A stretch of 64,000 nucleotides of DNA from a bacterium. GTDB taxonomy: Bacteria; UBA8248; JACPRG01; G963555815. Made by a program: the position numbers and the translations under genes. Location of the stretch: NCBI GenBank assembly GCA_965261595.1, contig CBDHDG010000006.1, positions 768,001 through 832,000 of the forward strand, read 5' to 3'. How positions within the stretch are numbered: position 1 is the first letter of the stretch; the number at the start of each line of letters is the position of its first letter. Positions 1-64,000 of the stretch are shown in pieces. The notes below the pieces were generated by a model. The model was not told the origin of the DNA. It worked only from the letters and a program-made list of their open reading frames with translations, and made no database searches.

Positions 1-26
1 GGCTTCAAGAGGCCCTGGCCCGGCTG

Positions 27-956
27 TTGCGGGAGGTGGCGGCCGGCCAGCGGCTTCGGCTGGACTCCCTGCTTCCGTTGGTCGATCAGATGGTGACGCG
101 GGATGATCTGCTGAAAGGTCCGCTGTCGAAAATCGCGCTGGGCCATGGAAGCCCGGACAACGCTCTCTCGGACCACCTCCTTCACGTGGCCATCCTTTCG
201 CTCAAGATGGGGAAGGAGCTGGGGTGGGAAGTCGCGCGGCTCCGCCGGCTTGCGGCGGCGTCCTTGTTGCACGATGTCGGAATGTGCCTCGTCCCGCGGA
301 ACATTCGCCACAAGAGAGGGCTCCTCACCTCCAGTGAGCGGGCGGTCCTGCGCCGCCATTCCGGTTACGGCTATCAGATCATCAAGGCCCTCGGAGGCGG
401 CGAATTCGAAGGGATAGCCAACGCCGTCCGTCAGGAGCATGAGCGGGAAGACGGCTCCGGATATCCCCTAGGCCTCTCCGGCGGGGCCATCGATGAAATG
501 TCCAAGGTCATTGCGGTCTCCGACGTCTACGAGGCGGTCTCCGACGTCTACGAGGCGCTCACCTCCGAACGGCCCCACCGCGCCGGCGTGCTCCCGAACC
601 AGGCCATCAAGGAGATGGTTGACGTCCGCCAGCGGGAGTTCTCCCCGCGCGTGTTGAAGGCGATGCTCAACCAGATCTCCATCTTCCCTTTGGGCAGCCT
701 GGTGGTTTTGAACACGGGCGCCATCGCCCGGGTGATCGAGGTTCACGAGGATTTGCCCATGCACCCCACTGTCCAGTTCATCCATGGATCCGGCGGGGAG
801 GACGACCGGGTGCTCTCCCTCAAAGAGAACCCCCACATCCACATCCGGGACAGCGTCGATGAGGCGAACCTGGAAAAGCTTCAGTACGCCCTGAAAATGG
901 AGCGCGCCGCCGGCCGATACTTCGTCAGCAATCGCATCCGGAGGCGGCGGAAATGA
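27..956 (+). CDS. HD-GYP domain protein (c-di-GMP phosphodiesterase-like), possibly starting before the window
   Basis: LLHDVG, QEHEREDGSGYP and DVYEALTSERPHR motifs. Confidence 0.85.
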   Translation: MREVAAGQRLRLDSLLPLVDQMVTRDDLLKGPLSKIALGHGSPDNALSDHLLHVAILSLKMGKELGWEVARLRRLAAASLLHDVGMCLVPRNIRHKRGLLTSSERAVLRRHSGYGYQIIKALGGGEFEGIANAVRQEHEREDGSGYPLGLSGGAIDEMSKVIAVSDVYEAVSDVYEALTSERPHRAGVLPNQAIKEMVDVRQREFSPRVLKAMLNQISIFPLGSLVVLNTGAIARVIEVHEDLPMHPTVQFIHGSGGEDDRVLSLKENPHIHIRDSVDEANLEKLQYALKMERAAGRYFVSNRIRRRRK

Positions 957-1469
957 ACCGGGCCGGGGAGGGGGCCGCGTAACGCCCCCGGTCAAATCCC
1001 TCCTGGACCGGCAAAGACACCGCTTGGCTCTCAGAGAAAAGATTCCCTTCCCGCGTCCCGCGTCGGGAACGGGACCCTTCCCGGTCAACCTTCCAGCCTC
1101 ACCCTCACCCCGTTTTCCGCGTCAGCGGGTCCGGGGCGCCGCCGGCCTCATCCATGAGCCGTTCGGGCCGTCCCGCTCCTCCAGCCGAAAAATGCCGGGT
1201 AACACCGCGTAAAAATTGCGGTTCCGGCCGAATCATCATCAGGACGGTCCGGCGCCCGCCCCCCAAGGGGTTGGCGCGGGATTACCGGGTCTCCTTTTGC
1301 TGGGGAGGGCCCTTGAAGGTTGCGGGCCTCCGGGTCCCGGGGGTATCATTCCATCTTCCTGATTTCGTCGGATGAGTGTCGCCCGCGCTCCCGCCATGAT
1401 GAGGAAGAGGGGACGGAGGATCGCCTCCATCCCGGCGGCCTGCCCTTGCAACACTGGAGATCGAGAAGG

Positions 1470-2387
1470 ATGGAAAAGCGCGCGCTCGGACAAACCGGAT
1501 TGGAATTGACCATCATCGGCTTTGGCGCGATGACCATCGGCGGAATCTTCGGACCCGTGGACGACGCCGAGAGCATCCAGACCCTCCACGCGGCCATCGA
1601 CGCGGGGATCAATTTCATCGACACCTCCGACGCCTATGGCCAGGGGCGGAGTGAAGAGGTGATCGGCAAGTTCCTCAAGGAGCGTTCCGACCGGGACGGG
1701 ATCATCATCGGCTCCAAGGGCGGGAACAACATGGTGACGGGAGTCTACGACTTCTCGGCGGAATACATCCGCGGGTGCGTCGAGGGAAGTCTCAAGCGCC
1801 TCGGCGTGGACGCCCTCGACCTCTACCTCCTCCACAACCCCACGGTGGACAACCTCAACGCCGAGGACAGTTTCGACCTGCTCGATGAATTCAAGTCCCA
1901 GGGCAAGATCAAGCACTGGGGCGTTTCGTTGAACACCCTGCCCGAGTGCGAGCTCGCCGTCTCGTGCGGCCGGCCCGCGGTCATGCAGATGGAATACAAC
2001 GTCCTCCAGCAGGGACCCGAGGCGGTCTTCGCCCAGGCGAAGGCGGCGGGGGTGGGCGTCATCTCGCGCGTACCCCTCAGGCGGGGCTTCCTTTCAGGAC
2101 GCTTTGGGGAGGACCACGTCTTCGTCGAGGGAGACCGGCGCAGCCGGATCCTGAGCCAAGAGAACATGCGGAAGTTCCAGGCCGGCCTGGACAGGATCCA
2201 GGAGACGGCGGCCGAGGCGGACCGGCCCCCGGCCGAGGTGGCGATTCGCTTCTGCGTTTCGAACCCGAACGTCACAACGGACATCCCGGGGATCCGCACA
2301 TCGGAGCAGGCCAGACAGAACGCCGCCGGCGGCGCGCCCCTGTCCGCGGATCTGGTGGAAAAGCTTCGGGGGGTCTCCCTCGCATAG
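1470..2387 (+). CDS. Aldo/keto reductase
   Basis: MEKRALGQTGL, GINFIDTSDAYG, SLKRLGVDALDLYLLHNP; ATG at 1470. Confidence 0.9.
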   Translation: MEKRALGQTGLELTIIGFGAMTIGGIFGPVDDAESIQTLHAAIDAGINFIDTSDAYGQGRSEEVIGKFLKERSDRDGIIIGSKGGNNMVTGVYDFSAEYIRGCVEGSLKRLGVDALDLYLLHNPTVDNLNAEDSFDLLDEFKSQGKIKHWGVSLNTLPECELAVSCGRPAVMQMEYNVLQQGPEAVFAQAKAAGVGVISRVPLRRGFLSGRFGEDHVFVEGDRRSRILSQENMRKFQAGLDRIQETAAEADRPPAEVAIRFCVSNPNVTTDIPGIRTSEQARQNAAGGAPLSADLVEKLRGVSLA

Positions 2388-2634
2388 CGGGGAGGGCTCT
2401 CCGTCGCGCGCGAATCGGAAGGCCGCGGACCGGGAGGCGGCTGAGCAGTTCGTCCCGGCTCGAGAGGCGTGATGTCACGCCCGCTGCGGAGTCGTAACCG
2501 GCTCAGCGCTCGAATTTCCGTGCGCTATGTCATGGACGGCGTCCCGCGAGTCCCGGGCGAGATGCACCGGGGGACCGCGAAGACCGCCGGCACGCCCCGC
2601 GTCATCAACGAACCACTTTGAGGAGAAGCGCTTG

Positions 2635-3315
2635 ATGAACCGCGACGCCGCGGCGGGAATGCTCCTCTCGCAGATGGAATGCCCCGCCTCGATGGAGGCT
2701 GAGTTTCACGACTGGTACGACCACGAGCACATCCCCGAGCGCATGATCGTCCCCGGATTTCAGAGCACGATGCGTTATGAGGTCGAGGGTGACGGGCCGC
2801 GATACCTCGCCCGGTATAACCTGGAAGACCTGTCCGCCCTCGAGCATCCCGACTACGTGAAGGTGAAGGCGAACCCGTCGAAGAGGACGGAGAAAATCCT
2901 TTCGTCCGTCTCGCTGTTCACCCGCTATATCGCCACGGTCTTCTCCGACCGGCGTCAGGACGGCGCGCCCGAGCGGCCCGAGGAGGCGCCGTACATCCTG
3001 ATCGCAGCCTTCGCCGTCCCCCCGGAAGAGGAAAAGGACTTCGACGCCTGGTACGAAGAGGAGCACACCGACCTGCTCATGAAGGCCGAGGGTTGGTGGC
3101 GGTGCGTCCGGCTGAAGGTGGACTCCGGGGAGCCCGAGCCCTGGACCGACATTGCCGTCCACGAGGTCGCCGGCCTCGCCACCCTCGAGTCCCCCGAGCG
3201 GATGGAATCCCGAAAGACGCCGTGGGCCCGGCGCATGCAAAGCCGGCCCTGGTTCCAGGCGGGGGGGATGATCGTGTACCGGAAGTTCGCCGCTTTCGAT
3301 TCCCGGGAGGGATGA
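2635..3315 (+). CDS. Hypothetical protein with two EthD/DUF4286-like domains
   Basis: Repeated EFHDWYDHEH / DFDAWYEEEH motif; GAGGAG upstream. Confidence 0.65.
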   Translation: MNRDAAAGMLLSQMECPASMEAEFHDWYDHEHIPERMIVPGFQSTMRYEVEGDGPRYLARYNLEDLSALEHPDYVKVKANPSKRTEKILSSVSLFTRYIATVFSDRRQDGAPERPEEAPYILIAAFAVPPEEEKDFDAWYEEEHTDLLMKAEGWWRCVRLKVDSGEPEPWTDIAVHEVAGLATLESPERMESRKTPWARRMQSRPWFQAGGMIVYRKFAAFDSREG

Positions 3316-3370
3316 ATCAAGGACGCCCGCGGGGGGATTGGCGTCCCGCCGGGATCAGGGAGGATTCAGG

Positions 3371-4543
3371 ATGGAAACCCTTGCGATAACCAACATCGGC
3401 GCGATGATTTCCGGCTCACTCGAAACCGGTCTGATCGACGCGGACACCCTGCTCGTGGAAGACGGCCGGATCGCCGAAATCGGCAATGGCCTGGACACCT
3501 CCGGGGCCGACCGGGTTCTGGATTGTGTGGGGACCACCGTCGCTCCGGGTCTGATTGACGGCCACCTTCACGTCGTCATCGGCGACTACACGCCCCGCCA
3601 GAAAACGGTGGATTTCCTGGAGAGCTGGGTTCACGGCGGCGTCACCAGCGGCGTCTCGCCCAGCGAGGTCCACGCGCCCGGCCGCCCGAGCGACCCGGTG
3701 GGGGTCAAGGCCCTGGCCATCGCCGCCCAGCGGTGTTTCAGCAACTTCCGGCCGGGCGGGCTCAAGATGCACGCGGGGTCGGTGATCATCGAGCCCGGGT
3801 TGAGAGAGAAGGATTTCGAGGAGCTGGCCGAGGCGGGCGTGTGGCTTGCCAAGGTGGGGTTTGGAAACTTCGAGCGCCAAGTGGATTGCGCGCCCATCGT
3901 CCGGGCCGCCCAGCGCCACGGGTTGAAGGTCCTGTGCCATACGGGCGGCGCGTCCATCCCCGGAAGCTCCTCCGTCATGGCCGAGGACCTGATCGAGATC
4001 CAACCCGACATGGCGGCCCACATCAACGGCGGCACGACGGCGCTGCCGGACGAGGGCCTGGAGCGGATCATAGTGGAGACCGAGATCGCCCTTCAGATTT
4101 GCCAATGCGGAAACCTGCGGGCCGCGCTCCTGACCGTCGAGCGGTGTGTGGCGTTGGGCCGGCTGGACCGGATCAACATCGCCAGCGACTCCCCCTCCGG
4201 AACCGGCATCCTCCCCATGGGGGTGATCAAGTCGATCGTAGAGCTCTCCTCGATGGCCCCCCTGAGACCGGAAGACGCCTGGGCGCTGGGCAGCGGCACG
4301 CCGGCGGACCACTGGGGGCTCGGCGATCAGGGCAAGATCGAGGTGGGCCGGGCGGCCGACCTCGTCATCATGGACGCGCCCCTCGGCTCCGCGGCCCCGG
4401 ACGCGGTGGGCGCCATCGCCATCGGGGACATCCCGGGGATCACCGGCGTTCTCATCGACGGCCGGGCCTGGGTGATGAAAAGCCGGAACACGCCGGCCTC
4501 GACGCGGTTCTGCAAATGGGTCCGCGTGAGCGCGGCGGACTAG
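3371..4543 (+). CDS. Amidohydrolase, enamidase-like
   Basis: PGLIDGHLH, GDYTPRQKTVDF, HTGGASIPGSS, HINGG, KSRNTP resemble Eubacterium barkeri enamidase (from memory). Confidence 0.8.
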   Translation: METLAITNIGAMISGSLETGLIDADTLLVEDGRIAEIGNGLDTSGADRVLDCVGTTVAPGLIDGHLHVVIGDYTPRQKTVDFLESWVHGGVTSGVSPSEVHAPGRPSDPVGVKALAIAAQRCFSNFRPGGLKMHAGSVIIEPGLREKDFEELAEAGVWLAKVGFGNFERQVDCAPIVRAAQRHGLKVLCHTGGASIPGSSSVMAEDLIEIQPDMAAHINGGTTALPDEGLERIIVETEIALQICQCGNLRAALLTVERCVALGRLDRINIASDSPSGTGILPMGVIKSIVELSSMAPLRPEDAWALGSGTPADHWGLGDQGKIEVGRAADLVIMDAPLGSAAPDAVGAIAIGDIPGITGVLIDGRAWVMKSRNTPASTRFCKWVRVSAAD

Positions 4544-4653
4544 GCGAGAGGCCTCCGGCGCGCCGGGACGCGCGAAAACCGGATTCCTCACCCACACGGG
4601 ACAATCCGCAGGGGCGCCCCCCCTCCCCCTCCTCCCCCCCATGTGGGCGCGGC

Positions 4654-5091
4654 TCAGCGCGCGATCAGGACGCCCTTCATACCGAAAGTTCGGTGACCGG
4701 GTTTGTCGCAGTAGAGGATGTACTCCCCGGCCCCGGGAAGACGGGAGGTCCCCAGACGCCTTTCCCCGGCAGGGAGATCCAGGGAAAGGATCACCTTGCC
4801 GTCCGGCGTCTCGACCGTGAGGTTGTGGGCCAGGGAGGCGCCGTTCTTGACCTTGAGCTGGAGGTTTTCCCCGGCCGAGGCGAGGATCCGGTTGGGGCGG
4901 AAGTGAAAGCTCCCGGCTTCGATGGAGATCGCCTCCTCACCGGCCCGGACCTTCCGGGCGCGTCCCTCGACAGCCGACACCGGCGCGCACCCCGCCGCCG
5001 CCAACCCCAGAACAACCAGGACCATTCCGGGCAGCCATCGCCCGGCCGGCAGAGCGAACCGCCTTGCGGCATCCAGCAAATCCCGCAGCAT
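4654..5091 (-). CDS. Cupredoxin-domain lipoprotein
   Basis: LAAAGC lipobox-like site, HN and YCDKPGHRTFGMKG copper-site pattern. Confidence 0.8.
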   Translation of the reverse strand: MLRDLLDAARRFALPAGRWLPGMVLVVLGLAAAGCAPVSAVEGRARKVRAGEEAISIEAGSFHFRPNRILASAGENLQLKVKNGASLAHNLTVETPDGKVILSLDLPAGERRLGTSRLPGAGEYILYCDKPGHRTFGMKGVLIAR

Positions 5092-5358
5092 GCCTGACCT
5101 CCTTTCGGGAATCTCCGCGGACGTTCGTATTCAAGCCTATGTCCGCGGGGATGACCCAGGACGGAAGATGGGGAGGGGGGACGAGGGGGGGGGGGTGAGC
5201 CTCCGCCTATTCCCGCTCGATGGATGGGGCTAAGCGTCTCTCGTCTTTTCGGGCCGATGGTTTTCCCGTGATTATGCCTTTGACGCAGTAAGACACAAGA
5301 TATAGGTGCGATTTTGAGACACTACATGTTGTGGTTATCCAACAGGAGGGGGTCACTT

Positions 5359-5574
5359 TTAGGGACCCGTGGAACCACATATCCTCCCATTGATGATGGC
5401 TGGTGGCCCGACGTAAGAGCCCCGAATTTCGAGTGGGATGCGTTTCTTCGGCGGTTTCTTATTCCTTATCCCCATCAAGTAGAAACCCGCATAGAAGAGA
5501 AGATCAATAACCCTAGAGGCTGCTTCGGAGATGAACCATCCAAAAACGTCAAATCCTTCATATCTAAATTCCAT
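5359..5574 (-). CDS. Small hypothetical membrane protein (cassette passenger)
   Basis: GGAGAG upstream of ATG, hydrophobic stretch; 71 aa. Confidence 0.4.
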   Translation of the reverse strand: MEFRYEGFDVFGWFISEAASRVIDLLFYAGFYLMGIRNKKPPKKRIPLEIRGSYVGPPAIINGRICGSTGP

Positions 5575-5608
5575 TGCCTGGGCTCTCCAAGCTGCGGGTT
5601 AATGGAAC

Positions 5609-5641
5609 GCCACGGCTGGGGCCGTATACCCCAGCCGTGGC
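5609..5641 (-). terminator. Strong hairpin just after the 5644-6000 ORF
   Basis: GCCACGGCTGGGG ... CCCCAGCCGTGGC 13-bp stem; no clear U tract. Confidence 0.5.
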
Positions 5642-5643
5642 AC

Positions 5644-6000
5644 TTATTCACACGCGATGTCCTGTTGCGCCGATGCAATCCTCACTTCAAATTCACCGGC
5701 AAACCTGAATATCACCTTCTCAAGTTTGGGACTATTGAGATACCTATGTTGGGGCGGGTGTTTCCTGACAAAAAATACACGCCTCCGCTTTTTGTTGAAT
5801 CTTCCTCCAAGTCTCTCTACGGCCAAGTAGTCTCTGTCCTGAAGAACCTGCACCAGCAGTTTAAGTTTTCTCGGGGAGACATAGGCGGGTCGGCTAAAAG
5901 CCTTTTCCTTAAGAAAGCATTTCTTCCTCTTTTCCGCTCCTTCCCCCGTAACTGGGATTTGAGACACGAGAACAAACAAAACTCCGATCAACAAATACAT
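5644..6000 (-). CDS. Hypothetical secreted basic protein (cassette passenger)
   Basis: GGAGG RBS before ATG at 6000; signal-like MYLLIGVLFVLVSQIPVTG; K/R-rich. Confidence 0.55.
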   Translation of the reverse strand: MYLLIGVLFVLVSQIPVTGEGAEKRKKCFLKEKAFSRPAYVSPRKLKLLVQVLQDRDYLAVERLGGRFNKKRRRVFFVRKHPPQHRYLNSPKLEKVIFRFAGEFEVRIASAQQDIACE

Positions 6001-6291
6001 GGCATTTCCTCCGTCATCGAACGCACATCCAGAAAAACGAGGTTGACACGGGCTTGGGGATTTGCTACAAGGAGGGTCTGTGAGGTCCTCTCTTGTAGCA
6101 ACGCCCCGGGGTTCCCTCGGGGCTTCCACCCTTTGAAGTTCCATATACCACATGTAGTGGGTCGGATTCAATTTTCGAGGGACCACCATATCTTGTGTCT
6201 TACTGCGTCAAGGGCATAATCACGGGTTTTCCCACCCCGCGTCTGACAGGGTGGGCGTAAGCTCGCCTCTTATCCTTGTGAGAAGCGCGGG

Positions 6292-7166
6292 TCACCCCCC
6301 CCCGCGCGAGTTCGAGATCAGGGCGATGCCGATACAGACCACAACCGCGCTGATCGCCAGACGCCACGTGATCTGTTCCAGGTGCTGAAAGAAGATGCGC
6401 GAGATCAAGGAGGAAAACAGCGCCATCGTGTAAATCAGGGGAGTGGTGAAACTGACGCTCGAATCGCCCATGGCCGAGAAGTACGCGAAAAAGGCCGTCG
6501 AATAAAAGACGCCCGCGGCGAGAAAGGTCAGGAACGCCTTGCGGTCCAGGGTCCATCGGTTGTCCCGGGGGATCGCCGGCGTCATCGCGAACATGAAAAA
6601 CAGCGCCCCAGGGCGGAAACGGCGTTCCCGAAGATCCGATCCGCCTGCGCCAGCAGTCCCAGCCGCATGAACACGGGGCTCGTGCTGTAAGCCAGGGCGG
6701 GGAGCAACCCCAGGAGCGCGGTCCGGAGATGGATGCGGATCTTCGAGCGGTCCATCACAACGTTCATGATCCCGCCGACGATGAGGAGGGCGCCGGCCAA
6801 CAATAGGAGCGAGGGGCGCTCGCCCAGGAACGCCACGGCGATCAGGATGCTGAACAGCGGGGTGAACGCCACCATGACAGACGCGCGCGACACCCCAATC
6901 CGCCGGACGCTGAAGTAAAACAGTAGCCGTCCGGGACCCGTCGAGCAAAGCCCCATCAGCAGAAACCACATCGCCGCCGTCCAGGAATTCTCCGGACCCA
7001 GCCCCCGGAGGTAGAGCGCGGCCGCGAAGGCCACAAAAACCACGGACGACGTGATGACAGCCGCAACGTAGGGGCCGGCGGTCCGGATCCCCAGACGGGT
7101 GAGGACATCACCGGTCCCGAACAGGAATCCGGCGAACAGTCCCCATAGAAGAGCCGTGCTCAGCAT
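6292..7166 (-). pseudogene. EamA/DMT transporter, frameshifted near 6605
   Basis: Two frames join into a full paralogue of the adjacent DMT gene (RRIGVSRAS, FLGERPS, LEQITWRL). Confidence 0.8.
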
Positions 7167-7371
7167 GCGCCGCCTTCGAAGTCGAGCGGGAAGATCGATA
7201 TCCAACCCGGACCGGATCGGACAAATGCCCGGCGGGCCTTCCGCCGGGAGACATTATGCCACCGTGGACGCACGTCGTGCAGACCGTCCTTGAACCGAGA
7301 CCTCTCCTCGCGTGTCGGAGAGACCCAAGGGGGCGGGAAAAGGGGGCCGCCTTCGGCTCGGGGCCTTACCC

Positions 7372-8229
7372 TCACTTGGAGATGGATATCAGGAAAACCC
7401 CGATAAAGACCACCACGCCCCCAACGGCGAGCCGCCCCGTGATTTGTTCGAGACTTTGAAAGAGAAGGCGGGCGAGCAGGATGGCGAACAGGGGCGAGGT
7501 GAAAGCGAGGGACGCGACAAAGCTGACGATTTCCGAGCCGAGGGCCGCGTGGTAGGCATAGAACACGACATTGTAGCATACGCCCGCGCCGAGGAATGTC
7601 AGGAACCCGCGCCGATCCGCGCCCCACCGGTCCTCGCGGGGGACGGCTTTTTGCGATGTCAGGAGCAAGATCAGCGCCCCAACGGACGAGAGCAGGCTTC
7701 CCAGAGAGGGATCGGGCAGGGATTGCATCCCCAACCGGATGAAAAAAGGCGTCAGGCTGAGGAAGAGAGTGGGCAACAGGCCGAGCAAGACGGCCCGGCG
7801 GTCAATCCGAATGCCCCCGCGGTCGGTCACAACGCTGAGCAAGCCCCCGACGATGATCACCGCGCCGAGAACCACGCGCCATGACGGCCGCTCCCCCAAC
7901 AGGGCCACGGCCGTGAGCATGCTGATCAGCGGGGTGACGATCACCAGGACCGAGGCCCGGGAGACCCCGATCCGGCGAATGCTGTAGTAGAACAGGAGCC
8001 TGCCGGGCCCGATCGCCGCCGCCCCCGTCAACAGGAACCAGCCCATGGCGGGCCAGAGGGGTCCGGCTTGCACCCCTTGGGCTGACACGATGACCGCAAA
8101 GAAAATGAGGCTTGCCCCGGAGTTGATGATCGCCCCGGTGAAGGGGGTTCCGTTGCGCAACCCCAACCGGGTCAACAGGTCTCCGCACCCGAAAGCAAAC
8201 CCGCACACCAGCCCCCAAAACAGTCCCAT
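7372..8229 (-). CDS. EamA/DMT transporter
   Basis: ~10 hydrophobic segments, RRIGVSRASVL, LLGERPS. Confidence 0.85.
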   Translation of the reverse strand: MGLFWGLVCGFAFGCGDLLTRLGLRNGTPFTGAIINSGASLIFFAVIVSAQGVQAGPLWPAMGWFLLTGAAAIGPGRLLFYYSIRRIGVSRASVLVIVTPLISMLTAVALLGERPSWRVVLGAVIIVGGLLSVVTDRGGIRIDRRAVLLGLLPTLFLSLTPFFIRLGMQSLPDPSLGSLLSSVGALILLLTSQKAVPREDRWGADRRGFLTFLGAGVCYNVVFYAYHAALGSEIVSFVASLAFTSPLFAILLARLLFQSLEQITGRLAVGGVVVFIGVFLISISK

Positions 8230-8437
8230 CCCCACAATCAGGTTATCCTTGGCCGGGAAAGCGAAATAAACGGCATCTCTTTGGAAAACGGCCCGATCGA
8301 GGACCCGCGAGCTCTCCATTGAAAGCGGCCTTATGCCACGTTGACGAAAAAACGGCAGTGATTTCCTTGCGTGGGCTGCTGTATCATCGGAACTCACGTT
8401 ACCGGGTGCGAATCGGTTTTACAGGAGGGAAACGGCC

Positions 8438-8896
8438 TTGGCCGGCGGCGCGGCGAAATACTTCGAGGACTTCGAAACCGGCGAGCGATTCACAACGAGC
8501 GGACGGACAGTGACGGAGTTCGACGTCATGACGTTCGTCACGCTCACGGGGTACCTGGAACCCCTGTTCATCGACGCGGAGTACATCCGGGAAAAGAGCG
8601 GGTTCGGCGAGCGGATCGCGCCTGGGCTTTTGACGACGGCCTTCGCCGACGCCCTGATCGCCCAAACGGGCGTTCTCCACGGGACGGGGATGGCGCTCCT
8701 CGGGATCGAGGGATTGAAGATGAAGGCCCCCGTGAAGGTGGGCGACACCATCCGGGTGGAGGTGGAGATCACCGAGAAGCGCGAGACCAAAAAACCCGAC
8801 CGGGGGGTGGTGACCTCCAGACAGATCGTCCGCAACCAGCGGGGGGAGACGGTCGTGGAATACACCGTGAGCCGGTTCATCCGGCGGCGCGTTTAG
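8438..8896 (+). CDS. MaoC/PaaZ-like dehydratase (hotdog fold)
   Basis: YFEDFETG, RTVTEFD, GFGERIAPG, PVKVGDTI. Confidence 0.9.
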   Translation: MAGGAAKYFEDFETGERFTTSGRTVTEFDVMTFVTLTGYLEPLFIDAEYIREKSGFGERIAPGLLTTAFADALIAQTGVLHGTGMALLGIEGLKMKAPVKVGDTIRVEVEITEKRETKKPDRGVVTSRQIVRNQRGETVVEYTVSRFIRRRV

Positions 8897-8953
8897 CTTG
8901 AGTTTCTCACAAATTCCCTGAGGGGCGATTACGCTGGGGGGGACATCTTGAAA

Positions 8954-9018
8954 GGCGGCCCTCCGCACCCTGGTGGGGCGGGCTTCCAGCCCGCCCCACC
9001 AGGGTGCGGAGGGCCGCC
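8954..9018. repeat. Perfect 30-bp-stem palindrome built around a REP-like unit, between convergent genes
   Basis: 8954-8983 is the exact reverse complement of 8989-9018. Confidence 0.9.
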
Positions 9019-9034
9019 AAGATGGCCGCTTGCC

Positions 9035-9810
9035 TTAGCGGCAAAGACCCCGTCTTTTCGCAAGGTTATAGTTCCCGCACAGCCCTAACTCACATGCCTG
9101 TTTCCAATCAGGACATGCCCTTTCTTTCTTCCGTAATTTCACCATGTACAGAAAACCTCGGTTGCGGTACGCCAAAGCAAACTTGGGGTTGATCTCCAGG
9201 GTCTTGTTGAAATCGCCAATGGCCCGGTCATACAGACCCTTATTTTTGTAGGCAGCTCCCCGATTGTTGTAGCCTTAGCATCCTTCGGATTGATCTCCAG
9301 GGCCTTGTTGTAATTGACAATCGCCCGGTCATACTGACTTTTCTTCTGGTAAGAGTTTCCCCGATTGTAGTAGGCCCCAGCAAACTTCGGGTTGATCTCC
9401 AGGGCCTTGCTGTAATCGGCGATGCCCCGGTCATGCAGGCCTTTGTTCGCGTAGGCATTTCCCCGATTGTTGTAAGCCTCAGCAAGCTTCGGGTTGATCT
9501 CCAGTGCCTTGTTGTAATCGGCGATGGCCCGGTCATACAGGCCCTTGTTCTCGTAGGCAGCTCCCCGATTGTTGTAAGCCTTAGCATAGTTCGGTCTGAA
9601 CTCCAGTGCCTTGTTGTAATCGGCGATGGCCCGGTCATGCTGGCCTTTCTCGCCGTAGACAATTCCCCGATTGTTGTAAGCCTCAGAATACTTTGGGTTG
9701 ATCTCCAGTGCCTTGTTGTAAACGGAAACGCCGGTAGGTCTTTGACCGCATCCCAATAGGACGAGACCTACAGCGAAGCTGGACAGACTCAATTGAATGC
9801 TCCGTCTCAT
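9035..9810 (-). pseudogene. TPR-repeat lipoprotein, frameshifted near 9270
   Basis: LVLLGC lipobox; 34-aa (102-bp) AYNNRG...ALEINP repeats; restoring one base gives a C-terminus ACPDWKQACELGLC...RGLCR ending at 9035. Confidence 0.85.
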
Positions 9811-9989
9811 CTCCGAGTCCCCTTCTTCCGAGTCATTCCGTTGGAAGATATGTTGTAAAATAGGCTGAAGGATATCATCACAGGCTAGTGCTTGGTTACA
9901 GAGAGCCGCGTCATAAAGGTCGACGTAGCCTCGATCTGAGCGAAGGGCGTAGCCCGTAGCGAAAATCGAGAGAGAGGCCGCGATTTCCG

Positions 9990-10580
9990 CCGGTGGGGCG
10001 GGCATCTTGCCCGCCGCCGGGCTGGAAGCCCGGCCTACCAAATCGCGGCTACATCCCCCAAAATCCAGCCCAGGTTAGGACGCGAAACTATGCAACGAAG
10101 CACCAGTCGCCTTTATCGACAAAAGCCTTGCCTATCTTCTTCATACTTACTCCGCCGGGCGACCCTTCGGGATAGTGGACTTACCCGGGTTTCTCCCAGG
10201 TCAATGCGGGATTCCCCCATTCCCGGGAGGTCCTACGGTGCATGGATACAATTGTTCATACTATATCTTGCATTGAAACGACAGCCTAATTCACGCTTCG
10301 GAAAATTGGCCGGGGTTGAAAGAAGATTTCGCCTGGAAATCCCTTCGATGGTCGGGGTATGAAGGCCGTTGAAGAAAGGGGCGCGAGTGCTTGAAAAGGC
10401 GGCACTGGCAGGCAAGCTGCCAGTGGCGCGCTCTTGTTTCTATAAGGGCCGCCGGGCAAGATGCCCGGCCTACCGATGCAGGGGTGGTGGGGCGGGCATC
10501 CTGCCCGCCCGTCGATGCCAAACCGCATGGATTGATTTAAAGACAATAGGGTGCCACTGGCGGCTGGTCCGCCAGTGCCT
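9990..10580. repeat. Cluster of REP-like palindromes
   Basis: GGTGGGGCGGGCATC(T/C)TGCCCGCC at ~9992 and ~10487, inverted relatives at ~10018 and ~10452, paired CACTGGC...GCCAGTG units at ~10400 and ~10552. Confidence 0.7.
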
Positions 10581-10588
10581 CCTTACAA

Positions 10589-11767
10589 TCAAAACGCCGC
10601 CCGCAGCACCTCCTCCACCTGGGCCGGGTCCGTGATGGGTTTCGGGTTGTTCTTGACGGCCCGGCTGTGCATGGCCTCCGCCGCCAGGGAGGGGATGTCC
10701 GATTCCGGCACGCCGACTTCGCTCAACCGCCCCGTCAGGCCGCAGTCTTCCCGCAGTTTCAGAATGAAGTCGATCCCCTTCCGGCCCGCCTCCAGACCTT
10801 CGTCCGCGTCCTTCGCCGCCCCCATCGCCCGGGCGAGCTCGGCCTGTTGCGAGGCGGTGGCGTCCAGGTTGTACCGAAGGGCGTTGGGCAGGATGATCGT
10901 GTTGGAGACGCCGTGCCCCAGACCGTACCGCCCTCCCAGGACGTGACAGATTCCGTGATGGAGGCCGATGCCGGTGTGATGGACGGTGAAGCCCGCCAGG
11001 AACCCCGCCCGGAGCATCCACGTCCGGGCCTCCAGATCGCTTCCGTCCCTGACGCACCGGAGCAGGCTCCGGGCGATCCACCCCGCGGCGTCCTTGGCGG
11101 CGGCCAGGCCCACCGGGTCGGCGACGGGCGAATAGAGACCCTCGGCGCAGTGGGCGAGGGCGTTCATGGCGGATTCGGCCGTCACCTTCGGCGGCAGGCC
11201 GAGCGTAACCTTAGGGTCGTAGACGACGCAGAGCGGGAGGATGCGCGGGTCGCGGCCGGGGCGTTTCTGTCCCCGCTCCTCGTCGCGCTGGCCGGCGATG
11301 ATCGTCATCTCGGTCCCGGAATAGGTCGTCGGGACGCAAAGGTGGGGGAAGCGGCCGAACGTCTCGCCCTTGGCCTCGGCCTCGCGGATCCGCCACAGGC
11401 CCAGGGCCTTCCCCGTCCCCAGGGCGCTGCCGCCGCCGAAGCTGACGACGAAGTCGGCCCGGGCGTCCTCGGCGGCCCGGAAGGCGGCGTCCACCGTCTC
11501 CACGATGACGTGCGTCCGGACTCCGGTGAAGGACCCGGCCAGCCGACCGCCCAGGATGTCCCGGAGCCGTTTCCCCTCCGGGGAGTCCTTCGCCCGCTCC
11601 GTGCAGACGAGGAACACGCGCTTGCCGCCGAGGCGGTCCACGATCTCAGCCGTCCGGCTCAGGCTACCGGGACCGAAGTGGACTTCCTGCTCCTGCGTGT
11701 GGAATTCAAAGGTTTCGTTGGGTGAGATGGCGTGGGTCTCCTCAACACGGACTCGATAAAGCAACAC
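10589..11767 (-). CDS. Iron-containing alcohol dehydrogenase / maleylacetate reductase family (start uncertain)
   Basis: FGGGSALGTGK, VPTTYSGTEMT, NALAHCAEG, HHGICH, GHG. Confidence 0.9.
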   Translation of the reverse strand: MLLYRVRVEETHAISPNETFEFHTQEQEVHFGPGSLSRTAEIVDRLGGKRVFLVCTERAKDSPEGKRLRDILGGRLAGSFTGVRTHVIVETVDAAFRAAEDARADFVVSFGGGSALGTGKALGLWRIREAEAKGETFGRFPHLCVPTTYSGTEMTIIAGQRDEERGQKRPGRDPRILPLCVVYDPKVTLGLPPKVTAESAMNALAHCAEGLYSPVADPVGLAAAKDAAGWIARSLLRCVRDGSDLEARTWMLRAGFLAGFTVHHTGIGLHHGICHVLGGRYGLGHGVSNTIILPNALRYNLDATASQQAELARAMGAAKDADEGLEAGRKGIDFILKLREDCGLTGRLSEVGVPESDIPSLAAEAMHSRAVKNNPKPITDPAQVEEVLRAAF

Positions 11768-11783
11768 CCAAACGCGCTCTACA

Positions 11784-11814
11784 GGGTCAGCCGACCCGCA
11801 GGGTCAACCGACCC
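11784..11814. repeat. Two 14-bp hairpin units, 17-bp period
   Basis: GGGTCAGCCGACCC and GGGTCAACCGACCC; same family as 53566-53613. Confidence 0.7.
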
Positions 11815-11870
11815 GCGCCACACGGACGATTGGATTGATGGACAAGATAGGGGTCTGGAGGTCTCAAAGC

Positions 11871-12788
11871 TTATGCCTCAACCCACCCCGTCCCCTCATG
11901 GCCGAAACCAAAGACTTCCGGGTGGAAGATCTCGGCGAAGATCTCCAGGGACTCGGCGAGCCTCGGGCCGGGGCGGTTGAAGTACTGGTTGCCGTCGGTC
12001 AGGTAGACCCGTCCGTTTCGGACGGCCTTGAGGTCGTCCCACCCGGCCTTTCCCGTCAAGGCGGGCATCTCTTCCCGGGTCTTCTCGATGTCGTATCCGC
12101 AGGGGAAGAGGACGATAACGTCCGGATCGGCGTCGCGCAGCGTTTCCCACTCCATCCAGGAGGAATGCTCATTCTCTTTCCCGAAGAGGTTGGTCCCGCC
12201 CGCCATCTCCACCATCGTGGGCGCCCAGTTCCCCGCAGCCATGAGGGGGTCTATCCACTCGATACAGCCGACGGTGGGACGGTCGGCGATCATCTCGGAC
12301 CGGGCGGCGATCTCCTTCATTCGCGCCCGCAATCTCCCGATGAGGGCTTCGCCCCGGTCCTCGGCGTCGAGCGCGCGGGCCACCCTGCGGATGTCCTCCC
12401 ACACGTCCCCCAGGCCGTTGGGCTCGAGCGAGACAACCTGGGGGGCTTGGCCGCCCGTGAAGCCGCACACGGCCTCCTCCACGTCCTTCAAGCTGACGGC
12501 GCACACCTCGCACTGGGTCTGGGTGATGATGACGTCCGGCCGCACGGCCTCCAACTCCTCGGCGTGCACGCGGTAGACCGAGAGGGCCTCCTGCAAAATC
12601 GCCTTGACCCGGTCGTCGATCTCGCAGGAGGCTCCCTCGGTGTTGAACTTCGGCTCGGTGAGGGCCGGCAGGGAGGCGACAGACGCGGGAAAATCACACT
12701 CGTGGGAGCGGCCGACCATCTGGCCCTCGAACCCGAGCGCGCAGACAATCTCGGTGCCGCCGGCAATCAACGAGACGATCCGTTTCAT
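11871..12788 (-). CDS. Cobalamin/Fe-siderophore-type substrate-binding protein (BtuF-like)
   Basis: RIVSLIAGGTEIVCALG, GRSHECDFP, TQTQCEVCAV, YFNRPGPRL. Confidence 0.85.
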   Translation of the reverse strand: MKRIVSLIAGGTEIVCALGFEGQMVGRSHECDFPASVASLPALTEPKFNTEGASCEIDDRVKAILQEALSVYRVHAEELEAVRPDVIITQTQCEVCAVSLKDVEEAVCGFTGGQAPQVVSLEPNGLGDVWEDIRRVARALDAEDRGEALIGRLRARMKEIAARSEMIADRPTVGCIEWIDPLMAAGNWAPTMVEMAGGTNLFGKENEHSSWMEWETLRDADPDVIVLFPCGYDIEKTREEMPALTGKAGWDDLKAVRNGRVYLTDGNQYFNRPGPRLAESLEIFAEIFHPEVFGFGHEGTGWVEA

Positions 12789-12903
12789 GCGGGCGCTCCT
12801 TCCAAGTTCAAAATCGCGGGGGGGGAGGTTAAAAAAACCCTGGTTGAATCCTTGTTCACCAGTCTTTTGAGCCCCCTTTTATCAGCGACAGAGCGGATTC
12901 ACC

Positions 12904-15108
12904 TCAAAGAGATACCTTGATGTCGTCGTGAAGGGGTGGATCGCCCGGCATGGCCACCTCCACATCCAGCAACCGGGAGCACCCGGGACACAGATAATGC
13001 CGCAGCTCGAACCGTCGAGTGTTCGACCTTTGCGGACCGGACCGGGTCAAGGAAGTAGGAATGAGAATGGCGCTCTCTTTCCAATGCCCATCGTTCGCGG
13101 CCAAGCCGTGGCCGCATTTTGTGCATTGAATGCTCAGCCCCCCGGGGGTCTGAACGGCCCTGAGGTTTTCACTCAGGCTGAATCCCCCGGACGATTCGGA
13201 TTCATCGAATGACTCCCGGACCTGAACCGCTTCGGGAGAAAAGACCTTCTCATCAGCGGAATCTTCCCGGTCTTCGATAAATCCGTTTCGCCTGCCGTCC
13301 AGGAGGCGGGCTCTCCGTCGATCCGTTCGATCCCGATCGACCTCCAGGCGGCCGTTCAACGCCACCCCGTAAATTTCTTCGGCGACCTTTCGGGAAACCA
13401 AACCCTGGATCACATCGGTCCGGACAAGCTCCGGCTCTCGATCGATGGGATCCCCGTAACCTCCGCCGCCCATGATCCAGGCGTGGAGCATCTCGCCTTC
13501 TTCGAGCGCATAAGTCCCCCAGAATACATCCCGCTTTTCTCCATCCACCTCGTCTACGTCTTCGGGGACGCCCCCGGCGCGAAGAAGCCGAAAAACGTCC
13601 AATTCCTTGATCAGGGTGTATCCGCAATTGCAGCCCGGGTACCCGCCGAAGAAGCCTTGGCACTGCGTAAACTCCGTTCCCCTTCCGTACAGAACGACAT
13701 CGACTTTTCCGTCGGACGAATCGTGGGCGGTGAACGCATATTCAATCCCCAGCCCTCCCCGAAACCGGCCCGGCCCGGCGGAGTCCGGCAAAAGGCGTCG
13801 ATAGAGATACAACAGAGGAAGGATGAGCTCCTCACTTTCGATGTTGGGCGTTCTCGACAGGGGGTTCGGGATTTCCCCGCCGAAGTCCACGCCATCCTTG
13901 AAGGTCCGCGCCCCCCCGCTTCCGCCGAACTCATCGGTCAGCATCCCGATCACGTACCGCCCATCCTGATAACCGCAGACCGTTATCGGGGAGTGCGCGC
14001 CCAGCCAGACCGCGGTGGCTTCCTTGCGATACGCGTCGGAGGCGGCCAACATTTTCGAGAGCGCTTCGAGGGAAGCGTTATTAACGACCTCGATCCCGGA
14101 AATCGTCGCCAGGCAGTTCGGGGCCGGACGGGTGCAGTTCACCAGGCTCCCCTCGGGCGCAATCAGGGTGACGGGTTTCAGCATCCCGTCGTTCCACGTC
14201 ATGTCGTAGCCGAGCATGGGGAACAGGGGCGCAACGAGGCCGCCCAGGGTCCCCCAATAGGTGGAGTTGAATGCAACGGAGGCCTGCTCGCTTGTGCCCG
14301 TGAAGTCATAGACGAGCGAGTCATCGTCTTTGGTCATGGCCAGGTTGACCGTATAAACCTCTTGCTCGGTCTCCAGATACTGCCTGACTCTCCACGTTCC
14401 ATCCGGAAGCTCTCTCAACCGATTCCGAAGCAGCGTTTCGGACTGATCGATCAATCCTTGCGCCACCTCATCCACCACATCCGGACCATACCCGGCGTAC
14501 AACTCTTCCAGTCTCTCCCGCGCGGTGATGTTCGCGGCAATCTGTGAATGCAGGTCCAGGGCCCCTATCTCGGACGTCCTCACCATGTTCAGGATCGTCT
14601 TCCAGACGTCCTTTCGGAGGACCCCCCTCTCCACCAGCTTGATCCCCGGAGTCATGAAGCCTTCGTGAAACACCTCTTTAGAGTCCGGCGCGAAACCGCC
14701 GGGATTGATGGCGCCGATATCCCGCAAATGCACGAAGTTCGAGCTCCACGCAACTCGCCTCCCTCCATCGAAAATGGGGGAGAGGACGAAGATATCCGAG
14801 CTGTGCAGCGCCGCGATGTAAGGATCGTTCAGGAGAAAGACATCCCCGTCGTAAATGCCCGGGTTCTCGGAATACTCCCGGATAATGTGACGGCAGGCCT
14901 CGCCCGCGCCGGGAAGCGCGTGAAGATAACCGGTGACGCCCATCAGCAGGCTCCCGTCCGCCGTATACAGCGCGGCGATCAGGTCATGCCCTTCCGTCGT
15001 GGTCGAGGATCCCGAGATGTGCTTCAACGTGATCACCGACTCGTCGACCACGCGCATGAGCTTGTGCCGGATGATCTCGAACGTGAAGGGATCAACACTC
15101 ACGGCCAT
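12904..15108 (-). CDS. Hydantoinase B/oxoprolinase protein with C-terminal acetone-carboxylase-gamma-like domain
   Basis: LLNDPY..LHSSD, HLRDIG, DSAGPGRFRGG, GGGGYGDP; then CTKCG...YLCPGCSRLLDVE. Confidence 0.85.
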   Translation of the reverse strand: MAVSVDPFTFEIIRHKLMRVVDESVITLKHISGSSTTTEGHDLIAALYTADGSLLMGVTGYLHALPGAGEACRHIIREYSENPGIYDGDVFLLNDPYIAALHSSDIFVLSPIFDGGRRVAWSSNFVHLRDIGAINPGGFAPDSKEVFHEGFMTPGIKLVERGVLRKDVWKTILNMVRTSEIGALDLHSQIAANITARERLEELYAGYGPDVVDEVAQGLIDQSETLLRNRLRELPDGTWRVRQYLETEQEVYTVNLAMTKDDDSLVYDFTGTSEQASVAFNSTYWGTLGGLVAPLFPMLGYDMTWNDGMLKPVTLIAPEGSLVNCTRPAPNCLATISGIEVVNNASLEALSKMLAASDAYRKEATAVWLGAHSPITVCGYQDGRYVIGMLTDEFGGSGGARTFKDGVDFGGEIPNPLSRTPNIESEELILPLLYLYRRLLPDSAGPGRFRGGLGIEYAFTAHDSSDGKVDVVLYGRGTEFTQCQGFFGGYPGCNCGYTLIKELDVFRLLRAGGVPEDVDEVDGEKRDVFWGTYALEEGEMLHAWIMGGGGYGDPIDREPELVRTDVIQGLVSRKVAEEIYGVALNGRLEVDRDRTDRRRARLLDGRRNGFIEDREDSADEKVFSPEAVQVRESFDESESSGGFSLSENLRAVQTPGGLSIQCTKCGHGLAANDGHWKESAILIPTSLTRSGPQRSNTRRFELRHYLCPGCSRLLDVEVAMPGDPPLHDDIKVSL

Positions 15109-15522
15109 CGCTCCTGGAGGTGAATCACCATGTTCTGGTACGGATCCCGCTTCGGCGGATCCCCCTCCCCCTCCCGCCGCGAGAGATCGGCGGCGGCCAT
15201 CAACCGGGCGGCTTCGGAAAAAACTCCTTCGGGCCGTGTCGCCCGCCTGCCGCGCCCGAAAAAACCGTCCTCCGTCTTACGGTGGATCCCCTCCAGAATC
15301 GGTCGCGCGCGCGGGGCGGATTCCGATGGATATTCTACGCGTTGAGACTTGTTTGAGGAAAACTTCCGAGGGAGCGCAAACGGGTCATCCAACTGACTTC
15401 GGGAGGGAGGACGACCCGCCGGGGGCGGATTCCAGACGGATTCGGTTTGTCCTTTCTTCAAGAGACGGGGAGAGCGCACATCCCGCAAATTGGTTGCGGA
15501 GACGACGCGCCCTCCCCTCCCT

Positions 15523-16527
15523 TTATTTCAGAAACTCGTTCGTGTAGGCGTCCTTGAGCGAAACTTTGTTAGGATCAGTGTTGAAGGCAGTCAATACGAT
15601 ATCCCTCGTCCGTTTCATTTTTTCTTTGGTCATGTAGCCGAGGCCGTTTTTCTTGGCCACCGGGGTCATAACCAGGAGATCCTTGAGAACGGTGATCGTC
15701 TCACGGGAGATCTTCGCATTTAGGTGCGGCTGAGACTTGAGTAGGATCTGGGTCGCCTCATCTGGGTGGTCGAACGTATACTGATAGGCCTTGATCAGGG
15801 CCTGCAAGAATCCTCGCACGGAACCTGGGTTCGCTTCGATGAACTTGTCCATGCCTACGATGGCGTTGCTGTAAATATCTACGCCATGGTGTGCATACAT
15901 GATCCTGTTGTAACCGCCGAATTTCTTGGTCACCTTGTTCATCAGCGGATCGAGCGTGACGAAAAAGCCACAACCATCGGCCTTTCCGGAGAGAAAGGTA
16001 GAGAGTTTAGCGGAAGGCGCAACGATCACAAAGGTGACCTTACTCTCGTCAATTCCGGTTGCTTTGGCGAAGGGTTTGAACAGCGTTTTATTGATGTCTG
16101 CAGCCGCCATCGCAATCCTTTTTCCTTCGAGGTCCTTGGGCTTGGTTATGCCGCTGTTCTTCTTCGTATAAATCAGAAACGGGGCTTGCTCATAGAAAAC
16201 TCCGACGAGCTTGGCTTTGTGCCCCTTAGACCTGCCGAGCATCGTCGCCCCGGCATCTCCGAAGCCCAAGTCATTCGTTCCCGCCACCAACTCCTTGAGA
16301 ACACCGGCGGACCCAAAGCCGCGCGACAACTTCACCTTGAGGCCCTGCGCTTCATAGAACCCCTTCTCCTGGGCCACGAAGAAGGGAGCGTGAACGCCGT
16401 AGAACGCCCAGTCCGCTCCGAATTTCAGGTTTTTTTTCTCCGCCGCTGCCGGGGCAGTCCATGTCAGGAGGAAAACACCCAAGGTCAAAAACCAGGCCGC
16501 CGGCCGAAGGCATCCGATTTTTCTCAT
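15523..16527 (-). CDS. ABC transporter substrate-binding protein, NMT1/THI5 family
   Basis: Signal peptide, DWAFYGVHAPFFVAQEKGFY, KPKDLEGK. Confidence 0.85.
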   Translation of the reverse strand: MRKIGCLRPAAWFLTLGVFLLTWTAPAAAEKKNLKFGADWAFYGVHAPFFVAQEKGFYEAQGLKVKLSRGFGSAGVLKELVAGTNDLGFGDAGATMLGRSKGHKAKLVGVFYEQAPFLIYTKKNSGITKPKDLEGKRIAMAAADINKTLFKPFAKATGIDESKVTFVIVAPSAKLSTFLSGKADGCGFFVTLDPLMNKVTKKFGGYNRIMYAHHGVDIYSNAIVGMDKFIEANPGSVRGFLQALIKAYQYTFDHPDEATQILLKSQPHLNAKISRETITVLKDLLVMTPVAKKNGLGYMTKEKMKRTRDIVLTAFNTDPNKVSLKDAYTNEFLK

Positions 16528-16689
16528 CCTACGTCCTCCCTTGAACATGGACCGCCATGCCCTTGATGTGATCACCTTTGAGCGGGCGCTTCTAAATCCC
16601 GCCCGGTTGGGACAAACCTGCGTCAGATTCATTCCATGCCCGATAACTTTCAATCCTACCATAGACGCAATCTGTCGCCCCCGGATTTT

Positions 16690-18981
16690 TCAACCTTTCG
16701 CCTGAAACCCTTGGAGCACTTTTTCCGGCGTGATCGGCAGGTCGTTCACCCGCACCCCGATTGCGTCTTCGACCGCGTTGGCGATGGCCGCCGCCGTCGG
16801 CACCAGAACCGCCTCGGAGAACCCCTTCGCCCCGAAGGGGCCCGTCGGCTCCGGCTCCTCGATGAAGTCGTAGACGATGGGCGGCACGTCCAGGATGTTC
16901 GGCACCTTGTAATCAACGAGGCTGGGGTTTTCGATGACCCCGCCGGAGTAGACCACCTCCTCGATGAGGGCGAACCCCAGGCCCTGCGTCACGCCGCCTT
17001 GGAGTTGGCCGATAATGCCGCCGAGGTTGATGATCTGCCCCACGTCATGGGAGCAGATGAGCCGGAGGACTTCCACCTCTCCCGTTTCCTCGTCGACCTC
17101 TACCTCCGCGATGTGCGTACAGAAGGTCATCGTCGCGATGCCCGGGCGGGGATTTCCGTCTATGCAATCGACGTTGACGGGAGGGCCTTGGGCCTCAAAG
17201 ACGCCTCGGCCCAGGATCGGTCCGCCCCCTTTCGGCCCTTTGGCCTTGGTGAGTTTGGCGAAAGTCATGGTCCGCTCGGGTGCACCCGGCATGAAGACCT
17301 TCTTGTCGGCGACGGCCAGGTCCTCGGCGGGGACCTCCAAGACGTGGGCCGCCCGTTCGACGAGCTGCTGCTTGGCGTCCGCCGCCGCCAGCCGGACCAC
17401 GTTGCCGACGTTGTAGGTCACCCGGCTCGCGGCCGTGTAGTACTCGAAAGGCGTCGCGTCCGTATCGGCCGAGACGACCCGCACGTCGTCCACGCCGACG
17501 CCGAGCTCCTCGGCCGCGACCATCGCCACCATCGTGATCTGGCCCGCGCCGATCTCGATCACCCCGGACGACACCTGGACCGTCCCGTCGTCCATCACCT
17601 TGACGTTGGCGGAAGAGCTCAACCCGCCCGAGACGTGCATGCCGGAGGCGGCCCCCCGGCCCCGCCGCTTCCCGTTGCCGGAGGAGAGGGGCTTCCCGTC
17701 CCAATCCGCGTGCCGCGCGGCGGAATCGAGGGTCTTCTTCAGCCAGACCTCGTTCAGCTTCTGGCCGTTGACGAGGGAATCGCCGTGGTCCATCCCGTTC
17801 AACCGTCGAAGGTCAATCGGGTCGATGCCCAGCTCCCGGGCGATGATGTCCATCTGGGACTCGCCGGCGAAAATGGACTGGGGGGCTCCGTATCCCCGAA
17901 AGGCGCCGGAGATGGGCTTGTTCGTGTAGACGGTGTAGGCCTCGGCCCTGACGTTCGGGACCCGGTACACCCCCCTCGCGTAGAAGGCGCCGCCCGCGGC
18001 GATGGTGGGGCCGTGGTCCGCGTAGGCGCCGGTGTCGTAGTAGAGCTTCGCCTCGCGGGCCATGAGCCGGCCGTCCCGCTTGACGCCGGTGCGGATCTTC
18101 GTCGTCGTGGGGTGGCGGGGAAGGCCCGCGATAAAGTCTTCGTCCCGGGTGAATTGAAGCAGGACCGGCTTTCCGGACCGCAGCGCCAGGCCGGCGGCGT
18201 ACATGTCCGCCCGGGGCTTCTTGCCGCCGAAGCCGCCCCCGACGATCGCGCCGACGACCCGGACCTTCGTCATGGGAAGCGCCCACACCTTGGCCAAGAG
18301 CGCCTGGAGGTTGAAGACCCCCTGCGTGCTGGACCAGACGGTCAAGCCGTCCTGGCCGTCCTGCTGGGCGAGGGAAGCGTGGGGCTCCAGGTAGGTCTGG
18401 TGGTTCTGTTGTGTCGAGAAGGTGTGCTCGAAGACCTCGTCGGACTCCGCAAACCCTTTCTCGACGTTGCCGTACCCAAACCACGTCCGGCACACGACGT
18501 TCCCCGTCCGGCCCTTCACATCGAAGGTCGAGGTGTATTGGCCGGAATCCTCGTGAACGAGGGGCGCGTCGGGCTTCATCGCCTCGATGGAATTGAAGAC
18601 GGCGGGCAGCTCCTCGTATTCCACCTCGATGAGGGAGAGGGCCTCCTCGGCGATGTCGGCGTCCGTGGCGGCCACGGCCGCGATCTCGTCGCCCAGGTAG
18701 CGGACTTTCTCCGGATCGAACAACCTTTGATCGAAGATGGTGACCCCGTAGTGGATATCCGGCGTGTTCTTGGACGAAATGACCGCCTTGACGCCCGGCA
18801 GTTTCTCGGCCTTTCGTGTGTCGAGGTTGAGGATGCGGGCGTGGGGGTGGCGGCTCCGGAGGATCCGGCCGCAAAGCGTCCCGGGCAAGTGGATATCCGC
18901 CGTGTACTTAGCGCCCCCCGACGCCTTGGGCGCGCCGTCGATCCTCGGGATGTCCCGGCCTAAAACCTTGTACTCGGACAT
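16690..18981 (-). CDS. Xanthine dehydrogenase family molybdopterin-binding subunit
   Basis: LEPHASLA, GGGFGGK, GAFRGYGAPQ, EIGAGQ, GQLQGG, GPFGAKG..E. Confidence 0.92.
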   Translation of the reverse strand: MSEYKVLGRDIPRIDGAPKASGGAKYTADIHLPGTLCGRILRSRHPHARILNLDTRKAEKLPGVKAVISSKNTPDIHYGVTIFDQRLFDPEKVRYLGDEIAAVAATDADIAEEALSLIEVEYEELPAVFNSIEAMKPDAPLVHEDSGQYTSTFDVKGRTGNVVCRTWFGYGNVEKGFAESDEVFEHTFSTQQNHQTYLEPHASLAQQDGQDGLTVWSSTQGVFNLQALLAKVWALPMTKVRVVGAIVGGGFGGKKPRADMYAAGLALRSGKPVLLQFTRDEDFIAGLPRHPTTTKIRTGVKRDGRLMAREAKLYYDTGAYADHGPTIAAGGAFYARGVYRVPNVRAEAYTVYTNKPISGAFRGYGAPQSIFAGESQMDIIARELGIDPIDLRRLNGMDHGDSLVNGQKLNEVWLKKTLDSAARHADWDGKPLSSGNGKRRGRGAASGMHVSGGLSSSANVKVMDDGTVQVSSGVIEIGAGQITMVAMVAAEELGVGVDDVRVVSADTDATPFEYYTAASRVTYNVGNVVRLAAADAKQQLVERAAHVLEVPAEDLAVADKKVFMPGAPERTMTFAKLTKAKGPKGGGPILGRGVFEAQGPPVNVDCIDGNPRPGIATMTFCTHIAEVEVDEETGEVEVLRLICSHDVGQIINLGGIIGQLQGGVTQGLGFALIEEVVYSGGVIENPSLVDYKVPNILDVPPIVYDFIEEPEPTGPFGAKGFSEAVLVPTAAAIANAVEDAIGVRVNDLPITPEKVLQGFQAKG

Positions 18982-19210
18982 GCGTGCCTTCTTTCCTGAT
19001 TGAACATCATGGGTCCGTGGAATCGTGTCATGCGATCCCCTCCAGTTTACCACGAGCGCGAGCGGCCGATGGCCGATGGCCCCCGGGCGAAATCTTTACA
19101 CCGATTTCCGTTCAGCTTAGATTGAGGGGCGTCCGGAACCCGACCCATCCCATTCCGGGGCGCGGATTCGTCCGTTCTTTCAGAAATCCCCTTTCCATTG
19201 GAGCGCCCGG

Positions 19211-19867
19211 ATGGCCAAGCTTTACGCCGTCGGCGACATCCATGGCTCCACCGCGCATTTGACCCGCCTCGTGGAGACCGTCCCCTTCGAGCCGGAGGAC
19301 CGAATCGTGTTCATCGGGGATTACATCGATCGCGGGCCGGATTCCCGCGGAACGGTGGAATTCCTGCTCTCTTTCCGGGAGAGGTTCCCGAAATGCGTAT
19401 TCCTGCGGGGGAACCACGAGGAGATGTTGGAAGAATTCCTGAACGGCGCGGATGGGTGCATACGGAACGCCTATATCATGAACGGCGGCGGGGAGACGCT
19501 GATCTCCTACGCGCTGAACCCTCTGGGGAAGGTCAAAGCCGCGGATTTCCCCGAAGGCCATCTGGATTTCCTGTTCGAAACCGCGCTCACGCATGGGGAG
19601 GACGGGTTCCTGTTCGTCCACGCCGGGATCCGCCCCGGCGTCGCGTTGGAGGACCAGAGCCGGCAGGACCTGTTGTGGATCCGCGAGGAGTTCTTCACCC
19701 ACGAGCACGCCCTGGGTCTCACGGTGGTCTTCGGCCACACCCCTTTGCGGGACATTTTCCAGAACCCGCCCTACGCCATCGGCATCGACACCGGCGCGGT
19801 GTTCGGCGGGATGCTGACGTGCGTCGAGCTGGGTGACGGGAAAATCCTGAACGCCTACCAGGTGTGA
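19211..19867 (+). CDS. Calcineurin-like metallophosphoesterase
   Basis: GDIHG, GDYIDRG, RGNHE, VHAG, GHTP, IDTG. Confidence 0.92.
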   Translation: MAKLYAVGDIHGSTAHLTRLVETVPFEPEDRIVFIGDYIDRGPDSRGTVEFLLSFRERFPKCVFLRGNHEEMLEEFLNGADGCIRNAYIMNGGGETLISYALNPLGKVKAADFPEGHLDFLFETALTHGEDGFLFVHAGIRPGVALEDQSRQDLLWIREEFFTHEHALGLTVVFGHTPLRDIFQNPPYAIGIDTGAVFGGMLTCVELGDGKILNAYQV

Positions 19868-19938
19868 GCCGTCCCGCGGGAAATGGGCAGGGTGAAAGAA
19901 GGCTTTCCTCATATGGTTGTCATACATAGAGAGAGACG

Positions 19939-22446
19939 ATGAAATCAACCCCTGAAGACATCCGCGCCTACCTGGCGGACCATCCCGAAAAATCGGCCAG
20001 CCTCCGGGAGATCATCCGGCACTTCGCAATCCCCGAGGCGGACCGGCCCGCCTTCCGCCGCACGGTCAAGCGGCTGGCGGGAGAGGGCTTTCTTGTCCGG
20101 GCGCGCGGCGGCCGGTACGCGGCCCCCGAAGCCCTCAACCTCGTCACAGGAAGGCTTCAGGCCCACCCGGACGGATACGCCTTCGTGGTCCCCGCACCGG
20201 CCAAGCCCACCGGGGAGGGGGAAGCCGCGCCGGACGGCGTTTCCCTTGTCCGCGAAGGCGAGGACGTCTTCATCCCGCCGGGCGCCCGGGCCGGCGCCCT
20301 GCACGGCGACCGGGTGACGGCCCGGAGAAAACAGGGGATGCGCGGGAAGTGGGAAGGCGAGATCGTGCGGATCGAAGAAAGGGGGGCCGGCGAGATCGTC
20401 GGCCGGATCGACGGCGCCGGGGGCCGTCGCTGGTTCGTTCCCCTGGACCCCCGATTCGGTGAGCGGGCGGTCATCGCCAGAGACGGGGATCACCCGGACG
20501 CCCGCAAGGGCATGCTCGCCGTCCTTCAAATCGACCCCGACCCAACGCGCCGCGTCCCCGGGCGGGGGGGGGAGAGGGGAAGGGGCGGAGGCCGGACAAG
20601 GAGGCCGGTTCCCGGGGCGACGGGAAAAATCGTCCGGGTTCTGGGCTATCCGGACGACCCCCGGGTCGAGGTGGACATGATCTGCGCCGAGTTCGGCCTG
20701 CGCACGGATTTCCCCGAAGAGGCGCTTCGGGAGGCAGCGTCACTCCACGAGCCGGACGCGGCGGAGGCCCGCAAGCGCGAGGACCTGCGGAACCTTCTGA
20801 CCGTCACGATCGACGGCGAGACGGCGAAGGATTTCGACGACGCGGTCTCCTTGGAGACTCTGCCTGGCGGCGTGCGCCGTCTCGGCGTCCACATCGCCGA
20901 CGTCAGCAGCTACACGGCCGAAGGGGGCGCCCTGGACACCGAGGCCCGGCTCCGCGGGACAAGCGTCTACTTCCCCGGCGCCGCGATCCCGATGCTGCCA
21001 CCCGGCCTGAGCGAAAACCTCTGCTCACTCCTTCCGAACCGGGACCGGCTGACCCTGACTGCGTTTCTGGACTACGACCGGCAGGGGTGCCGGACGGGCA
21101 TCCGGCTGGCCGATACGATCATCCACAGCCGGGCGCGCCTGACGTACGCCGGCGTGTCTTCCTTTCTGGATGGAGAGACGGCCGCGGGCCCTCCCGAAGA
21201 CGCTCCGCCGCCCGACGTCACGCCGCCCGAGGGGTACGAGGAGGTTCCCGGCCTGGAGAAAACCCTGCGGAAAATGGCCCGGCTGGCCCGGCAGCTCCGG
21301 TCGCGGCGGCTGAATGAGGGGGGCCTCGACCTGGACATCCCCGAGCCGGAGGTCGTGGTGGACGCCGAAGGCCGGGTCACCCGGATCCGGCGCGCGCCCA
21401 GGCACTTCTCCCAGCAGATCATAGAGGAGTTCATGCTCGCGGCGAACCGGTCGGTGGCCGAGCGGCTGGCCGGGACGGACCCGCCGCGGCCGGACGCCGA
21501 GGACGGGGACCGGCCGGGGATGTTCCGCGTCCACGAGCCGCCCGATCCCGACAAGTTGAAAGAGATCGCCCTTTTGCTTCGCAACCTTCACCACCAGACG
21601 CCCGGTCTTTCCTCGGGCGATCCTCGGGCGCTCGGGCGGGTCCTCACGGCGGCCCGGGGCGGGGCGGAGGAGGCTTTCGTCAACATGGCGGTCCTTCGCG
21701 CCATGAAGCTCGCGCGATATGATCCGGCCAACCTCGGCCACTTCGGTCTCGGCTTCGCGCACTACACGCACTTCACCTCGCCCATCCGCCGGCATCCTGA
21801 CCTGATCGTCCACCGGCTGATCCGGGCCGACGGATTGACGGGTCGGCGGAAGATGGGCCGCAGGAGGCTCCAGAGCCTCGAAGGTCGCATGCACACCCTG
21901 GCCGGTGAGGCGTCCCGGCTCGAGCGGGCCGCCGAGAGCGCCGAGCGGGCGATGCTCGACTACAAGCGCGTGCAGTTCATGCGGGATCTCGTCGGCGAAA
22001 CGTTCGAGGGCAAGGTGAGCGGGATCGTCCGCACCGGCTTCTTCGTGACGTTGAACGAACATTTTGTGGACGGGTTCGTCCGCCTAGCGGATTTCGGGGA
22101 TGACTACTACGTATTCGAGGAGGAGAATTACCGTCTCCTCGGCCGGCGGACGCGCCGAGCCATCAACCTGGGGGACGAGGTCACCGTCCGGGTGGACCGT
22201 GCGAACCTGGACACGCGGCGTATCGACTTCTCACTGTCCGGGCCGGAGGCGTCCGGGGGGGTGCCGGAGACAGCGGGACGACGCGGACGGAAAACGTCCC
22301 CCCCCCATCCCCCTTCCCCTTCCCATCGTTCCGGACAGCCGCGGCGGGCGGGAGGAAAGACCCTCAAGGCCGAAGGGCGGGGATCGACGCCGAGAAAGAG
22401 AGGCGGGACAACGCGAAAGGCGGGCCGGAAGAGCGGAAGGCGGTAA
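19939..22446 (+). CDS. rnr: Ribonuclease R
   Basis: TIDGETAKDFDDA, EEFMLAAN, YTHFTSPIRR, S1 domain, basic tail; upstream of smpB. Confidence 0.95.
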   Translation: MKSTPEDIRAYLADHPEKSASLREIIRHFAIPEADRPAFRRTVKRLAGEGFLVRARGGRYAAPEALNLVTGRLQAHPDGYAFVVPAPAKPTGEGEAAPDGVSLVREGEDVFIPPGARAGALHGDRVTARRKQGMRGKWEGEIVRIEERGAGEIVGRIDGAGGRRWFVPLDPRFGERAVIARDGDHPDARKGMLAVLQIDPDPTRRVPGRGGERGRGGGRTRRPVPGATGKIVRVLGYPDDPRVEVDMICAEFGLRTDFPEEALREAASLHEPDAAEARKREDLRNLLTVTIDGETAKDFDDAVSLETLPGGVRRLGVHIADVSSYTAEGGALDTEARLRGTSVYFPGAAIPMLPPGLSENLCSLLPNRDRLTLTAFLDYDRQGCRTGIRLADTIIHSRARLTYAGVSSFLDGETAAGPPEDAPPPDVTPPEGYEEVPGLEKTLRKMARLARQLRSRRLNEGGLDLDIPEPEVVVDAEGRVTRIRRAPRHFSQQIIEEFMLAANRSVAERLAGTDPPRPDAEDGDRPGMFRVHEPPDPDKLKEIALLLRNLHHQTPGLSSGDPRALGRVLTAARGGAEEAFVNMAVLRAMKLARYDPANLGHFGLGFAHYTHFTSPIRRHPDLIVHRLIRADGLTGRRKMGRRRLQSLEGRMHTLAGEASRLERAAESAERAMLDYKRVQFMRDLVGETFEGKVSGIVRTGFFVTLNEHFVDGFVRLADFGDDYYVFEEENYRLLGRRTRRAINLGDEVTVRVDRANLDTRRIDFSLSGPEASGGVPETAGRRGRKTSPPHPPSPSHRSGQPRRAGGKTLKAEGRGSTPRKRGGTTRKAGRKSGRR

Positions 22447-22509
22447 AGAGCAAAGAAGCACCCCATCGCATGGAAGTATAGACACCGGAATGAAAAAAGA
22501 GGCCAAGCC

Positions 22510-22818
22510 ATGAGCGCAAATCCAGTTTACGCAATCATCGACGTGGACGTGAAAGACCCGGCGTTGTTCGAGGAGTACGTGAAGGGATATGTCCCGACCG
22601 CCGAGAAGTTCGGAGGCAAATTCCTGGTCTCCCCGCACGGGGGCGGGTTCGAGAAGATCACGGGCGATTGGGAGCCGAGGAGGCTTTTCATCGTCCAGTG
22701 GCCGAGCGCGGAGGCCTATCACCGCTGGCGCCAATCCGAGGATTACCGCCCGTGGAACGAGCTGCGGCGCAAGGCGGCCGAGCCGAACATCATCCTCGTC
22801 GAGGGGCTGCCCCTGTAG
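22510..22818 (+). CDS. DUF1330 family protein
   Basis: EKFGGKFLV, GDWEP.R, SEDYRP..ELR, IILVEG. Confidence 0.85.
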   Translation: MSANPVYAIIDVDVKDPALFEEYVKGYVPTAEKFGGKFLVSPHGGGFEKITGDWEPRRLFIVQWPSAEAYHRWRQSEDYRPWNELRRKAAEPNIILVEGLPL

Positions 22819-22945
22819 AGGCCCGCGGCCGCTTTGAAACCCTGTGTTGCGGACGGTTCGCCCGGACCCTATCTTTAATGAAAGGGCTCCGACAGGGTGC
22901 GAATTCCAAACAGCGTGTAAAATCATATAATTACGGCGAGAAGGA

Positions 22946-23425
22946 GTGGTTTCCGTGACAGGCGGCATCAAGATCATCTGCAATAACCGCAAAGCCTGGC
23001 ACGATTACGCAATCGAGGAGACGCTCGAGGCGGGTCTGGTCCTGTGGGGATCAGAGGTGAAATCCCTCCGGGCCGGGAAGGCGAACCTGAAGGACAGCTA
23101 CGCCGACGTTCGGGGCGAGGAGATTTTTTTGGTCGGTACGCATATCAGCCCCTACAACCCGGCCGGCCAGTCGAATCACCACCCCGAGCGCGACCGCAAA
23201 CTCCTTCTTCACCGCAAGGAGATCGGCAAGCTCATCGGGAAGGTGAACGAGCGCGGGTTGACCCTCATCCCCCTGAAGATGTACTTCAAGCAGGGAAAGG
23301 CCAAGGTCGAGCTCGCCCTGGCCAAGGGGAAAAGGCAATACGACAAGCGCGAGACGCTCAAGCGCAAAGAGGCCCAGCGGGAGATGGCCCGGGCGATCAA
23401 AGACACGGGAAGGGCCAAGGCGTAG
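22946..23425 (+). CDS. smpB: SsrA-binding protein
   Basis: NRKAWHDY, GSEVKSLR, RKLLLH, KGKRQYDKR. Confidence 0.98.
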   Translation: MVSVTGGIKIICNNRKAWHDYAIEETLEAGLVLWGSEVKSLRAGKANLKDSYADVRGEEIFLVGTHISPYNPAGQSNHHPERDRKLLLHRKEIGKLIGKVNERGLTLIPLKMYFKQGKAKVELALAKGKRQYDKRETLKRKEAQREMARAIKDTGRAKA

Positions 23426-23678
23426 CTTGCAATTTTCATAACGAGGAGAGGGAAGCCCCCGCGCTATACTCGGGCGGTTGCAGGAGTCAACCGACTCGCG
23501 CCCCGCCCCTGCATTGAATCGACCGAAAACCTCGTCGCGTGTAGGGGCGGCGCCCAGTCGGAGAATCATTGTGAGAAAACCCGGCTGAGCGTTTTGCCGA
23601 TTCCTGATGATGGGTTTCTGAACGAATAGGAGGTGAGCGAGGAGAGAAGCTTTGTCCTTACTCCCGAATCGTCTGATT

Positions 23679-24038
23679 GGGGGCGATATGGCTTCGACGG
23701 GGGTGTATGAAGTCCGGGTCGCATGCCGAGGTGCCGTTGGCCTCGTTAAACCACGGCAACCAACAACTGCCGACCAAGAGTTGGCCCTCGCCGCTTAAAT
23801 AGCGGCCGAGCGCCCTTCCGGGCCGCGCCCGTAGGCCCGGGTCAGGGTGTCATAAAATCGGGCTAGTCCGCGGCGTCGCGCCTCGGGGCAGTCGCGGGCG
23901 AAACTGAACTGAGGCTGGCGCTCCTTCGTCCCCGCCGGGGGGATTTGAGGGGCGCGAGATCCAAAACCCCGGCTATGCATGTAGACGCCCGAGGCTGAAA
24001 ACCTTCGGACGGGGGTTCGATTCCCCCCGCCTCCACCA
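23679..24038 (+). ncRNA. ssrA: tmRNA; tag reading frame ADQELALAA* at 23769-23798
   Basis: 5' GGGGGCG..TTCGAC pairs with 3' CGCCTCC-ACCA; T-loop GGTTCGATTCC; follows smpB. Confidence 0.97.
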
Positions 24039-24039
24039 A
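24016..24039 (+). repeat. attL core (3' end of ssrA)
   Basis: TTCGATTCCCCCCGCCTCCACCAA, repeated at 53485-53508 with one mismatch. Confidence 0.92.
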
Positions 24040-24080
24040 TGTCATTATTCAAGTGTAATTAGAAATTATCACTTCTCACC

Positions 24081-24112
24081 AAAAGCCCCTTTTTTCAAGG
24101 GGTTTTCTTTTT
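24081..24112 (+). terminator. Island-supplied terminator after ssrA
   Basis: AAAAGCCCCTT-TTTTC-AAGGGGTTTT followed by T tract. Confidence 0.7.
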
Positions 24113-24173
24113 CCATGACTTGCAAGGTATCGCATGATTATCGTATGTTCTCTTCTTAATTGTTGGTATCTAT

Positions 24174-25388
24174 GTGGGTAACAACTTTGGAGAGAGGACA
24201 TATTCCGTGAGAAAACTCACCGCAGCCGAGGCGAAATCAATCAAGAGACCGGGGATGTATCGCGCCGGTGATACGCTCTATTTGCGCATTTCCTCCACTG
24301 GCGCGAAAAGCTGGGTGCAAAGAATTTTGGTCGACGGGCGTCGTCGCGACATCGGACTGGGTTCTTTTTCTCTCGTTTCCTTGGCCGAAGCGAGAGAGAA
24401 GGCACACCAAAACCGCCGCCTCGCCCGCGTAGACGGCGTCAACCCGCTGGCCGCAAAAAGGAAGGCCAAGGTCCCGACCTTCGCCGAGGCCGCGCTGAAG
24501 ACGCACGAGGTGCTCAAGCCGACTTGGCGAAACGAGAAACACGCCGTGTCATGGATGCAGACGCTTGAGAAATACGCCATGCCGCGCCTTGGTGATATGC
24601 GGGTGGACAAAATCGGTCGTGAGGATATGCTGGCCGTCTTGACGTCGATATGGGCCTCACGGCCAGAAACCGCGCGCCGTGTGCGCCAGAGAATCGGGGC
24701 GGTAATGGAATGGTCTCAGGCGCATGATTTCGTCGCTCAGAACGTCGCGCGCAACGCCATAAGCGGTGCTCTGCCGAAGTTACCGAAGGTGAAAGAACAC
24801 TACCGGACGCTGCCCTATCGGGAAGTAGCGGAGGCGCTCGAAATCATCGAAGCGTCAAAAGCATCCATGAGCGCGAAGTCATGTTTCAGGTTTCTCGTTC
24901 TAACCGCCGCCAGAAGCGGCGAGGCGAGGGGCGCCACATGGGATGAAATCAATCTCGAATCTCGGGAGTGGCGAATCCCGGCCTCGCGCATGAAGGCCTA
25001 CGTGGAGCATCGCGTTCCGTTAAGCGATGAGGCGGTCGCGGTGCTCGAAAAGGCGCGGGCGCTCGATGACGGGAGCGGGTTGGTTTTTCCATCGCCGGTG
25101 CGGAAGGGCAAGCCGTTGAGCGATATGACCCTGACAAAGGTTTTGAGAGACAACGGCTTTGCGGAGCGCGCGACCGTACATGGCTTTCGTTCGACCTTCC
25201 GCGATTGGTGCGCCGAGACGGGCAAACCGCGCGAACCTGCCGAGGCGGCACTGGCGCACATCGTCGGCGGTGTCGAGGGGGCTTATTTCCGAAGTGACCT
25301 TTTCGCGAAGCGCCGCCGATTGATGGAGTCGTGGGGCGCGTTCGTGGCCGGTAGCACCGGCAGGAAGGTGGTGCGGCTCCATGGATGA
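24174..25388 (+). CDS. P4-like tyrosine integrase (likely start GTG 24207)
   Basis: Arm domain LYLRI..GAKSW..IGLG..SLAEAR; TAARSGE, RMK, HRVPLS, HGFRSTFRDW, LAH, AYFRSD. Confidence 0.95.
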   Translation: MGNNFGERTYSVRKLTAAEAKSIKRPGMYRAGDTLYLRISSTGAKSWVQRILVDGRRRDIGLGSFSLVSLAEAREKAHQNRRLARVDGVNPLAAKRKAKVPTFAEAALKTHEVLKPTWRNEKHAVSWMQTLEKYAMPRLGDMRVDKIGREDMLAVLTSIWASRPETARRVRQRIGAVMEWSQAHDFVAQNVARNAISGALPKLPKVKEHYRTLPYREVAEALEIIEASKASMSAKSCFRFLVLTAARSGEARGATWDEINLESREWRIPASRMKAYVEHRVPLSDEAVAVLEKARALDDGSGLVFPSPVRKGKPLSDMTLTKVLRDNGFAERATVHGFRSTFRDWCAETGKPREPAEAALAHIVGGVEGAYFRSDLFAKRRRLMESWGAFVAGSTGRKVVRLHG

Positions 25389-25992
25389 ATTTATGGCCAT
25401 CCAGCGCGCCCTGAACCATCGTGAGGCAGGGACACGCCCGGAATTTCAAGAGGCCGTCGAAATCGCCCGTGGGCTGTTAAGGGTGTATGAAGCTGTCGGG
25501 AACACGCCGGCGGAGGCGCTGGCTTGCTCCTACTGGACTAACAAGGTCGACGTTCTCACTGCCTTCATTCGTTGTCCCGATTCGGCCGTGGAATGGGATA
25601 CAGTGAATTTGATTGCGCAAAAGATGCTTCGGGAAGAGAGGTCGCTACCCCCCGAGTTGGCAGAATGGATAGCCGACGTGCTGGCTGACCAGTTGTTGAA
25701 ACAGAAGGAGGAAAAACGAAGGCCGCGACTGACCAAAAGGGGTGTAGACCCGGACAAGGACTCCGTGCGAAACATGAAGATCGTTAACGCCGTGATGATG
25801 CTGACCGAACTGGGAATGATTGCGACGCGCAACATCACGCGGGGAGGAACCAACGCCGCTGAGGAAGGCGGCTCGGCATGTGATGCGGTCGGCATGGCGA
25901 CGGGTCTGACCTACAGGAACGTCGTACGCATTTGGACAGACGGCGCTCCGGCGTCTCCGGTTCTTTCCCGTTACACGCAAATCGAAAAATAA
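25381..25992 (+). CDS. Hypothetical protein between integrase and AlpA
   Basis: Overlaps the integrase stop; 203-aa open frame. Confidence 0.7.
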   Translation: MDEFMAIQRALNHREAGTRPEFQEAVEIARGLLRVYEAVGNTPAEALACSYWTNKVDVLTAFIRCPDSAVEWDTVNLIAQKMLREERSLPPELAEWIADVLADQLLKQKEEKRRPRLTKRGVDPDKDSVRNMKIVNAVMMLTELGMIATRNITRGGTNAAEEGGSACDAVGMATGLTYRNVVRIWTDGAPASPVLSRYTQIEK

Positions 25993-26064
25993 ATGGGATG
26001 CATGCCATCATTATTTTTGAGATTCTCCGAGTGCGTTCAATAAATCACATCTGGAGGATTTCAA

Positions 26065-26271
26065 ATGAAACTGCTGAATCGAGATCAAGTTGCTGATTTA
26101 GTTAGTCTTTCAATTCCCTCCCTATACAGGCTCATGCAAGCGGGCCGGTTTCCGAGACCCCTCAAAATTGGCCTCCGCGCCGTTCGGTGGCGAGAATCGG
26201 AAATCCGCGATTTCATCGCCTCGCGCCCCCGCGCGAGCGGCGAAACCGGCGAACCACCGAAGGCCGGCTGA
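26065..26271 (+). CDS. AlpA family regulator/excisionase
   Basis: SLYRLMQAGRFPRPLKIG.RAVRWRESEI; GGAGG RBS. Confidence 0.93.
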   Translation: MKLLNRDQVADLVSLSIPSLYRLMQAGRFPRPLKIGLRAVRWRESEIRDFIASRPRASGETGEPPKAG

Positions 26272-27176
26272 TGAACAAGCTCTCAGCCGAGGCCATCGCC
26301 CGCGGTCTGGAGCGCCCGCGCCGCTCCAGCGACGGCTGGATGGCGCGCTGCCCCGCCCATTTGGATCGTGAGCCGAGCCTGTCGATCCACGAAACCGAAG
26401 ATGGCAGGGTATTGGTCCGCTGCCATGCCGGCTGCGACCAGCGGGATGTAATTGTCGTACTGAAAGAACACGGACTGTGGAATGGTAGGATGCCATCGCA
26501 CCTTCGTCGTGCTTCGCACCGTAAGGCACCGCCGCTCCAACACGATCAGCGCCAGGCCGAACGGACCGCCGTCGCGCTTTCCATCTGGCAATCCACGGTC
26601 CCGGCTAACGGCACGCCTGTCGAGACCTACCTTGCCGGGCGCAGCCTGTCCCTGCCATTACCGCCGGCTCTCCGTTTTCATCGCGGCTTGAAGCACCCAT
26701 CGGGCGGGTTCTGGCCCTGCATGGTGGCGCTGGTGACGCAGGGCGATGTCGGCAACCCGCTGGCGATTCACCGTACCTTCCTCGCCCGCGACGGTGGCAG
26801 AAAGGCGCCGGTTGATCCGGCCAGGATGATGCTCGGTCCCTGTCGGGGCGGAGCGGTGCGGCTCGGCGTGCCTGATCAGCTGCTGATGGTCGGCGAAGGT
26901 ATTGAGACTTGTCTCGCGGCGATGCAGGCGACCGGACATCCTGCCTGGGCCGCGCTGTCCACCGCCGGCCTGCGTACGATCGACCTGCCCGCGACCGTGC
27001 ACGAGTTGATCGTACTCGCCGACGGCGATGAGTCCGGTGAGGCGGCGGCGAAGGACTGCGCCCTTCGCTGGATGAGGCGAGAACGGCGTGTGCGTATTGC
27101 CCGCCCGACAAGGGGTGCAGACTTTAACGATATGCTGCTCGGCCGTGCGCCTTGCAACGAGGAGAGCGCGCTATGA
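26271..27176 (+). CDS. Primase-like protein (Zn finger + Toprim)
   Basis: RCPAH.DR.PSLS..CHAGC; IHRTFL; VGEGIET; ADGD; DFND. Confidence 0.88.
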   Translation: MNKLSAEAIARGLERPRRSSDGWMARCPAHLDREPSLSIHETEDGRVLVRCHAGCDQRDVIVVLKEHGLWNGRMPSHLRRASHRKAPPLQHDQRQAERTAVALSIWQSTVPANGTPVETYLAGRSLSLPLPPALRFHRGLKHPSGGFWPCMVALVTQGDVGNPLAIHRTFLARDGGRKAPVDPARMMLGPCRGGAVRLGVPDQLLMVGEGIETCLAAMQATGHPAWAALSTAGLRTIDLPATVHELIVLADGDESGEAAAKDCALRWMRRERRVRIARPTRGADFNDMLLGRAPCNEESAL

Positions 27177-28990
27177 GCAGCGAGAACGATGGCTTGAACT
27201 CCATCCGCGATGCAATAGAGGCCGCCGAGGAAGTTCCGGATCTACTGGAGGAGCTGATCGGGAAATCAAAGGCTGACTCCGGCGCCGCCTTCGCCCCAGC
27301 GGTGTTGAAACAACTCGCGATGCTCAAGAAAAACGACCTTGCGGCGTTCGAGACGCTTCGGACGAAGCTCAAGACTTCGGGTTGCCGGGTGACCTTGCTC
27401 GATGAGGCCATCGCTGAGGAAACCGGCGAGGTCAGCAAGGGGAGACCGACACAGTCCGGCATTTTGATCGACCTCGCAGCCGAGGTGGAGCTTTTCCATA
27501 CCGCAGACAGTACGGCATACGGCGATCTTCACTTCAACGGACACCGCGAGACTTGGCCGGTCCGCAGCACGGGGTTTAAGCGCTGGCTCACGCGGCGGTT
27601 CTTTGAGTCCACTGAAGGTGCCCCGAACTCGGAAGCTCTTAAGGCGGCACTGCACGTGCTTGAGGCGCGAGCGTATTACGACGCGCCGCAGGCGGACGTC
27701 TTCATCCGAGTGGCGGGCCACGGGGTGAAACTCTACCTCGACCTCGCCGATGATTCCTGGCGGGCGGTGGAGATCGACGGTGCGGGATGGCGCGTCGTCG
27801 GCAAGCCGCCGGTTCGGTTCCGCCGGGCGGCTGGCATGCAGCCACTGCCGGTCCCGATACCGGGCGGGTCCGTGGATATGCTGCGTCCATTCCTCAACGT
27901 CGACGATGACGATTTCGTTCTTGTCGTGGCTTGGATGCTTGCCTGCCTGCGGGATTGTGGTCCCTATCCGGCCCTCGTACTGTCAGGCGAACAAGGATCG
28001 GCCAAGTCTACCTTTTGCCGCGTCCTGCGTGCGCTCCTCGATCCCAACACAGCCCCGCTGCGCGCCCTGCCACGCGAGAACCGGGAACTGTTCATCGCGG
28101 CACACAACCAGCATTTGCTTGTCTTTGATAATGTCTCTGGATTGCCGCCGTGGTTATCGGACACGTTGTGCCGTCTTGCCACGGGTGGCGGCTTTGCAGT
28201 GCACCAGCTCTATACCGACCAAGACGAGGTACTGTTTGATGCCATGCGTCCACTTGTCTTGAACGGCATCACGGACATCGTGAACCGGCCCGACCTCGCG
28301 GATCGGGCCATCTTCCTGACCCTGGACCCAATCCCGGAGGAGCGCCGTCGACCCGAGGAAGAACTCTGGGAGGAGATCCAAGAAGCACGCCCGAAGATTC
28401 TCGGCGCCTTGCTCGATGCTGTCTCGACCGGTCTGAGACAATACCATGGGACAAAACTGGAGAAGCTGCCGCGCATGGCTGATTTCGCGCGCTGGGTGAC
28501 AGCCTGTGAAACCGCCCTTTGGCCCGCCGGGACTTTCTCAGCGGCCTATCTCGTCAATCGCGACGCGGTGGTGGATAACGTCATTGATGCTGATCCAGTG
28601 AGTTCGGCGCTTCGCTCGCTGATGGAAAGGCGGACCGAATGGACGGGCACCGCGACGGAGCTTCTGGAAGTCCTTTCCGATGAAGTCGGCGAGCGGGTCA
28701 GCAAGACCAAGGCTTGGCCGACGAGCTCGCAGGCGTTGTCTGGACGGGTTCGTCGCGCCGCGCCCCTACTACGCAAGGTCGGGATCGAAATAGGTTTTAA
28801 AAAAGAAGGCCACGCGCGGACCCGGCTGATCGAGATTTTTCGGAAGACAGATAACAGGCGGATAACATCGTCCCTACCGTCCGCATCGTCCGCCGAAGGC
28901 GTCAAGGGTGCGTCCGGCAAAGGCTCGGAGGGCTTGGGGGTGCGGACGCAAGAGCCGTCTGCGGACGCAAACGGCCGTTTGCCGCACTAG
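27173..28990 (+). CDS. P-loop NTPase, probable replicative helicase of the element
   Basis: GEQGSAKST Walker A, VFDN Walker B, DLADR, LPRMADF; coupled to the primase stop. Confidence 0.85.
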   Translation: MSSENDGLNSIRDAIEAAEEVPDLLEELIGKSKADSGAAFAPAVLKQLAMLKKNDLAAFETLRTKLKTSGCRVTLLDEAIAEETGEVSKGRPTQSGILIDLAAEVELFHTADSTAYGDLHFNGHRETWPVRSTGFKRWLTRRFFESTEGAPNSEALKAALHVLEARAYYDAPQADVFIRVAGHGVKLYLDLADDSWRAVEIDGAGWRVVGKPPVRFRRAAGMQPLPVPIPGGSVDMLRPFLNVDDDDFVLVVAWMLACLRDCGPYPALVLSGEQGSAKSTFCRVLRALLDPNTAPLRALPRENRELFIAAHNQHLLVFDNVSGLPPWLSDTLCRLATGGGFAVHQLYTDQDEVLFDAMRPLVLNGITDIVNRPDLADRAIFLTLDPIPEERRRPEEELWEEIQEARPKILGALLDAVSTGLRQYHGTKLEKLPRMADFARWVTACETALWPAGTFSAAYLVNRDAVVDNVIDADPVSSALRSLMERRTEWTGTATELLEVLSDEVGERVSKTKAWPTSSQALSGRVRRAAPLLRKVGIEIGFKKEGHARTRLIEIFRKTDNRRITSSLPSASSAEGVKGASGKGSEGLGVRTQEPSADANGRLPH

Positions 28991-29051
28991 TCTTCCGTCC
29001 GCGGAAACCCCTGTGATACCTGGCTTGCGGACGGTGCGGACGGTAGGGACG
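28869..29051. repeat. Iteron-like GCGGACG cluster, candidate origin
   Basis: 25-bp inverted repeat (28869-28893 vs 29027-29051, one mismatch) enclosing further copies at ~28941, ~28960, ~28996. Confidence 0.65.
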
Positions 29052-29190
29052 CAAATTTCTCAGCTTAATCTGGCTGGCGGAAAGGGAATATGTTGTCAAT
29101 CGCCGGCGATGGCGAAAGGCCGGTGCCGGATGCACGAGGGCTTCAACGAGCCGTCGAGATCTCAAGCGTGCTGTTCGGAGGAGACAGCAC

Positions 29191-29250
29191 GGGTCCTCCT
29201 AGAGGGGGGTACGCATAGAGGTTTTAGTGAGTCGCAAAGTTCGACTATTT
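29191..29250 (+). other. Lambda-type cos-like packaging site
   Basis: GGGTCCT (cosQ-like) at 29191 and CTATTT at 29245, immediately before a Nu1-like ORF. Confidence 0.55.
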
Positions 29251-29308
29251 TCTGTTTGGACCCGGAGTCTCACACTGAGCCAGTGCGCGGACTTGGCAGG
29301 AGCGAGAG

Positions 29309-29815
29309 ATGAACGACACCGAAGCCCTGGCAGACCTTAGCGTCGAGCAGTTGATGGACGCCGGCATCCCGCGCCCGACCGCTTACAGGGTGAAGGCGGA
29401 GGGGAGAATACCGAGCGGCAAGAACGGCCAACTCATCCAGGAGCTGATCAGAGATGCGTTGCAGCCATCGAAGAACCGGTCCCGGTCTGCCCATCCTGGC
29501 ATGCTGGTTCCCGAACACGAGATGATGCCCGCCGAGGCGGACGCGCAGTGGCGAATCCACCGTGCCGGCCTTCAGAAGGCTAAGCGCATCGAGCAGGAGC
29601 GCCGTAACGCCGAGGCTGAGGGACGGTTGGTAGACGCGGACGTTGTTAGGGACCGGATCGCGGCGGCCGGTGTGGAGCTTCTGAGGGGCTTTGAGAACCT
29701 TCGCCGCAGTGTCGAGACGGTGTGCTGCCCGGAGTGTCGGGATGCGGTGGTCGATGCTGTGAGCGCGTCCACCGGAGATGTGGCCCGCCAGATCGGTAAG
29801 GCGTTGGCTGGATGA
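29309..29815 (+). CDS. Terminase small subunit (Nu1)-like / packaging protein
   Basis: N-terminal HTH-like segment, then KAKRIEQERRNAEAEGRLVDADVV coiled pattern. Confidence 0.55.
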   Translation: MNDTEALADLSVEQLMDAGIPRPTAYRVKAEGRIPSGKNGQLIQELIRDALQPSKNRSRSAHPGMLVPEHEMMPAEADAQWRIHRAGLQKAKRIEQERRNAEAEGRLVDADVVRDRIAAAGVELLRGFENLRRSVETVCCPECRDAVVDAVSASTGDVARQIGKALAG

Positions 29816-29876
29816 GCGCGCTACGAAGATTCAAAAAAAAGGCGATGGAAGCTATCGGCGAGCCGCAACGTCGGCA

Positions 29877-32257
29877 CTAGTGGACTGTAACATTGAAATA
29901 GCCAGTAATGTTTAGTACAGTATCATGCATGCCAAACACCCCCATTCAGCTGACTTCCGATGAAAGAGAAGAACTGCAACGGCGATCCCGTTCGCGCGTG
30001 CTGCGGTCCGAAGACGTCCGACGAGCCCAAGTCATTCTGATGCTCGATGCCGGGGAGTCCTATTTGAGGATCCAGCGCGCCGTGGGCTGCGATGCCCGGT
30101 ATGTGAGCCGATGGAAGACCCGGTTCCAACAAGAGGGACTGGCCGGCTTTTGGACTTACCCCGGTTTCGTGGAGAGTTAAGCACTTGGGTTTTCAGGGTG
30201 TGCGTTGTTGTCTCCTTTCGTAGTTAACGGGTGACAGGTTGTCGATGGAGGAGTGCCGACGATGCGGGTTGTAGAAGCCCTCGATGAACCCGAACACCTC
30301 CATGCGCGCCTCGGCCCGGGTGCGGAAACTGTGGCGAGCGAGGAGCTCGCACTCCAGCGTGGCGAAAAAGCTCTCACACAGCGCGTTGTCGTAGCAGTCC
30401 CCGACCGAACCCATGGAGGGACGCACGCCCGCCTGCCGGCAGCGCTGCCCAAAGGCGACCGAGGTGTACTGCGTGCCCTGGTCGGAGTGGTGGATGACGG
30501 CCCGGGGACGGCGCTTATACAGCGCCATGTCGAGCGCGTCGAGCACCAACTCGGCCCGCAGGTGTGTGGCCATCGACCACCCCACGATGCGCCGGCTGAA
30601 CGCATCGAGCGCCACGGCCAGATACAAAAACCCCGCCCATGTCGGAACGTAGGTGATGTCGGCCACCCACAGCCGGTCGGGGGCCTCGGCCGTGAAGTTG
30701 CGGTCCACCAGATCAGGGGCCGGCCGCGCCTCCTGCCGGCGCTGCGTCGTGCGCGCTCCCTTGCGCCGACTGACGCCCGCAAGTCCCGCCCCACGTATCA
30801 GCCTGGCGACGCGCTTGCGGCCCACACGCACTCCCTCAGCCTCCAGCTCGGCATGGACGCGCGGCACGCCGTAAGTCCCCCGAGAACGCTCGTGGATCGC
30901 CTGAATGCGTTTGGTGAGCGCCCGATCGGCACACGAGCGGGCACACGGCGCGCGCCTGCGCCACGCGTAGTAGCCGCTGGAGGAGACGCCCAGCACCCGG
31001 CACATGGTGGCGGTCCGATACATGGCCTGGTTCGCCCTCACGAACCCGTAGATCCGGACGGGATCGAATCGGTATCCCGAGCAAACCAGGCCGCGGCTTT
31101 TGCTAAGATCTCCCGCTCCTGGCGGAGCTGTCGGTTCTCGCGGCGAAGTCGGCGCAACTCCTCCCGCTCATCGCTCGTGAGCCCGTCTTTGCGACGCCCC
31201 TCGTCAACGTCGGCTTGATGGGCCCAGGTGCGGATCGTCTGCGCCGAGGACTCGAACTCGTGCGCCAGCGCCTCGGGCGTGCGTCCCGCCCGGACCAACT
31301 CTACCATCTGGCAGCGGAACTCCATTGGATAGCGTGGGTGAGTCTGTGGCATCGTGAACACCTCCTTTACCCCCAAATCATCAGGTGTCCACCAAACCGG
31401 GTCAACTCCACTTGTATTCCAGACATTGCGGTCGAGCGGTTCACAAGCGCACCCCCCGGCTGGAGGCTCGGATTCTGGACTGGACCAGGCGCCGACCACC
31501 GGACGGAGCGACGCACTGGAGTAGTCGCAAGCTGGCGCGGCAGTTGGGCACCAACCACATGATGGTGGCCCGGGTTTGGAAACGTGCGGGTCTGCAACCC
31601 CACCGCATTCAACGTTACATGGCATCGAATGATCCAGACTTTGAGAAGAAGGCGGCCGATATCATTGGCCTCTATGTCAACCCGCCGCAACACGCCGCCG
31701 TTTTCTGTGTGGATGAAAAAACCGCCATTCAGGCCTTGGACCGATTCGATCCCGTGTTGCCGCTTTCTCCGGGTCGCGCCAAGCGTCACGGTTTCGAGTA
31801 TTACCGGCACGGAACGCTCTCGCTGTATGCGGCCCTGAATACAAAGACCGGCGAGGTCATCGGCAAGACCGCAGCGAGGCACACCAGCGAGGCCTTTGTG
31901 GCTTTGCTTTCTGGCATCGTGGCCAGACAACCCAAGCGGCGTGAAATTCACATCATCGCAGACAATCTGTCGGCTCATAAGAGCCGCCGCGTGCGACAGT
32001 TTCTTGACGCTCACCCGCGCGTGCATTTGCATTTCACCCCAACTTATTCCTCTTGGTTGAATCAGGTCGAAATCTGGTTCTCAAAAATCCAACGCGACGT
32101 CATTGCCCGCGGCGTCTTCACTTCGGTTCCTGATTTGGCTCGAAAACTGATGCGCTATATTCGACAGTGCAACAAGAAACCCAAACCCATCAAGTGGAGC
32201 TATACTGATGGCTCACGGCGAATCACCACTAGCAAAGTCTCTGTTACAAGGAACTAG
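29877..32257 (+). mobile_element. IS630-family element copy 1, interrupted by an IS3-family element
   Basis: Transposase halves 29908-30149 and 31411-32257 match the intact copy at 36095-37211; CTAG at both ends. Confidence 0.92.
30151..31410 (-). mobile_element. IS3-family element (orfA ~31038-31352, orfB 30193-31041)
   Basis: TGGA...TCCA imperfect TIRs; WVADITY, HHSDQG.QY, DNALCESFF; CTT duplicated. Confidence 0.93.
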
Positions 32258-32890
32258 GCGGAGATTCCGGGTTCAGGGTGTGGAGGATCGTTTATATCTG
32301 TAGGGGCTGTTTTAACGAACCTATGCGGAACTTGGCGGAACATAACGGAACGGGAGTGGCTGTGGGGGCCGTGGCGGCGCGTCGCAAAGATGCGTCTCAA
32401 ATGCGCCTCGGTGGTCGCAAATCCGACCGCCGCTTTCTTGCGTCAAACGCCTAAAAATCGCGTAACAAGCGCCTTTTTCGGGACAATTTAACGACCGAAG
32501 GGGTGAGAAGCAGCTTTTTATGCCTGGATGGGCGGACAGCGCCCCGCTGAGGGTCAGACAGCGCACCCTGGAGAACACCTGGACGACCGCTCGAACCCCG
32601 AAACAACCGAAAAAAATTATCTGTAGATTACGGCCTTGCAACGGCCGAAAAAGGCCCCGGAAACGCTTTTTTCCCGGGCGATTCAGGGCCTTTTTTCCGG
32701 GGGGATTTTCCAGGCGTTACGGGCGAGTTTCATCCCAAGGAGCAGGTCAGGCTGAACAAGACCGCAGCCAACCACGCTTATGGTGCATCAGGACGGACAA
32801 TTATTGCAGAAATCGCCGAAAATGCGTTGGCCGAGTTCCTTGCCGGTGGCCTCAAAACTCCCGCCACAACCAACGGGAGATGGTCATCGT

Positions 32891-33766
32891 TCAAAACCGG
32901 TATTTCAAGGCAAGGCTCAACCCCCAGAACTGGATATCGTCCGTCTCTACACTGTAGACAATCGGCTCGCCGCCGGGCCCGGTGAGCGAATCATGGCTGC
33001 GAAGGCGGTCCCAGGGGTTCCCGTCGTCCTTGAATTCGCCAAATTTGGCCCATCGGAGCTTGAGTCCCAGGGTGACCCGGTCGTTGAGTAGATAATCCAC
33101 ACCCGCGAGCAACTGATAAACAAACCCGTCATCCGAAAACGTCTCTTTGGCAACGGTGGTCGTTCCGGCAACAGGGGGATCCAGATCTACGGACCGCGTG
33201 AAGTTGGCGGCATAATCAAACGAGATGCTTGAATAACCCGCTCCTGCTCCCACGTACGGCCGAAACTTTGTGCCGATGGGGATGTCATAGTAGACGTTGA
33301 AGAAAAGACTGTGGGATGCGAGGTCGCCGAGATGGACGGAACTGTTGATGCCGACGCCCAATTCGTTGAGCTTCTCCTCTGACAAGCCCGCAATCGTCGG
33401 CGTGTTCTCATGGTCATAGCCTGCGGTGCGATAGAAATACTCCCCCTCGATTCTGATCGAACCCAGACGGTAGCCGAACGTCAAACCGGACAGAATCCCG
33501 GTGCCTCCGTCGAACGCGTTTTCCCATGTGTTGCCGCGGGCAGCGCAGTCAGAATGACCTGGATCACCTCCAATGAACCCGTCGCAAACGTTGCTACCTC
33601 CTTGGAAATCGTTGTCCTGACCGGATATCATGATCTTCGGAGACATCGCCATTCCCAGCTCCAGGCCGCCGTACCATCCGTCCATCCCGGCGGCGTTGGC
33701 GACCAGGAACGGCATCGTTGCCAGGGAAAAAACAACCGCTCCCAACGTCATCCTGAATTTCTTCAT
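32891..33766 (-). CDS. Outer-membrane beta-barrel protein
   Basis: Signal peptide, GWYGG, RIEGEY, RPYVGAGAG, YQLLAGVDY, terminal YRF. Confidence 0.88.
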   Translation of the reverse strand: MKKFRMTLGAVVFSLATMPFLVANAAGMDGWYGGLELGMAMSPKIMISGQDNDFQGGSNVCDGFIGGDPGHSDCAARGNTWENAFDGGTGILSGLTFGYRLGSIRIEGEYFYRTAGYDHENTPTIAGLSEEKLNELGVGINSSVHLGDLASHSLFFNVYYDIPIGTKFRPYVGAGAGYSSISFDYAANFTRSVDLDPPVAGTTTVAKETFSDDGFVYQLLAGVDYLLNDRVTLGLKLRWAKFGEFKDDGNPWDRLRSHDSLTGPGGEPIVYSVETDDIQFWGLSLALKYRF

Positions 33767-33974
33767 CCTTCACCCCTCCCTTTCGTATCCAGCAACAAAC
33801 CCGCCGGCACCGAAAAAACGCCCCCGATCGGGGGGAACAGGTCGCGACCGCTTGTTCGTTCCCGTCCCTAATTTATCACAAAGCGCGGCCCGATATGCAA
33901 GATGTCCGCCCATGCTCGTTCGCGCTGCGCCGTCATCCCGGCCCCGCGGCCATGGCTATCGCGCCTGTCGTTCG

Positions 33975-34010
33975 GCGCTCAACGCCCTTCGGCATCACGC
34001 ATGATTGCGC
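33975..34010 (-). CRISPR. Solitary CRISPR-repeat-like unit (no array)
   Basis: GCGCTCAACGCCCTTCGGCATCACG... resembles the GTGCTCAACGCCTTTCGGCATCAC repeat family (recalled); one copy only. Confidence 0.5.
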
Positions 34011-34178
34011 AGGCGAAGCCGGCGCGCCCGACGCTTGCGGTCGCGAGCTGACGGTCAAACTGTCAGGTGATGACCGCCTCAGTACATGTCAAGGGCATCA
34101 TCCACTCCTCTTGCCGCATCGCCTCCCCTCTGCTAGCGTTCGGAAAATCCATTTCTTTTCCTCAGGAGGAGGCGCGCG

Positions 34179-34703
34179 ATGGCGGAATTCACCGTAGCTC
34201 AGTTCAAGGATGTGTCCGAGGGCCTGCAAGAGGGCCAGTTCGCCGTGGGCGAGAGGAAAAAGGCGAGCGGCCTGGCGGACCTGGACCCCATCTACAAACA
34301 ATTGCTGGACATGCCGATCACGGTCACGCTGGGTTTAACCGGCCCGGACGGACGGGTGAATCTGACGCCCATGTGGTTTGACTACGAGGGCGACACGATT
34401 TTGGTGAACACGGCCTCGCACCGAGCGAAATCCGGGTGGATAAGAGAAAACCCGCGGCTCACGATCCTGATCGTGAACCCCGAGAACCCCTACCACTGGA
34501 TAAGCATCAAGTGCACGGTCACCAACCAGATACGAGAGGGCGAGCCGGGCGGGGAGAAAGCCGGTGAGCAGCTCGACCGTATCTGGACGAAATACACGGG
34601 CCAGGACCCGCCCTACGCGCTCAGAGACCCCGTGATCGAGGAAAAACGCGTCCTGTTCGAGTGTCGCGTGGATCGGGTCGCCACGTTCGGAAAACCGTCA
34701 TAA
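34179..34703 (+). CDS. Pyridoxamine 5'-phosphate oxidase-like split-barrel protein
   Basis: GPDGRVNLTPMWF, NTA..RAK..IRENPR, PENPYHW. Confidence 0.85.
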   Translation: MAEFTVAQFKDVSEGLQEGQFAVGERKKASGLADLDPIYKQLLDMPITVTLGLTGPDGRVNLTPMWFDYEGDTILVNTASHRAKSGWIRENPRLTILIVNPENPYHWISIKCTVTNQIREGEPGGEKAGEQLDRIWTKYTGQDPPYALRDPVIEEKRVLFECRVDRVATFGKPS

Positions 34704-34800
34704 GGCCCCCCAAAGGCCATCGGTTCGTCCCGCCCGGTTATGATTCCGGTGGCAGACGAGGACCGTCCGGAGAATCCCGGTGAGAAAAGAACCCGCTGAC

Positions 34801-34843
34801 ATGCGCCTGTCGTGGAACGAGATTCGCGTCTGCGCCGCCGCCT
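34801..34843 (+). repeat. Copy of the first 43 bp of the MmeI-like gene
   Basis: 40/43 identical to 35849-35891. Confidence 0.85.
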
Positions 34844-34871
34844 CGGTCGGCGCGAAGACCGGGGAAAACCC

Positions 34872-35696
34872 ATGATCCATCATTGTGCGTCATGGTTTCG
34901 GACAGCGCTCATCGCGGCGGTCGCGGCCACGGCTGTTCCGGCCATCACATCCGCGCAGAGGCCGGTGTCCTCGGGATCCGTGGCCCAGGATGATTTCTAT
35001 TTCAGGGCCGGGTTTGTTCTGGATGGGTCCAAACAAACGCGGTTCAAGGACGAGGACTGTTCGATCACCTCCCCGGCGGCCCTCTATGGCTGCGGGAGCG
35101 GTAACGACGGCGCGCCCCTGAGCTCGCTCGGCGACTTCGGAATGATGGCCGGTTTCGAGCTCGGCGTCGGTTATGCCGCAGCGCCCGCCCTGCGGCTCGA
35201 AGCCCTCGTTCAGCACCGGCCGGGCTTCTCCTTCCAGGGCCGCGCCAACTTTATCCAGACCACGGCTCGGCAGGCCGTGTCCGCGGATCTGTCCTCCCTG
35301 ACCGGCATGATCGCCGCCTATCTCGATTTCCCTCCACTAGGCCTGCTCCGGCTCGGTCCCCTCGGCCCGTTCATCGGCGCCGGCGTTGGTCTCGCCCGCA
35401 TCGACATCGAAGAGACGCGCATGGAGTTCACGAGGACGACGACCATCGTTCCGGGCGGACAACGAACCAATCTCGCCTGGATGCTGACCGCGGGAGTTTC
35501 GATACCGCTCGGGGACAGGGTGACCCTCGATCTCGCCTGGCGCTACACCGATTACGGCGCCGTCCAAACCGGCAAGGGCGGGGGTCGGATCGTCTGGCGC
35601 GACTGAAGCCGCGCGCCGTTGGAGCTCGATCTCGCTCCAACAAAGGCAGATCTGGCGAGTCATGGGCTTATGCTCTCCTTGCGCTATGCGTTCTGA
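34872..35696 (+). pseudogene. Outer-membrane beta-barrel protein with in-frame TGA at 35604
   Basis: GPFIGAGVG, LAWMLTAGV; frame continues past the stop to LSLRYAF*. Confidence 0.85.
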
Positions 35697-35848
35697 AGCC
35701 GGGCTCCGGTCGGATCGACGGCGTGAAGCAATACGATCGGACAGGCTGGATGAGGACTTGGACGCTCTGCGGGTCGTCATTCCCGCGCAGGCGTACCGCC
35801 GCCTGACCCGAAAATTCGCTCCCGGACAAAGCAGAAAGACCCGACTGA

Positions 35849-36097
35849 ATGCGCCTGTCGTGGAATGAGATTCGCGCCCGCGCCGCCGCCTTCGCGCGGG
35901 AATGGGCGGGCGAGGGCTACGAGAAGGGGCAGACCCAGCTCTTCTACAACGACTTCTTCGATGTCTTCGGCTTGTCCGTCCGCAGGGTGGCCGCCTTCGA
36001 GGAACCCGTCAGGAACCTCGACAACACGCACGGCTACATCGACCTGTTCTGGCCGGGCGTCCTGCTCGTCGAGCAGAAGAGCGCCGGGCGCGATCTA
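35849..36097 (+). pseudogene. N-terminal fragment of an MmeI-family (Type IIL) R-M enzyme, cut by IS630
   Basis: LSWNEIRARA..FAREW..YEKGQTQ.FY..FF, IDLFWPGVLLVEQKSAG. Confidence 0.85.
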
Positions 36098-37211
36098 GTT
36101 CCTTGTAACAGAGACTTTGCTAGTGGTGATTCGCCGTGAGCCATCAGTATAGCTCCACTTGATGGGTTTGGGTTTCTTGTTGCACTGTCGAATATAGCGC
36201 ATCAGTTTTCGAGCCAAATCAGGAACCGAAGTGAAGACGCCGCGGGCAATGACGTCGCGTTGGATTTTTGAGAACCAGATTTCGACCTGATTCAACCAAG
36301 AGGAATAAGTTGGGGTGAAATGCAAATGCACGCGCGGGTGAGCGTCAAGAAACTGTCGCACGCGGCGGCTCTTATGAGCCGACAGATTGTCTGCGATGAT
36401 GTGAATTTCACGCCGCTTGGGTTGTCTGGCCACGATGCCAGAAAGCAAAGCCACAAAGGCCTCGCTGGTGTGCCTCGCTGCGGTCTTGCCGATGACCTCG
36501 CCGGTCTTTGTATTCAGGGCCGCATACAGCGAGAGCGTTCCGTGCCGGTAATACTCGAAACCGTGACGCTCGGCGCGACCCGGAGAAAGCGGCAACACGG
36601 GATCGAATCGGTCCAAGGCCTGAATGGCGGTTTTTTCATCCACACAGAAAACGGCGGCGTGTTGCGGCGGGTTGACATAGAGGCCAATGATATCGGCCGC
36701 CTTCTTCTCAAAGTCTGGATCATTCGATGCCATGTAACGTTGAATGCGGTGGGGTTGCAGACCCGCACGTTTCCAAACCCGGGCCACCATCATGTGGTTG
36801 GTGCCCAACTGCCGCGCCAGCTTGCGACTACTCCAGTGCGTCGCTCCGTCCGGTGGTCGGCGCCTGGTCCAGTCCAGAATCCGAGCCTCCAGCCGGGGGG
36901 TGCGCTTGTGAACCGCTCGACCGCAATGTCTGGAATACAAGCCGGCCAGTCCCTCTTGTTGGAACCGGGTCTTCCATCGGCTCACATACCGGGCATCGCA
37001 GCCCACGGCGCGCTGGATCCTCAAATAGGACTCCCCGGCATCGAGCATCAGAATGACTTGGGCTCGTCGGACGTCTTCGGACCGCAGCACGCGCGAACGG
37101 GATCGCCGTTGCAGTTCTTCTCTTTCATCGGAAGTCAGCTGAATGGGGGTGTTTGGCATGCATGATACTGTACTAAACATTACTGGCTATTTCAATGTTA
37201 CGGTCCACTAG
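36095..37211 (-). mobile_element. IS630-family element copy 2, intact (361 aa)
   Basis: CVDEK, IADNLSAHK, TPTYSSWLNQVE; CTAG at both ends. Confidence 0.95.
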
Positions 37212-37363
37212 GCGAGGTGTTGCTTGTGTATGCCACCGATGATCGCTATCTTCTGAGCAGCTAAAGTTACAGCGAACTACGCGACTTTCGAACAAACGCT
37301 CTGCTTCTAGCCAGCCCCAGAAGGAGCGCCTGGTAAACAGATGAAAGCGACCACCGTCGGGGA

Positions 37364-40300
37364 ATGGCGATGAACAACGGCTTCGAAAGAGTCCTGGATC
37401 ATATCCGCTCGATTGCCGACTCTGAAGCGCAGAAGGGCCGCTTGTTCGAGCGGCTGATGAAGAAGTTTTTTGCCGAAGATCCTTGGTACAAAGAGCGCTT
37501 CTCGAATGTCTGGCTCTGGTCCGAATGGGCGGCCTGGCAGCCGGGTTTCGACGGCGCGGATACAGGGATCGACCTCGTGGCCGAGGAGCGAGAAGGCGGC
37601 TTTTGCGCCGTCCAGTGCAAGTGCTACGCGCCCAAGACGCGAATCTCGAAACCGCATCTCGATTCGTTCATCTCCGCTTCAGCCCGCGACCCCTTCACCG
37701 CCCGCATCGTAGTCGATACCGGCCATCCATGGGGGCCGACCGCCAAGAAGACCATCGCCGGACTCAAGCCCAAATGCGACGCGCTTTACCTGAACGATCT
37801 ATTAAGCCAGCATTTCGACTGGCCCGACTTGGCCCGCGAGGAACCGGAAGACCTGCGCTATCGGCCCGAGACGTTCCAATTGCGTCCGCATCAGCGGGAA
37901 GCATTCGATGATGTGATAGCAGGTTTCCGGGAGCATGATCGAGGCAAGCTCATCATGGCGTGCGGCACGGGCAAGACCTTCACCGCACTTCGCATCGCGG
38001 AAGCCGTTGCCGGCGTCGGCGGCCGGGTGCTTTATCTCGTGCCCTCGATTTCGCTGTTCGCCCAATCCATGCGCGAATGGGCGACGCACAAGGAGATACG
38101 ATACCGCTACTTGGGCATCTGCTCGGATACGCGCGCCGGAAAAAAGGATGAGGACGCCTCGCTTGAGGAGCTTGAAATTCCGGTCACGACGGAGCCGTCC
38201 AGGATTTCAAAAGCGTTGCGGCTGGCGCAAGGGGGTGCGTTGACGGTGGTCTTTTGTACCTACCACTCGCTCGGCCTCGTGGAGGCTGCGCAAAAGGAGG
38301 GCGCACCGCCGTTCGACCTCATCCTTTGCGATGAGGCCCACCGGACGACCGGCGTTGAGCGGCCCGAGGATGGGAAGACATCGCCGTTCTTGCTCGTTCA
38401 TGACGGGGAAAGAATCAAGGCCGCAAAACGCCTCTACATGACGGCCACGCCGCGCCTTTACACCGAAAGCGCGAAGGAGAAGGCGGCGAGCCACGATGTC
38501 GAGGTGTTCTCGATGGACGATCCGGCGACCTACGGGCCGGAGTTCCATCGCCTTCCCTTCTCCCGCGCGGTCGAGCAGGATTTGCTCTCCGACTACAGGG
38601 TCGTGGTTCTCACCATATCCGAACAGCACGTTGACGCGGCGCTCCAGGCGCATCTGGCGGCGGGCGACAGCGAGATCAACCTCACCGATGCAGCGAAGAT
38701 CGTCGGTTGCTGGCGCGCGCTGCAAAACCCGGAGAACAAGGGCAAGGATGAAGGGCCGGCCCGACCCCTCAAGCGCGCCATCGCGTTCACGAATACGATC
38801 AAATCATCACAACGGCTGGAGGCGCATTGGGACGGCATCGTCACGCGAGCCCGCGACAGGTTACCCGAGGAGGAGCAAGCGGACGCTCTGCAGTGCGAGA
38901 CGCGCCACGTCGACGGGCAGCACAACGCGCTTGATCGCAAGGCACGCATCGATTGGCTCAAGGGTGATTCCGCGGATGAGAATGGAGCCTGCCGGATTCT
39001 CTCGAATGCGCGGTGCCTGTCCGAGGGTATCGACGTACCCGCGCTCGACGCGGTGCTCTTCATGAGTCCGCGAAACTCACACGTCGATATCGTTCAGGCC
39101 GTGGGCCGCACCATGCGGAAGGCCGAGGGTAAGGAGTACGGCTACATCATACTGCCGATAGCCGTGCCGGCGGGCATCGATCCGGCCACGGCCCTCGACC
39201 GCAACGAGCAGTTCGACGTCGTCTGGAGCGTGCTCCGCGCGCTGCGCTCGCACGACGACAGGCTGGACGCCGAGATCAACAAGATCGACCTCAACAAGGC
39301 GCTGCCCGAAGGCATCATCATCTTCGATGGCGAGGGCAATGAGACGGTGGACGCCTCAGAACTGCCTTTTCCGCCGCTCGACCTGCCGCCTGGCGCGATC
39401 TTCGCCAAGATCGTCGATAAATGCGGGGACAGGAAATATTGGGAGACTTGGGCGAAGGATGTCGCCGATATCTTCGCCCGCTTGGTCGCGCGCATCGGGA
39501 GTCTGCTGGAGAGTCCCGAAAATGAAACCCTGCGCGTGTGGTTCGACGATTTCCACGAGGAGTTGAAAGTCTCCATCAATGAGTCCATCACCCGCGAAGG
39601 CGGCATCGACATGATGGCCCAGCACATTCTGACGCGGCCTGTTTTCGAGGCCCTTTTCGAGGCCTACGATTTCGCCGCAGGCAACCCGGTGTCGCAGGCG
39701 TTGGACAAGTTGCGGAAAGATTTCGGCGAATTCGGTCTTGAGAACGAGATTCGAGACATGGCGCCTTTCTACGAGAGCGTCCGCAACCGGGCGCGCGGCC
39801 TCGACAACAGCGAAGCGCGCCAGCGGGTGCTGATGGAGCTTTACGAGAAGTTCTTCGCTACCGCCATGAAGAAGGACGCGGACCGGCTGGGCATCGTCTA
39901 TGCACCGCCCGAAGTGGTGGATTTCATCTTGCACAGCGCGGATCACGTGCTGCGCGAGGAATTCGGCCGGAGCCTGAGCGATGAGGGTGTGCACGTGCTC
40001 GACCCATTCACGGGCACGGGCATCTTTCTCGTCCGGATGCTCCAGTCCGCGCTGATACGGGATGACGATCTGGCAAGGAAGTATCGCGAAGAGCTTCACG
40101 CCAACGAGCTTGTCCTGCTCGCCTACTACATCGCGGCCATTCACATCGAAGAGGCGTTTCATGGCCGCCGCGGGGCCGACAGCGCCTATGAACCGTTCGC
40201 CGGCATCGTCCTGACCGATACGTTCAATCTGCATACCGAGCGGACGGGCTTCCCGAAGGACTGGCTGCCGGACAACAGCGCGCGCGCCGAGCGTCAGCAG

Positions 40301-42119
40301 AAGCTGCCGATCCAGGTCATCGTCGGCAACCCGCCTTGGTCGGGAAAACAAAAAAGTTCGGCGGATGAGAACCCGAACGTGGATTATCCTGAATTGGAGC
40401 AACGCGTTGCCGAAACCTATGCAGCGCGATCCAATGCAACGAACAAGAACAGCCTCTACGACACCTACAAGATGGCCATCCGCTGGGCTTCCGACCGGAT
40501 CGGAGACCAGGGCGTCGTCGCCTTTGTCACCAACGGCTCGTGGATCGACGGCAACGCGGATTCAGGCGTGCGGGCTTGTCTGGCGGAGGAGTTCAGTTCG
40601 ATCCATGTCCTGAATCTGCGGGGAAACGCCCGGACATCCGGCGAATTACGACGTACAGAGGGCGACAACGCATTCGGCCAAGGCTCCCGTGCGCCGGTGG
40701 CAATCACTATCCTCGTTCGCAACCCGGATGCTGCGCATGACGGCTGCCGCATCCTCTACCGTGACATCGGCGATTATCTGAGACGCGAGGAAAAGCTGGA
40801 GATCCTGCGCGAGGCGGGGTCGATTGCCGGCATCGAGGACTGGCGCGAAATTACGCCCGACCGGCACAACGACTGGATAGGCCAGCGTGACGAGGCGTTT
40901 CAGCGCCTCTACCCGATGGGGTCGAAAGAGGCGAAGGCCGGCAGGGCGGACAATGCGATATTCCGGCTGTATTCAAGAGGTTTTGCGACCAGCCGCGACG
41001 CTTACATCTACAACTTTTCCCGCGATGCCTGCGCGGGGAACGCCCGCGCGATGGTGGATGACTACATGGACGCCATGCGGGTTCGGGAAGAACATCCCGG
41101 CTACACGGTCGATGAGGTTGCAAGGCAACACTCGTCGAATGTCCGGTGGGACCAAGCGCTAAAGGACAACTTGGGGCGGCGCAAGACCGTGGCGTATTCT
41201 CAGGACAGGATCTGGACGACCCAGTATCGGCCTTTCGTCAAGCAGCACTGCTACATCGATTATGTGCTCGTGAACAGAAAATACCAGCAGGACAGCATTT
41301 TCCCGGCGCTGGACAGCGAGAACCGGGCGATCTGCGTGCCGGGCGTCGGCTCGACCAAACCGTTCTCCGCCCTCATGGTCGATACGATGCCGGATTTGAA
41401 CCTGAATGAAGCTGGTGCCCAATGCTTCCCGCGCTACCAATATCAGGAGCCGATGGATGCGCAGAGCGATCTTCCGGGCCTTGAGACGAGACTGGAGCGC
41501 GTGGACAATATCACGGATACGGCCTTGCGCGCCTTCCGCGTTCACTACAAGGACAACGGGATAACCAAGGACGCGATTTTCGATTACGTTTACGGCGTTC
41601 TTCATGCGCCCGACTATCGGGGACGCTTCGCCAACGATCTGACGAAGGAGCTTCCCCGCGTACCGTTCGCACCTGATTTTCACGCTTTCGCCGAGGCCGG
41701 GCGCGCGCTTGCGGAACTCCACCTAGGCTATGAGACCTGCGAGGAATACCCTCTGGAGGTCGCCTTCACGGGAGAGGGAAGCCCGCGTCCCGAGCATTTC
41801 CGGCATCGGCGCGCGTGCGATGCGGTTCGCCGACGATGAAAAGACGGTGCTTGTTGTCAACGACCATATCCAGCTGGAGGAGACCCCTCCCGAGGCGCAT
41901 GAATATCAGGTCAACGGGCGGACGCCGCTGGGATGGTTCATCGACCGCTACAAAGTCACACAGGACAAGGAAAGCGGAATCGTCAACAATCCCAACGGCT
42001 GGTTCGACGATCCGAAGGACTTGATCACCGCGATTCGCCGCATCGTGCACGTGAGCGTGGAAACCACCCGCATCGTGAACGCCCTACCTGAATCGATCGC
42101 TGACACGGGCATGTCTTGA
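37364..42119 (+). CDS. Type ISP restriction-modification enzyme (LlaGI/LlaBIII-like), frameshift near 41802
   Basis: DTGIDLVA..VQCKCY nuclease; MACGTGKT and DEAH helicase; LDPFTGTG and GNPPW methylase; QYRPF TRD; last ~100 aa in another frame. Confidence 0.92.
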
Positions 42120-42586
42120 GAACTTACCGGATGACGCGGACCGCTTCATGGGCTGACCGAACTATTTTGCGCGTTGCCGGCGGTGTTCCGGTGAACGAGG
42201 TGCTTGCCACGTCGCGCTTGCTAGCGGGCGAATGACCGCCCACAGACGACGATCTCGCCTCGGGTCCCCTCTCTCTCTTCCCTTCGGAAAACAAAATCTC
42301 GTCTTACAGCGTCGCGCTCGACGAAATACGAAGCGGCGAGCGTTGCGATGTCCAATACCTCCAACACGGCTTGGTAAATCTCGATTCAGAAACTTTTGCC
42401 CGCTCGGTTGACCCTGGGTCGCGATAGGCGTGGAGCATGAGGGCGAGCGCAAAAGGCGAGGCAAACCCAGCGACGTGGCGCTATCGGTGATCCTGATCGG
42501 ACCGAGCGGTTCGACCACGGACACCCACCCGGCGGGTCGGTGTTCCCCTCGACGATCCCGGCGATTCGCCTTCTGCTTCTGACTAG

Positions 42587-44281
42587 CCTGGATATCTCAC
42601 AAAGAAAGAGAGCCAAGCCGGTTTTTTTCGGGTAAACTCTTTTTGATCAACGGGTTGCCCGAAGAAAGGAGACCGACTTGACTCGCACACAGTGTATCGC
42701 AGAACAGATGGAATTCCAAGGGTTGGGTTCTCGGCGTGTGATCGCCACTTCCAACGGCGGGGCGATCACCTCTGATGCGGGCGGTCTTTTGCTACGCGAC
42801 ACCGAGGGGCGGGTGAAGCTGATCGCAGGCTTCGCGGCCTGTTTTGAGGACGGTCGGGACGCGAGGCGGGTGGAAGATGAGTTGTGGGCGTTGTTGCGGC
42901 AGCGGGTGTACGCGCTGGCGCTTGGCTATGAGGACGTCAATGACCACGAGCGGCTTCGCTTTGACCCGATGCTCCAGATCCTCTCGGGCAAGCTGGAGGC
43001 CACGCGGCGCAAGGGGGGTCCGGCCCTTGCGGGCAAGAGCACGCTGAACCGTTTGGAGCGTCTTGCGGGCGATGGCGATGAGCGCTACCACAAGATCGCC
43101 TACCGAGGCGAGGCGATCGACCGGCTGTTGGTGGAGGGCTTCCTTCGGTCGCAGAGGCGGGCGCCGGGTCGGATCGTTTTGGACATCGACGCCACCGACG
43201 ACCCGGTGCACGGCTGTCAGGAGGGGCGTTTCTTCCACGGCTATCACGGTCATTACTGCTACCTTCCGCTTTACATCTTCTGCGGGGATTTCCTTTTGTG
43301 CGCTCGGCTTCGGCCCTCCAATATCGACGCCTCCTCGGGGGTGGTGGAGGAGTTGGAGCGGATCGTTGCCCAGATTCGGGCACGCTGGCCGCAGGTGTCG
43401 ATCCTGCTTCGGGCGGATTCGGACTTCTCGCGCGAGTGGATCATGGCCTGGTGCGAGGCGCAGGGGGTGGATTACGTGTTCGGCCTGGCCAAGACCTCCC
43501 GGCTGCAGGAAGCGGTGAAGGACGAGCTGGCCGAAGCGAAGGCGCGTCATCAGAGCACGGGGAAGGGGGCGCGGTTATTCCGGTCGTTTCCTCACCGGAC
43601 GCTTACATCCTGGAGCCGGGTGCGGCGGGTGGTTGCCAAGGCCGAGCACCTGGCCAAGGGCGCCAATCCGCGCTTCATCGTGACTTCGCTGGACGAGGAG
43701 GCGATCGACGCGAAGCCTCTGTACGAGCGCATCTACTGCGCCCGGGGGACGATGGAGAACCGGCTCAAGGAGCAGCAGCTCGACCTGTACGCGGACCGGA
43801 CGTCGTGCACGCGGATGCGCTCCAATCAGTTGCGGCTCTACCTGTCGGCGGTGGCCTATGAACTGATGCATGCGTTGCGTCGGCTAGGCCTTCGGGGGAC
43901 GGCGTTTGCAAAGGCAACGTGTGGAACGGTGCGGACGCGGCTGCTGAAGATCGGGGCGCAGGTTCGGGTGAGCGTGCGGCGAGTGCACGTGGCCCTTGCG
44001 ACGGGTTATCCGTACATGAATGTGTTCTTCCACGCCTGGCGGAACCTGCGCGCGGGGCCGGAGGGAGAGCCCGCCGTCTAAGACAGATTGCAAAATGAAC
44101 GCGCAGGGAGTCGAGGCAAACGTGCGTGCGGAGCCGAGCCAAATCGGCCAAAAAGCCCCTCTCACGGGTCAACTCCAACCACCCACCGGCCCTGGTTCCA
44201 CCGTAAAAGCGACAGACAGGAAAAAACACTCCAATTCACACCCGATAATCCATCCGCCGAGTGGGGGGTGAGAAATGCGGG
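42587..44281 (+). mobile_element. IS1380-family element (transposase 42678-44081)
   Basis: TSDAGG, LDIDATDD, LRADS, RGTMENRLKE; TIRs CCTGGATATCTCAC / CCCGCATTTCTCAC; CTAG on both sides. Confidence 0.93.
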
Positions 44282-44303
44282 CTAGGCGCCGTCTTTGCCC
44301 GGC

Positions 44304-45707
44304 TGGACCGCCCCTGGGTTATTGGACACTCGGGTGAGGGTATTCGACCTCATGCGGCCTCCGCAACTTGAGCGAGTTTTTCCTGCCTTGCCTGGGCCGG
44401 CGTTCGGTAGCCGTAGCCCTCGAGAATCCAATGATGGTTATACAGGTTCTTGAACTCAAGCAGCGCCCACCGCAGTTCCTCTACGGTGGCGAAAGAGCGC
44501 ACCCACAGGAGATTCTCCTTCAAGATGCGGATGAACCACTCACAGTAGCCATTTCCCTCGGGCGCCCGCACGAAGCTGGGCGAACTGGTCATGCCCAGGT
44601 AGGCGATCTCCCGCTGAAAGTCATCGGACAGATAGGCGGGGCCGTGGTCGTGACGAACTTTAAGCCCCTCGGCGACGTCCGCCTCCAAGCCGGCGAAGCG
44701 CTCGGCGACCCCCTGCCGGATCGGCTCCAGGGCCTCGAAGCGGTTGCCGCTCTTGGCCGCATGGATCCCCACGCAGTCCACCGAGCAGTGATCCACCGCC
44801 ACGAACACCGAGGCCATCCCCTCCTCGGTGGTCACCGTCGTCGTCATGTCCGTGCCCCACATTCGGTCGGGCCGCTCGGTGCGGATGGTCCCGTTGTGGG
44901 CCTTGGGACCTCGGGGTTTGCCCACCCGGTGGGGGGCCTGAAGCCCCGCCTCCCGCATCAGGCGACGCACCCGCTCCTTGCTGGTGCGGATGCCCGCGAA
45001 GCGCAGCCTCGCCCACACCTTGCGGTAGCCCTCGCCATGGAAGGGAGAGTCCTCCAGGACCTGCCGGATGTGGCCGAGGAGTTCCGCATCGGTGCACGGG
45101 CCCACAGGGCCGCGCTTATTGGGCGTGGGGCGTTCATGAACGGGGACCGCCTCTCGCCGCCGTTGCGCGTAGACCGTGGAGCGCGCCAAGCCCCAAAGGG
45201 CGCACACCCGCTTCAGGCCGTAGGCTCTGCCCGTGGAGGTGAAGCGGGCCTGACTCATCGCCTCCACCTCCTGCCGGCTAAAGGGCGGCCGGCCTCCAGG
45301 CGGTCGATCTTCTCCCGCAGGACCTCGCCCTCCATCGTGAGTTCGCCCACCTTGGCCTTGAGCCGGGCGTTCTCCTCGTCCCGCTCATCCGCCGGGCGGG
45401 CTTTGAGCGCCGCCTCGCCCCCGCGAAGGAACGCCTCGCGCCAGGCGGAAAGCCGAGCCGCTGTCGTGCCCAACTCGCGGCAGAGCGTCTCCAGGCTCTC
45501 GCCCCGCAAAAGACGCAGGACCGCCTCCCGCTTGCGCTGGCAGGAGAACCGACCCCGCTCACTGCGATGCCCTGGGGCCTTGGCTCCGTTCGCCCTGCGG
45601 GCGCCCTCCGCCAAAGCCCCCTCTTGCTTTTGTTCGTTCATCGCGACACCCCTTTCTCCATGAATCATGGATCAATCGAGTGTCCAACAAAACCCTAGAG
45701 CGGGGGA
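44304..45707 (-). mobile_element. IS3-family-like element, copy A
   Basis: HTH orfA plus DDE orfB (WGTD, RHDHG, PEGNG..E); imperfect TIRs; CGGC duplicated. Confidence 0.9.
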
Positions 45708-45820
45708 CGGCTTCGGCAACATGCTCTTGTGCTTTTGCCCCAAAAACCGGAAACTGGCGTAATCCTGCGTTCAGGCGTTGTTGGCGATTTTGTGCCGGAA
45801 GGCACATGGAGGATCTTTGC

Positions 45821-48367
45821 ATGCCCACGGCCAGCAGATGCCGCGCTCATTCGATTCTTCAGGCGGTCGTCCTGGCGATGATCTCGGTGGTGACGACGAA
45901 TGTCGCGGCGCAAGACGGGGCCGCTGACGGGAATCCGTCGGCGGCCAGCCATATTACCCGTCCCGCGGCGGACATGACGCGCCCCGTCGCCGTGATCGAC
46001 CGGCGCGATATCGAACTCTCCGGCATGACGAACCTGGGGGACCTGCTACTGAGGCGCTCGGTGTACAACAGTTTCGGCATCTATCGACCGTTCGTCCTCG
46101 GAAGCGGCCGGTCGCGATTCTCGTCAACGGGCGCCGCATATCCGATTCAACCTTCGATTTCGACGCCCTCCCCATATCGGCCGTCGAACGGGTCGAGATA
46201 CTGAGCGATACCGCCGCCGCCCTGCACGGTGGACACGCAATCGGCGGCGCGGTCAACATCGTGCCCAGGCGTGGTTACGAAGGCATTGAAGTCCAGGCGG
46301 GCGCGTCCCGGCCGACTCAGCAGGCGTGTGGCGATTCCGAGCACGGGAGTGCCCTGTTGGGAGGTGCGCTTGGGCGCGGTCGTCTGGTCATCGGCGTCGA
46401 CACCTTCCGACGACAGGAGATACGCGACGCCGACCGGGACTACGGTCGCGCTTCGTGGATGCCGGGCGGCTCGTTCGCCGACGCGTCCGGCGTTTCGGTG
46501 GGCGGCAACACCGTCTTCATCAGCACCACTGACGGCTCGATCGCCCGTCCTCTCGGCGACTGTGAGGGAAGCGCCTACGCCAGTGGACTCACCAACCCCT
46601 TCGATATTCCCGGAACGGGCTGCGGTTTTGCCTACTCCGCCATCAAGTGGCATTGGGAGCGTCTCAGGCGAGACAGCGTGTTCCTCAACGCCGATTACCC
46701 TCTTGTCCGGGGCGTGAACATGTATCTTGACGCCCGGACCGCGCGGGGTGAAACCGACTTCCGGTATGCTCCATCGGTCGATTCCTTCTCCTTTGCGCCC
46801 TCGGAGGACTTCAAGGATGAACTGCTTGAAAAATATCCTGAGATTAAACGTGACGATCTCAAGAAAGTTAGAGTGTTCCATAGATTCGTCGCCCACGACA
46901 ATCGCGACTGGCAGACGGATATGGAGGAGCATGATCTCTCGGTCGGCGTCCGGGGCCGGTTGTACGGCGTCGGCTATGACGCACATCTTCGCTACTATCT
47001 GTACGACGCGGTTGAAACCGGCGACACGTTCGTGAGCAGGAGCGCGATTGTGAAAGCCATTGGCGATGGACGTTATGACATCGAAAACCCGTTTTCGACG
47101 GACCCCGACCATCTGGCGGCCGTTCGGGAGACCGGCCTTCAACTCAAGCACGATCAGGTCACGGAGCACAGGACGACGCGGGTCTCGTTCAACGGCGCGG
47201 CGTTCCCACTCTCCGGAGGCCATGTCCTATTGGGCCGCGGGAACCGAAGTCGTGTCCGAGGACTGGCGAGACGTCCGCCGTTACCGGGACATCAATGACC
47301 GCTCCTACGACCCGACCGACGTGCTCGGCTCCGGCGGAACCTCGACATCCGGAGAACGGCGGCGTTGGTCGACGTTCGCGGAAGTCTCCATCCCGTTGCT
47401 CAAGGGTTGGGACCTCACCCTCGCCGGGCGGCGTGACGACCACGACGACGTCGGCGAGACATTCTCCGGACAGGTCGCGAGGCCGGTACCGGCTGAACCA
47501 AAACATCACGCTCCGCGCGTCCTGGGGCACGGGCGCCAGGGTGCCTGGCCTCGGTGTTCTCCACGTACGCGACGCGATCGACTATCCATTCATTTGCGAC
47601 CGGAGGATGCTCGTCGGCGATATCGGTGATTGCGACAGGCAACAGGTGGAGCGCGTGAGCGACGGGAACCCGAACCTGAAGCCGGACGACGCGGAGAGCC
47701 TCAACATCGGCGCCATGGCGTCCCTGGGGCCTTTTTCCCTGAGCTTGGACTGGTTCCGTATCAATCTTTCCGATGTGCCGACGAGATTCCCTGCGCAGTC
47801 CACCATCGACCTGGAAGCGAAAGGGCGGCGGCTGCCCTCCGATGTGAGGGTCATACGCGAAGGAGATGTCATCAGGGGGATCGAGAGCAAGTGGTTCAAC
47901 CTCGGGAAACTGACGTCGAGGGTCTCGACCTGCGGGGGCGCATCGATTGGAAAACCGATTTGGCGGATATGGCCTTCGACCTCCGATGGTCACACGTGAT
48001 CGAGCATGAAAGCCGGGCGGCCGGCGAGAAGGTGCCGGGCGACTACCCGCGAGACCGCGTCCACGCATCGCTTCGCACGACGCGAGGCGGCATCATCGCG
48101 AACTGGAACGTCCATGCGGTTTCGGACTATTGGAATACGGATAGAACCGCTCGCTACGAAAAGTGGATAGGGCATGATATTACGCTGAGCTGGCACGAGG
48201 CGTTCGGCTTGCTCGGGCTGAAGGTTGTGGGTGGCGTCCTCAATATCGGCGATCGCGGTCCGTCCACGGATTCCACGAACCCCGGCATTGATGGCGCGGA
48301 CGTGACTCTTGATTCCGCCCTGGGGCGTACGCTGTTCCTAAAAGCCAAAGTCTCCTTCCGCTTCTAA
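45821..48367 (+). pseudogene. TonB-dependent receptor, several frameshifts
   Basis: Signal peptide, PVAVIDRRDIELSG, AVERVEIL, AIGGAVNI, GNPNLKP, GRTLFLKAKVSFRF; frame breaks near 46110, 47220, 47480, 47905. Confidence 0.88.
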
Positions 48368-48446
48368 AGCGGGCCCAAGGCCCGTACTTGGCTGTTGAGC
48401 CGGGCGCGCGGCGTGGGCCGCGCTCGACCGGCAGGGGCCTACCCCA

Positions 48447-48529
48447 TGGATTCCTGCCCTACGTAGGAATGACAGACTAAATCCACGTCGATCCCCCCGG
48501 TCCGTCATTCCCGCGAAAGCGGGAATCCA
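48447..48529. repeat. Paired GTCATTCCCGCGAAAGCGGGAATCC-type palindromic repeats
   Basis: Inverted degenerate unit 48447-48473 and unit 48504-48529; partial unit at ~35776. Confidence 0.75.
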
Positions 48530-48739
48530 GTATCGCCGGAATAACCCCGCCGGGGGCCTTCCCTGCATCTCTTGGGCGGGGGCATGAGTGACAGACACGC
48601 GGCTACTGCGCCTTGATCTGGAGTGTCAGGATGAACTCGAGCAGGGCCGCTTTTTCGCCGTCCCGCCGTCCCAGGGTCCAATGATTCCACGCGGGCTTGT
48701 GCCGGTTTCGTCGCTTCGCCGGGCAGTTCCGGGGCCGTC

Positions 48740-49350
48740 TTAGAGACGTCCCGGAGGGTCGGCCAGGTAGTTGATGTGTATTCCGTTGACTGACGGAGGG
48801 GCACGAGATGAGGAGAAGGGGCGGATTTTGTGGGAAGTTGAAGGCGAAGGTGGCGCCGGAGGCGCTTTGGGGCGACGAGACGATTCAGGAGATCGCCTCG
48901 AGTCATGAGGTTCATCCGAACCGGCGTCTTCGCGTGGAAGCGCCAAGCGAGCGATGGTCTTGGTGAGGTGTTCTCGAACGGGGTCGAGCGGCGGGAGATG
49001 GGGGTGCGCGATCACACGGCGTTGAGCGTGAGCCGTCAATGCCGTTGGGTCTCGATGAGCCGGTCCTCGTTGTACTACAGGCCGCGCGGACAACCCGGCG
49101 CTGATGCGGCGCATCGATGAGCCGTTCCTGAAGCATCCGTTCTACGGCAGCCGCCGGATGGTCCGTCATCTGTGCCGCATCCCGCGCACCGGGTTTACCC
49201 GCATCTGCTCAAGGGCTTGGCGATCGAGCGGCCCGATCAGGTCAGGTGCGGCGCGGCTTCCCGTATCCGGTGGCGGTCATGGACTGGGCGAGCCAACATG
49301 TCTTGGCCTGGCGGCTCTCGAACACCCTGGACGCGGGCTTCCGTGTCGAG
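48740..49350 (+). mobile_element. Degenerate IS3-family remnant
   Basis: Broken frames LKAKVA..DETIQEIA..HEVHP, HPFYGSRRM, VAVMDWAS.HVLAWRLSNTLD. Confidence 0.8.
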
Positions 49351-49723
49351 GTGCCGGTTCGCCGGCGTCGCCTTTCAGAGGTGAGTGCGCGCCAGGGAGT
49401 GGGCACAATTCGCGAGACCGGGCAGAGACCTCCAAGGAGGCGACCCGTGGCGACAGATCAGCCAGGCGCCGTATGTACGAGACGATCCGGCTGCGCCTGA
49501 GGGGCCATTCCCCACTGCGAATCCCAGGTGGAACTCCGGGGTGGAAATCGCAGGGTCGTTGGCTTCCTCATCAGACTGGCAGCAGCCCACGGTAGGGTGG
49601 CCGTCGCGGGCGTAAACCGGATCTATAGCCGCGGGAAGGATCGCGCCAAAGACGAAATGGATGACGGGTTGACCAACGGCGCATACTCCAGATTTCGTGA
49701 CCGTTCAAGAAAGGAGTCCGACC

Positions 49724-50194
49724 GTGAAGAAGAGAGTTTACCTGGCAAACCCCTACGGGTTTTCACAACAACAGCAGCACGGGCTGCTTCCCGCCTTTGT
49801 AGAGGCGATTGGTTCGCTGGGAGCGGAGGTGTGGGAGCCCTTTCAGCGAAACAATCAGATCGACTTCACCGCGTCCGGATGGGCATACAAAGTGGGGCAA
49901 GCCGACCTGAAGGACGTTTTCGAGTCGGACGGTATTTTTGCCATCGTGAACGGGACCCCGCCCGACGAAGGAGTCATGGTAGAGCTCGGCGTCGCGATCG
50001 GCCTCGGGAAAAAGATCTTTCTCTTCCGCGACGATTTCAGAAGATGTACAGAATCGGAAGTTTATCCCCTGAACCTCATGCTCTTCACCGGTCTCCCTGA
50101 ATGGGGGTGGGAAGACCACTACTATACGTCCGTGAGCGAGATCCCTTCTCCGAAGAAGGCGCTGGCCCGGTGGGTGCGTGGTGAACTCGACTGA
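49724..50194 (+). CDS. Nucleoside 2-deoxyribosyltransferase family protein
   Basis: VYLANPYGF, VWEPF, DLKDV..SD, PDEGVMVELG.A..LGK; AAGGAG before GTG. Confidence 0.88.
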   Translation: MKKRVYLANPYGFSQQQQHGLLPAFVEAIGSLGAEVWEPFQRNNQIDFTASGWAYKVGQADLKDVFESDGIFAIVNGTPPDEGVMVELGVAIGLGKKIFLFRDDFRRCTESEVYPLNLMLFTGLPEWGWEDHYYTSVSEIPSPKKALARWVRGELD

Positions 50195-50348
50195 CCTGAT
50201 ACGCGACGCTATGATAGATGTTGAATGTTTACCTTGCCTGGACTCGGGCGGATCAGCGGTCGCCGCCGGTTCAGATATGGCGCATAGCCAACTTCGAGCA
50301 TACCTCTCGCATTTGTCCGATCATCGAAATCAGACGGAAGGTGTTGTA

Positions 50349-50731
50349 ATGCAGCTGTCATCGGCGATGTTTCGCGCCATCCGGGGCATACTGGGCATTC
50401 TGGGGGTCTGCATTGTGCTCGGCGCGTCGGGCAAGAGCGCTGCCGGAGAGCCGCGGCGGTCGGGGTGGTACATGGGCGCGGGCGCCGGGGCGAATTGGTC
50501 TTCCAGCATGTAGCAGATGGGCCACAACCGGGAAACGACCTGTTATCCGAACGACGATTGCAGTCATCTCCCCGGTGGAATTCCCGACGGCTATCGCTGG
50601 CGCTACGACCTGGAAGCGGATACCGGTGTTGCGTTCGAAGCTGCAATCGGCTTTATGTTCGACGGCGTGCGCCTGGAATTGTCAGCCAGCCAGCGAAACA
50701 ATGATCTTGAGCAGAAATTCTCTGGGGGTTA
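50349..50731 (+). pseudogene. Truncated outer-membrane beta-barrel gene with in-frame TAG at 50511
   Basis: Signal peptide, GWYMGAGAG, Cys pair, W.YD...G, RLELS, as in the 32891-33766 protein. Confidence 0.78.
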
Positions 50732-50755
50732 AAAAGGGGTCAGATCTATTTTTAA

Positions 50756-51663
50756 CGTATTTATATACTTGACACAGACGACCACAACATGTAGGTCGCG
50801 CCCGCGTCTCGGCTGACCACAAGATGTAGGGGCATGCTTCCATCGATCCGTTTCCAGAAGATGCGCTCTATCAGATCGTTCGGTTTCATTGATCGATAAA
50901 ATCCACGCGCTGAATATCGCCCTTTTCATTGAAGTGTAAAAACAACTTTTTGTTTATATGCAATGTGTTGTTGGTTTTTCCTTTTCTTCCGTACTTAAAC
51001 TCAAATTCAAGACCGCCCTCAAAAACGCCGCTTCTCTTCTGCTCTATAGGATATGTAGTGATCGTCAAACCACCCCATCCCTCCTGCAGGGATGGTATAG
51101 CTATTCTTGGCATATGGCTCTTTTGTCGGGTACAACTTATCAAATGTTGAGACGACATTTACAACCTCAAATGTCACCGGGAAAAGAGCTTTGTTGTTAA
51201 ACGTAGCACCAATCCGCAGTGATTTTACTACACCAGCTTTGTCGATTATTCTGTCAGTTCTCACACTATGAAAGTTAAGCATATCCGCAACTCTATTACG
51301 ATACCGCCATTCGCTGAATCGCAACAATCCCATAGAGGAAACTGAAAACAGAATGACCGCTCCAACATATAGGTTGAACAACTGGATATGTTGCGCAAAA
51401 CCGATCGTGACGCCAGCCGCCGTGACCGCAATGGGCCATATCCAGCTCCGCAGTAATTCACCCGCCAAAAAGAGGGCGACTTTGCGAAGCCAATTGAGCA
51501 TGATTCAGTCATTGTATGATCCCTCTTCGGTTGAGTCAAGCGCATAATTGCGAATCCAACTCCACCATGACTTGAGTTGAAGCATGCCCCTACATCTTGT
51601 GGTCAGCCGAGACGCGGGGACGATCTACATGTTGTGGTCGTCTGCGTCAAGTACATAATTCCG
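50756..51663. mobile_element. Second non-autonomous cassette with IS1595-like ends and no transposase
   Basis: ~85-bp TIRs (50756-50840 and 51579-51663); ATTTTTAA duplicated at 50748-50755 and 51664-51671; AT-rich interior. Confidence 0.9.
50886..51501 (-). CDS. Hypothetical membrane-anchored passenger protein, probably frameshifted near 51055
   Basis: Two N-terminal hydrophobic segments; ORFs 51019-51501 and 50886-51158 overlap. Confidence 0.55.
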
Positions 51664-51883
51664 ATTTTTAAAGGGACTTATATATTTGGGTTAATGTGAC
51701 GATACTGCCACAAATAAGGGGAATTATATACGAACGTCCCGAACCTCAGCGCCTCCGGTTCCGGGGCTTGTCAATTAGGCGGACGTTCACAGTATCAAGC
51801 AAGGCCCCGGTGACCTCTTCCATGCTGGGGGTCGATCCGTATCGCTTCCTCAGATTGGCGTCCATGCCCTCTTTGAGTTCCCG

Positions 51884-53286
51884 TCCCCCGCTCAGGGTTT
51901 TGTTGGACACTCGATTGATCCATGATTCATGGAGAAAGGGGTGTCGCGATGAACGAACAAAAGCAAGAGGGGGCTTTGGCGGAGTGCGCCCGTAGGGCGA
52001 ACGGAGCCAAGGCCCCAGGGCATCGCAGTGAGCGGGGTCGGTTCTCCTGCCAGCGCAAGCGGGAGGCGGTCCTGCGTCTTTTGCGGGGCGAGAGCCTGGA
52101 GACGCTCTGCCGCGAGTTGGGCACGACAGCGGCTCGGCTTTCCGCCTGGCGCGAGGCGTTCCTTCGCGGGGGCGAGGCGGCGCTCAAAGCCCGCCCGGCG
52201 GATGAGCGGGCCGAGGAGAACGCCCGGCTCAAGGCCAAGGTGGGCGAACTCACGATGGAGGGCGAGGTCCTGCGGGAGAAGATCGACCGCCTGGAGGCCG
52301 GCCGCCCTTTAGCCGGCAGGAGGTGGAGGCGATGAGTCAGGCCCGCTTCACCTCCACGGGCAGAGCCTACGGCCTGAAGCGGGTGTGCGCCCTTTGGGGC
52401 TTGGCGCGCTCCACGGTCTACGCGCAACGGCGGCGAGAGGCGGTCCCCGTTCATGAACGCCCCACGCCCAATAAGCGCGGCCCTGTGGGCCCGTGCACCG
52501 ATGCGGAACTCCTCGGCCACATCCGGCAGGTCCTGGAGGACTCTCCCTTCCATGGCGAGGGCTACCGCAAGGTGTGGGCGAGGCTGCGCTTCGCGGGCAT
52601 CCGCACCAGCAAGGAGCGGGTGCGTCGCCTGATGCGGGAGGCGGGGCTTCAGGCCCCCCACCGGGTGGGCAAACCCCGAGGTCCCAAGGCCCACAACGGG
52701 ACCATCCGCACCGAGCGGCCCGACCGAATGTGGGGCACGCACATGACGACGACGGTGACCACCGAGGAGGGGATGGCCTCGGTGTTCGTGGCGGTGGATC
52801 ACTGCTCGGTGGACTGCGTGGGGATCCATGCGGCCAAGAGCGGCAACCGCTTCGAGGCCCTGGAGCCGATCCGGCAGGGGGTCGCCGAGCGCTTCGCCGG
52901 CTTGGAGGCGGACGTCGCCGAGGGGCTTAAAGTTCGTCACGACCACGGCCCCGCCTATCTGTCCGATGACTTTCAGCGGGAGATCGCCTACCTGGGCATG
53001 ACCAGTTCGCCCACCTTCGTGCGGGCGCCCGAGGGAAATGGCTACTGTGAGTGGTTTATCCGCATCTTGAAGGAGAATCTCCTGTGGGTGCGCTCTTTCG
53101 CCACCGTAGAGGAACTGCGGTGGGCGCTGCTTGAGTTCAAGAACCTGTACAACCATCATTGGATTCTCAAGGGCTACGGCTACCGAACGCCGGCCCAGGC
53201 AAGGCAGGAAAAACTCGCTCAAGTTGCGGAGGCCGCATGAGGTCGAATACCCTCACCCGAGTGTCCAATAACCCAGGGGCGGTCCA
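51884..53286 (+). mobile_element. IS3-family-like element, copy B (first DDE Asp changed to His)
   Basis: Near-identical to copy A; WGTH instead of WGTD; CCG duplicated. Confidence 0.9.
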
Positions 53287-53484
53287 CCGTGAGCTTAAAA
53301 AGCGACGCTCAGGCGCGAGAATATTATTTCTGCGGGGTTGTGGTGCCCGTCGGAAAACAAGGGCCTCATAGGCGAGGTTTGGTGAAATTCTCGTATATTC
53401 CTGCGTTCCGTGTGGTGATAATCGTGGGGACAATGGATAGATCATAATTATAGATTTATTAAATACAATATATTGCAGTGTGCT

Positions 53485-53508
53485 TTCGATTCCCCCAGCC
53501 TCCACCAA
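53485..53508 (+). repeat. attR core
   Basis: TTCGATTCCCCCAGCCTCCACCAA. Confidence 0.92.
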
Positions 53509-53556
53509 ACAAACGCAAAGCCCCGTGGTCAACCCACGGGGCTTTGCGTTTGTTTG
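53506..53556 (+). terminator. Long hairpin, probably the displaced original ssrA terminator
   Basis: Perfect 23-bp stem 53506-53528 / 53534-53556 overlapping attR. Confidence 0.8.
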
Positions 53557-53565
53557 TAGGCTCTT

Positions 53566-53613
53566 GGGTCGGATGACCCACCGGGTCGGTTGACCCCTCG
53601 GGTCGGTTGACCC
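53566..53613. repeat. Three 14-bp hairpin units, 17-bp period
   Basis: GGGTCGG(A/T)TGACCC at 53566, 53583, 53600. Confidence 0.8.
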
Positions 53614-53667
53614 ACCGGGTTCGTCCCCGCGTTCCCAGAAAGTGTGCCACAGGCAGCCTGTCCGCCT

Positions 53668-54141
53668 TTAATACCTGCCGCTGAAATAGTCATCGAGGAT
53701 CTGCGCGTGGTCGAAGTAGAGGGGCGAGGGCAAATTTTCCCGGGTGTACACACCGACGGCCGCGGCGTCGGAGCCGGCGGTGGGCGTTCGGGGACCCCGT
53801 CCCCAGACCCGGCCGATGAAGACCACCGTGATGTTGTGCTGCCGGGCGTCCCTTTTGGGATCGGAATAGGCGTGAAACTGCCGGACCAGCTCGACGCTCA
53901 GGCCCGTTTCCTCCTTGGCCTCGCGGACCGCCGCGTCCTCGAGGGACTCGCCGTAATCCACGAAACCTCCCGGGATGGCCCATCCCCGCGGGGGGTTTTT
54001 TCTTTCGACCAGGATAACGGCCCGCCCGGTTTCAGGGGAAGACGGATCGTCCACCTCGATGATCACATCGACCGTCGGGAAAGGATTGCGGAAGGGAGAT
54101 GCCGCGTCGCCGGGGGCGAATGGGCGGCGGTCGTCGTTCAT
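53668..54141 (-). CDS. NUDIX hydrolase
   Basis: [25 protein letters not shown]udix box. Confidence 0.93.
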
Positions 54142-54282
54142 AGCAGTCTCCTCGGGCGGGCGGGGCGGGTGGTCCGGGTGTGAAGGAGAAAATCCCCCCC
54201 TCCCCTCCCCTCCCCCCAACACATCCGGATAGAATAAGGGCGGGCCGGCCGGTTTGCCAATACTCGGGATGGGAGATCTGCA

Positions 54283-55056
54283 GTGGGTCGCGGTTTTTCA
54301 GGATGGCGATGGTCTCGGGCCGGGGTCTTGGCGCTGGCCGCGGGGTGCGGCGGCGCCTTCGCCGCCGGGGCGAATGAGCCGCCGCCCGAGGAGCGCTTCC
54401 CCGTCCGCCTGATCAAGGGGGAAAAGACCGGGGCGGCGCGGTTCTTCCTCGAGGATTACACCCTTTTCCGCGAGCGGCGCACGGAATTTCGCAGCACTTT
54501 GAAGATCTACACCTACCTCTTCGCGCGCTTGCCCATCGCCTCGGACATGATCCGGGCGTTGAAAATCGGCAAGTACAAAATTACGGAAGGGCCGGACGGT
54601 TCCTACCTGCTCGACACCGGCGCCGGCGTCACAGGACGGTTCTGGATCGTTCACAACGGAAAGGACCGAAAGGTCATCTACGCGGAGGGCGGTTACAGCG
54701 GGTGGCTTCTCCGGAGCCTTGGAGGCCGCGCCACCTTCGCGATCACGTACACACCGGCCCGGACGGACAGGAGCCTCGTCGTGAAGAACCACCTGATGGT
54801 GTTCGTCAAGGTGGACAACGTCGTCGCGGACTTCCTCATCAAGTCCCTGGATTGGATGAGTCGCCTTCTGGTCCGAACCCGGATCCGCCAGGCGTCCTCA
54901 GCCGCCCAAAAGCTGACCGAGGCCATCGCACGGGAGCCTGAGAAGGTTTACGAGCGGCTGGAGAAGAGCCTTCGGATTCCAACGTCCGCGCTGAACGCGT
55001 TTCGGACAAGTTTCCCGGGAGACAGGAACAAGGGGGGGGGAGGGGGGGGGGGGTGA
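54283..55056 (+). CDS. Hypothetical exported protein
   Basis: Signal-like N-terminus, host-like codon usage. Confidence 0.65.
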
Positions 55057-55207
55057 AAAACTCCGACTGACCCCGGGCGGGATATCATCCGCGCTCTACC
55101 CGTTCATCCCAACCAGGGTCATGCGGGCCGGGCGAGGAAGCCGCACCCGCCGCCCCGACTCGATCAGCGGGACGGAAGAACGGTGAGAGATCCGGGGAAA
55201 CCGTAGA

Positions 55208-57640
55208 TCAAGCGCCAGGAACTCCATTGGCGTACATGGCGCCCATTCCGGCCCGCTTCCCCGCGGAAGTCGCCCGAAACGCGTCCACCACATCTTTGTC
55301 GAACTGCACGCCGGCGGACTCTTCAAGATTGCACAAGGCCTGTTGAGGGCTCATCGCGTCGCGGTACGGCCGGTCTGACGTCATGGCGTCGAAAGCGTCG
55401 GCAACGCTCAGGATTCGGGCCAGCAGGGGGATCTCCTCCCCCGTCAAACGGTCCGGATACCCGTCTCCATTCCACCACTCGTGGTGGTTGCGGATGACCG
55501 CCCGCTCCTCGGTCAACAGGCAAACCGGCCGAACGATCTGTTCGCCGATCACCGGGTGCCGGCGCATCGATTCCATCTCGTTCCGACTCAAGCGATCCGG
55601 CTTGAGCATGATGGCGTCCTGAATCCCGACTTTTCCGATGTCATGGAGACGGCCGGCGAATTCCAACATCTCCCGCTGCTCCGGCGGACATTCCAGGATG
55701 TCCGCCATCATGAGGGCGCTTTCAAGTCCGAACAACGCCCTCCCGTACAACCGGCCGTCAGCGTAATCCTCCACCAGCCTCCGGAAGACCTCGACGGCCT
55801 CTCCAAACCGCTTGCGGCTCATCAGCGCGTCGCCCAGGAACGACCAGGCCAGCTCCGCCAAGGCGCGAGGCTTTCCCTCCTTGCCGATCCGACGGTAGGT
55901 CTTGAGGGGATCCCGCAGGGCGGGGTGTTTGGCCTTTAGTTTTTTCGTAACAAATTCGGGTTCCTCGACCGCCAAATCCGCCAGGCGGATCAGACTGATG
56001 ATGGACGATTCCGTCCGCGGGTGTTTCCCGATGACTTTGGCATAACCGTCGATGGCTCGGGCCAAGTCCTTTTCAAGGAGATGGCTTTCGGCCACCCGCG
56101 TCATCACATAGGGCAGGTTTTCGGAATCCGGGAATTTCTCCATTTGCTTGGCATAGAATTTTCTGGCGCGGGAAAACTCCCCGGAAGCCAGGAATGTTTC
56201 CCCCATCAGGAACAGGACATCCGGGGAGAAATTCGCCAATGTGGGCGCCTTCTTGAGCGCCTTTTCAAATTCGGCCTTCGCCAATTCGATCTTTTTCAGC
56301 TGAAAATACGCGCCGCCCAAGCCGTATCGGGCGAGGGCGTGAGCGCCCGCACGCGGATGCTTCAGGGCTTTCTGGAATATCTCCAGGGCCAACTCCGAGT
56401 CGCCCAGTTTCAGATTCGTGAAACCTTGATACGCCATTCCCACCGCGGTGAGCGGATGCTTCGGGTACCGGTCAGCGAGATCCTGAAACGTGGTCTCCGC
56501 CCGAAAGTAAAACCCCAGCTGGCTCTGACTCCGGCCGAGCTGAAGCAGTCCCCAAGGGGTCCATTCGGTCTCGGGGAATGCCTGAACCGCCCAGCGGTAA
56601 GCCGTGACCGCCTGCCTCAGCCGCTTCTTTTTCCGGTCACGCTTCAGCTTACCGATAGAAGCGCCGGGATCATCGAGGTCCAGATCGAATTCATCCACGG
56701 AGGGCTCGGCCTCGAAATGGCTGTCTCCCGACAAATAAGCCGCGCTGGGGGCAAGCCGGCTGCCGGAAAATTTCCGGGCGAACCGGCCGAAGGATTCCGA
56801 CGCCTCGGTGGAATTTCCTTCGTGGTAATGCTTGAGGGCTTCCAGGTATTCCTGGGCGCCCTCTTCTCCATGCCACGGTTTGGGAATGACCGGTTTCCCA
56901 AAAAGCGGCCGCTTGACTTTCACCAATTGAGGGGCGGCCGCCGGAATCACGGCCGGGGCCTTCGGGATCACAGGAGGGGGGGCCTTGCGGCCGATCAGCG
57001 AAAATCTCTCCGCCTCCAACGGCGGCGAGATCACCACCACGGACGCCTGAGCCAGGTAAACCGGAGACGCGGGACGCTCGGCGTCGGCCGTGCGGACCGC
57101 CCGCCCTTTGGGGCCGGGCCGTTGGACAAGCCGGTAAGGCGACATCAGAATCGGACCCGTCCGAAAATCCGGGACTTTCGCCGTAGCCACCGGCCGAATC
57201 GCCAGGTCCAGGACCACCCGATCCGGATTCTTCAGCGTGAAATGGTCATAGGGGCCTTCCGTGCGCGGCAACGGAAGGCGGGCGAGGACCCGAGAGCCTT
57301 TGGCGCGCTCGAGCTTCAGAATCACACCGTCCCTGCCGGCGAGCGCAATCCGATTCGGGACATCAAGTTTCGACACGCCGGAAAATTCCAAGGTCAATCG
57401 TCCCACCTGAACGCCCCACGGCCGGACCCGAACGCGATAGGAGACAGGCTTGGAAAAATCGAAAACCACCCGAAGCCATCCCCCCCGCAGAGCCGCCCGG
57501 ACGCCCAGGAGCCTCCCCCCCCCCTCATCGGCATGCGCCGCGGGAGCGCGCCATGCGGCCCAACTCAGTCCCACGGCCGCCCCGATCAGGACCGTGAAGA
57601 TCCATCGGTTGTGACGGGATTTGGGTTTCATGCGTTCCAT
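55208..57640 (-). CDS. Exported AMIN + TPR protein fused to a partial HD-GYP domain
   Basis: LRVVFDFS, FTLKNPDRVVLD, multiple TPRs, then LHDIGK, HHEWWNGDGYP, DAFDAMTSDRPYR. Confidence 0.8.
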   Translation of the reverse strand: MERMKPKSRHNRWIFTVLIGAAVGLSWAAWRAPAAHADEGGGRLLGVRAALRGGWLRVVFDFSKPVSYRVRVRPWGVQVGRLTLEFSGVSKLDVPNRIALAGRDGVILKLERAKGSRVLARLPLPRTEGPYDHFTLKNPDRVVLDLAIRPVATAKVPDFRTGPILMSPYRLVQRPGPKGRAVRTADAERPASPVYLAQASVVVISPPLEAERFSLIGRKAPPPVIPKAPAVIPAAAPQLVKVKRPLFGKPVIPKPWHGEEGAQEYLEALKHYHEGNSTEASESFGRFARKFSGSRLAPSAAYLSGDSHFEAEPSVDEFDLDLDDPGASIGKLKRDRKKKRLRQAVTAYRWAVQAFPETEWTPWGLLQLGRSQSQLGFYFRAETTFQDLADRYPKHPLTAVGMAYQGFTNLKLGDSELALEIFQKALKHPRAGAHALARYGLGGAYFQLKKIELAKAEFEKALKKAPTLANFSPDVLFLMGETFLASGEFSRARKFYAKQMEKFPDSENLPYVMTRVAESHLLEKDLARAIDGYAKVIGKHPRTESSIISLIRLADLAVEEPEFVTKKLKAKHPALRDPLKTYRRIGKEGKPRALAELAWSFLGDALMSRKRFGEAVEVFRRLVEDYADGRLYGRALFGLESALMMADILECPPEQREMLEFAGRLHDIGKVGIQDAIMLKPDRLSRNEMESMRRHPVIGEQIVRPVCLLTEERAVIRNHHEWWNGDGYPDRLTGEEIPLLARILSVADAFDAMTSDRPYRDAMSPQQALCNLEESAGVQFDKDVVDAFRATSAGKRAGMGAMYANGVPGA

Positions 57641-57650
57641 GGCGGAGCGT

Positions 57651-58004
57651 CTATCTCTTTCTGGCGATTCGTTTGAGCAGCTTGATGATCTCTTTGTTCT
57701 GGCGGATCAGCAGGATGCCCGTCCCGGCCTGGATGCGCGCGGCCTCGGCGATTTGTTTGAGGGCCATCTGATCCGATTCTGTCGACAAGGTCCCATCGTT
57801 CTTGTCCATGATGTACTTGATGAGCTTGGCGAAGTCGTCCTCCAGAACCAGGATGTTCTTTTCAGACACCGCGCCGGACCCAATGCTCACCTTGCCCTGG
57901 CCGTAAGCCCCCGTAGCGAGGAGAAGGACGAAAATGACCGTCATGGAGGTGAATTTCCACAGGCTCAATCTTCTTTTAGAGAAACTTATCCCGATTGATT
58001 GCAT
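57651..58004 (-). CDS. Small hypothetical exported protein
   Basis: GGAG RBS, hydrophobic segment, ends 10 bp before the TPR gene. Confidence 0.6.
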   Translation of the reverse strand: MQSIGISFSKRRLSLWKFTSMTVIFVLLLATGAYGQGKVSIGSGAVSEKNILVLEDDFAKLIKYIMDKNDGTLSTESDQMALKQIAEAARIQAGTGILLIRQNKEIIKLLKRIARKR

Positions 58005-58061
58005 GGGACTCCATCCAGAATTCAAAGTGAAATTTGGTTTCCCTAACCTGATAGATCGGAG

Positions 58062-58077
58062 AGCAATACTTATGCCG
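58062..58077 (-). promoter_or_regulatory. Candidate sigma-54 promoter
   Basis: CGGCAT-N5-TTGCT on the minus strand, ~58 bp upstream of ATG 58004. Confidence 0.5.
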
Positions 58078-58279
58078 CTCCAGGGATAGCGGAGAGGGGA
58101 CGCCTTCAAATTCGGTTCAAATTCAAAGGGTTACACTTTGCTCATCAATGCGGTTCATAAAGCGAGAGTGCGGAGGCCTTTGAACCGTATGGAAGAGGTC
58201 TTCTGTCAAAAACTCGACGCCCGACCTTGATTCGCGGGGTGATCCGGGGTTTTCGCGGGAGGGGTTCGGAAATATCCGA

Positions 58280-59020
58280 TCAGGCGGAGGAAGGACGATC
58301 CGTCTCAGCCAGTTCTTGCAGGATTGGGATGGACGCGATCTTCTCCGGGGAGAGACGGTCCCAGTCAATGCCCTCAGGCGCTCCCGCACGGCCCCGGCTG
58401 GGTTGAATTTCATCGGGCACGCAAAAATGGCTCACCGGAACATCATGCTCCATCATGGGAATGGCCCGTTCAACAACCTGGATCGGATGGACCGTCGTTA
58501 CAACGGGGGTGGAGGAGGAGACCTTTCCGAACCTTCGCAGCAGGGCGTATTCCAGGTCCGCATACCCGCCCCCCTTTCCGACTCGCTCGCCCCGCCGGCT
58601 CACGGCCACCGACCCCATCACAATCAAATCGATGTCCGGAAGCGTCTCCGGCGAGACGGGGAGTCCATACCGGGAGGCGCCCCGGATGCTGGAAGCCGCG
58701 TAAGGAGACACGGGGAGTTTCGCGGGATCCAGGAGGATGAAGCATTCCCTTCGCGTCAGCCTGGGAACCGCCATGAGGAGGGTCTTCCCCTGTTCCAGGG
58801 CCAGGCGGCGGACCGGCCGTTGCGGGGAATCCGGGTTTGTCTTGACAACCCGGGCGCTTTCCCATTCGGGAAGCGCGTTCAACCGATCGGCGGCGGCCTC
58901 GGCACCCTTGAAGTTGGGGATTCGCCCGACCGTCCCCGGAAAGAGAGCGACGCCCTCCTCCATCATCCGGGTCCAAATCATTTCGCGCAAAGACTGCTTA
59001 TCCATCGCCGATTCTGTCAA
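58280..59020 (-). CDS. 5-formyltetrahydrofolate cyclo-ligase family
   Basis: RIPNFKGA, NPDSPQ, GSVAVS..GERVGKGGGYADLEY, HDVPV. Confidence 0.88.
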   Translation of the reverse strand: MTESAMDKQSLREMIWTRMMEEGVALFPGTVGRIPNFKGAEAAADRLNALPEWESARVVKTNPDSPQRPVRRLALEQGKTLLMAVPRLTRRECFILLDPAKLPVSPYAASSIRGASRYGLPVSPETLPDIDLIVMGSVAVSRRGERVGKGGGYADLEYALLRRFGKVSSSTPVVTTVHPIQVVERAIPMMEHDVPVSHFCVPDEIQPSRGRAGAPEGIDWDRLSPEKIASIPILQELAETDRPSSA

Positions 59021-59118
59021 AATACGCCGTCGAGACCATTGTCCGGACGCGGCCCCTCTCCCCGAGAGCCGGGAGTCGTCGGGGGCGGATTATCCCATCG
59101 ATCGATTGCAAAGGACGG

Positions 59119-59829
59119 GTGAAAGAAATGGAGAATGAAGCCGCCAGTCGAGAGTTGCTGACCGAGGCCCACGGGATTGTCGAAAAGGAAAAACTGGGAG
59201 ACTGGATCGGCCACGTTACGTGCCGCATTCCACCGGGCGACCGGATTCTGATCAAGCCGCAGTGGGTCCGTCTGGGCGGTCTGCGGCCGAAGGATTTCCT
59301 GGTGGTGGATCTGGAGGGGAAGGTCCTGGATTGGGGCGCCTGCGATCCGGCCCGGAAAGGCTTCAATCCACCCTCCGAATGGCCCCTTCACACAGAGATT
59401 TACCTCGCCCGCGAAGACGTGCAGGCCGTCGCGCACACCCACCCCCTCGTCGCCACGGCCATGACGGTTGCGGGGGTGGACATCGAGCCGCTCTATCATC
59501 GCTCGGCCTACTTCGGCGCCGGGGTCCCGCTCTACCGGAAGCCCGACCTGATCAACACCCGGGCGCTGGGGATCGAAACGGCCCAAGCCCTGGGCGATCA
59601 CAATGCCCTCCTGTTACAGGGCCACGGGGCCATCACGGTCGGCGCCGAAGTGGAGGAATCGGTCATTCTCGCCATTTTCCTCGAACAGTCGGCCTGGACC
59701 CAATGGGTGGCGCAAAGCTTCGGCAAACCGCTGGAAAGACTGCCGGATGACTTCACGGCCCCTTATGTCGGCCTCCAGCCCAATCGCTTCCCCTTCGTGT
59801 GGGATTTCTACAAAGCGATTCACTTGTAG
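59119..59829 (+). CDS. Class II aldolase/adducin family protein
   Basis: PPSEWPLHTEIY, VAHTHP, LLQGHG. Confidence 0.9.
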   Translation: MKEMENEAASRELLTEAHGIVEKEKLGDWIGHVTCRIPPGDRILIKPQWVRLGGLRPKDFLVVDLEGKVLDWGACDPARKGFNPPSEWPLHTEIYLAREDVQAVAHTHPLVATAMTVAGVDIEPLYHRSAYFGAGVPLYRKPDLINTRALGIETAQALGDHNALLLQGHGAITVGAEVEESVILAIFLEQSAWTQWVAQSFGKPLERLPDDFTAPYVGLQPNRFPFVWDFYKAIHL

Positions 59830-59884
59830 CCGGTATTGCTTAAAACGCTATCGGCTTGCGGGCTCAGCGGGCGCGGCCGAAGCC

Positions 59885-60620
59885 TCAATGGTCGACGGGT
59901 TTTCCGCCCATCACCATGGCCGTCATTTTCCGGGTGAAAAGGTTTTCCATGAGATCGTCCCGCCGGGCGTTCGATAAATCCATCCGTTCCCGATGAACCA
60001 TCCGCTCCAGGGGGCGGCGCGCGCTGGATCGGCCCTGAAGGGGATAGCCGAGGGGGGTGAGACTGGGGATGAAGAAAGAATCCGGGATTCCCAGCAGCTT
60101 TTTCAACTCCTTCTCGGTGGGCTCCTCCACCGTGTACCAGACGGTCCCCAGGCCCAAAGCCGCCGCGGCCAGGTGCACGTTCATGATGGCGGCCGAGATG
60201 CTCATGTAGAGCGTCATATCCACCGGAAAGGGCTCCGTCTGCGGAAAGGACCGCTTGGCCCGATCGTCGCACGCGAAAATGCAGGTACAGGGGCACGTCC
60301 CGGTGATAGCGGCGTTGATAGGCCGGAAACCGGGGATCTTTTCTTTGGAGGTAACGGCCCTCTTCAATCAGCAGCTCCGCGACGGCCCCGCGACGCTCGG
60401 CGTCCTCGACCACCAGAAAGGCCCAGGGTTGGATGTTGGCCCCCGAAGGCGCCCAACGCCCGGCCTCCAACACCCGCATGAGGTCTTCTTCCGAAACGGG
60501 CCGGGGATCGTATTTGCGGATGCTCCTTCGCCTTCGGATCACGGACAGCAGGCTCTCGTAGGCATCCAAGTCCCGGACAAGCGCGGAACCCACGACATCC
60601 CGCGGTGATTGGTCTGTCAT
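59885..60620 (-). pseudogene. Nitroreductase family protein, frameshifted
   Basis: RRRSIRKY, WAPSGANIQPW in one frame; NVHLAAAALGLGTVW, LGYP in another. Confidence 0.82.
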
Positions 60621-60922
60621 CTCCTCGGTCTCCAAGCCATACGATAAATCGACATCAGGCACCCCAACGAAAGATATCGCCAAGCGGCTATCAGAAACGG
60701 TCGAGCTTACCCCCGGCGCGGCCGGATTGAAAGCGGATTTCGCACCGGGATCATCCCGCAAACCCTTGGATCAATGAATCTTCGAAAGCACGCGCGGCCG
60801 GAAGACCCACCTTCGGCCAGCAGAAAATGGCATGAAAAGTGAATCTCCCTTGATTCCGGTGTTCCAACGTCCATGGAAACCGGAAGGCCGCTTCCCGGAC
60901 GCCGCAGACAGGGAGAGTTTTC

Positions 60923-62185
60923 TTGCAGCCGCAACCCCTCAAGGTCATGGTCGCCGTGGGCGCCCGGCCCAATTACATGAAGGCGGCCCCTCTGATCCGC
61001 GCCTTGACCGGCCCGTCAACCGCCGTGGAAACCGGCCAGCCACCTATCGAGCTGACCGTCACGCACACAGGACAGCATTACGAAGACGGCCTTTCCAGGA
61101 CGCTGTTCGAGGAGCTCTCTCTGCCTGCCGCCGATGTCAACCTGAATGTCGGCTCCGGGCCGCACGGGCGGCAGACCGGCCTCATCCTGCAACGCTTCGA
61201 ACCCGTTTTCGAAGAACAGTGGCCGGACGTTCTCGTCGTCGCGGGGGACGTCAACTCGACGCTGGCCTGCGCGCTGGTCGCGGCCAAGAGCTGGCGGCGG
61301 CTTCCCGGAGGCGGCTGGAAACGCCCGCGCATCGCCCACATCGAGGCCGGACTCCGCAGCTTCGATCCCACGATGCCCGAGGAGACCAACCGCAGACTGA
61401 CCGACGCCCTGTCCGACGACCTCCTCATCCACTCCCCCGAGGCGCGCGGGAACCTCCTGCGCGAAGGGGTCCGGGAGGACGACATCCTGGAGGTCGGCAA
61501 TCTCATGATCGACACCCTGGACCGGCTCCTGCCGCTCGCCCGGCGATCGGACATCTTCGTCCGCCTGGGCCTGCGGCTCGGCGGTGCGCCGGAAGAAGGG
61601 AAGCCGTACGCGCTGTTGACGCTTCACCGGCCGTCCAACGTGGACGATCCCGAGCTCTTCAAGAGGCTTCTGCGGGGGGCGGCGCGCATCTCCCCGGATC
61701 TGGAGATCATCTTCCCCATGCATCCCCGCGTCCGCAAGGCCGCGCCGAAAATCCTGGAAGCGCTTCACCGGGAGCGCGCCGGGCCCTTGGCGCCCATCCG
61801 GCTCATCGAGCCTTTGGGCTACCTCGATTTCATCGCCTTGATGGACCGGGCCGCGCTGGTCCTGACGGACTCGGGCGGCGTTCAGGAGGAGACAACCGCC
61901 CTGGGCGTCCCCTGCCTGACGCTCCGGGAAAACACCGAGCGGCCCGTGACAGTCACGATGGGAACAAACACCTTGGCGGGGATCGAGGAGGAACGGATCG
62001 TTCAGGAGGGCCGACGGTCCTTATCCGGAAACTCCATGCCTTCCTCCCGCCCTCCCCTGTGGGACGGACACGCCGGAGAGCGGGCGGCCGATCTTTTGGT
62101 GCGACGGACACTGGCGGCCTCGGCGGCCGGATACGAGTTGGCGCCCGCCTCTTTGGAACAGAAACAGATTGCGCTTCCCGTCTAA
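60923..62185 (+). CDS. wecB: UDP-N-acetylglucosamine 2-epimerase (non-hydrolysing)
   Basis: GARPNYMK, HTGQHY, HIEAGLRS, TDSGGVQEE, RENTERP. Confidence 0.93.
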   Translation: MQPQPLKVMVAVGARPNYMKAAPLIRALTGPSTAVETGQPPIELTVTHTGQHYEDGLSRTLFEELSLPAADVNLNVGSGPHGRQTGLILQRFEPVFEEQWPDVLVVAGDVNSTLACALVAAKSWRRLPGGGWKRPRIAHIEAGLRSFDPTMPEETNRRLTDALSDDLLIHSPEARGNLLREGVREDDILEVGNLMIDTLDRLLPLARRSDIFVRLGLRLGGAPEEGKPYALLTLHRPSNVDDPELFKRLLRGAARISPDLEIIFPMHPRVRKAAPKILEALHRERAGPLAPIRLIEPLGYLDFIALMDRAALVLTDSGGVQEETTALGVPCLTLRENTERPVTVTMGTNTLAGIEEERIVQEGRRSLSGNSMPSSRPPLWDGHAGERAADLLVRRTLAASAAGYELAPASLEQKQIALPV

Positions 62186-62437
62186 AAGACCCCTGGAAGC
62201 GAGGCCAAGCCCCACGGGGTCGCCCAGCGAATTCGGCCGACAGGGCGAGGGAACGCCCGGCCCGGGGCCGATCCGGGGGGTGGGCCGGTCTGGCGGCCGC
62301 GGCGATCCTGCTCCTGTCTTGGGCTGGAACCTGCTTTCGACAAAGGGGGATCTCCGGACCCTGCGCGCCCAACTCACGGCGCTTCAGGCCGACTCGGCCC
62401 AATCACGGGCGGAACAGGCGAAGCTGGAGGAAGTCCT

Positions 62438-63842
62438 TGGACCGCCCCTGGGTTATTGGACACTCGGGTGAGGGTATTCGACCTCATGCGGCCTCCGCAA
62501 CTTGAGCGAGTTTTTCCTGCCTTGCCTGGGCCGGCGTTCGGTAGCCGTAGCCCTCGAGAATCCAATGATGGTTGTACAGGTTCTTGAACTCAAGCAGCGC
62601 CCACCGCAGTTCCTCTACGGTGGCGAAAGAGCGCACCCACAGGAGATTCTCCTTCAAGATGCGGATAAACCACTCACAGTAGCCATTTCCCTCGGGCGCC
62701 CGCACGAAGCTGGGCGAACTGGTCATGCCCAGGTAGGCGATCTCCCGCTGAAAGTCATCGGACAGATAGGCGGGGCCGTGGTCGTGACGAACTTTAAGCC
62801 CCTCGGCGACGTCCGCCTCCAAGCCGGCGAAGCGCTCGGCGACCCCCTGCCGGATCGGCTCCAGGGCCTCGAAGCGGTTGCCGCTCTTGGCCGCATGGAT
62901 CCCCACGCAGTCCACCGAGCAGTGATCCACCGCCACGAACACCGAGGCCATCCCCTCCTCGGTGGTCACCGTCGTCGTCATGTCCGTGCCCCACATTCGG
63001 TCGGGCCGCTCGGTGCGGATGGTCCCGTTGTGGGCCTTGGGACCTCGGGGTTTGCCCACCCGGTGGGGGGCCTGAAGCCCCGCCTCCCGCATCAGGCGAC
63101 GCACCCGCTCCTTGCTGGTGCGGATGCCCGCGAAGCGCAGCCTCGCCCACACCTTGCGGTAGCCCTCGCCATGGAAGGGAGAGTCCTCCAGGACCTGCCG
63201 GATGTGGCCGAGGAGTTCCGCATCGGTGCACGGGCCCACAGGGCCGCGCTTATTGGGCGTGGGGCGTTCATGAACGGGGACCGCCTCTCGCCGCCGTTGC
63301 GCGTAGACCGTGGAGCGCGCCAAGCCCCAAAGGGCGCACACCCGCTTCAGGCCGTAGGCTCTGCCCGTGGAGGTGAAGCGGGCCTGACTCATCGCCTCCA
63401 CCTCCTGCCGGCTAAAGGGCGGCCGGCCTCCAGGCGGTCGATCTTCTCCCGCAGGACCTCGCCCTCCATCGTGAGTTCGCCCACCTTGGCCTTGAGCCGG
63501 GCGTTCTCCTCGGCCCGCTCATCCGCCGGGCGGGCTTTGAGCGCCGCCTCGCCCCCGCGAAGGAACGCCTCGCGCCAGGCGGAAAGCCGAGCCGCTGTCG
63601 TGCCCAACTCGCGGCAGAGCGTCTCCAGGCTCTCGCCCCGCAAAAGACGCAGGACCGCCTCCCGCTTGCGCCTGGCAGGAGAACCGACCCCGCTCACTGC
63701 GATGCCCTGGGGCCTTGGCTCCGTTCGCCCTGCGGGCGCCCTCCGCCAAAGCCCCCTCTTGCTTTTGTTCGTTCATCGCGACACCCCTTTCTCCATGAAT
63801 CATGGATCAATCGAGTGTCCAACAAAACCCTAGAGCGGGGGA
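62438..63842 (-). mobile_element. IS3-family-like element, copy C (orfA frameshifted near 63671)
   Basis: Near-identical to copies A and B; CCT duplicated. Confidence 0.9.
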
Positions 63843-64000
63843 CCTAATTGTTGGGAGACCACTTCCATAACCGCTGGGCGGGAGGGATCCCGCTCAGCGG
63901 TTCATGCATGGGCGCTGTTGTAGGGGGAAGATTGTCCTTTTGCCCTCCGGTTCATAGGCCGCGATCCATATATAAACGGCTCACGACGCCGTGGGATACC

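What the first reader, a model, noticed from the sequence alone, without database searches (positions are those of the whole stretch)
5267..51663. Two transposase-free mobile cassettes whose four ends each carry a pair of NrdR-box-like palindromes
Seen: elements 5267-6224 and 50756-51663 have different cargo and mostly different end sequences, yet share the layout CG..TTAT...TTGAC(G/A)CAG followed by two 16-bp palindromes with core C-N-A-N-A-T-N-T-W-G. The eight boxes are at 5293 (ACACAAGATATAGGTG), 5319 (ACACTACATGTTGTGG), 6145, 6183, 50782, 50817, 51587 and 51622, with start-to-start spacings of 26, 38, 35 and 35 bp. Established: the NrdR box consensus is acaCwAtATaTwGtgt, it occurs in tandem pairs, and NrdR senses dATP/ATP. 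Inference: the host dNTP sensor may bind these transposon ends, tying mobilisation or passenger expression to nucleotide or replication state. I do not know of a description of this, but cannot check the literature. The spacings differ from the ~31 bp usual at nrd promoters, and the boxes could instead be transposase sites.
Basis: partly seen in the sequence, partly recalled or inferred. Interest (0 to 1): 0.8.

Follow-up and report, generated by a model that had tools for sequence, protein, structure and literature searches.

The report
Jumping cassettes with NrdR-type end sites
Two multi-copy jumping DNA cassettes that lack their own transposase carry, at each end, a conserved pair of sites matching the binding sequence of NrdR, the cell's sensor of DNA building blocks, which likely binds there weakly and would then tie their movement to nucleotide supply.

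Summary
Observation confirmed. Both elements are transposase-free IS1595-family cassettes: 8-bp target duplications, about 11 copies each, and empty sites in other sequencing runs. The eight boxes score 11.5-19.3 bits on an NrdR matrix built only from ribonucleotide-reductase promoters of relatives, and nrdR is present. Across 23 distinct ends in two genomes, 44 of 46 boxes keep NrdR's six symmetric key bases while the spacers drift (55% identity). One box is inverted, as a two-fold symmetric binder would allow. The spacing is wrong for a normal operator: 26 or 35-38 bp in 22 of 23 ends, against 31, 32 or 42 at native sites. Published data show such off-phase pairs still bind NrdR weakly. Transposase-bearing relatives carry at most one degenerate box. 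Best reading (0.45): NrdR is a host factor that aids end pairing. Main rival (0.28): doubled transposase sites. Nothing here shows binding. The scan met these cassettes before, elsewhere in this genome, and two AI notes favoured the transposase; my tests lean the other way. Eight literature searches showed no report of NrdR boxes at insertion-sequence ends.

The parts
5259..5266 (+). E1 left target-site duplication (8 bp)
   Evidence: empty site (966 bp skipped) in runs X3, X8, X11
5267..6224 (.). Cassette E1, non-autonomous IS1595-family element, 958 bp, 49% GC against 63% for the genome; 42-bp terminal inverted repeats
5293..5308 (+). E1 left box 1 (14.3 bits), 26 bp from the tip
5319..5334 (+). 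E1 left box 2 (19.3 bits), 26 bp after box 1
5644..6003 (-). E1 cargo ORF, about 119 aa from the likely start, no family found; lies in a swappable internal module
6145..6160 (-). E1 right box 2 (15.4 bits), 38 bp after box 1
6183..6198 (-). E1 right box 1 (17.9 bits), 26 bp from the tip
6225..6232 (+). E1 right target-site duplication
50748..50755 (+). E2 left target-site duplication (8 bp)
   Evidence: empty site (916 bp skipped) in run X4
50756..51663 (.). Cassette E2, non-autonomous IS1595-family element, 908 bp, 46% GC; 85-bp terminal inverted repeats (92%) that contain both boxes
50782..50797 (+). E2 left box 1 (12.4 bits)
50817..50832 (+). E2 left box 2 (17.1 bits), 35 bp after box 1
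50886..51501 (-). E2 cargo gene, frameshifted here (160 aa + 90 aa frames); 204 aa in 1 of 11 copies; no family found
51511..51552 (-). Relic inner IS1595 end with a promoter-like site (TTGACT-17-TACAAT) directly upstream of the cargo gene
51587..51602 (-). E2 right box 2 (17.1 bits), 35 bp after box 1
51622..51637 (-). E2 right box 1 (11.5 bits)
51664..51671 (+). E2 right target-site duplication

Best explanation
E1 and E2 are transposase-free IS1595-family cassettes, likely moved in trans by related transposases in the same genome, and the two boxes inside each end are likely bound by the host's NrdR, which would act as a DNA-bending helper for pairing the ends rather than as a normal repressor. 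Shown: element structure, recent mobility, descent from IS1595 ends, match to NrdR specificity, strong conservation of the boxes, off-phase spacing. Inferred: that the helper is the clade of G000:C7:637984-639734 and its kin; that NrdR is the binder; that the role is positive. Speculative: the half-turn-off spacing keeps one NrdR tetramer from being saturated by both boxes of one end, so that dATP/ATP-loaded tetramers can bridge or bend the two ends once transposase brings them together, and it keeps more than 50 such ends from draining NrdR off the nrd promoter. Movement would then be favoured when dNTPs are plentiful.
For: (1) Matrix from 36 boxes of RNR promoters, built without the elements: the eight boxes score 11.5-19.3 bits, leave-one-out range 5.8-19.2. 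The same matrix finds native pairs at 31, 32 or 42 bp before nrd, a dCTP-deaminase-like gene, smc, mutL/mazG and vsr-dcm (gene names by eye from translations). (2) 44 of 46 boxes in 23 distinct ends keep C4, A6, A8, T9, T11, G13, a two-fold symmetric set. C4/G13 and the central AT are the bases NrdR reads and kinks (PMC9110341 passages). (3) Of 30 possible core substitutions, the 10 seen cost 1.4 bits on average against 3.9 for all (p = 0.0002). Using only alleles absent from the window's boxes, 3 of 5 are tolerated ones (p = 0.038). (4) In one end (L065 right) box 1 is the reverse complement of the usual form. (5) Boxes are 84-88% identical among ten 35-spaced ends, spacers 55%, inner flank 26%. 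(6) Transposase-bearing relatives do not need the motif: none of 37 left ends has a second box (best second score 7.2), 28 of 31 metagenome left ends lack even one, and only 3 of 13 box-like helper ends keep all six bases. Box-less L128, L129 and L132 (about 70% identical transposases) share the same helix-turn-helix motif. (7) Off-phase pairs still bind: 19-bp spacer Kd 51 nM (Listeria) and 601 nM (E. coli) against at least 69 uM for one box, and reporter expression never exceeded 22% of the box-mutant level at any spacer tested (PMC12051234). (8) Boxes stand at both ends whatever the cargo, and cargo is often broken, which points to a role in mobility.
Against: Spacing: 22 of 23 ends lie at 26 or 35-38 bp (spacers 10, 19-22). 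Spacers 19-20 were at or near the worst tested for all four NrdRs, about 7- to 300-fold weaker than each protein's best spacers; spacers 10, 21 and 22 are not in that table. No in-phase third box was found within 300 bp. The motif has a directional bias: the tip-side half is the stronger one in 41 of 46 boxes (one end mis-registered there) and positions 14-16 show no NrdR-like constraint. A one-copy version of the motif sits at the same register in a subclade of transposase-bearing elements whose single origin is not rejected (AU p = 0.23), and in the same host other IS1595 elements have no box, so the motif tracks element lineage. The 23 ends share ancestry and come from two related genomes, so counts and p-values overstate independence. 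The training boxes were picked with a consensus pattern, which fixes part of the matrix shape. Recent papers argue that NrdR control is limited to RNR operons (10.1101/2025.03.28.645925). No binding, expression or circle data.
Confidence: 0.45

Rival explanations
1. The boxes are inner binding sites of the IS1595 transposase, doubled and optimised in the non-autonomous cassettes so that they can capture transposase in trans; the likeness to NrdR boxes is coincidence.
For: Box 1 lies at the same register as a similar sequence in helper elements (8-11 of 12 bases), and one helper's 33-bp inverted repeat runs into it. Box-bearing helpers may be one clade. Most boxes point the same way. Spacing avoids NrdR's optimum. 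Transposase binding to subterminal motifs of non-autonomous elements is known in plants (PMC1636448, search listing and start of abstract only).
Against: The helper elements, which must bind their own transposase, keep the motif far worse than the cassettes (3 of 13 against 44 of 46), and close relatives lack it. Only one alignment column separates box-bearing from the six nearest box-less transposases. The conserved bases are two-fold symmetric, one box is inverted, and tolerated changes follow the NrdR matrix. The transposase shows no real likeness to NrdR (BLASTP E = 0.049 over 22 aa).
Confidence: 0.28
2. NrdR binds the ends weakly as a brake: it blocks transposase access or silences inward promoters and cargo genes when dNTPs are high.
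For: Box 1 covers the position of the -10 element that drives transposase or passenger genes in helper elements, and several ends have a TTGACA just inward of box 2. Off-phase pairs gave partial repression in vivo.
Against: The tip promoters of E1 and E2 have already lost a consensus -10. E2's cargo promoter starts 48 bp inward of box 2 and the cargo is broken in 10 of 11 copies. A pure brake is hard to keep in an element that is filtered by its ability to jump (inference).
Confidence: 0.13
3. Another dimeric protein with NrdR-like specificity (host-encoded, or the small antisense protein of the helper elements) binds the boxes, or the boxes are inherited relics without present function.
For: Half-integer phasing (26 and 35-36 bp) could suit a different oligomer. 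A conserved small ORF exists in helper leaders. The family is confined to two related genomes in the searches made.
Against: The small ORF occurs in box-less elements too. Only one ATP-cone protein, NrdR, was found in the genome. Box conservation far above spacer conservation argues against relics.
Confidence: 0.14

Closest known systems
Mobile insertion cassettes and passenger-carrying elements of the IS1595 family (Siguier, Gagnevin and Chandler 2009; not read, seen only as a citation in PMC8101967; assignment to the ISNwi/ISNha5 subgroups is recalled, not tested)
   Same: 8-bp target duplication, short terminal inverted repeats shared with IS1595 transposase elements in the same genome, passenger genes, no own transposase; one family member keeps the last 14 codons of a transposase.
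   Different: Each end carries a conserved pair of NrdR-type boxes that the transposase-bearing relatives lack.
NrdR operators of ribonucleotide-reductase promoters (PMC9110341, PMC12051234)
   Same: 16-bp box with the same conserved and variable positions, in pairs, in a genome with a canonical nrdR.
   Different: Spacing is 26 or 35-38 bp instead of 31-32 or 41-42; the pairs sit inside transposon ends, four boxes per element, not at an RNR promoter.
IHF at the outside end of IS10/Tn10 (PMC3159471, passages)
   Same: A host DNA-bending regulator bound inside a transposon end that stimulates paired-end assembly is the model for the proposed role.
   Different: There it is shown biochemically and IHF is a nucleoid protein; here the factor would be a nucleotide-sensing repressor and binding is only predicted.

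Membership tests
Non-autonomous IS1595-family cassette (MIC) | 8-bp target-site duplication | tested here: met
   Both window copies; 9 E1-family and 6 of 11 E2 copies; empty sites skip element plus 8 bp
Non-autonomous IS1595-family cassette (MIC) | Terminal inverted repeats shared with IS1595 transposase elements | tested here: met
   Best match 16-18 of the first 18 bases to three helper elements; helper protein is NF033547 IS1595 transposase, 200 bits
Non-autonomous IS1595-family cassette (MIC) | No own transposase, passenger genes instead | tested here: met
   the one paired-box element holding an IS1595 transposase has it as a nested IS with its own 8-bp duplication
Non-autonomous IS1595-family cassette (MIC) | Mobilised in trans by a cognate transposase | not testable with these tools
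   Inferred from shared ends, many near-identical copies and polymorphic insertion
Canonical NrdR operator | Box sequence matching NrdR specificity | tested here: met
   11.5-19.3 bits on an independent matrix; 44 of 46 boxes keep the six key bases
Canonical NrdR operator | Two boxes | tested here: met
   21 of 23 distinct ends have two intact boxes
Canonical NrdR operator | Boxes a whole number of helical turns apart (31-32 or 41-42 bp) | tested here: not met
   35 x11, 36 x6, 26 x3, 37, 38, 43; native pairs 31, 32, 42
Canonical NrdR operator | nrdR in the host | tested here: met
   G000 and G006; the D15-x-R17 and RRRR residues are intact in G000
Canonical NrdR operator | Overlaps the promoter of a gene that it represses | tested here: inconclusive
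   No consensus promoter overlaps the window's boxes; some other ends have a -35 beside box 2
Canonical NrdR operator | dATP/ATP-dependent NrdR binding | not testable with these tools
   Needs EMSA, MST or ChIP
Subterminal transposase-binding repeat | Motif conserved in the ends of the cognate transposase-bearing elements | tested here: inconclusive
   A single degenerate copy in 7 of 13 elements of the nearest clade, 3 of 13 such ends with all six bases, never a second copy

The most novel reading that the evidence does not exclude
A family of transposase-less cassettes has co-opted the host dNTP sensor NrdR as a transposition host factor. Deliberately anti-phased box pairs let dATP-loaded NrdR clamp the two ends together in the transposition complex without acting as a repressor or being titrated, so that jumping is gated by nucleotide supply.
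Probability: 0.4. Interest if true: 0.85.

Novelty: new variant of a known kind. Interest (0 to 1): 0.62.

Why it matters
NrdR is regarded as a repressor devoted to ribonucleotide-reductase operons. If it binds these ends it would be a metabolite-sensing host factor for transposition and a second, structural use of NrdR, testable with purified protein and a simple transposition assay. If the transposase is the binder, the cassettes still define the inner binding site of a family whose end recognition I found no study of. Either way the elements are active agents of gene carriage and rearrangement in this genome.

Tried and rejected
Wider distribution: the exact paired-box end pattern hit only one other genome, G006 of the same family, in the species-genome collection (5 loci) and among 60 relatives. 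It gave 0 hits in viral contigs and, slightly relaxed, 0 in metagenome contigs. A tip-free pattern hit 1 of 50 genomes. The E2 end gave no match in plasmids or phages. So co-occurrence with nrdR across phyla could not be tested. An autonomous paired-box element: rejected, the only candidate holds a nested IS. A hidden in-phase third box: none at 6 bits or more at an in-phase distance within 300 bp of 23 ends. Circle junctions: none listed in contigs of eight runs, which proves nothing because contigs drop rare forms. RNA: the one RNA run laid held only a diverged relative of E2's cargo. Known RNA families: 0 Rfam hits in five loci. Shared origin of the NrdR and transposase zinc ribbons: no support. 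Host of the box-bearing helper L121: a flanking transporter is 90-91% identical to proteins named as Dadabacteria; I did not test whether that host has nrdR, so this decides nothing. Atlas search with the small antisense ORF: no usable hit. Plasmid-borne transposases were all under 40% identical and were not followed up.
Full report
Observation. E1 (5267-6224) and E2 (50756-51663) are each flanked by an 8-bp direct repeat and are AT-rich against a 63% GC genome. E1 has 42-bp and E2 85-bp terminal inverted repeats. For each end, 0 of 2000 dinucleotide shuffles reached the observed two-box score. The 16-mers are imperfect palindromes (3-6 of 8 pairs); the symmetric part is the 10-bp core.

What the elements are. 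The genome has 54 IS1595 transposase-domain matches. Three passenger-carrying IS1595 elements share the cassettes' tips (best match 16-18 of 18 bases), and the one tested is an IS1595 transposase by NCBIfam. PMC8101967 (passages) gives 8-bp duplications and an N-terminal zinc finger as family traits. E2 has 11 copies at 99.7-100% identity; 6 have their own duplication and in 4 of the other 5 the left flank matches the right flank of a different copy, a sign of rearrangement between copies. The E1 family has 11 left and 11 right ends, 9 paired with a duplication. Empty sites that skip exactly element plus 8 bp occur in contigs of other runs: E2 in 1 of 4 runs laid, E1 in 3 of 4. Descent from IS1595 is direct: one family member carries the last 14 codons of a transposase beside its paired-box end, E2 holds a relic inner IS end that supplies its cargo promoter, and a plain deletion derivative with one box exists. 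The only paired-box element with an IS1595 transposase inside has it as a nested IS with its own duplication. Cargo differs between family members: DNA-methyltransferase-like genes, unknown membrane proteins and others, judged by eye from translations.

The family. An exact pattern finds 54 paired-box ends in this genome and 5 in G006, a genome of the same family, and none in the other 59 genomes searched. The scan of all species genomes returned only those 5 loci; viral, metagenome, plasmid and phage searches were empty. I collected 23 distinct ends (16 from G000, 7 from G006). I left out one near-duplicate end, one end whose tip and box 1 are fused by a deletion, and one G006 right end that I could not locate.

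Do the boxes look like NrdR sites? The genome has one nrdR with the DNA-reading residues intact, one RNR large subunit and no nrdD match. From 30 RNR loci of this genome and relatives I picked boxes with a consensus pattern and built a symmetric matrix from 36 distinct boxes of 22 loci. The eight window boxes score 11.5-19.3 bits, within the leave-one-out range of 5.8-19.2. Outside the elements the matrix finds pairs at 31 bp (4) and 32 bp (1) and at no other spacing between 16 and 60, plus the nrd pair at 31, a 32-bp pair before a dCTP-deaminase-like gene and a 42-bp pair. Among the 46 element boxes, 44 keep C4, A6, A8, T9, T11 and G13. These are the matrix's six most informative positions, and they include the G-C pairs and central AT that NrdR reads and kinks (PMC9110341, passages). 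The two exceptions are a 1-bp deletion and a box in an element whose other end is deleted. Among ten 35-spaced ends the boxes are 84-88% identical, the spacer 55% and the inner flank 26%. The 10 core substitutions seen are much milder on the matrix than a random 10 of 30 (p = 0.0002). Positions 14-16 show no such constraint. One box is inverted at the fixed box-1 position.

The spacing problem. Spacings are 35 (11 ends), 36 (6), 26 (3), 37, 38 and 43, while RNR promoters of the family use 31, 31, 32, 32+32, 42 and 32 in 6 of 7 loci. In PMC12051234 (abstract, passages and sections 2.5, 2.6, 2.7 and Discussion) spacers of 19-20 bp are at or near the binding minimum for four NrdRs, so these are not canonical operators. 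The same paper shows that they are not dead: Kd at 19 bp is 51 nM for Listeria and 601 nM for E. coli NrdR against at least 69 uM with one box mutated (a different DNA construct), and in vivo expression never passed 22% of the box-mutant level at any spacer, with Fur as a confound. PMC12176259 (passages) shows the tetramer is flexible. No in-phase third box lies within 300 bp.

NrdR or transposase? If the boxes were transposase sites, transposase-bearing elements should keep them. Of 80 metagenome loci fetched, 31 had a usable left end; with 6 from G000 and G006, none of these 37 has a second box and 6 have a box-like sequence at 8.9 bits or more. In the 13-member clade nearest the helpers, 7 carry a single degenerate box over the -10 position and 6 carry none. 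One origin of the box-bearing group is not rejected (AU p = 0.23), although the best tree needs two changes, and only one alignment column separates box-bearing from box-less transposases. Only 3 of 13 box-like helper ends keep all six bases. The extra constraint in the cassettes (central AT and G13) is what NrdR needs. Against this, the motif clearly grew out of the helpers' end sequence, mostly points one way, and is absent from other IS1595 elements in the same NrdR-bearing host. I put NrdR as binder at about 0.58 (0.45 helper, 0.13 brake), the transposase at 0.28 and other explanations at 0.14.

Mechanism. Boxes stand at both ends whatever the cargo. E2's cargo is frameshifted in 10 of 11 copies and has a separate promoter, and the tip promoters have lost their -10. 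So the selection on the boxes most likely acts through mobility (inference). By analogy with IHF at IS10 (PMC3159471, passages), NrdR bound just inside the transposase site would bend the ends or bridge them in the paired-end complex, which would help an element that must borrow transposase in trans. The off-phase spacing would leave each tetramer a free arm and limit titration of NrdR by more than 50 ends. These last steps are hypothesis.

Novelty. Searches for NrdR boxes with insertion sequences, mobile elements or transposon ends, and for IS1595 cassettes and subterminal sites, listed no paper describing this; I judged that from titles, term counts and abstract starts, and subscription journals are mostly outside the library. 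A 2025 preprint (10.1101/2025.03.28.645925, passages) argues that NrdR control is confined to RNR operons; its supplements were not seen. Two earlier AI notes on other copies in this genome reached the same identification but favoured transposase sites on the spacing argument; I tested that argument as above. Another note reports NrdR pairs at island ends in a different genome; I did not test it.

Verdict. A real, conserved and apparently undescribed end architecture on a known kind of element. Interest 0.62, limited by the narrow distribution and by the unresolved identity of the binder.

Noticed in passing
L031:2303-2455 (+) (G000 contig C7, left leader of the helper element) and leaders of L120-L151, L201, G000:C5:10860, G000:C6:703409: A basic ORF of about 50-60 aa lies antisense in the 200-nt leader between the left end and the transposase start, back to back with it. 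All 27 leaders examined have such an open frame, and by eye 26 share a motif, across transposases of 47-76% identity. It may be an undescribed accessory gene of this IS1595 clade.
   Followed up: partly
window 5579-6028; G000:C5:343476, G000:C6:1313036: The E1 family has swappable internal modules: 958-bp type A (window), 958-bp type B and a 1315-bp type with both, each module ending in a hairpin; the + strand frame stays open across all three types.
   Followed up: partly
G000:C6:1638040, C6:1127359, C6:1740928, C1:205130, C7:790278, C2:98756, C4:419204: Canonically spaced NrdR-type pairs (31, 32, 42 bp) before non-RNR genes: dCTP-deaminase-like, smc, mutL/mazG, vsr-dcm and others (names by eye). 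This hints at a wider NrdR regulon in this lineage than published for E. coli and Pseudomonas.
   Followed up: partly
G000:C6:1667271 and C7:905605; C7:29393, C7:9653 and C3:130268: E2 copies with exchanged flanking 8-mers, pointing to recombination or replicative rearrangements between copies.
   Followed up: partly
window 51894-53286, 44304-45696, 62438-63843: Three copies of a 1.4-kb IS that has well over a hundred near-identical copies in the genome and often inserts into the cassettes.
   Followed up: no
window 51632-51635 region and many box-1 sites of the 35-spaced ends: Box 1 often ends in GATC at the position of the old -10 element, which recalls Dam control of IS10 and IS50 ends (recalled, not tested).
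   Followed up: no
window 9156-9780: 102-bp tandem repeats (34-codon units) inside an ORF, probably a repeat protein.
   Followed up: no
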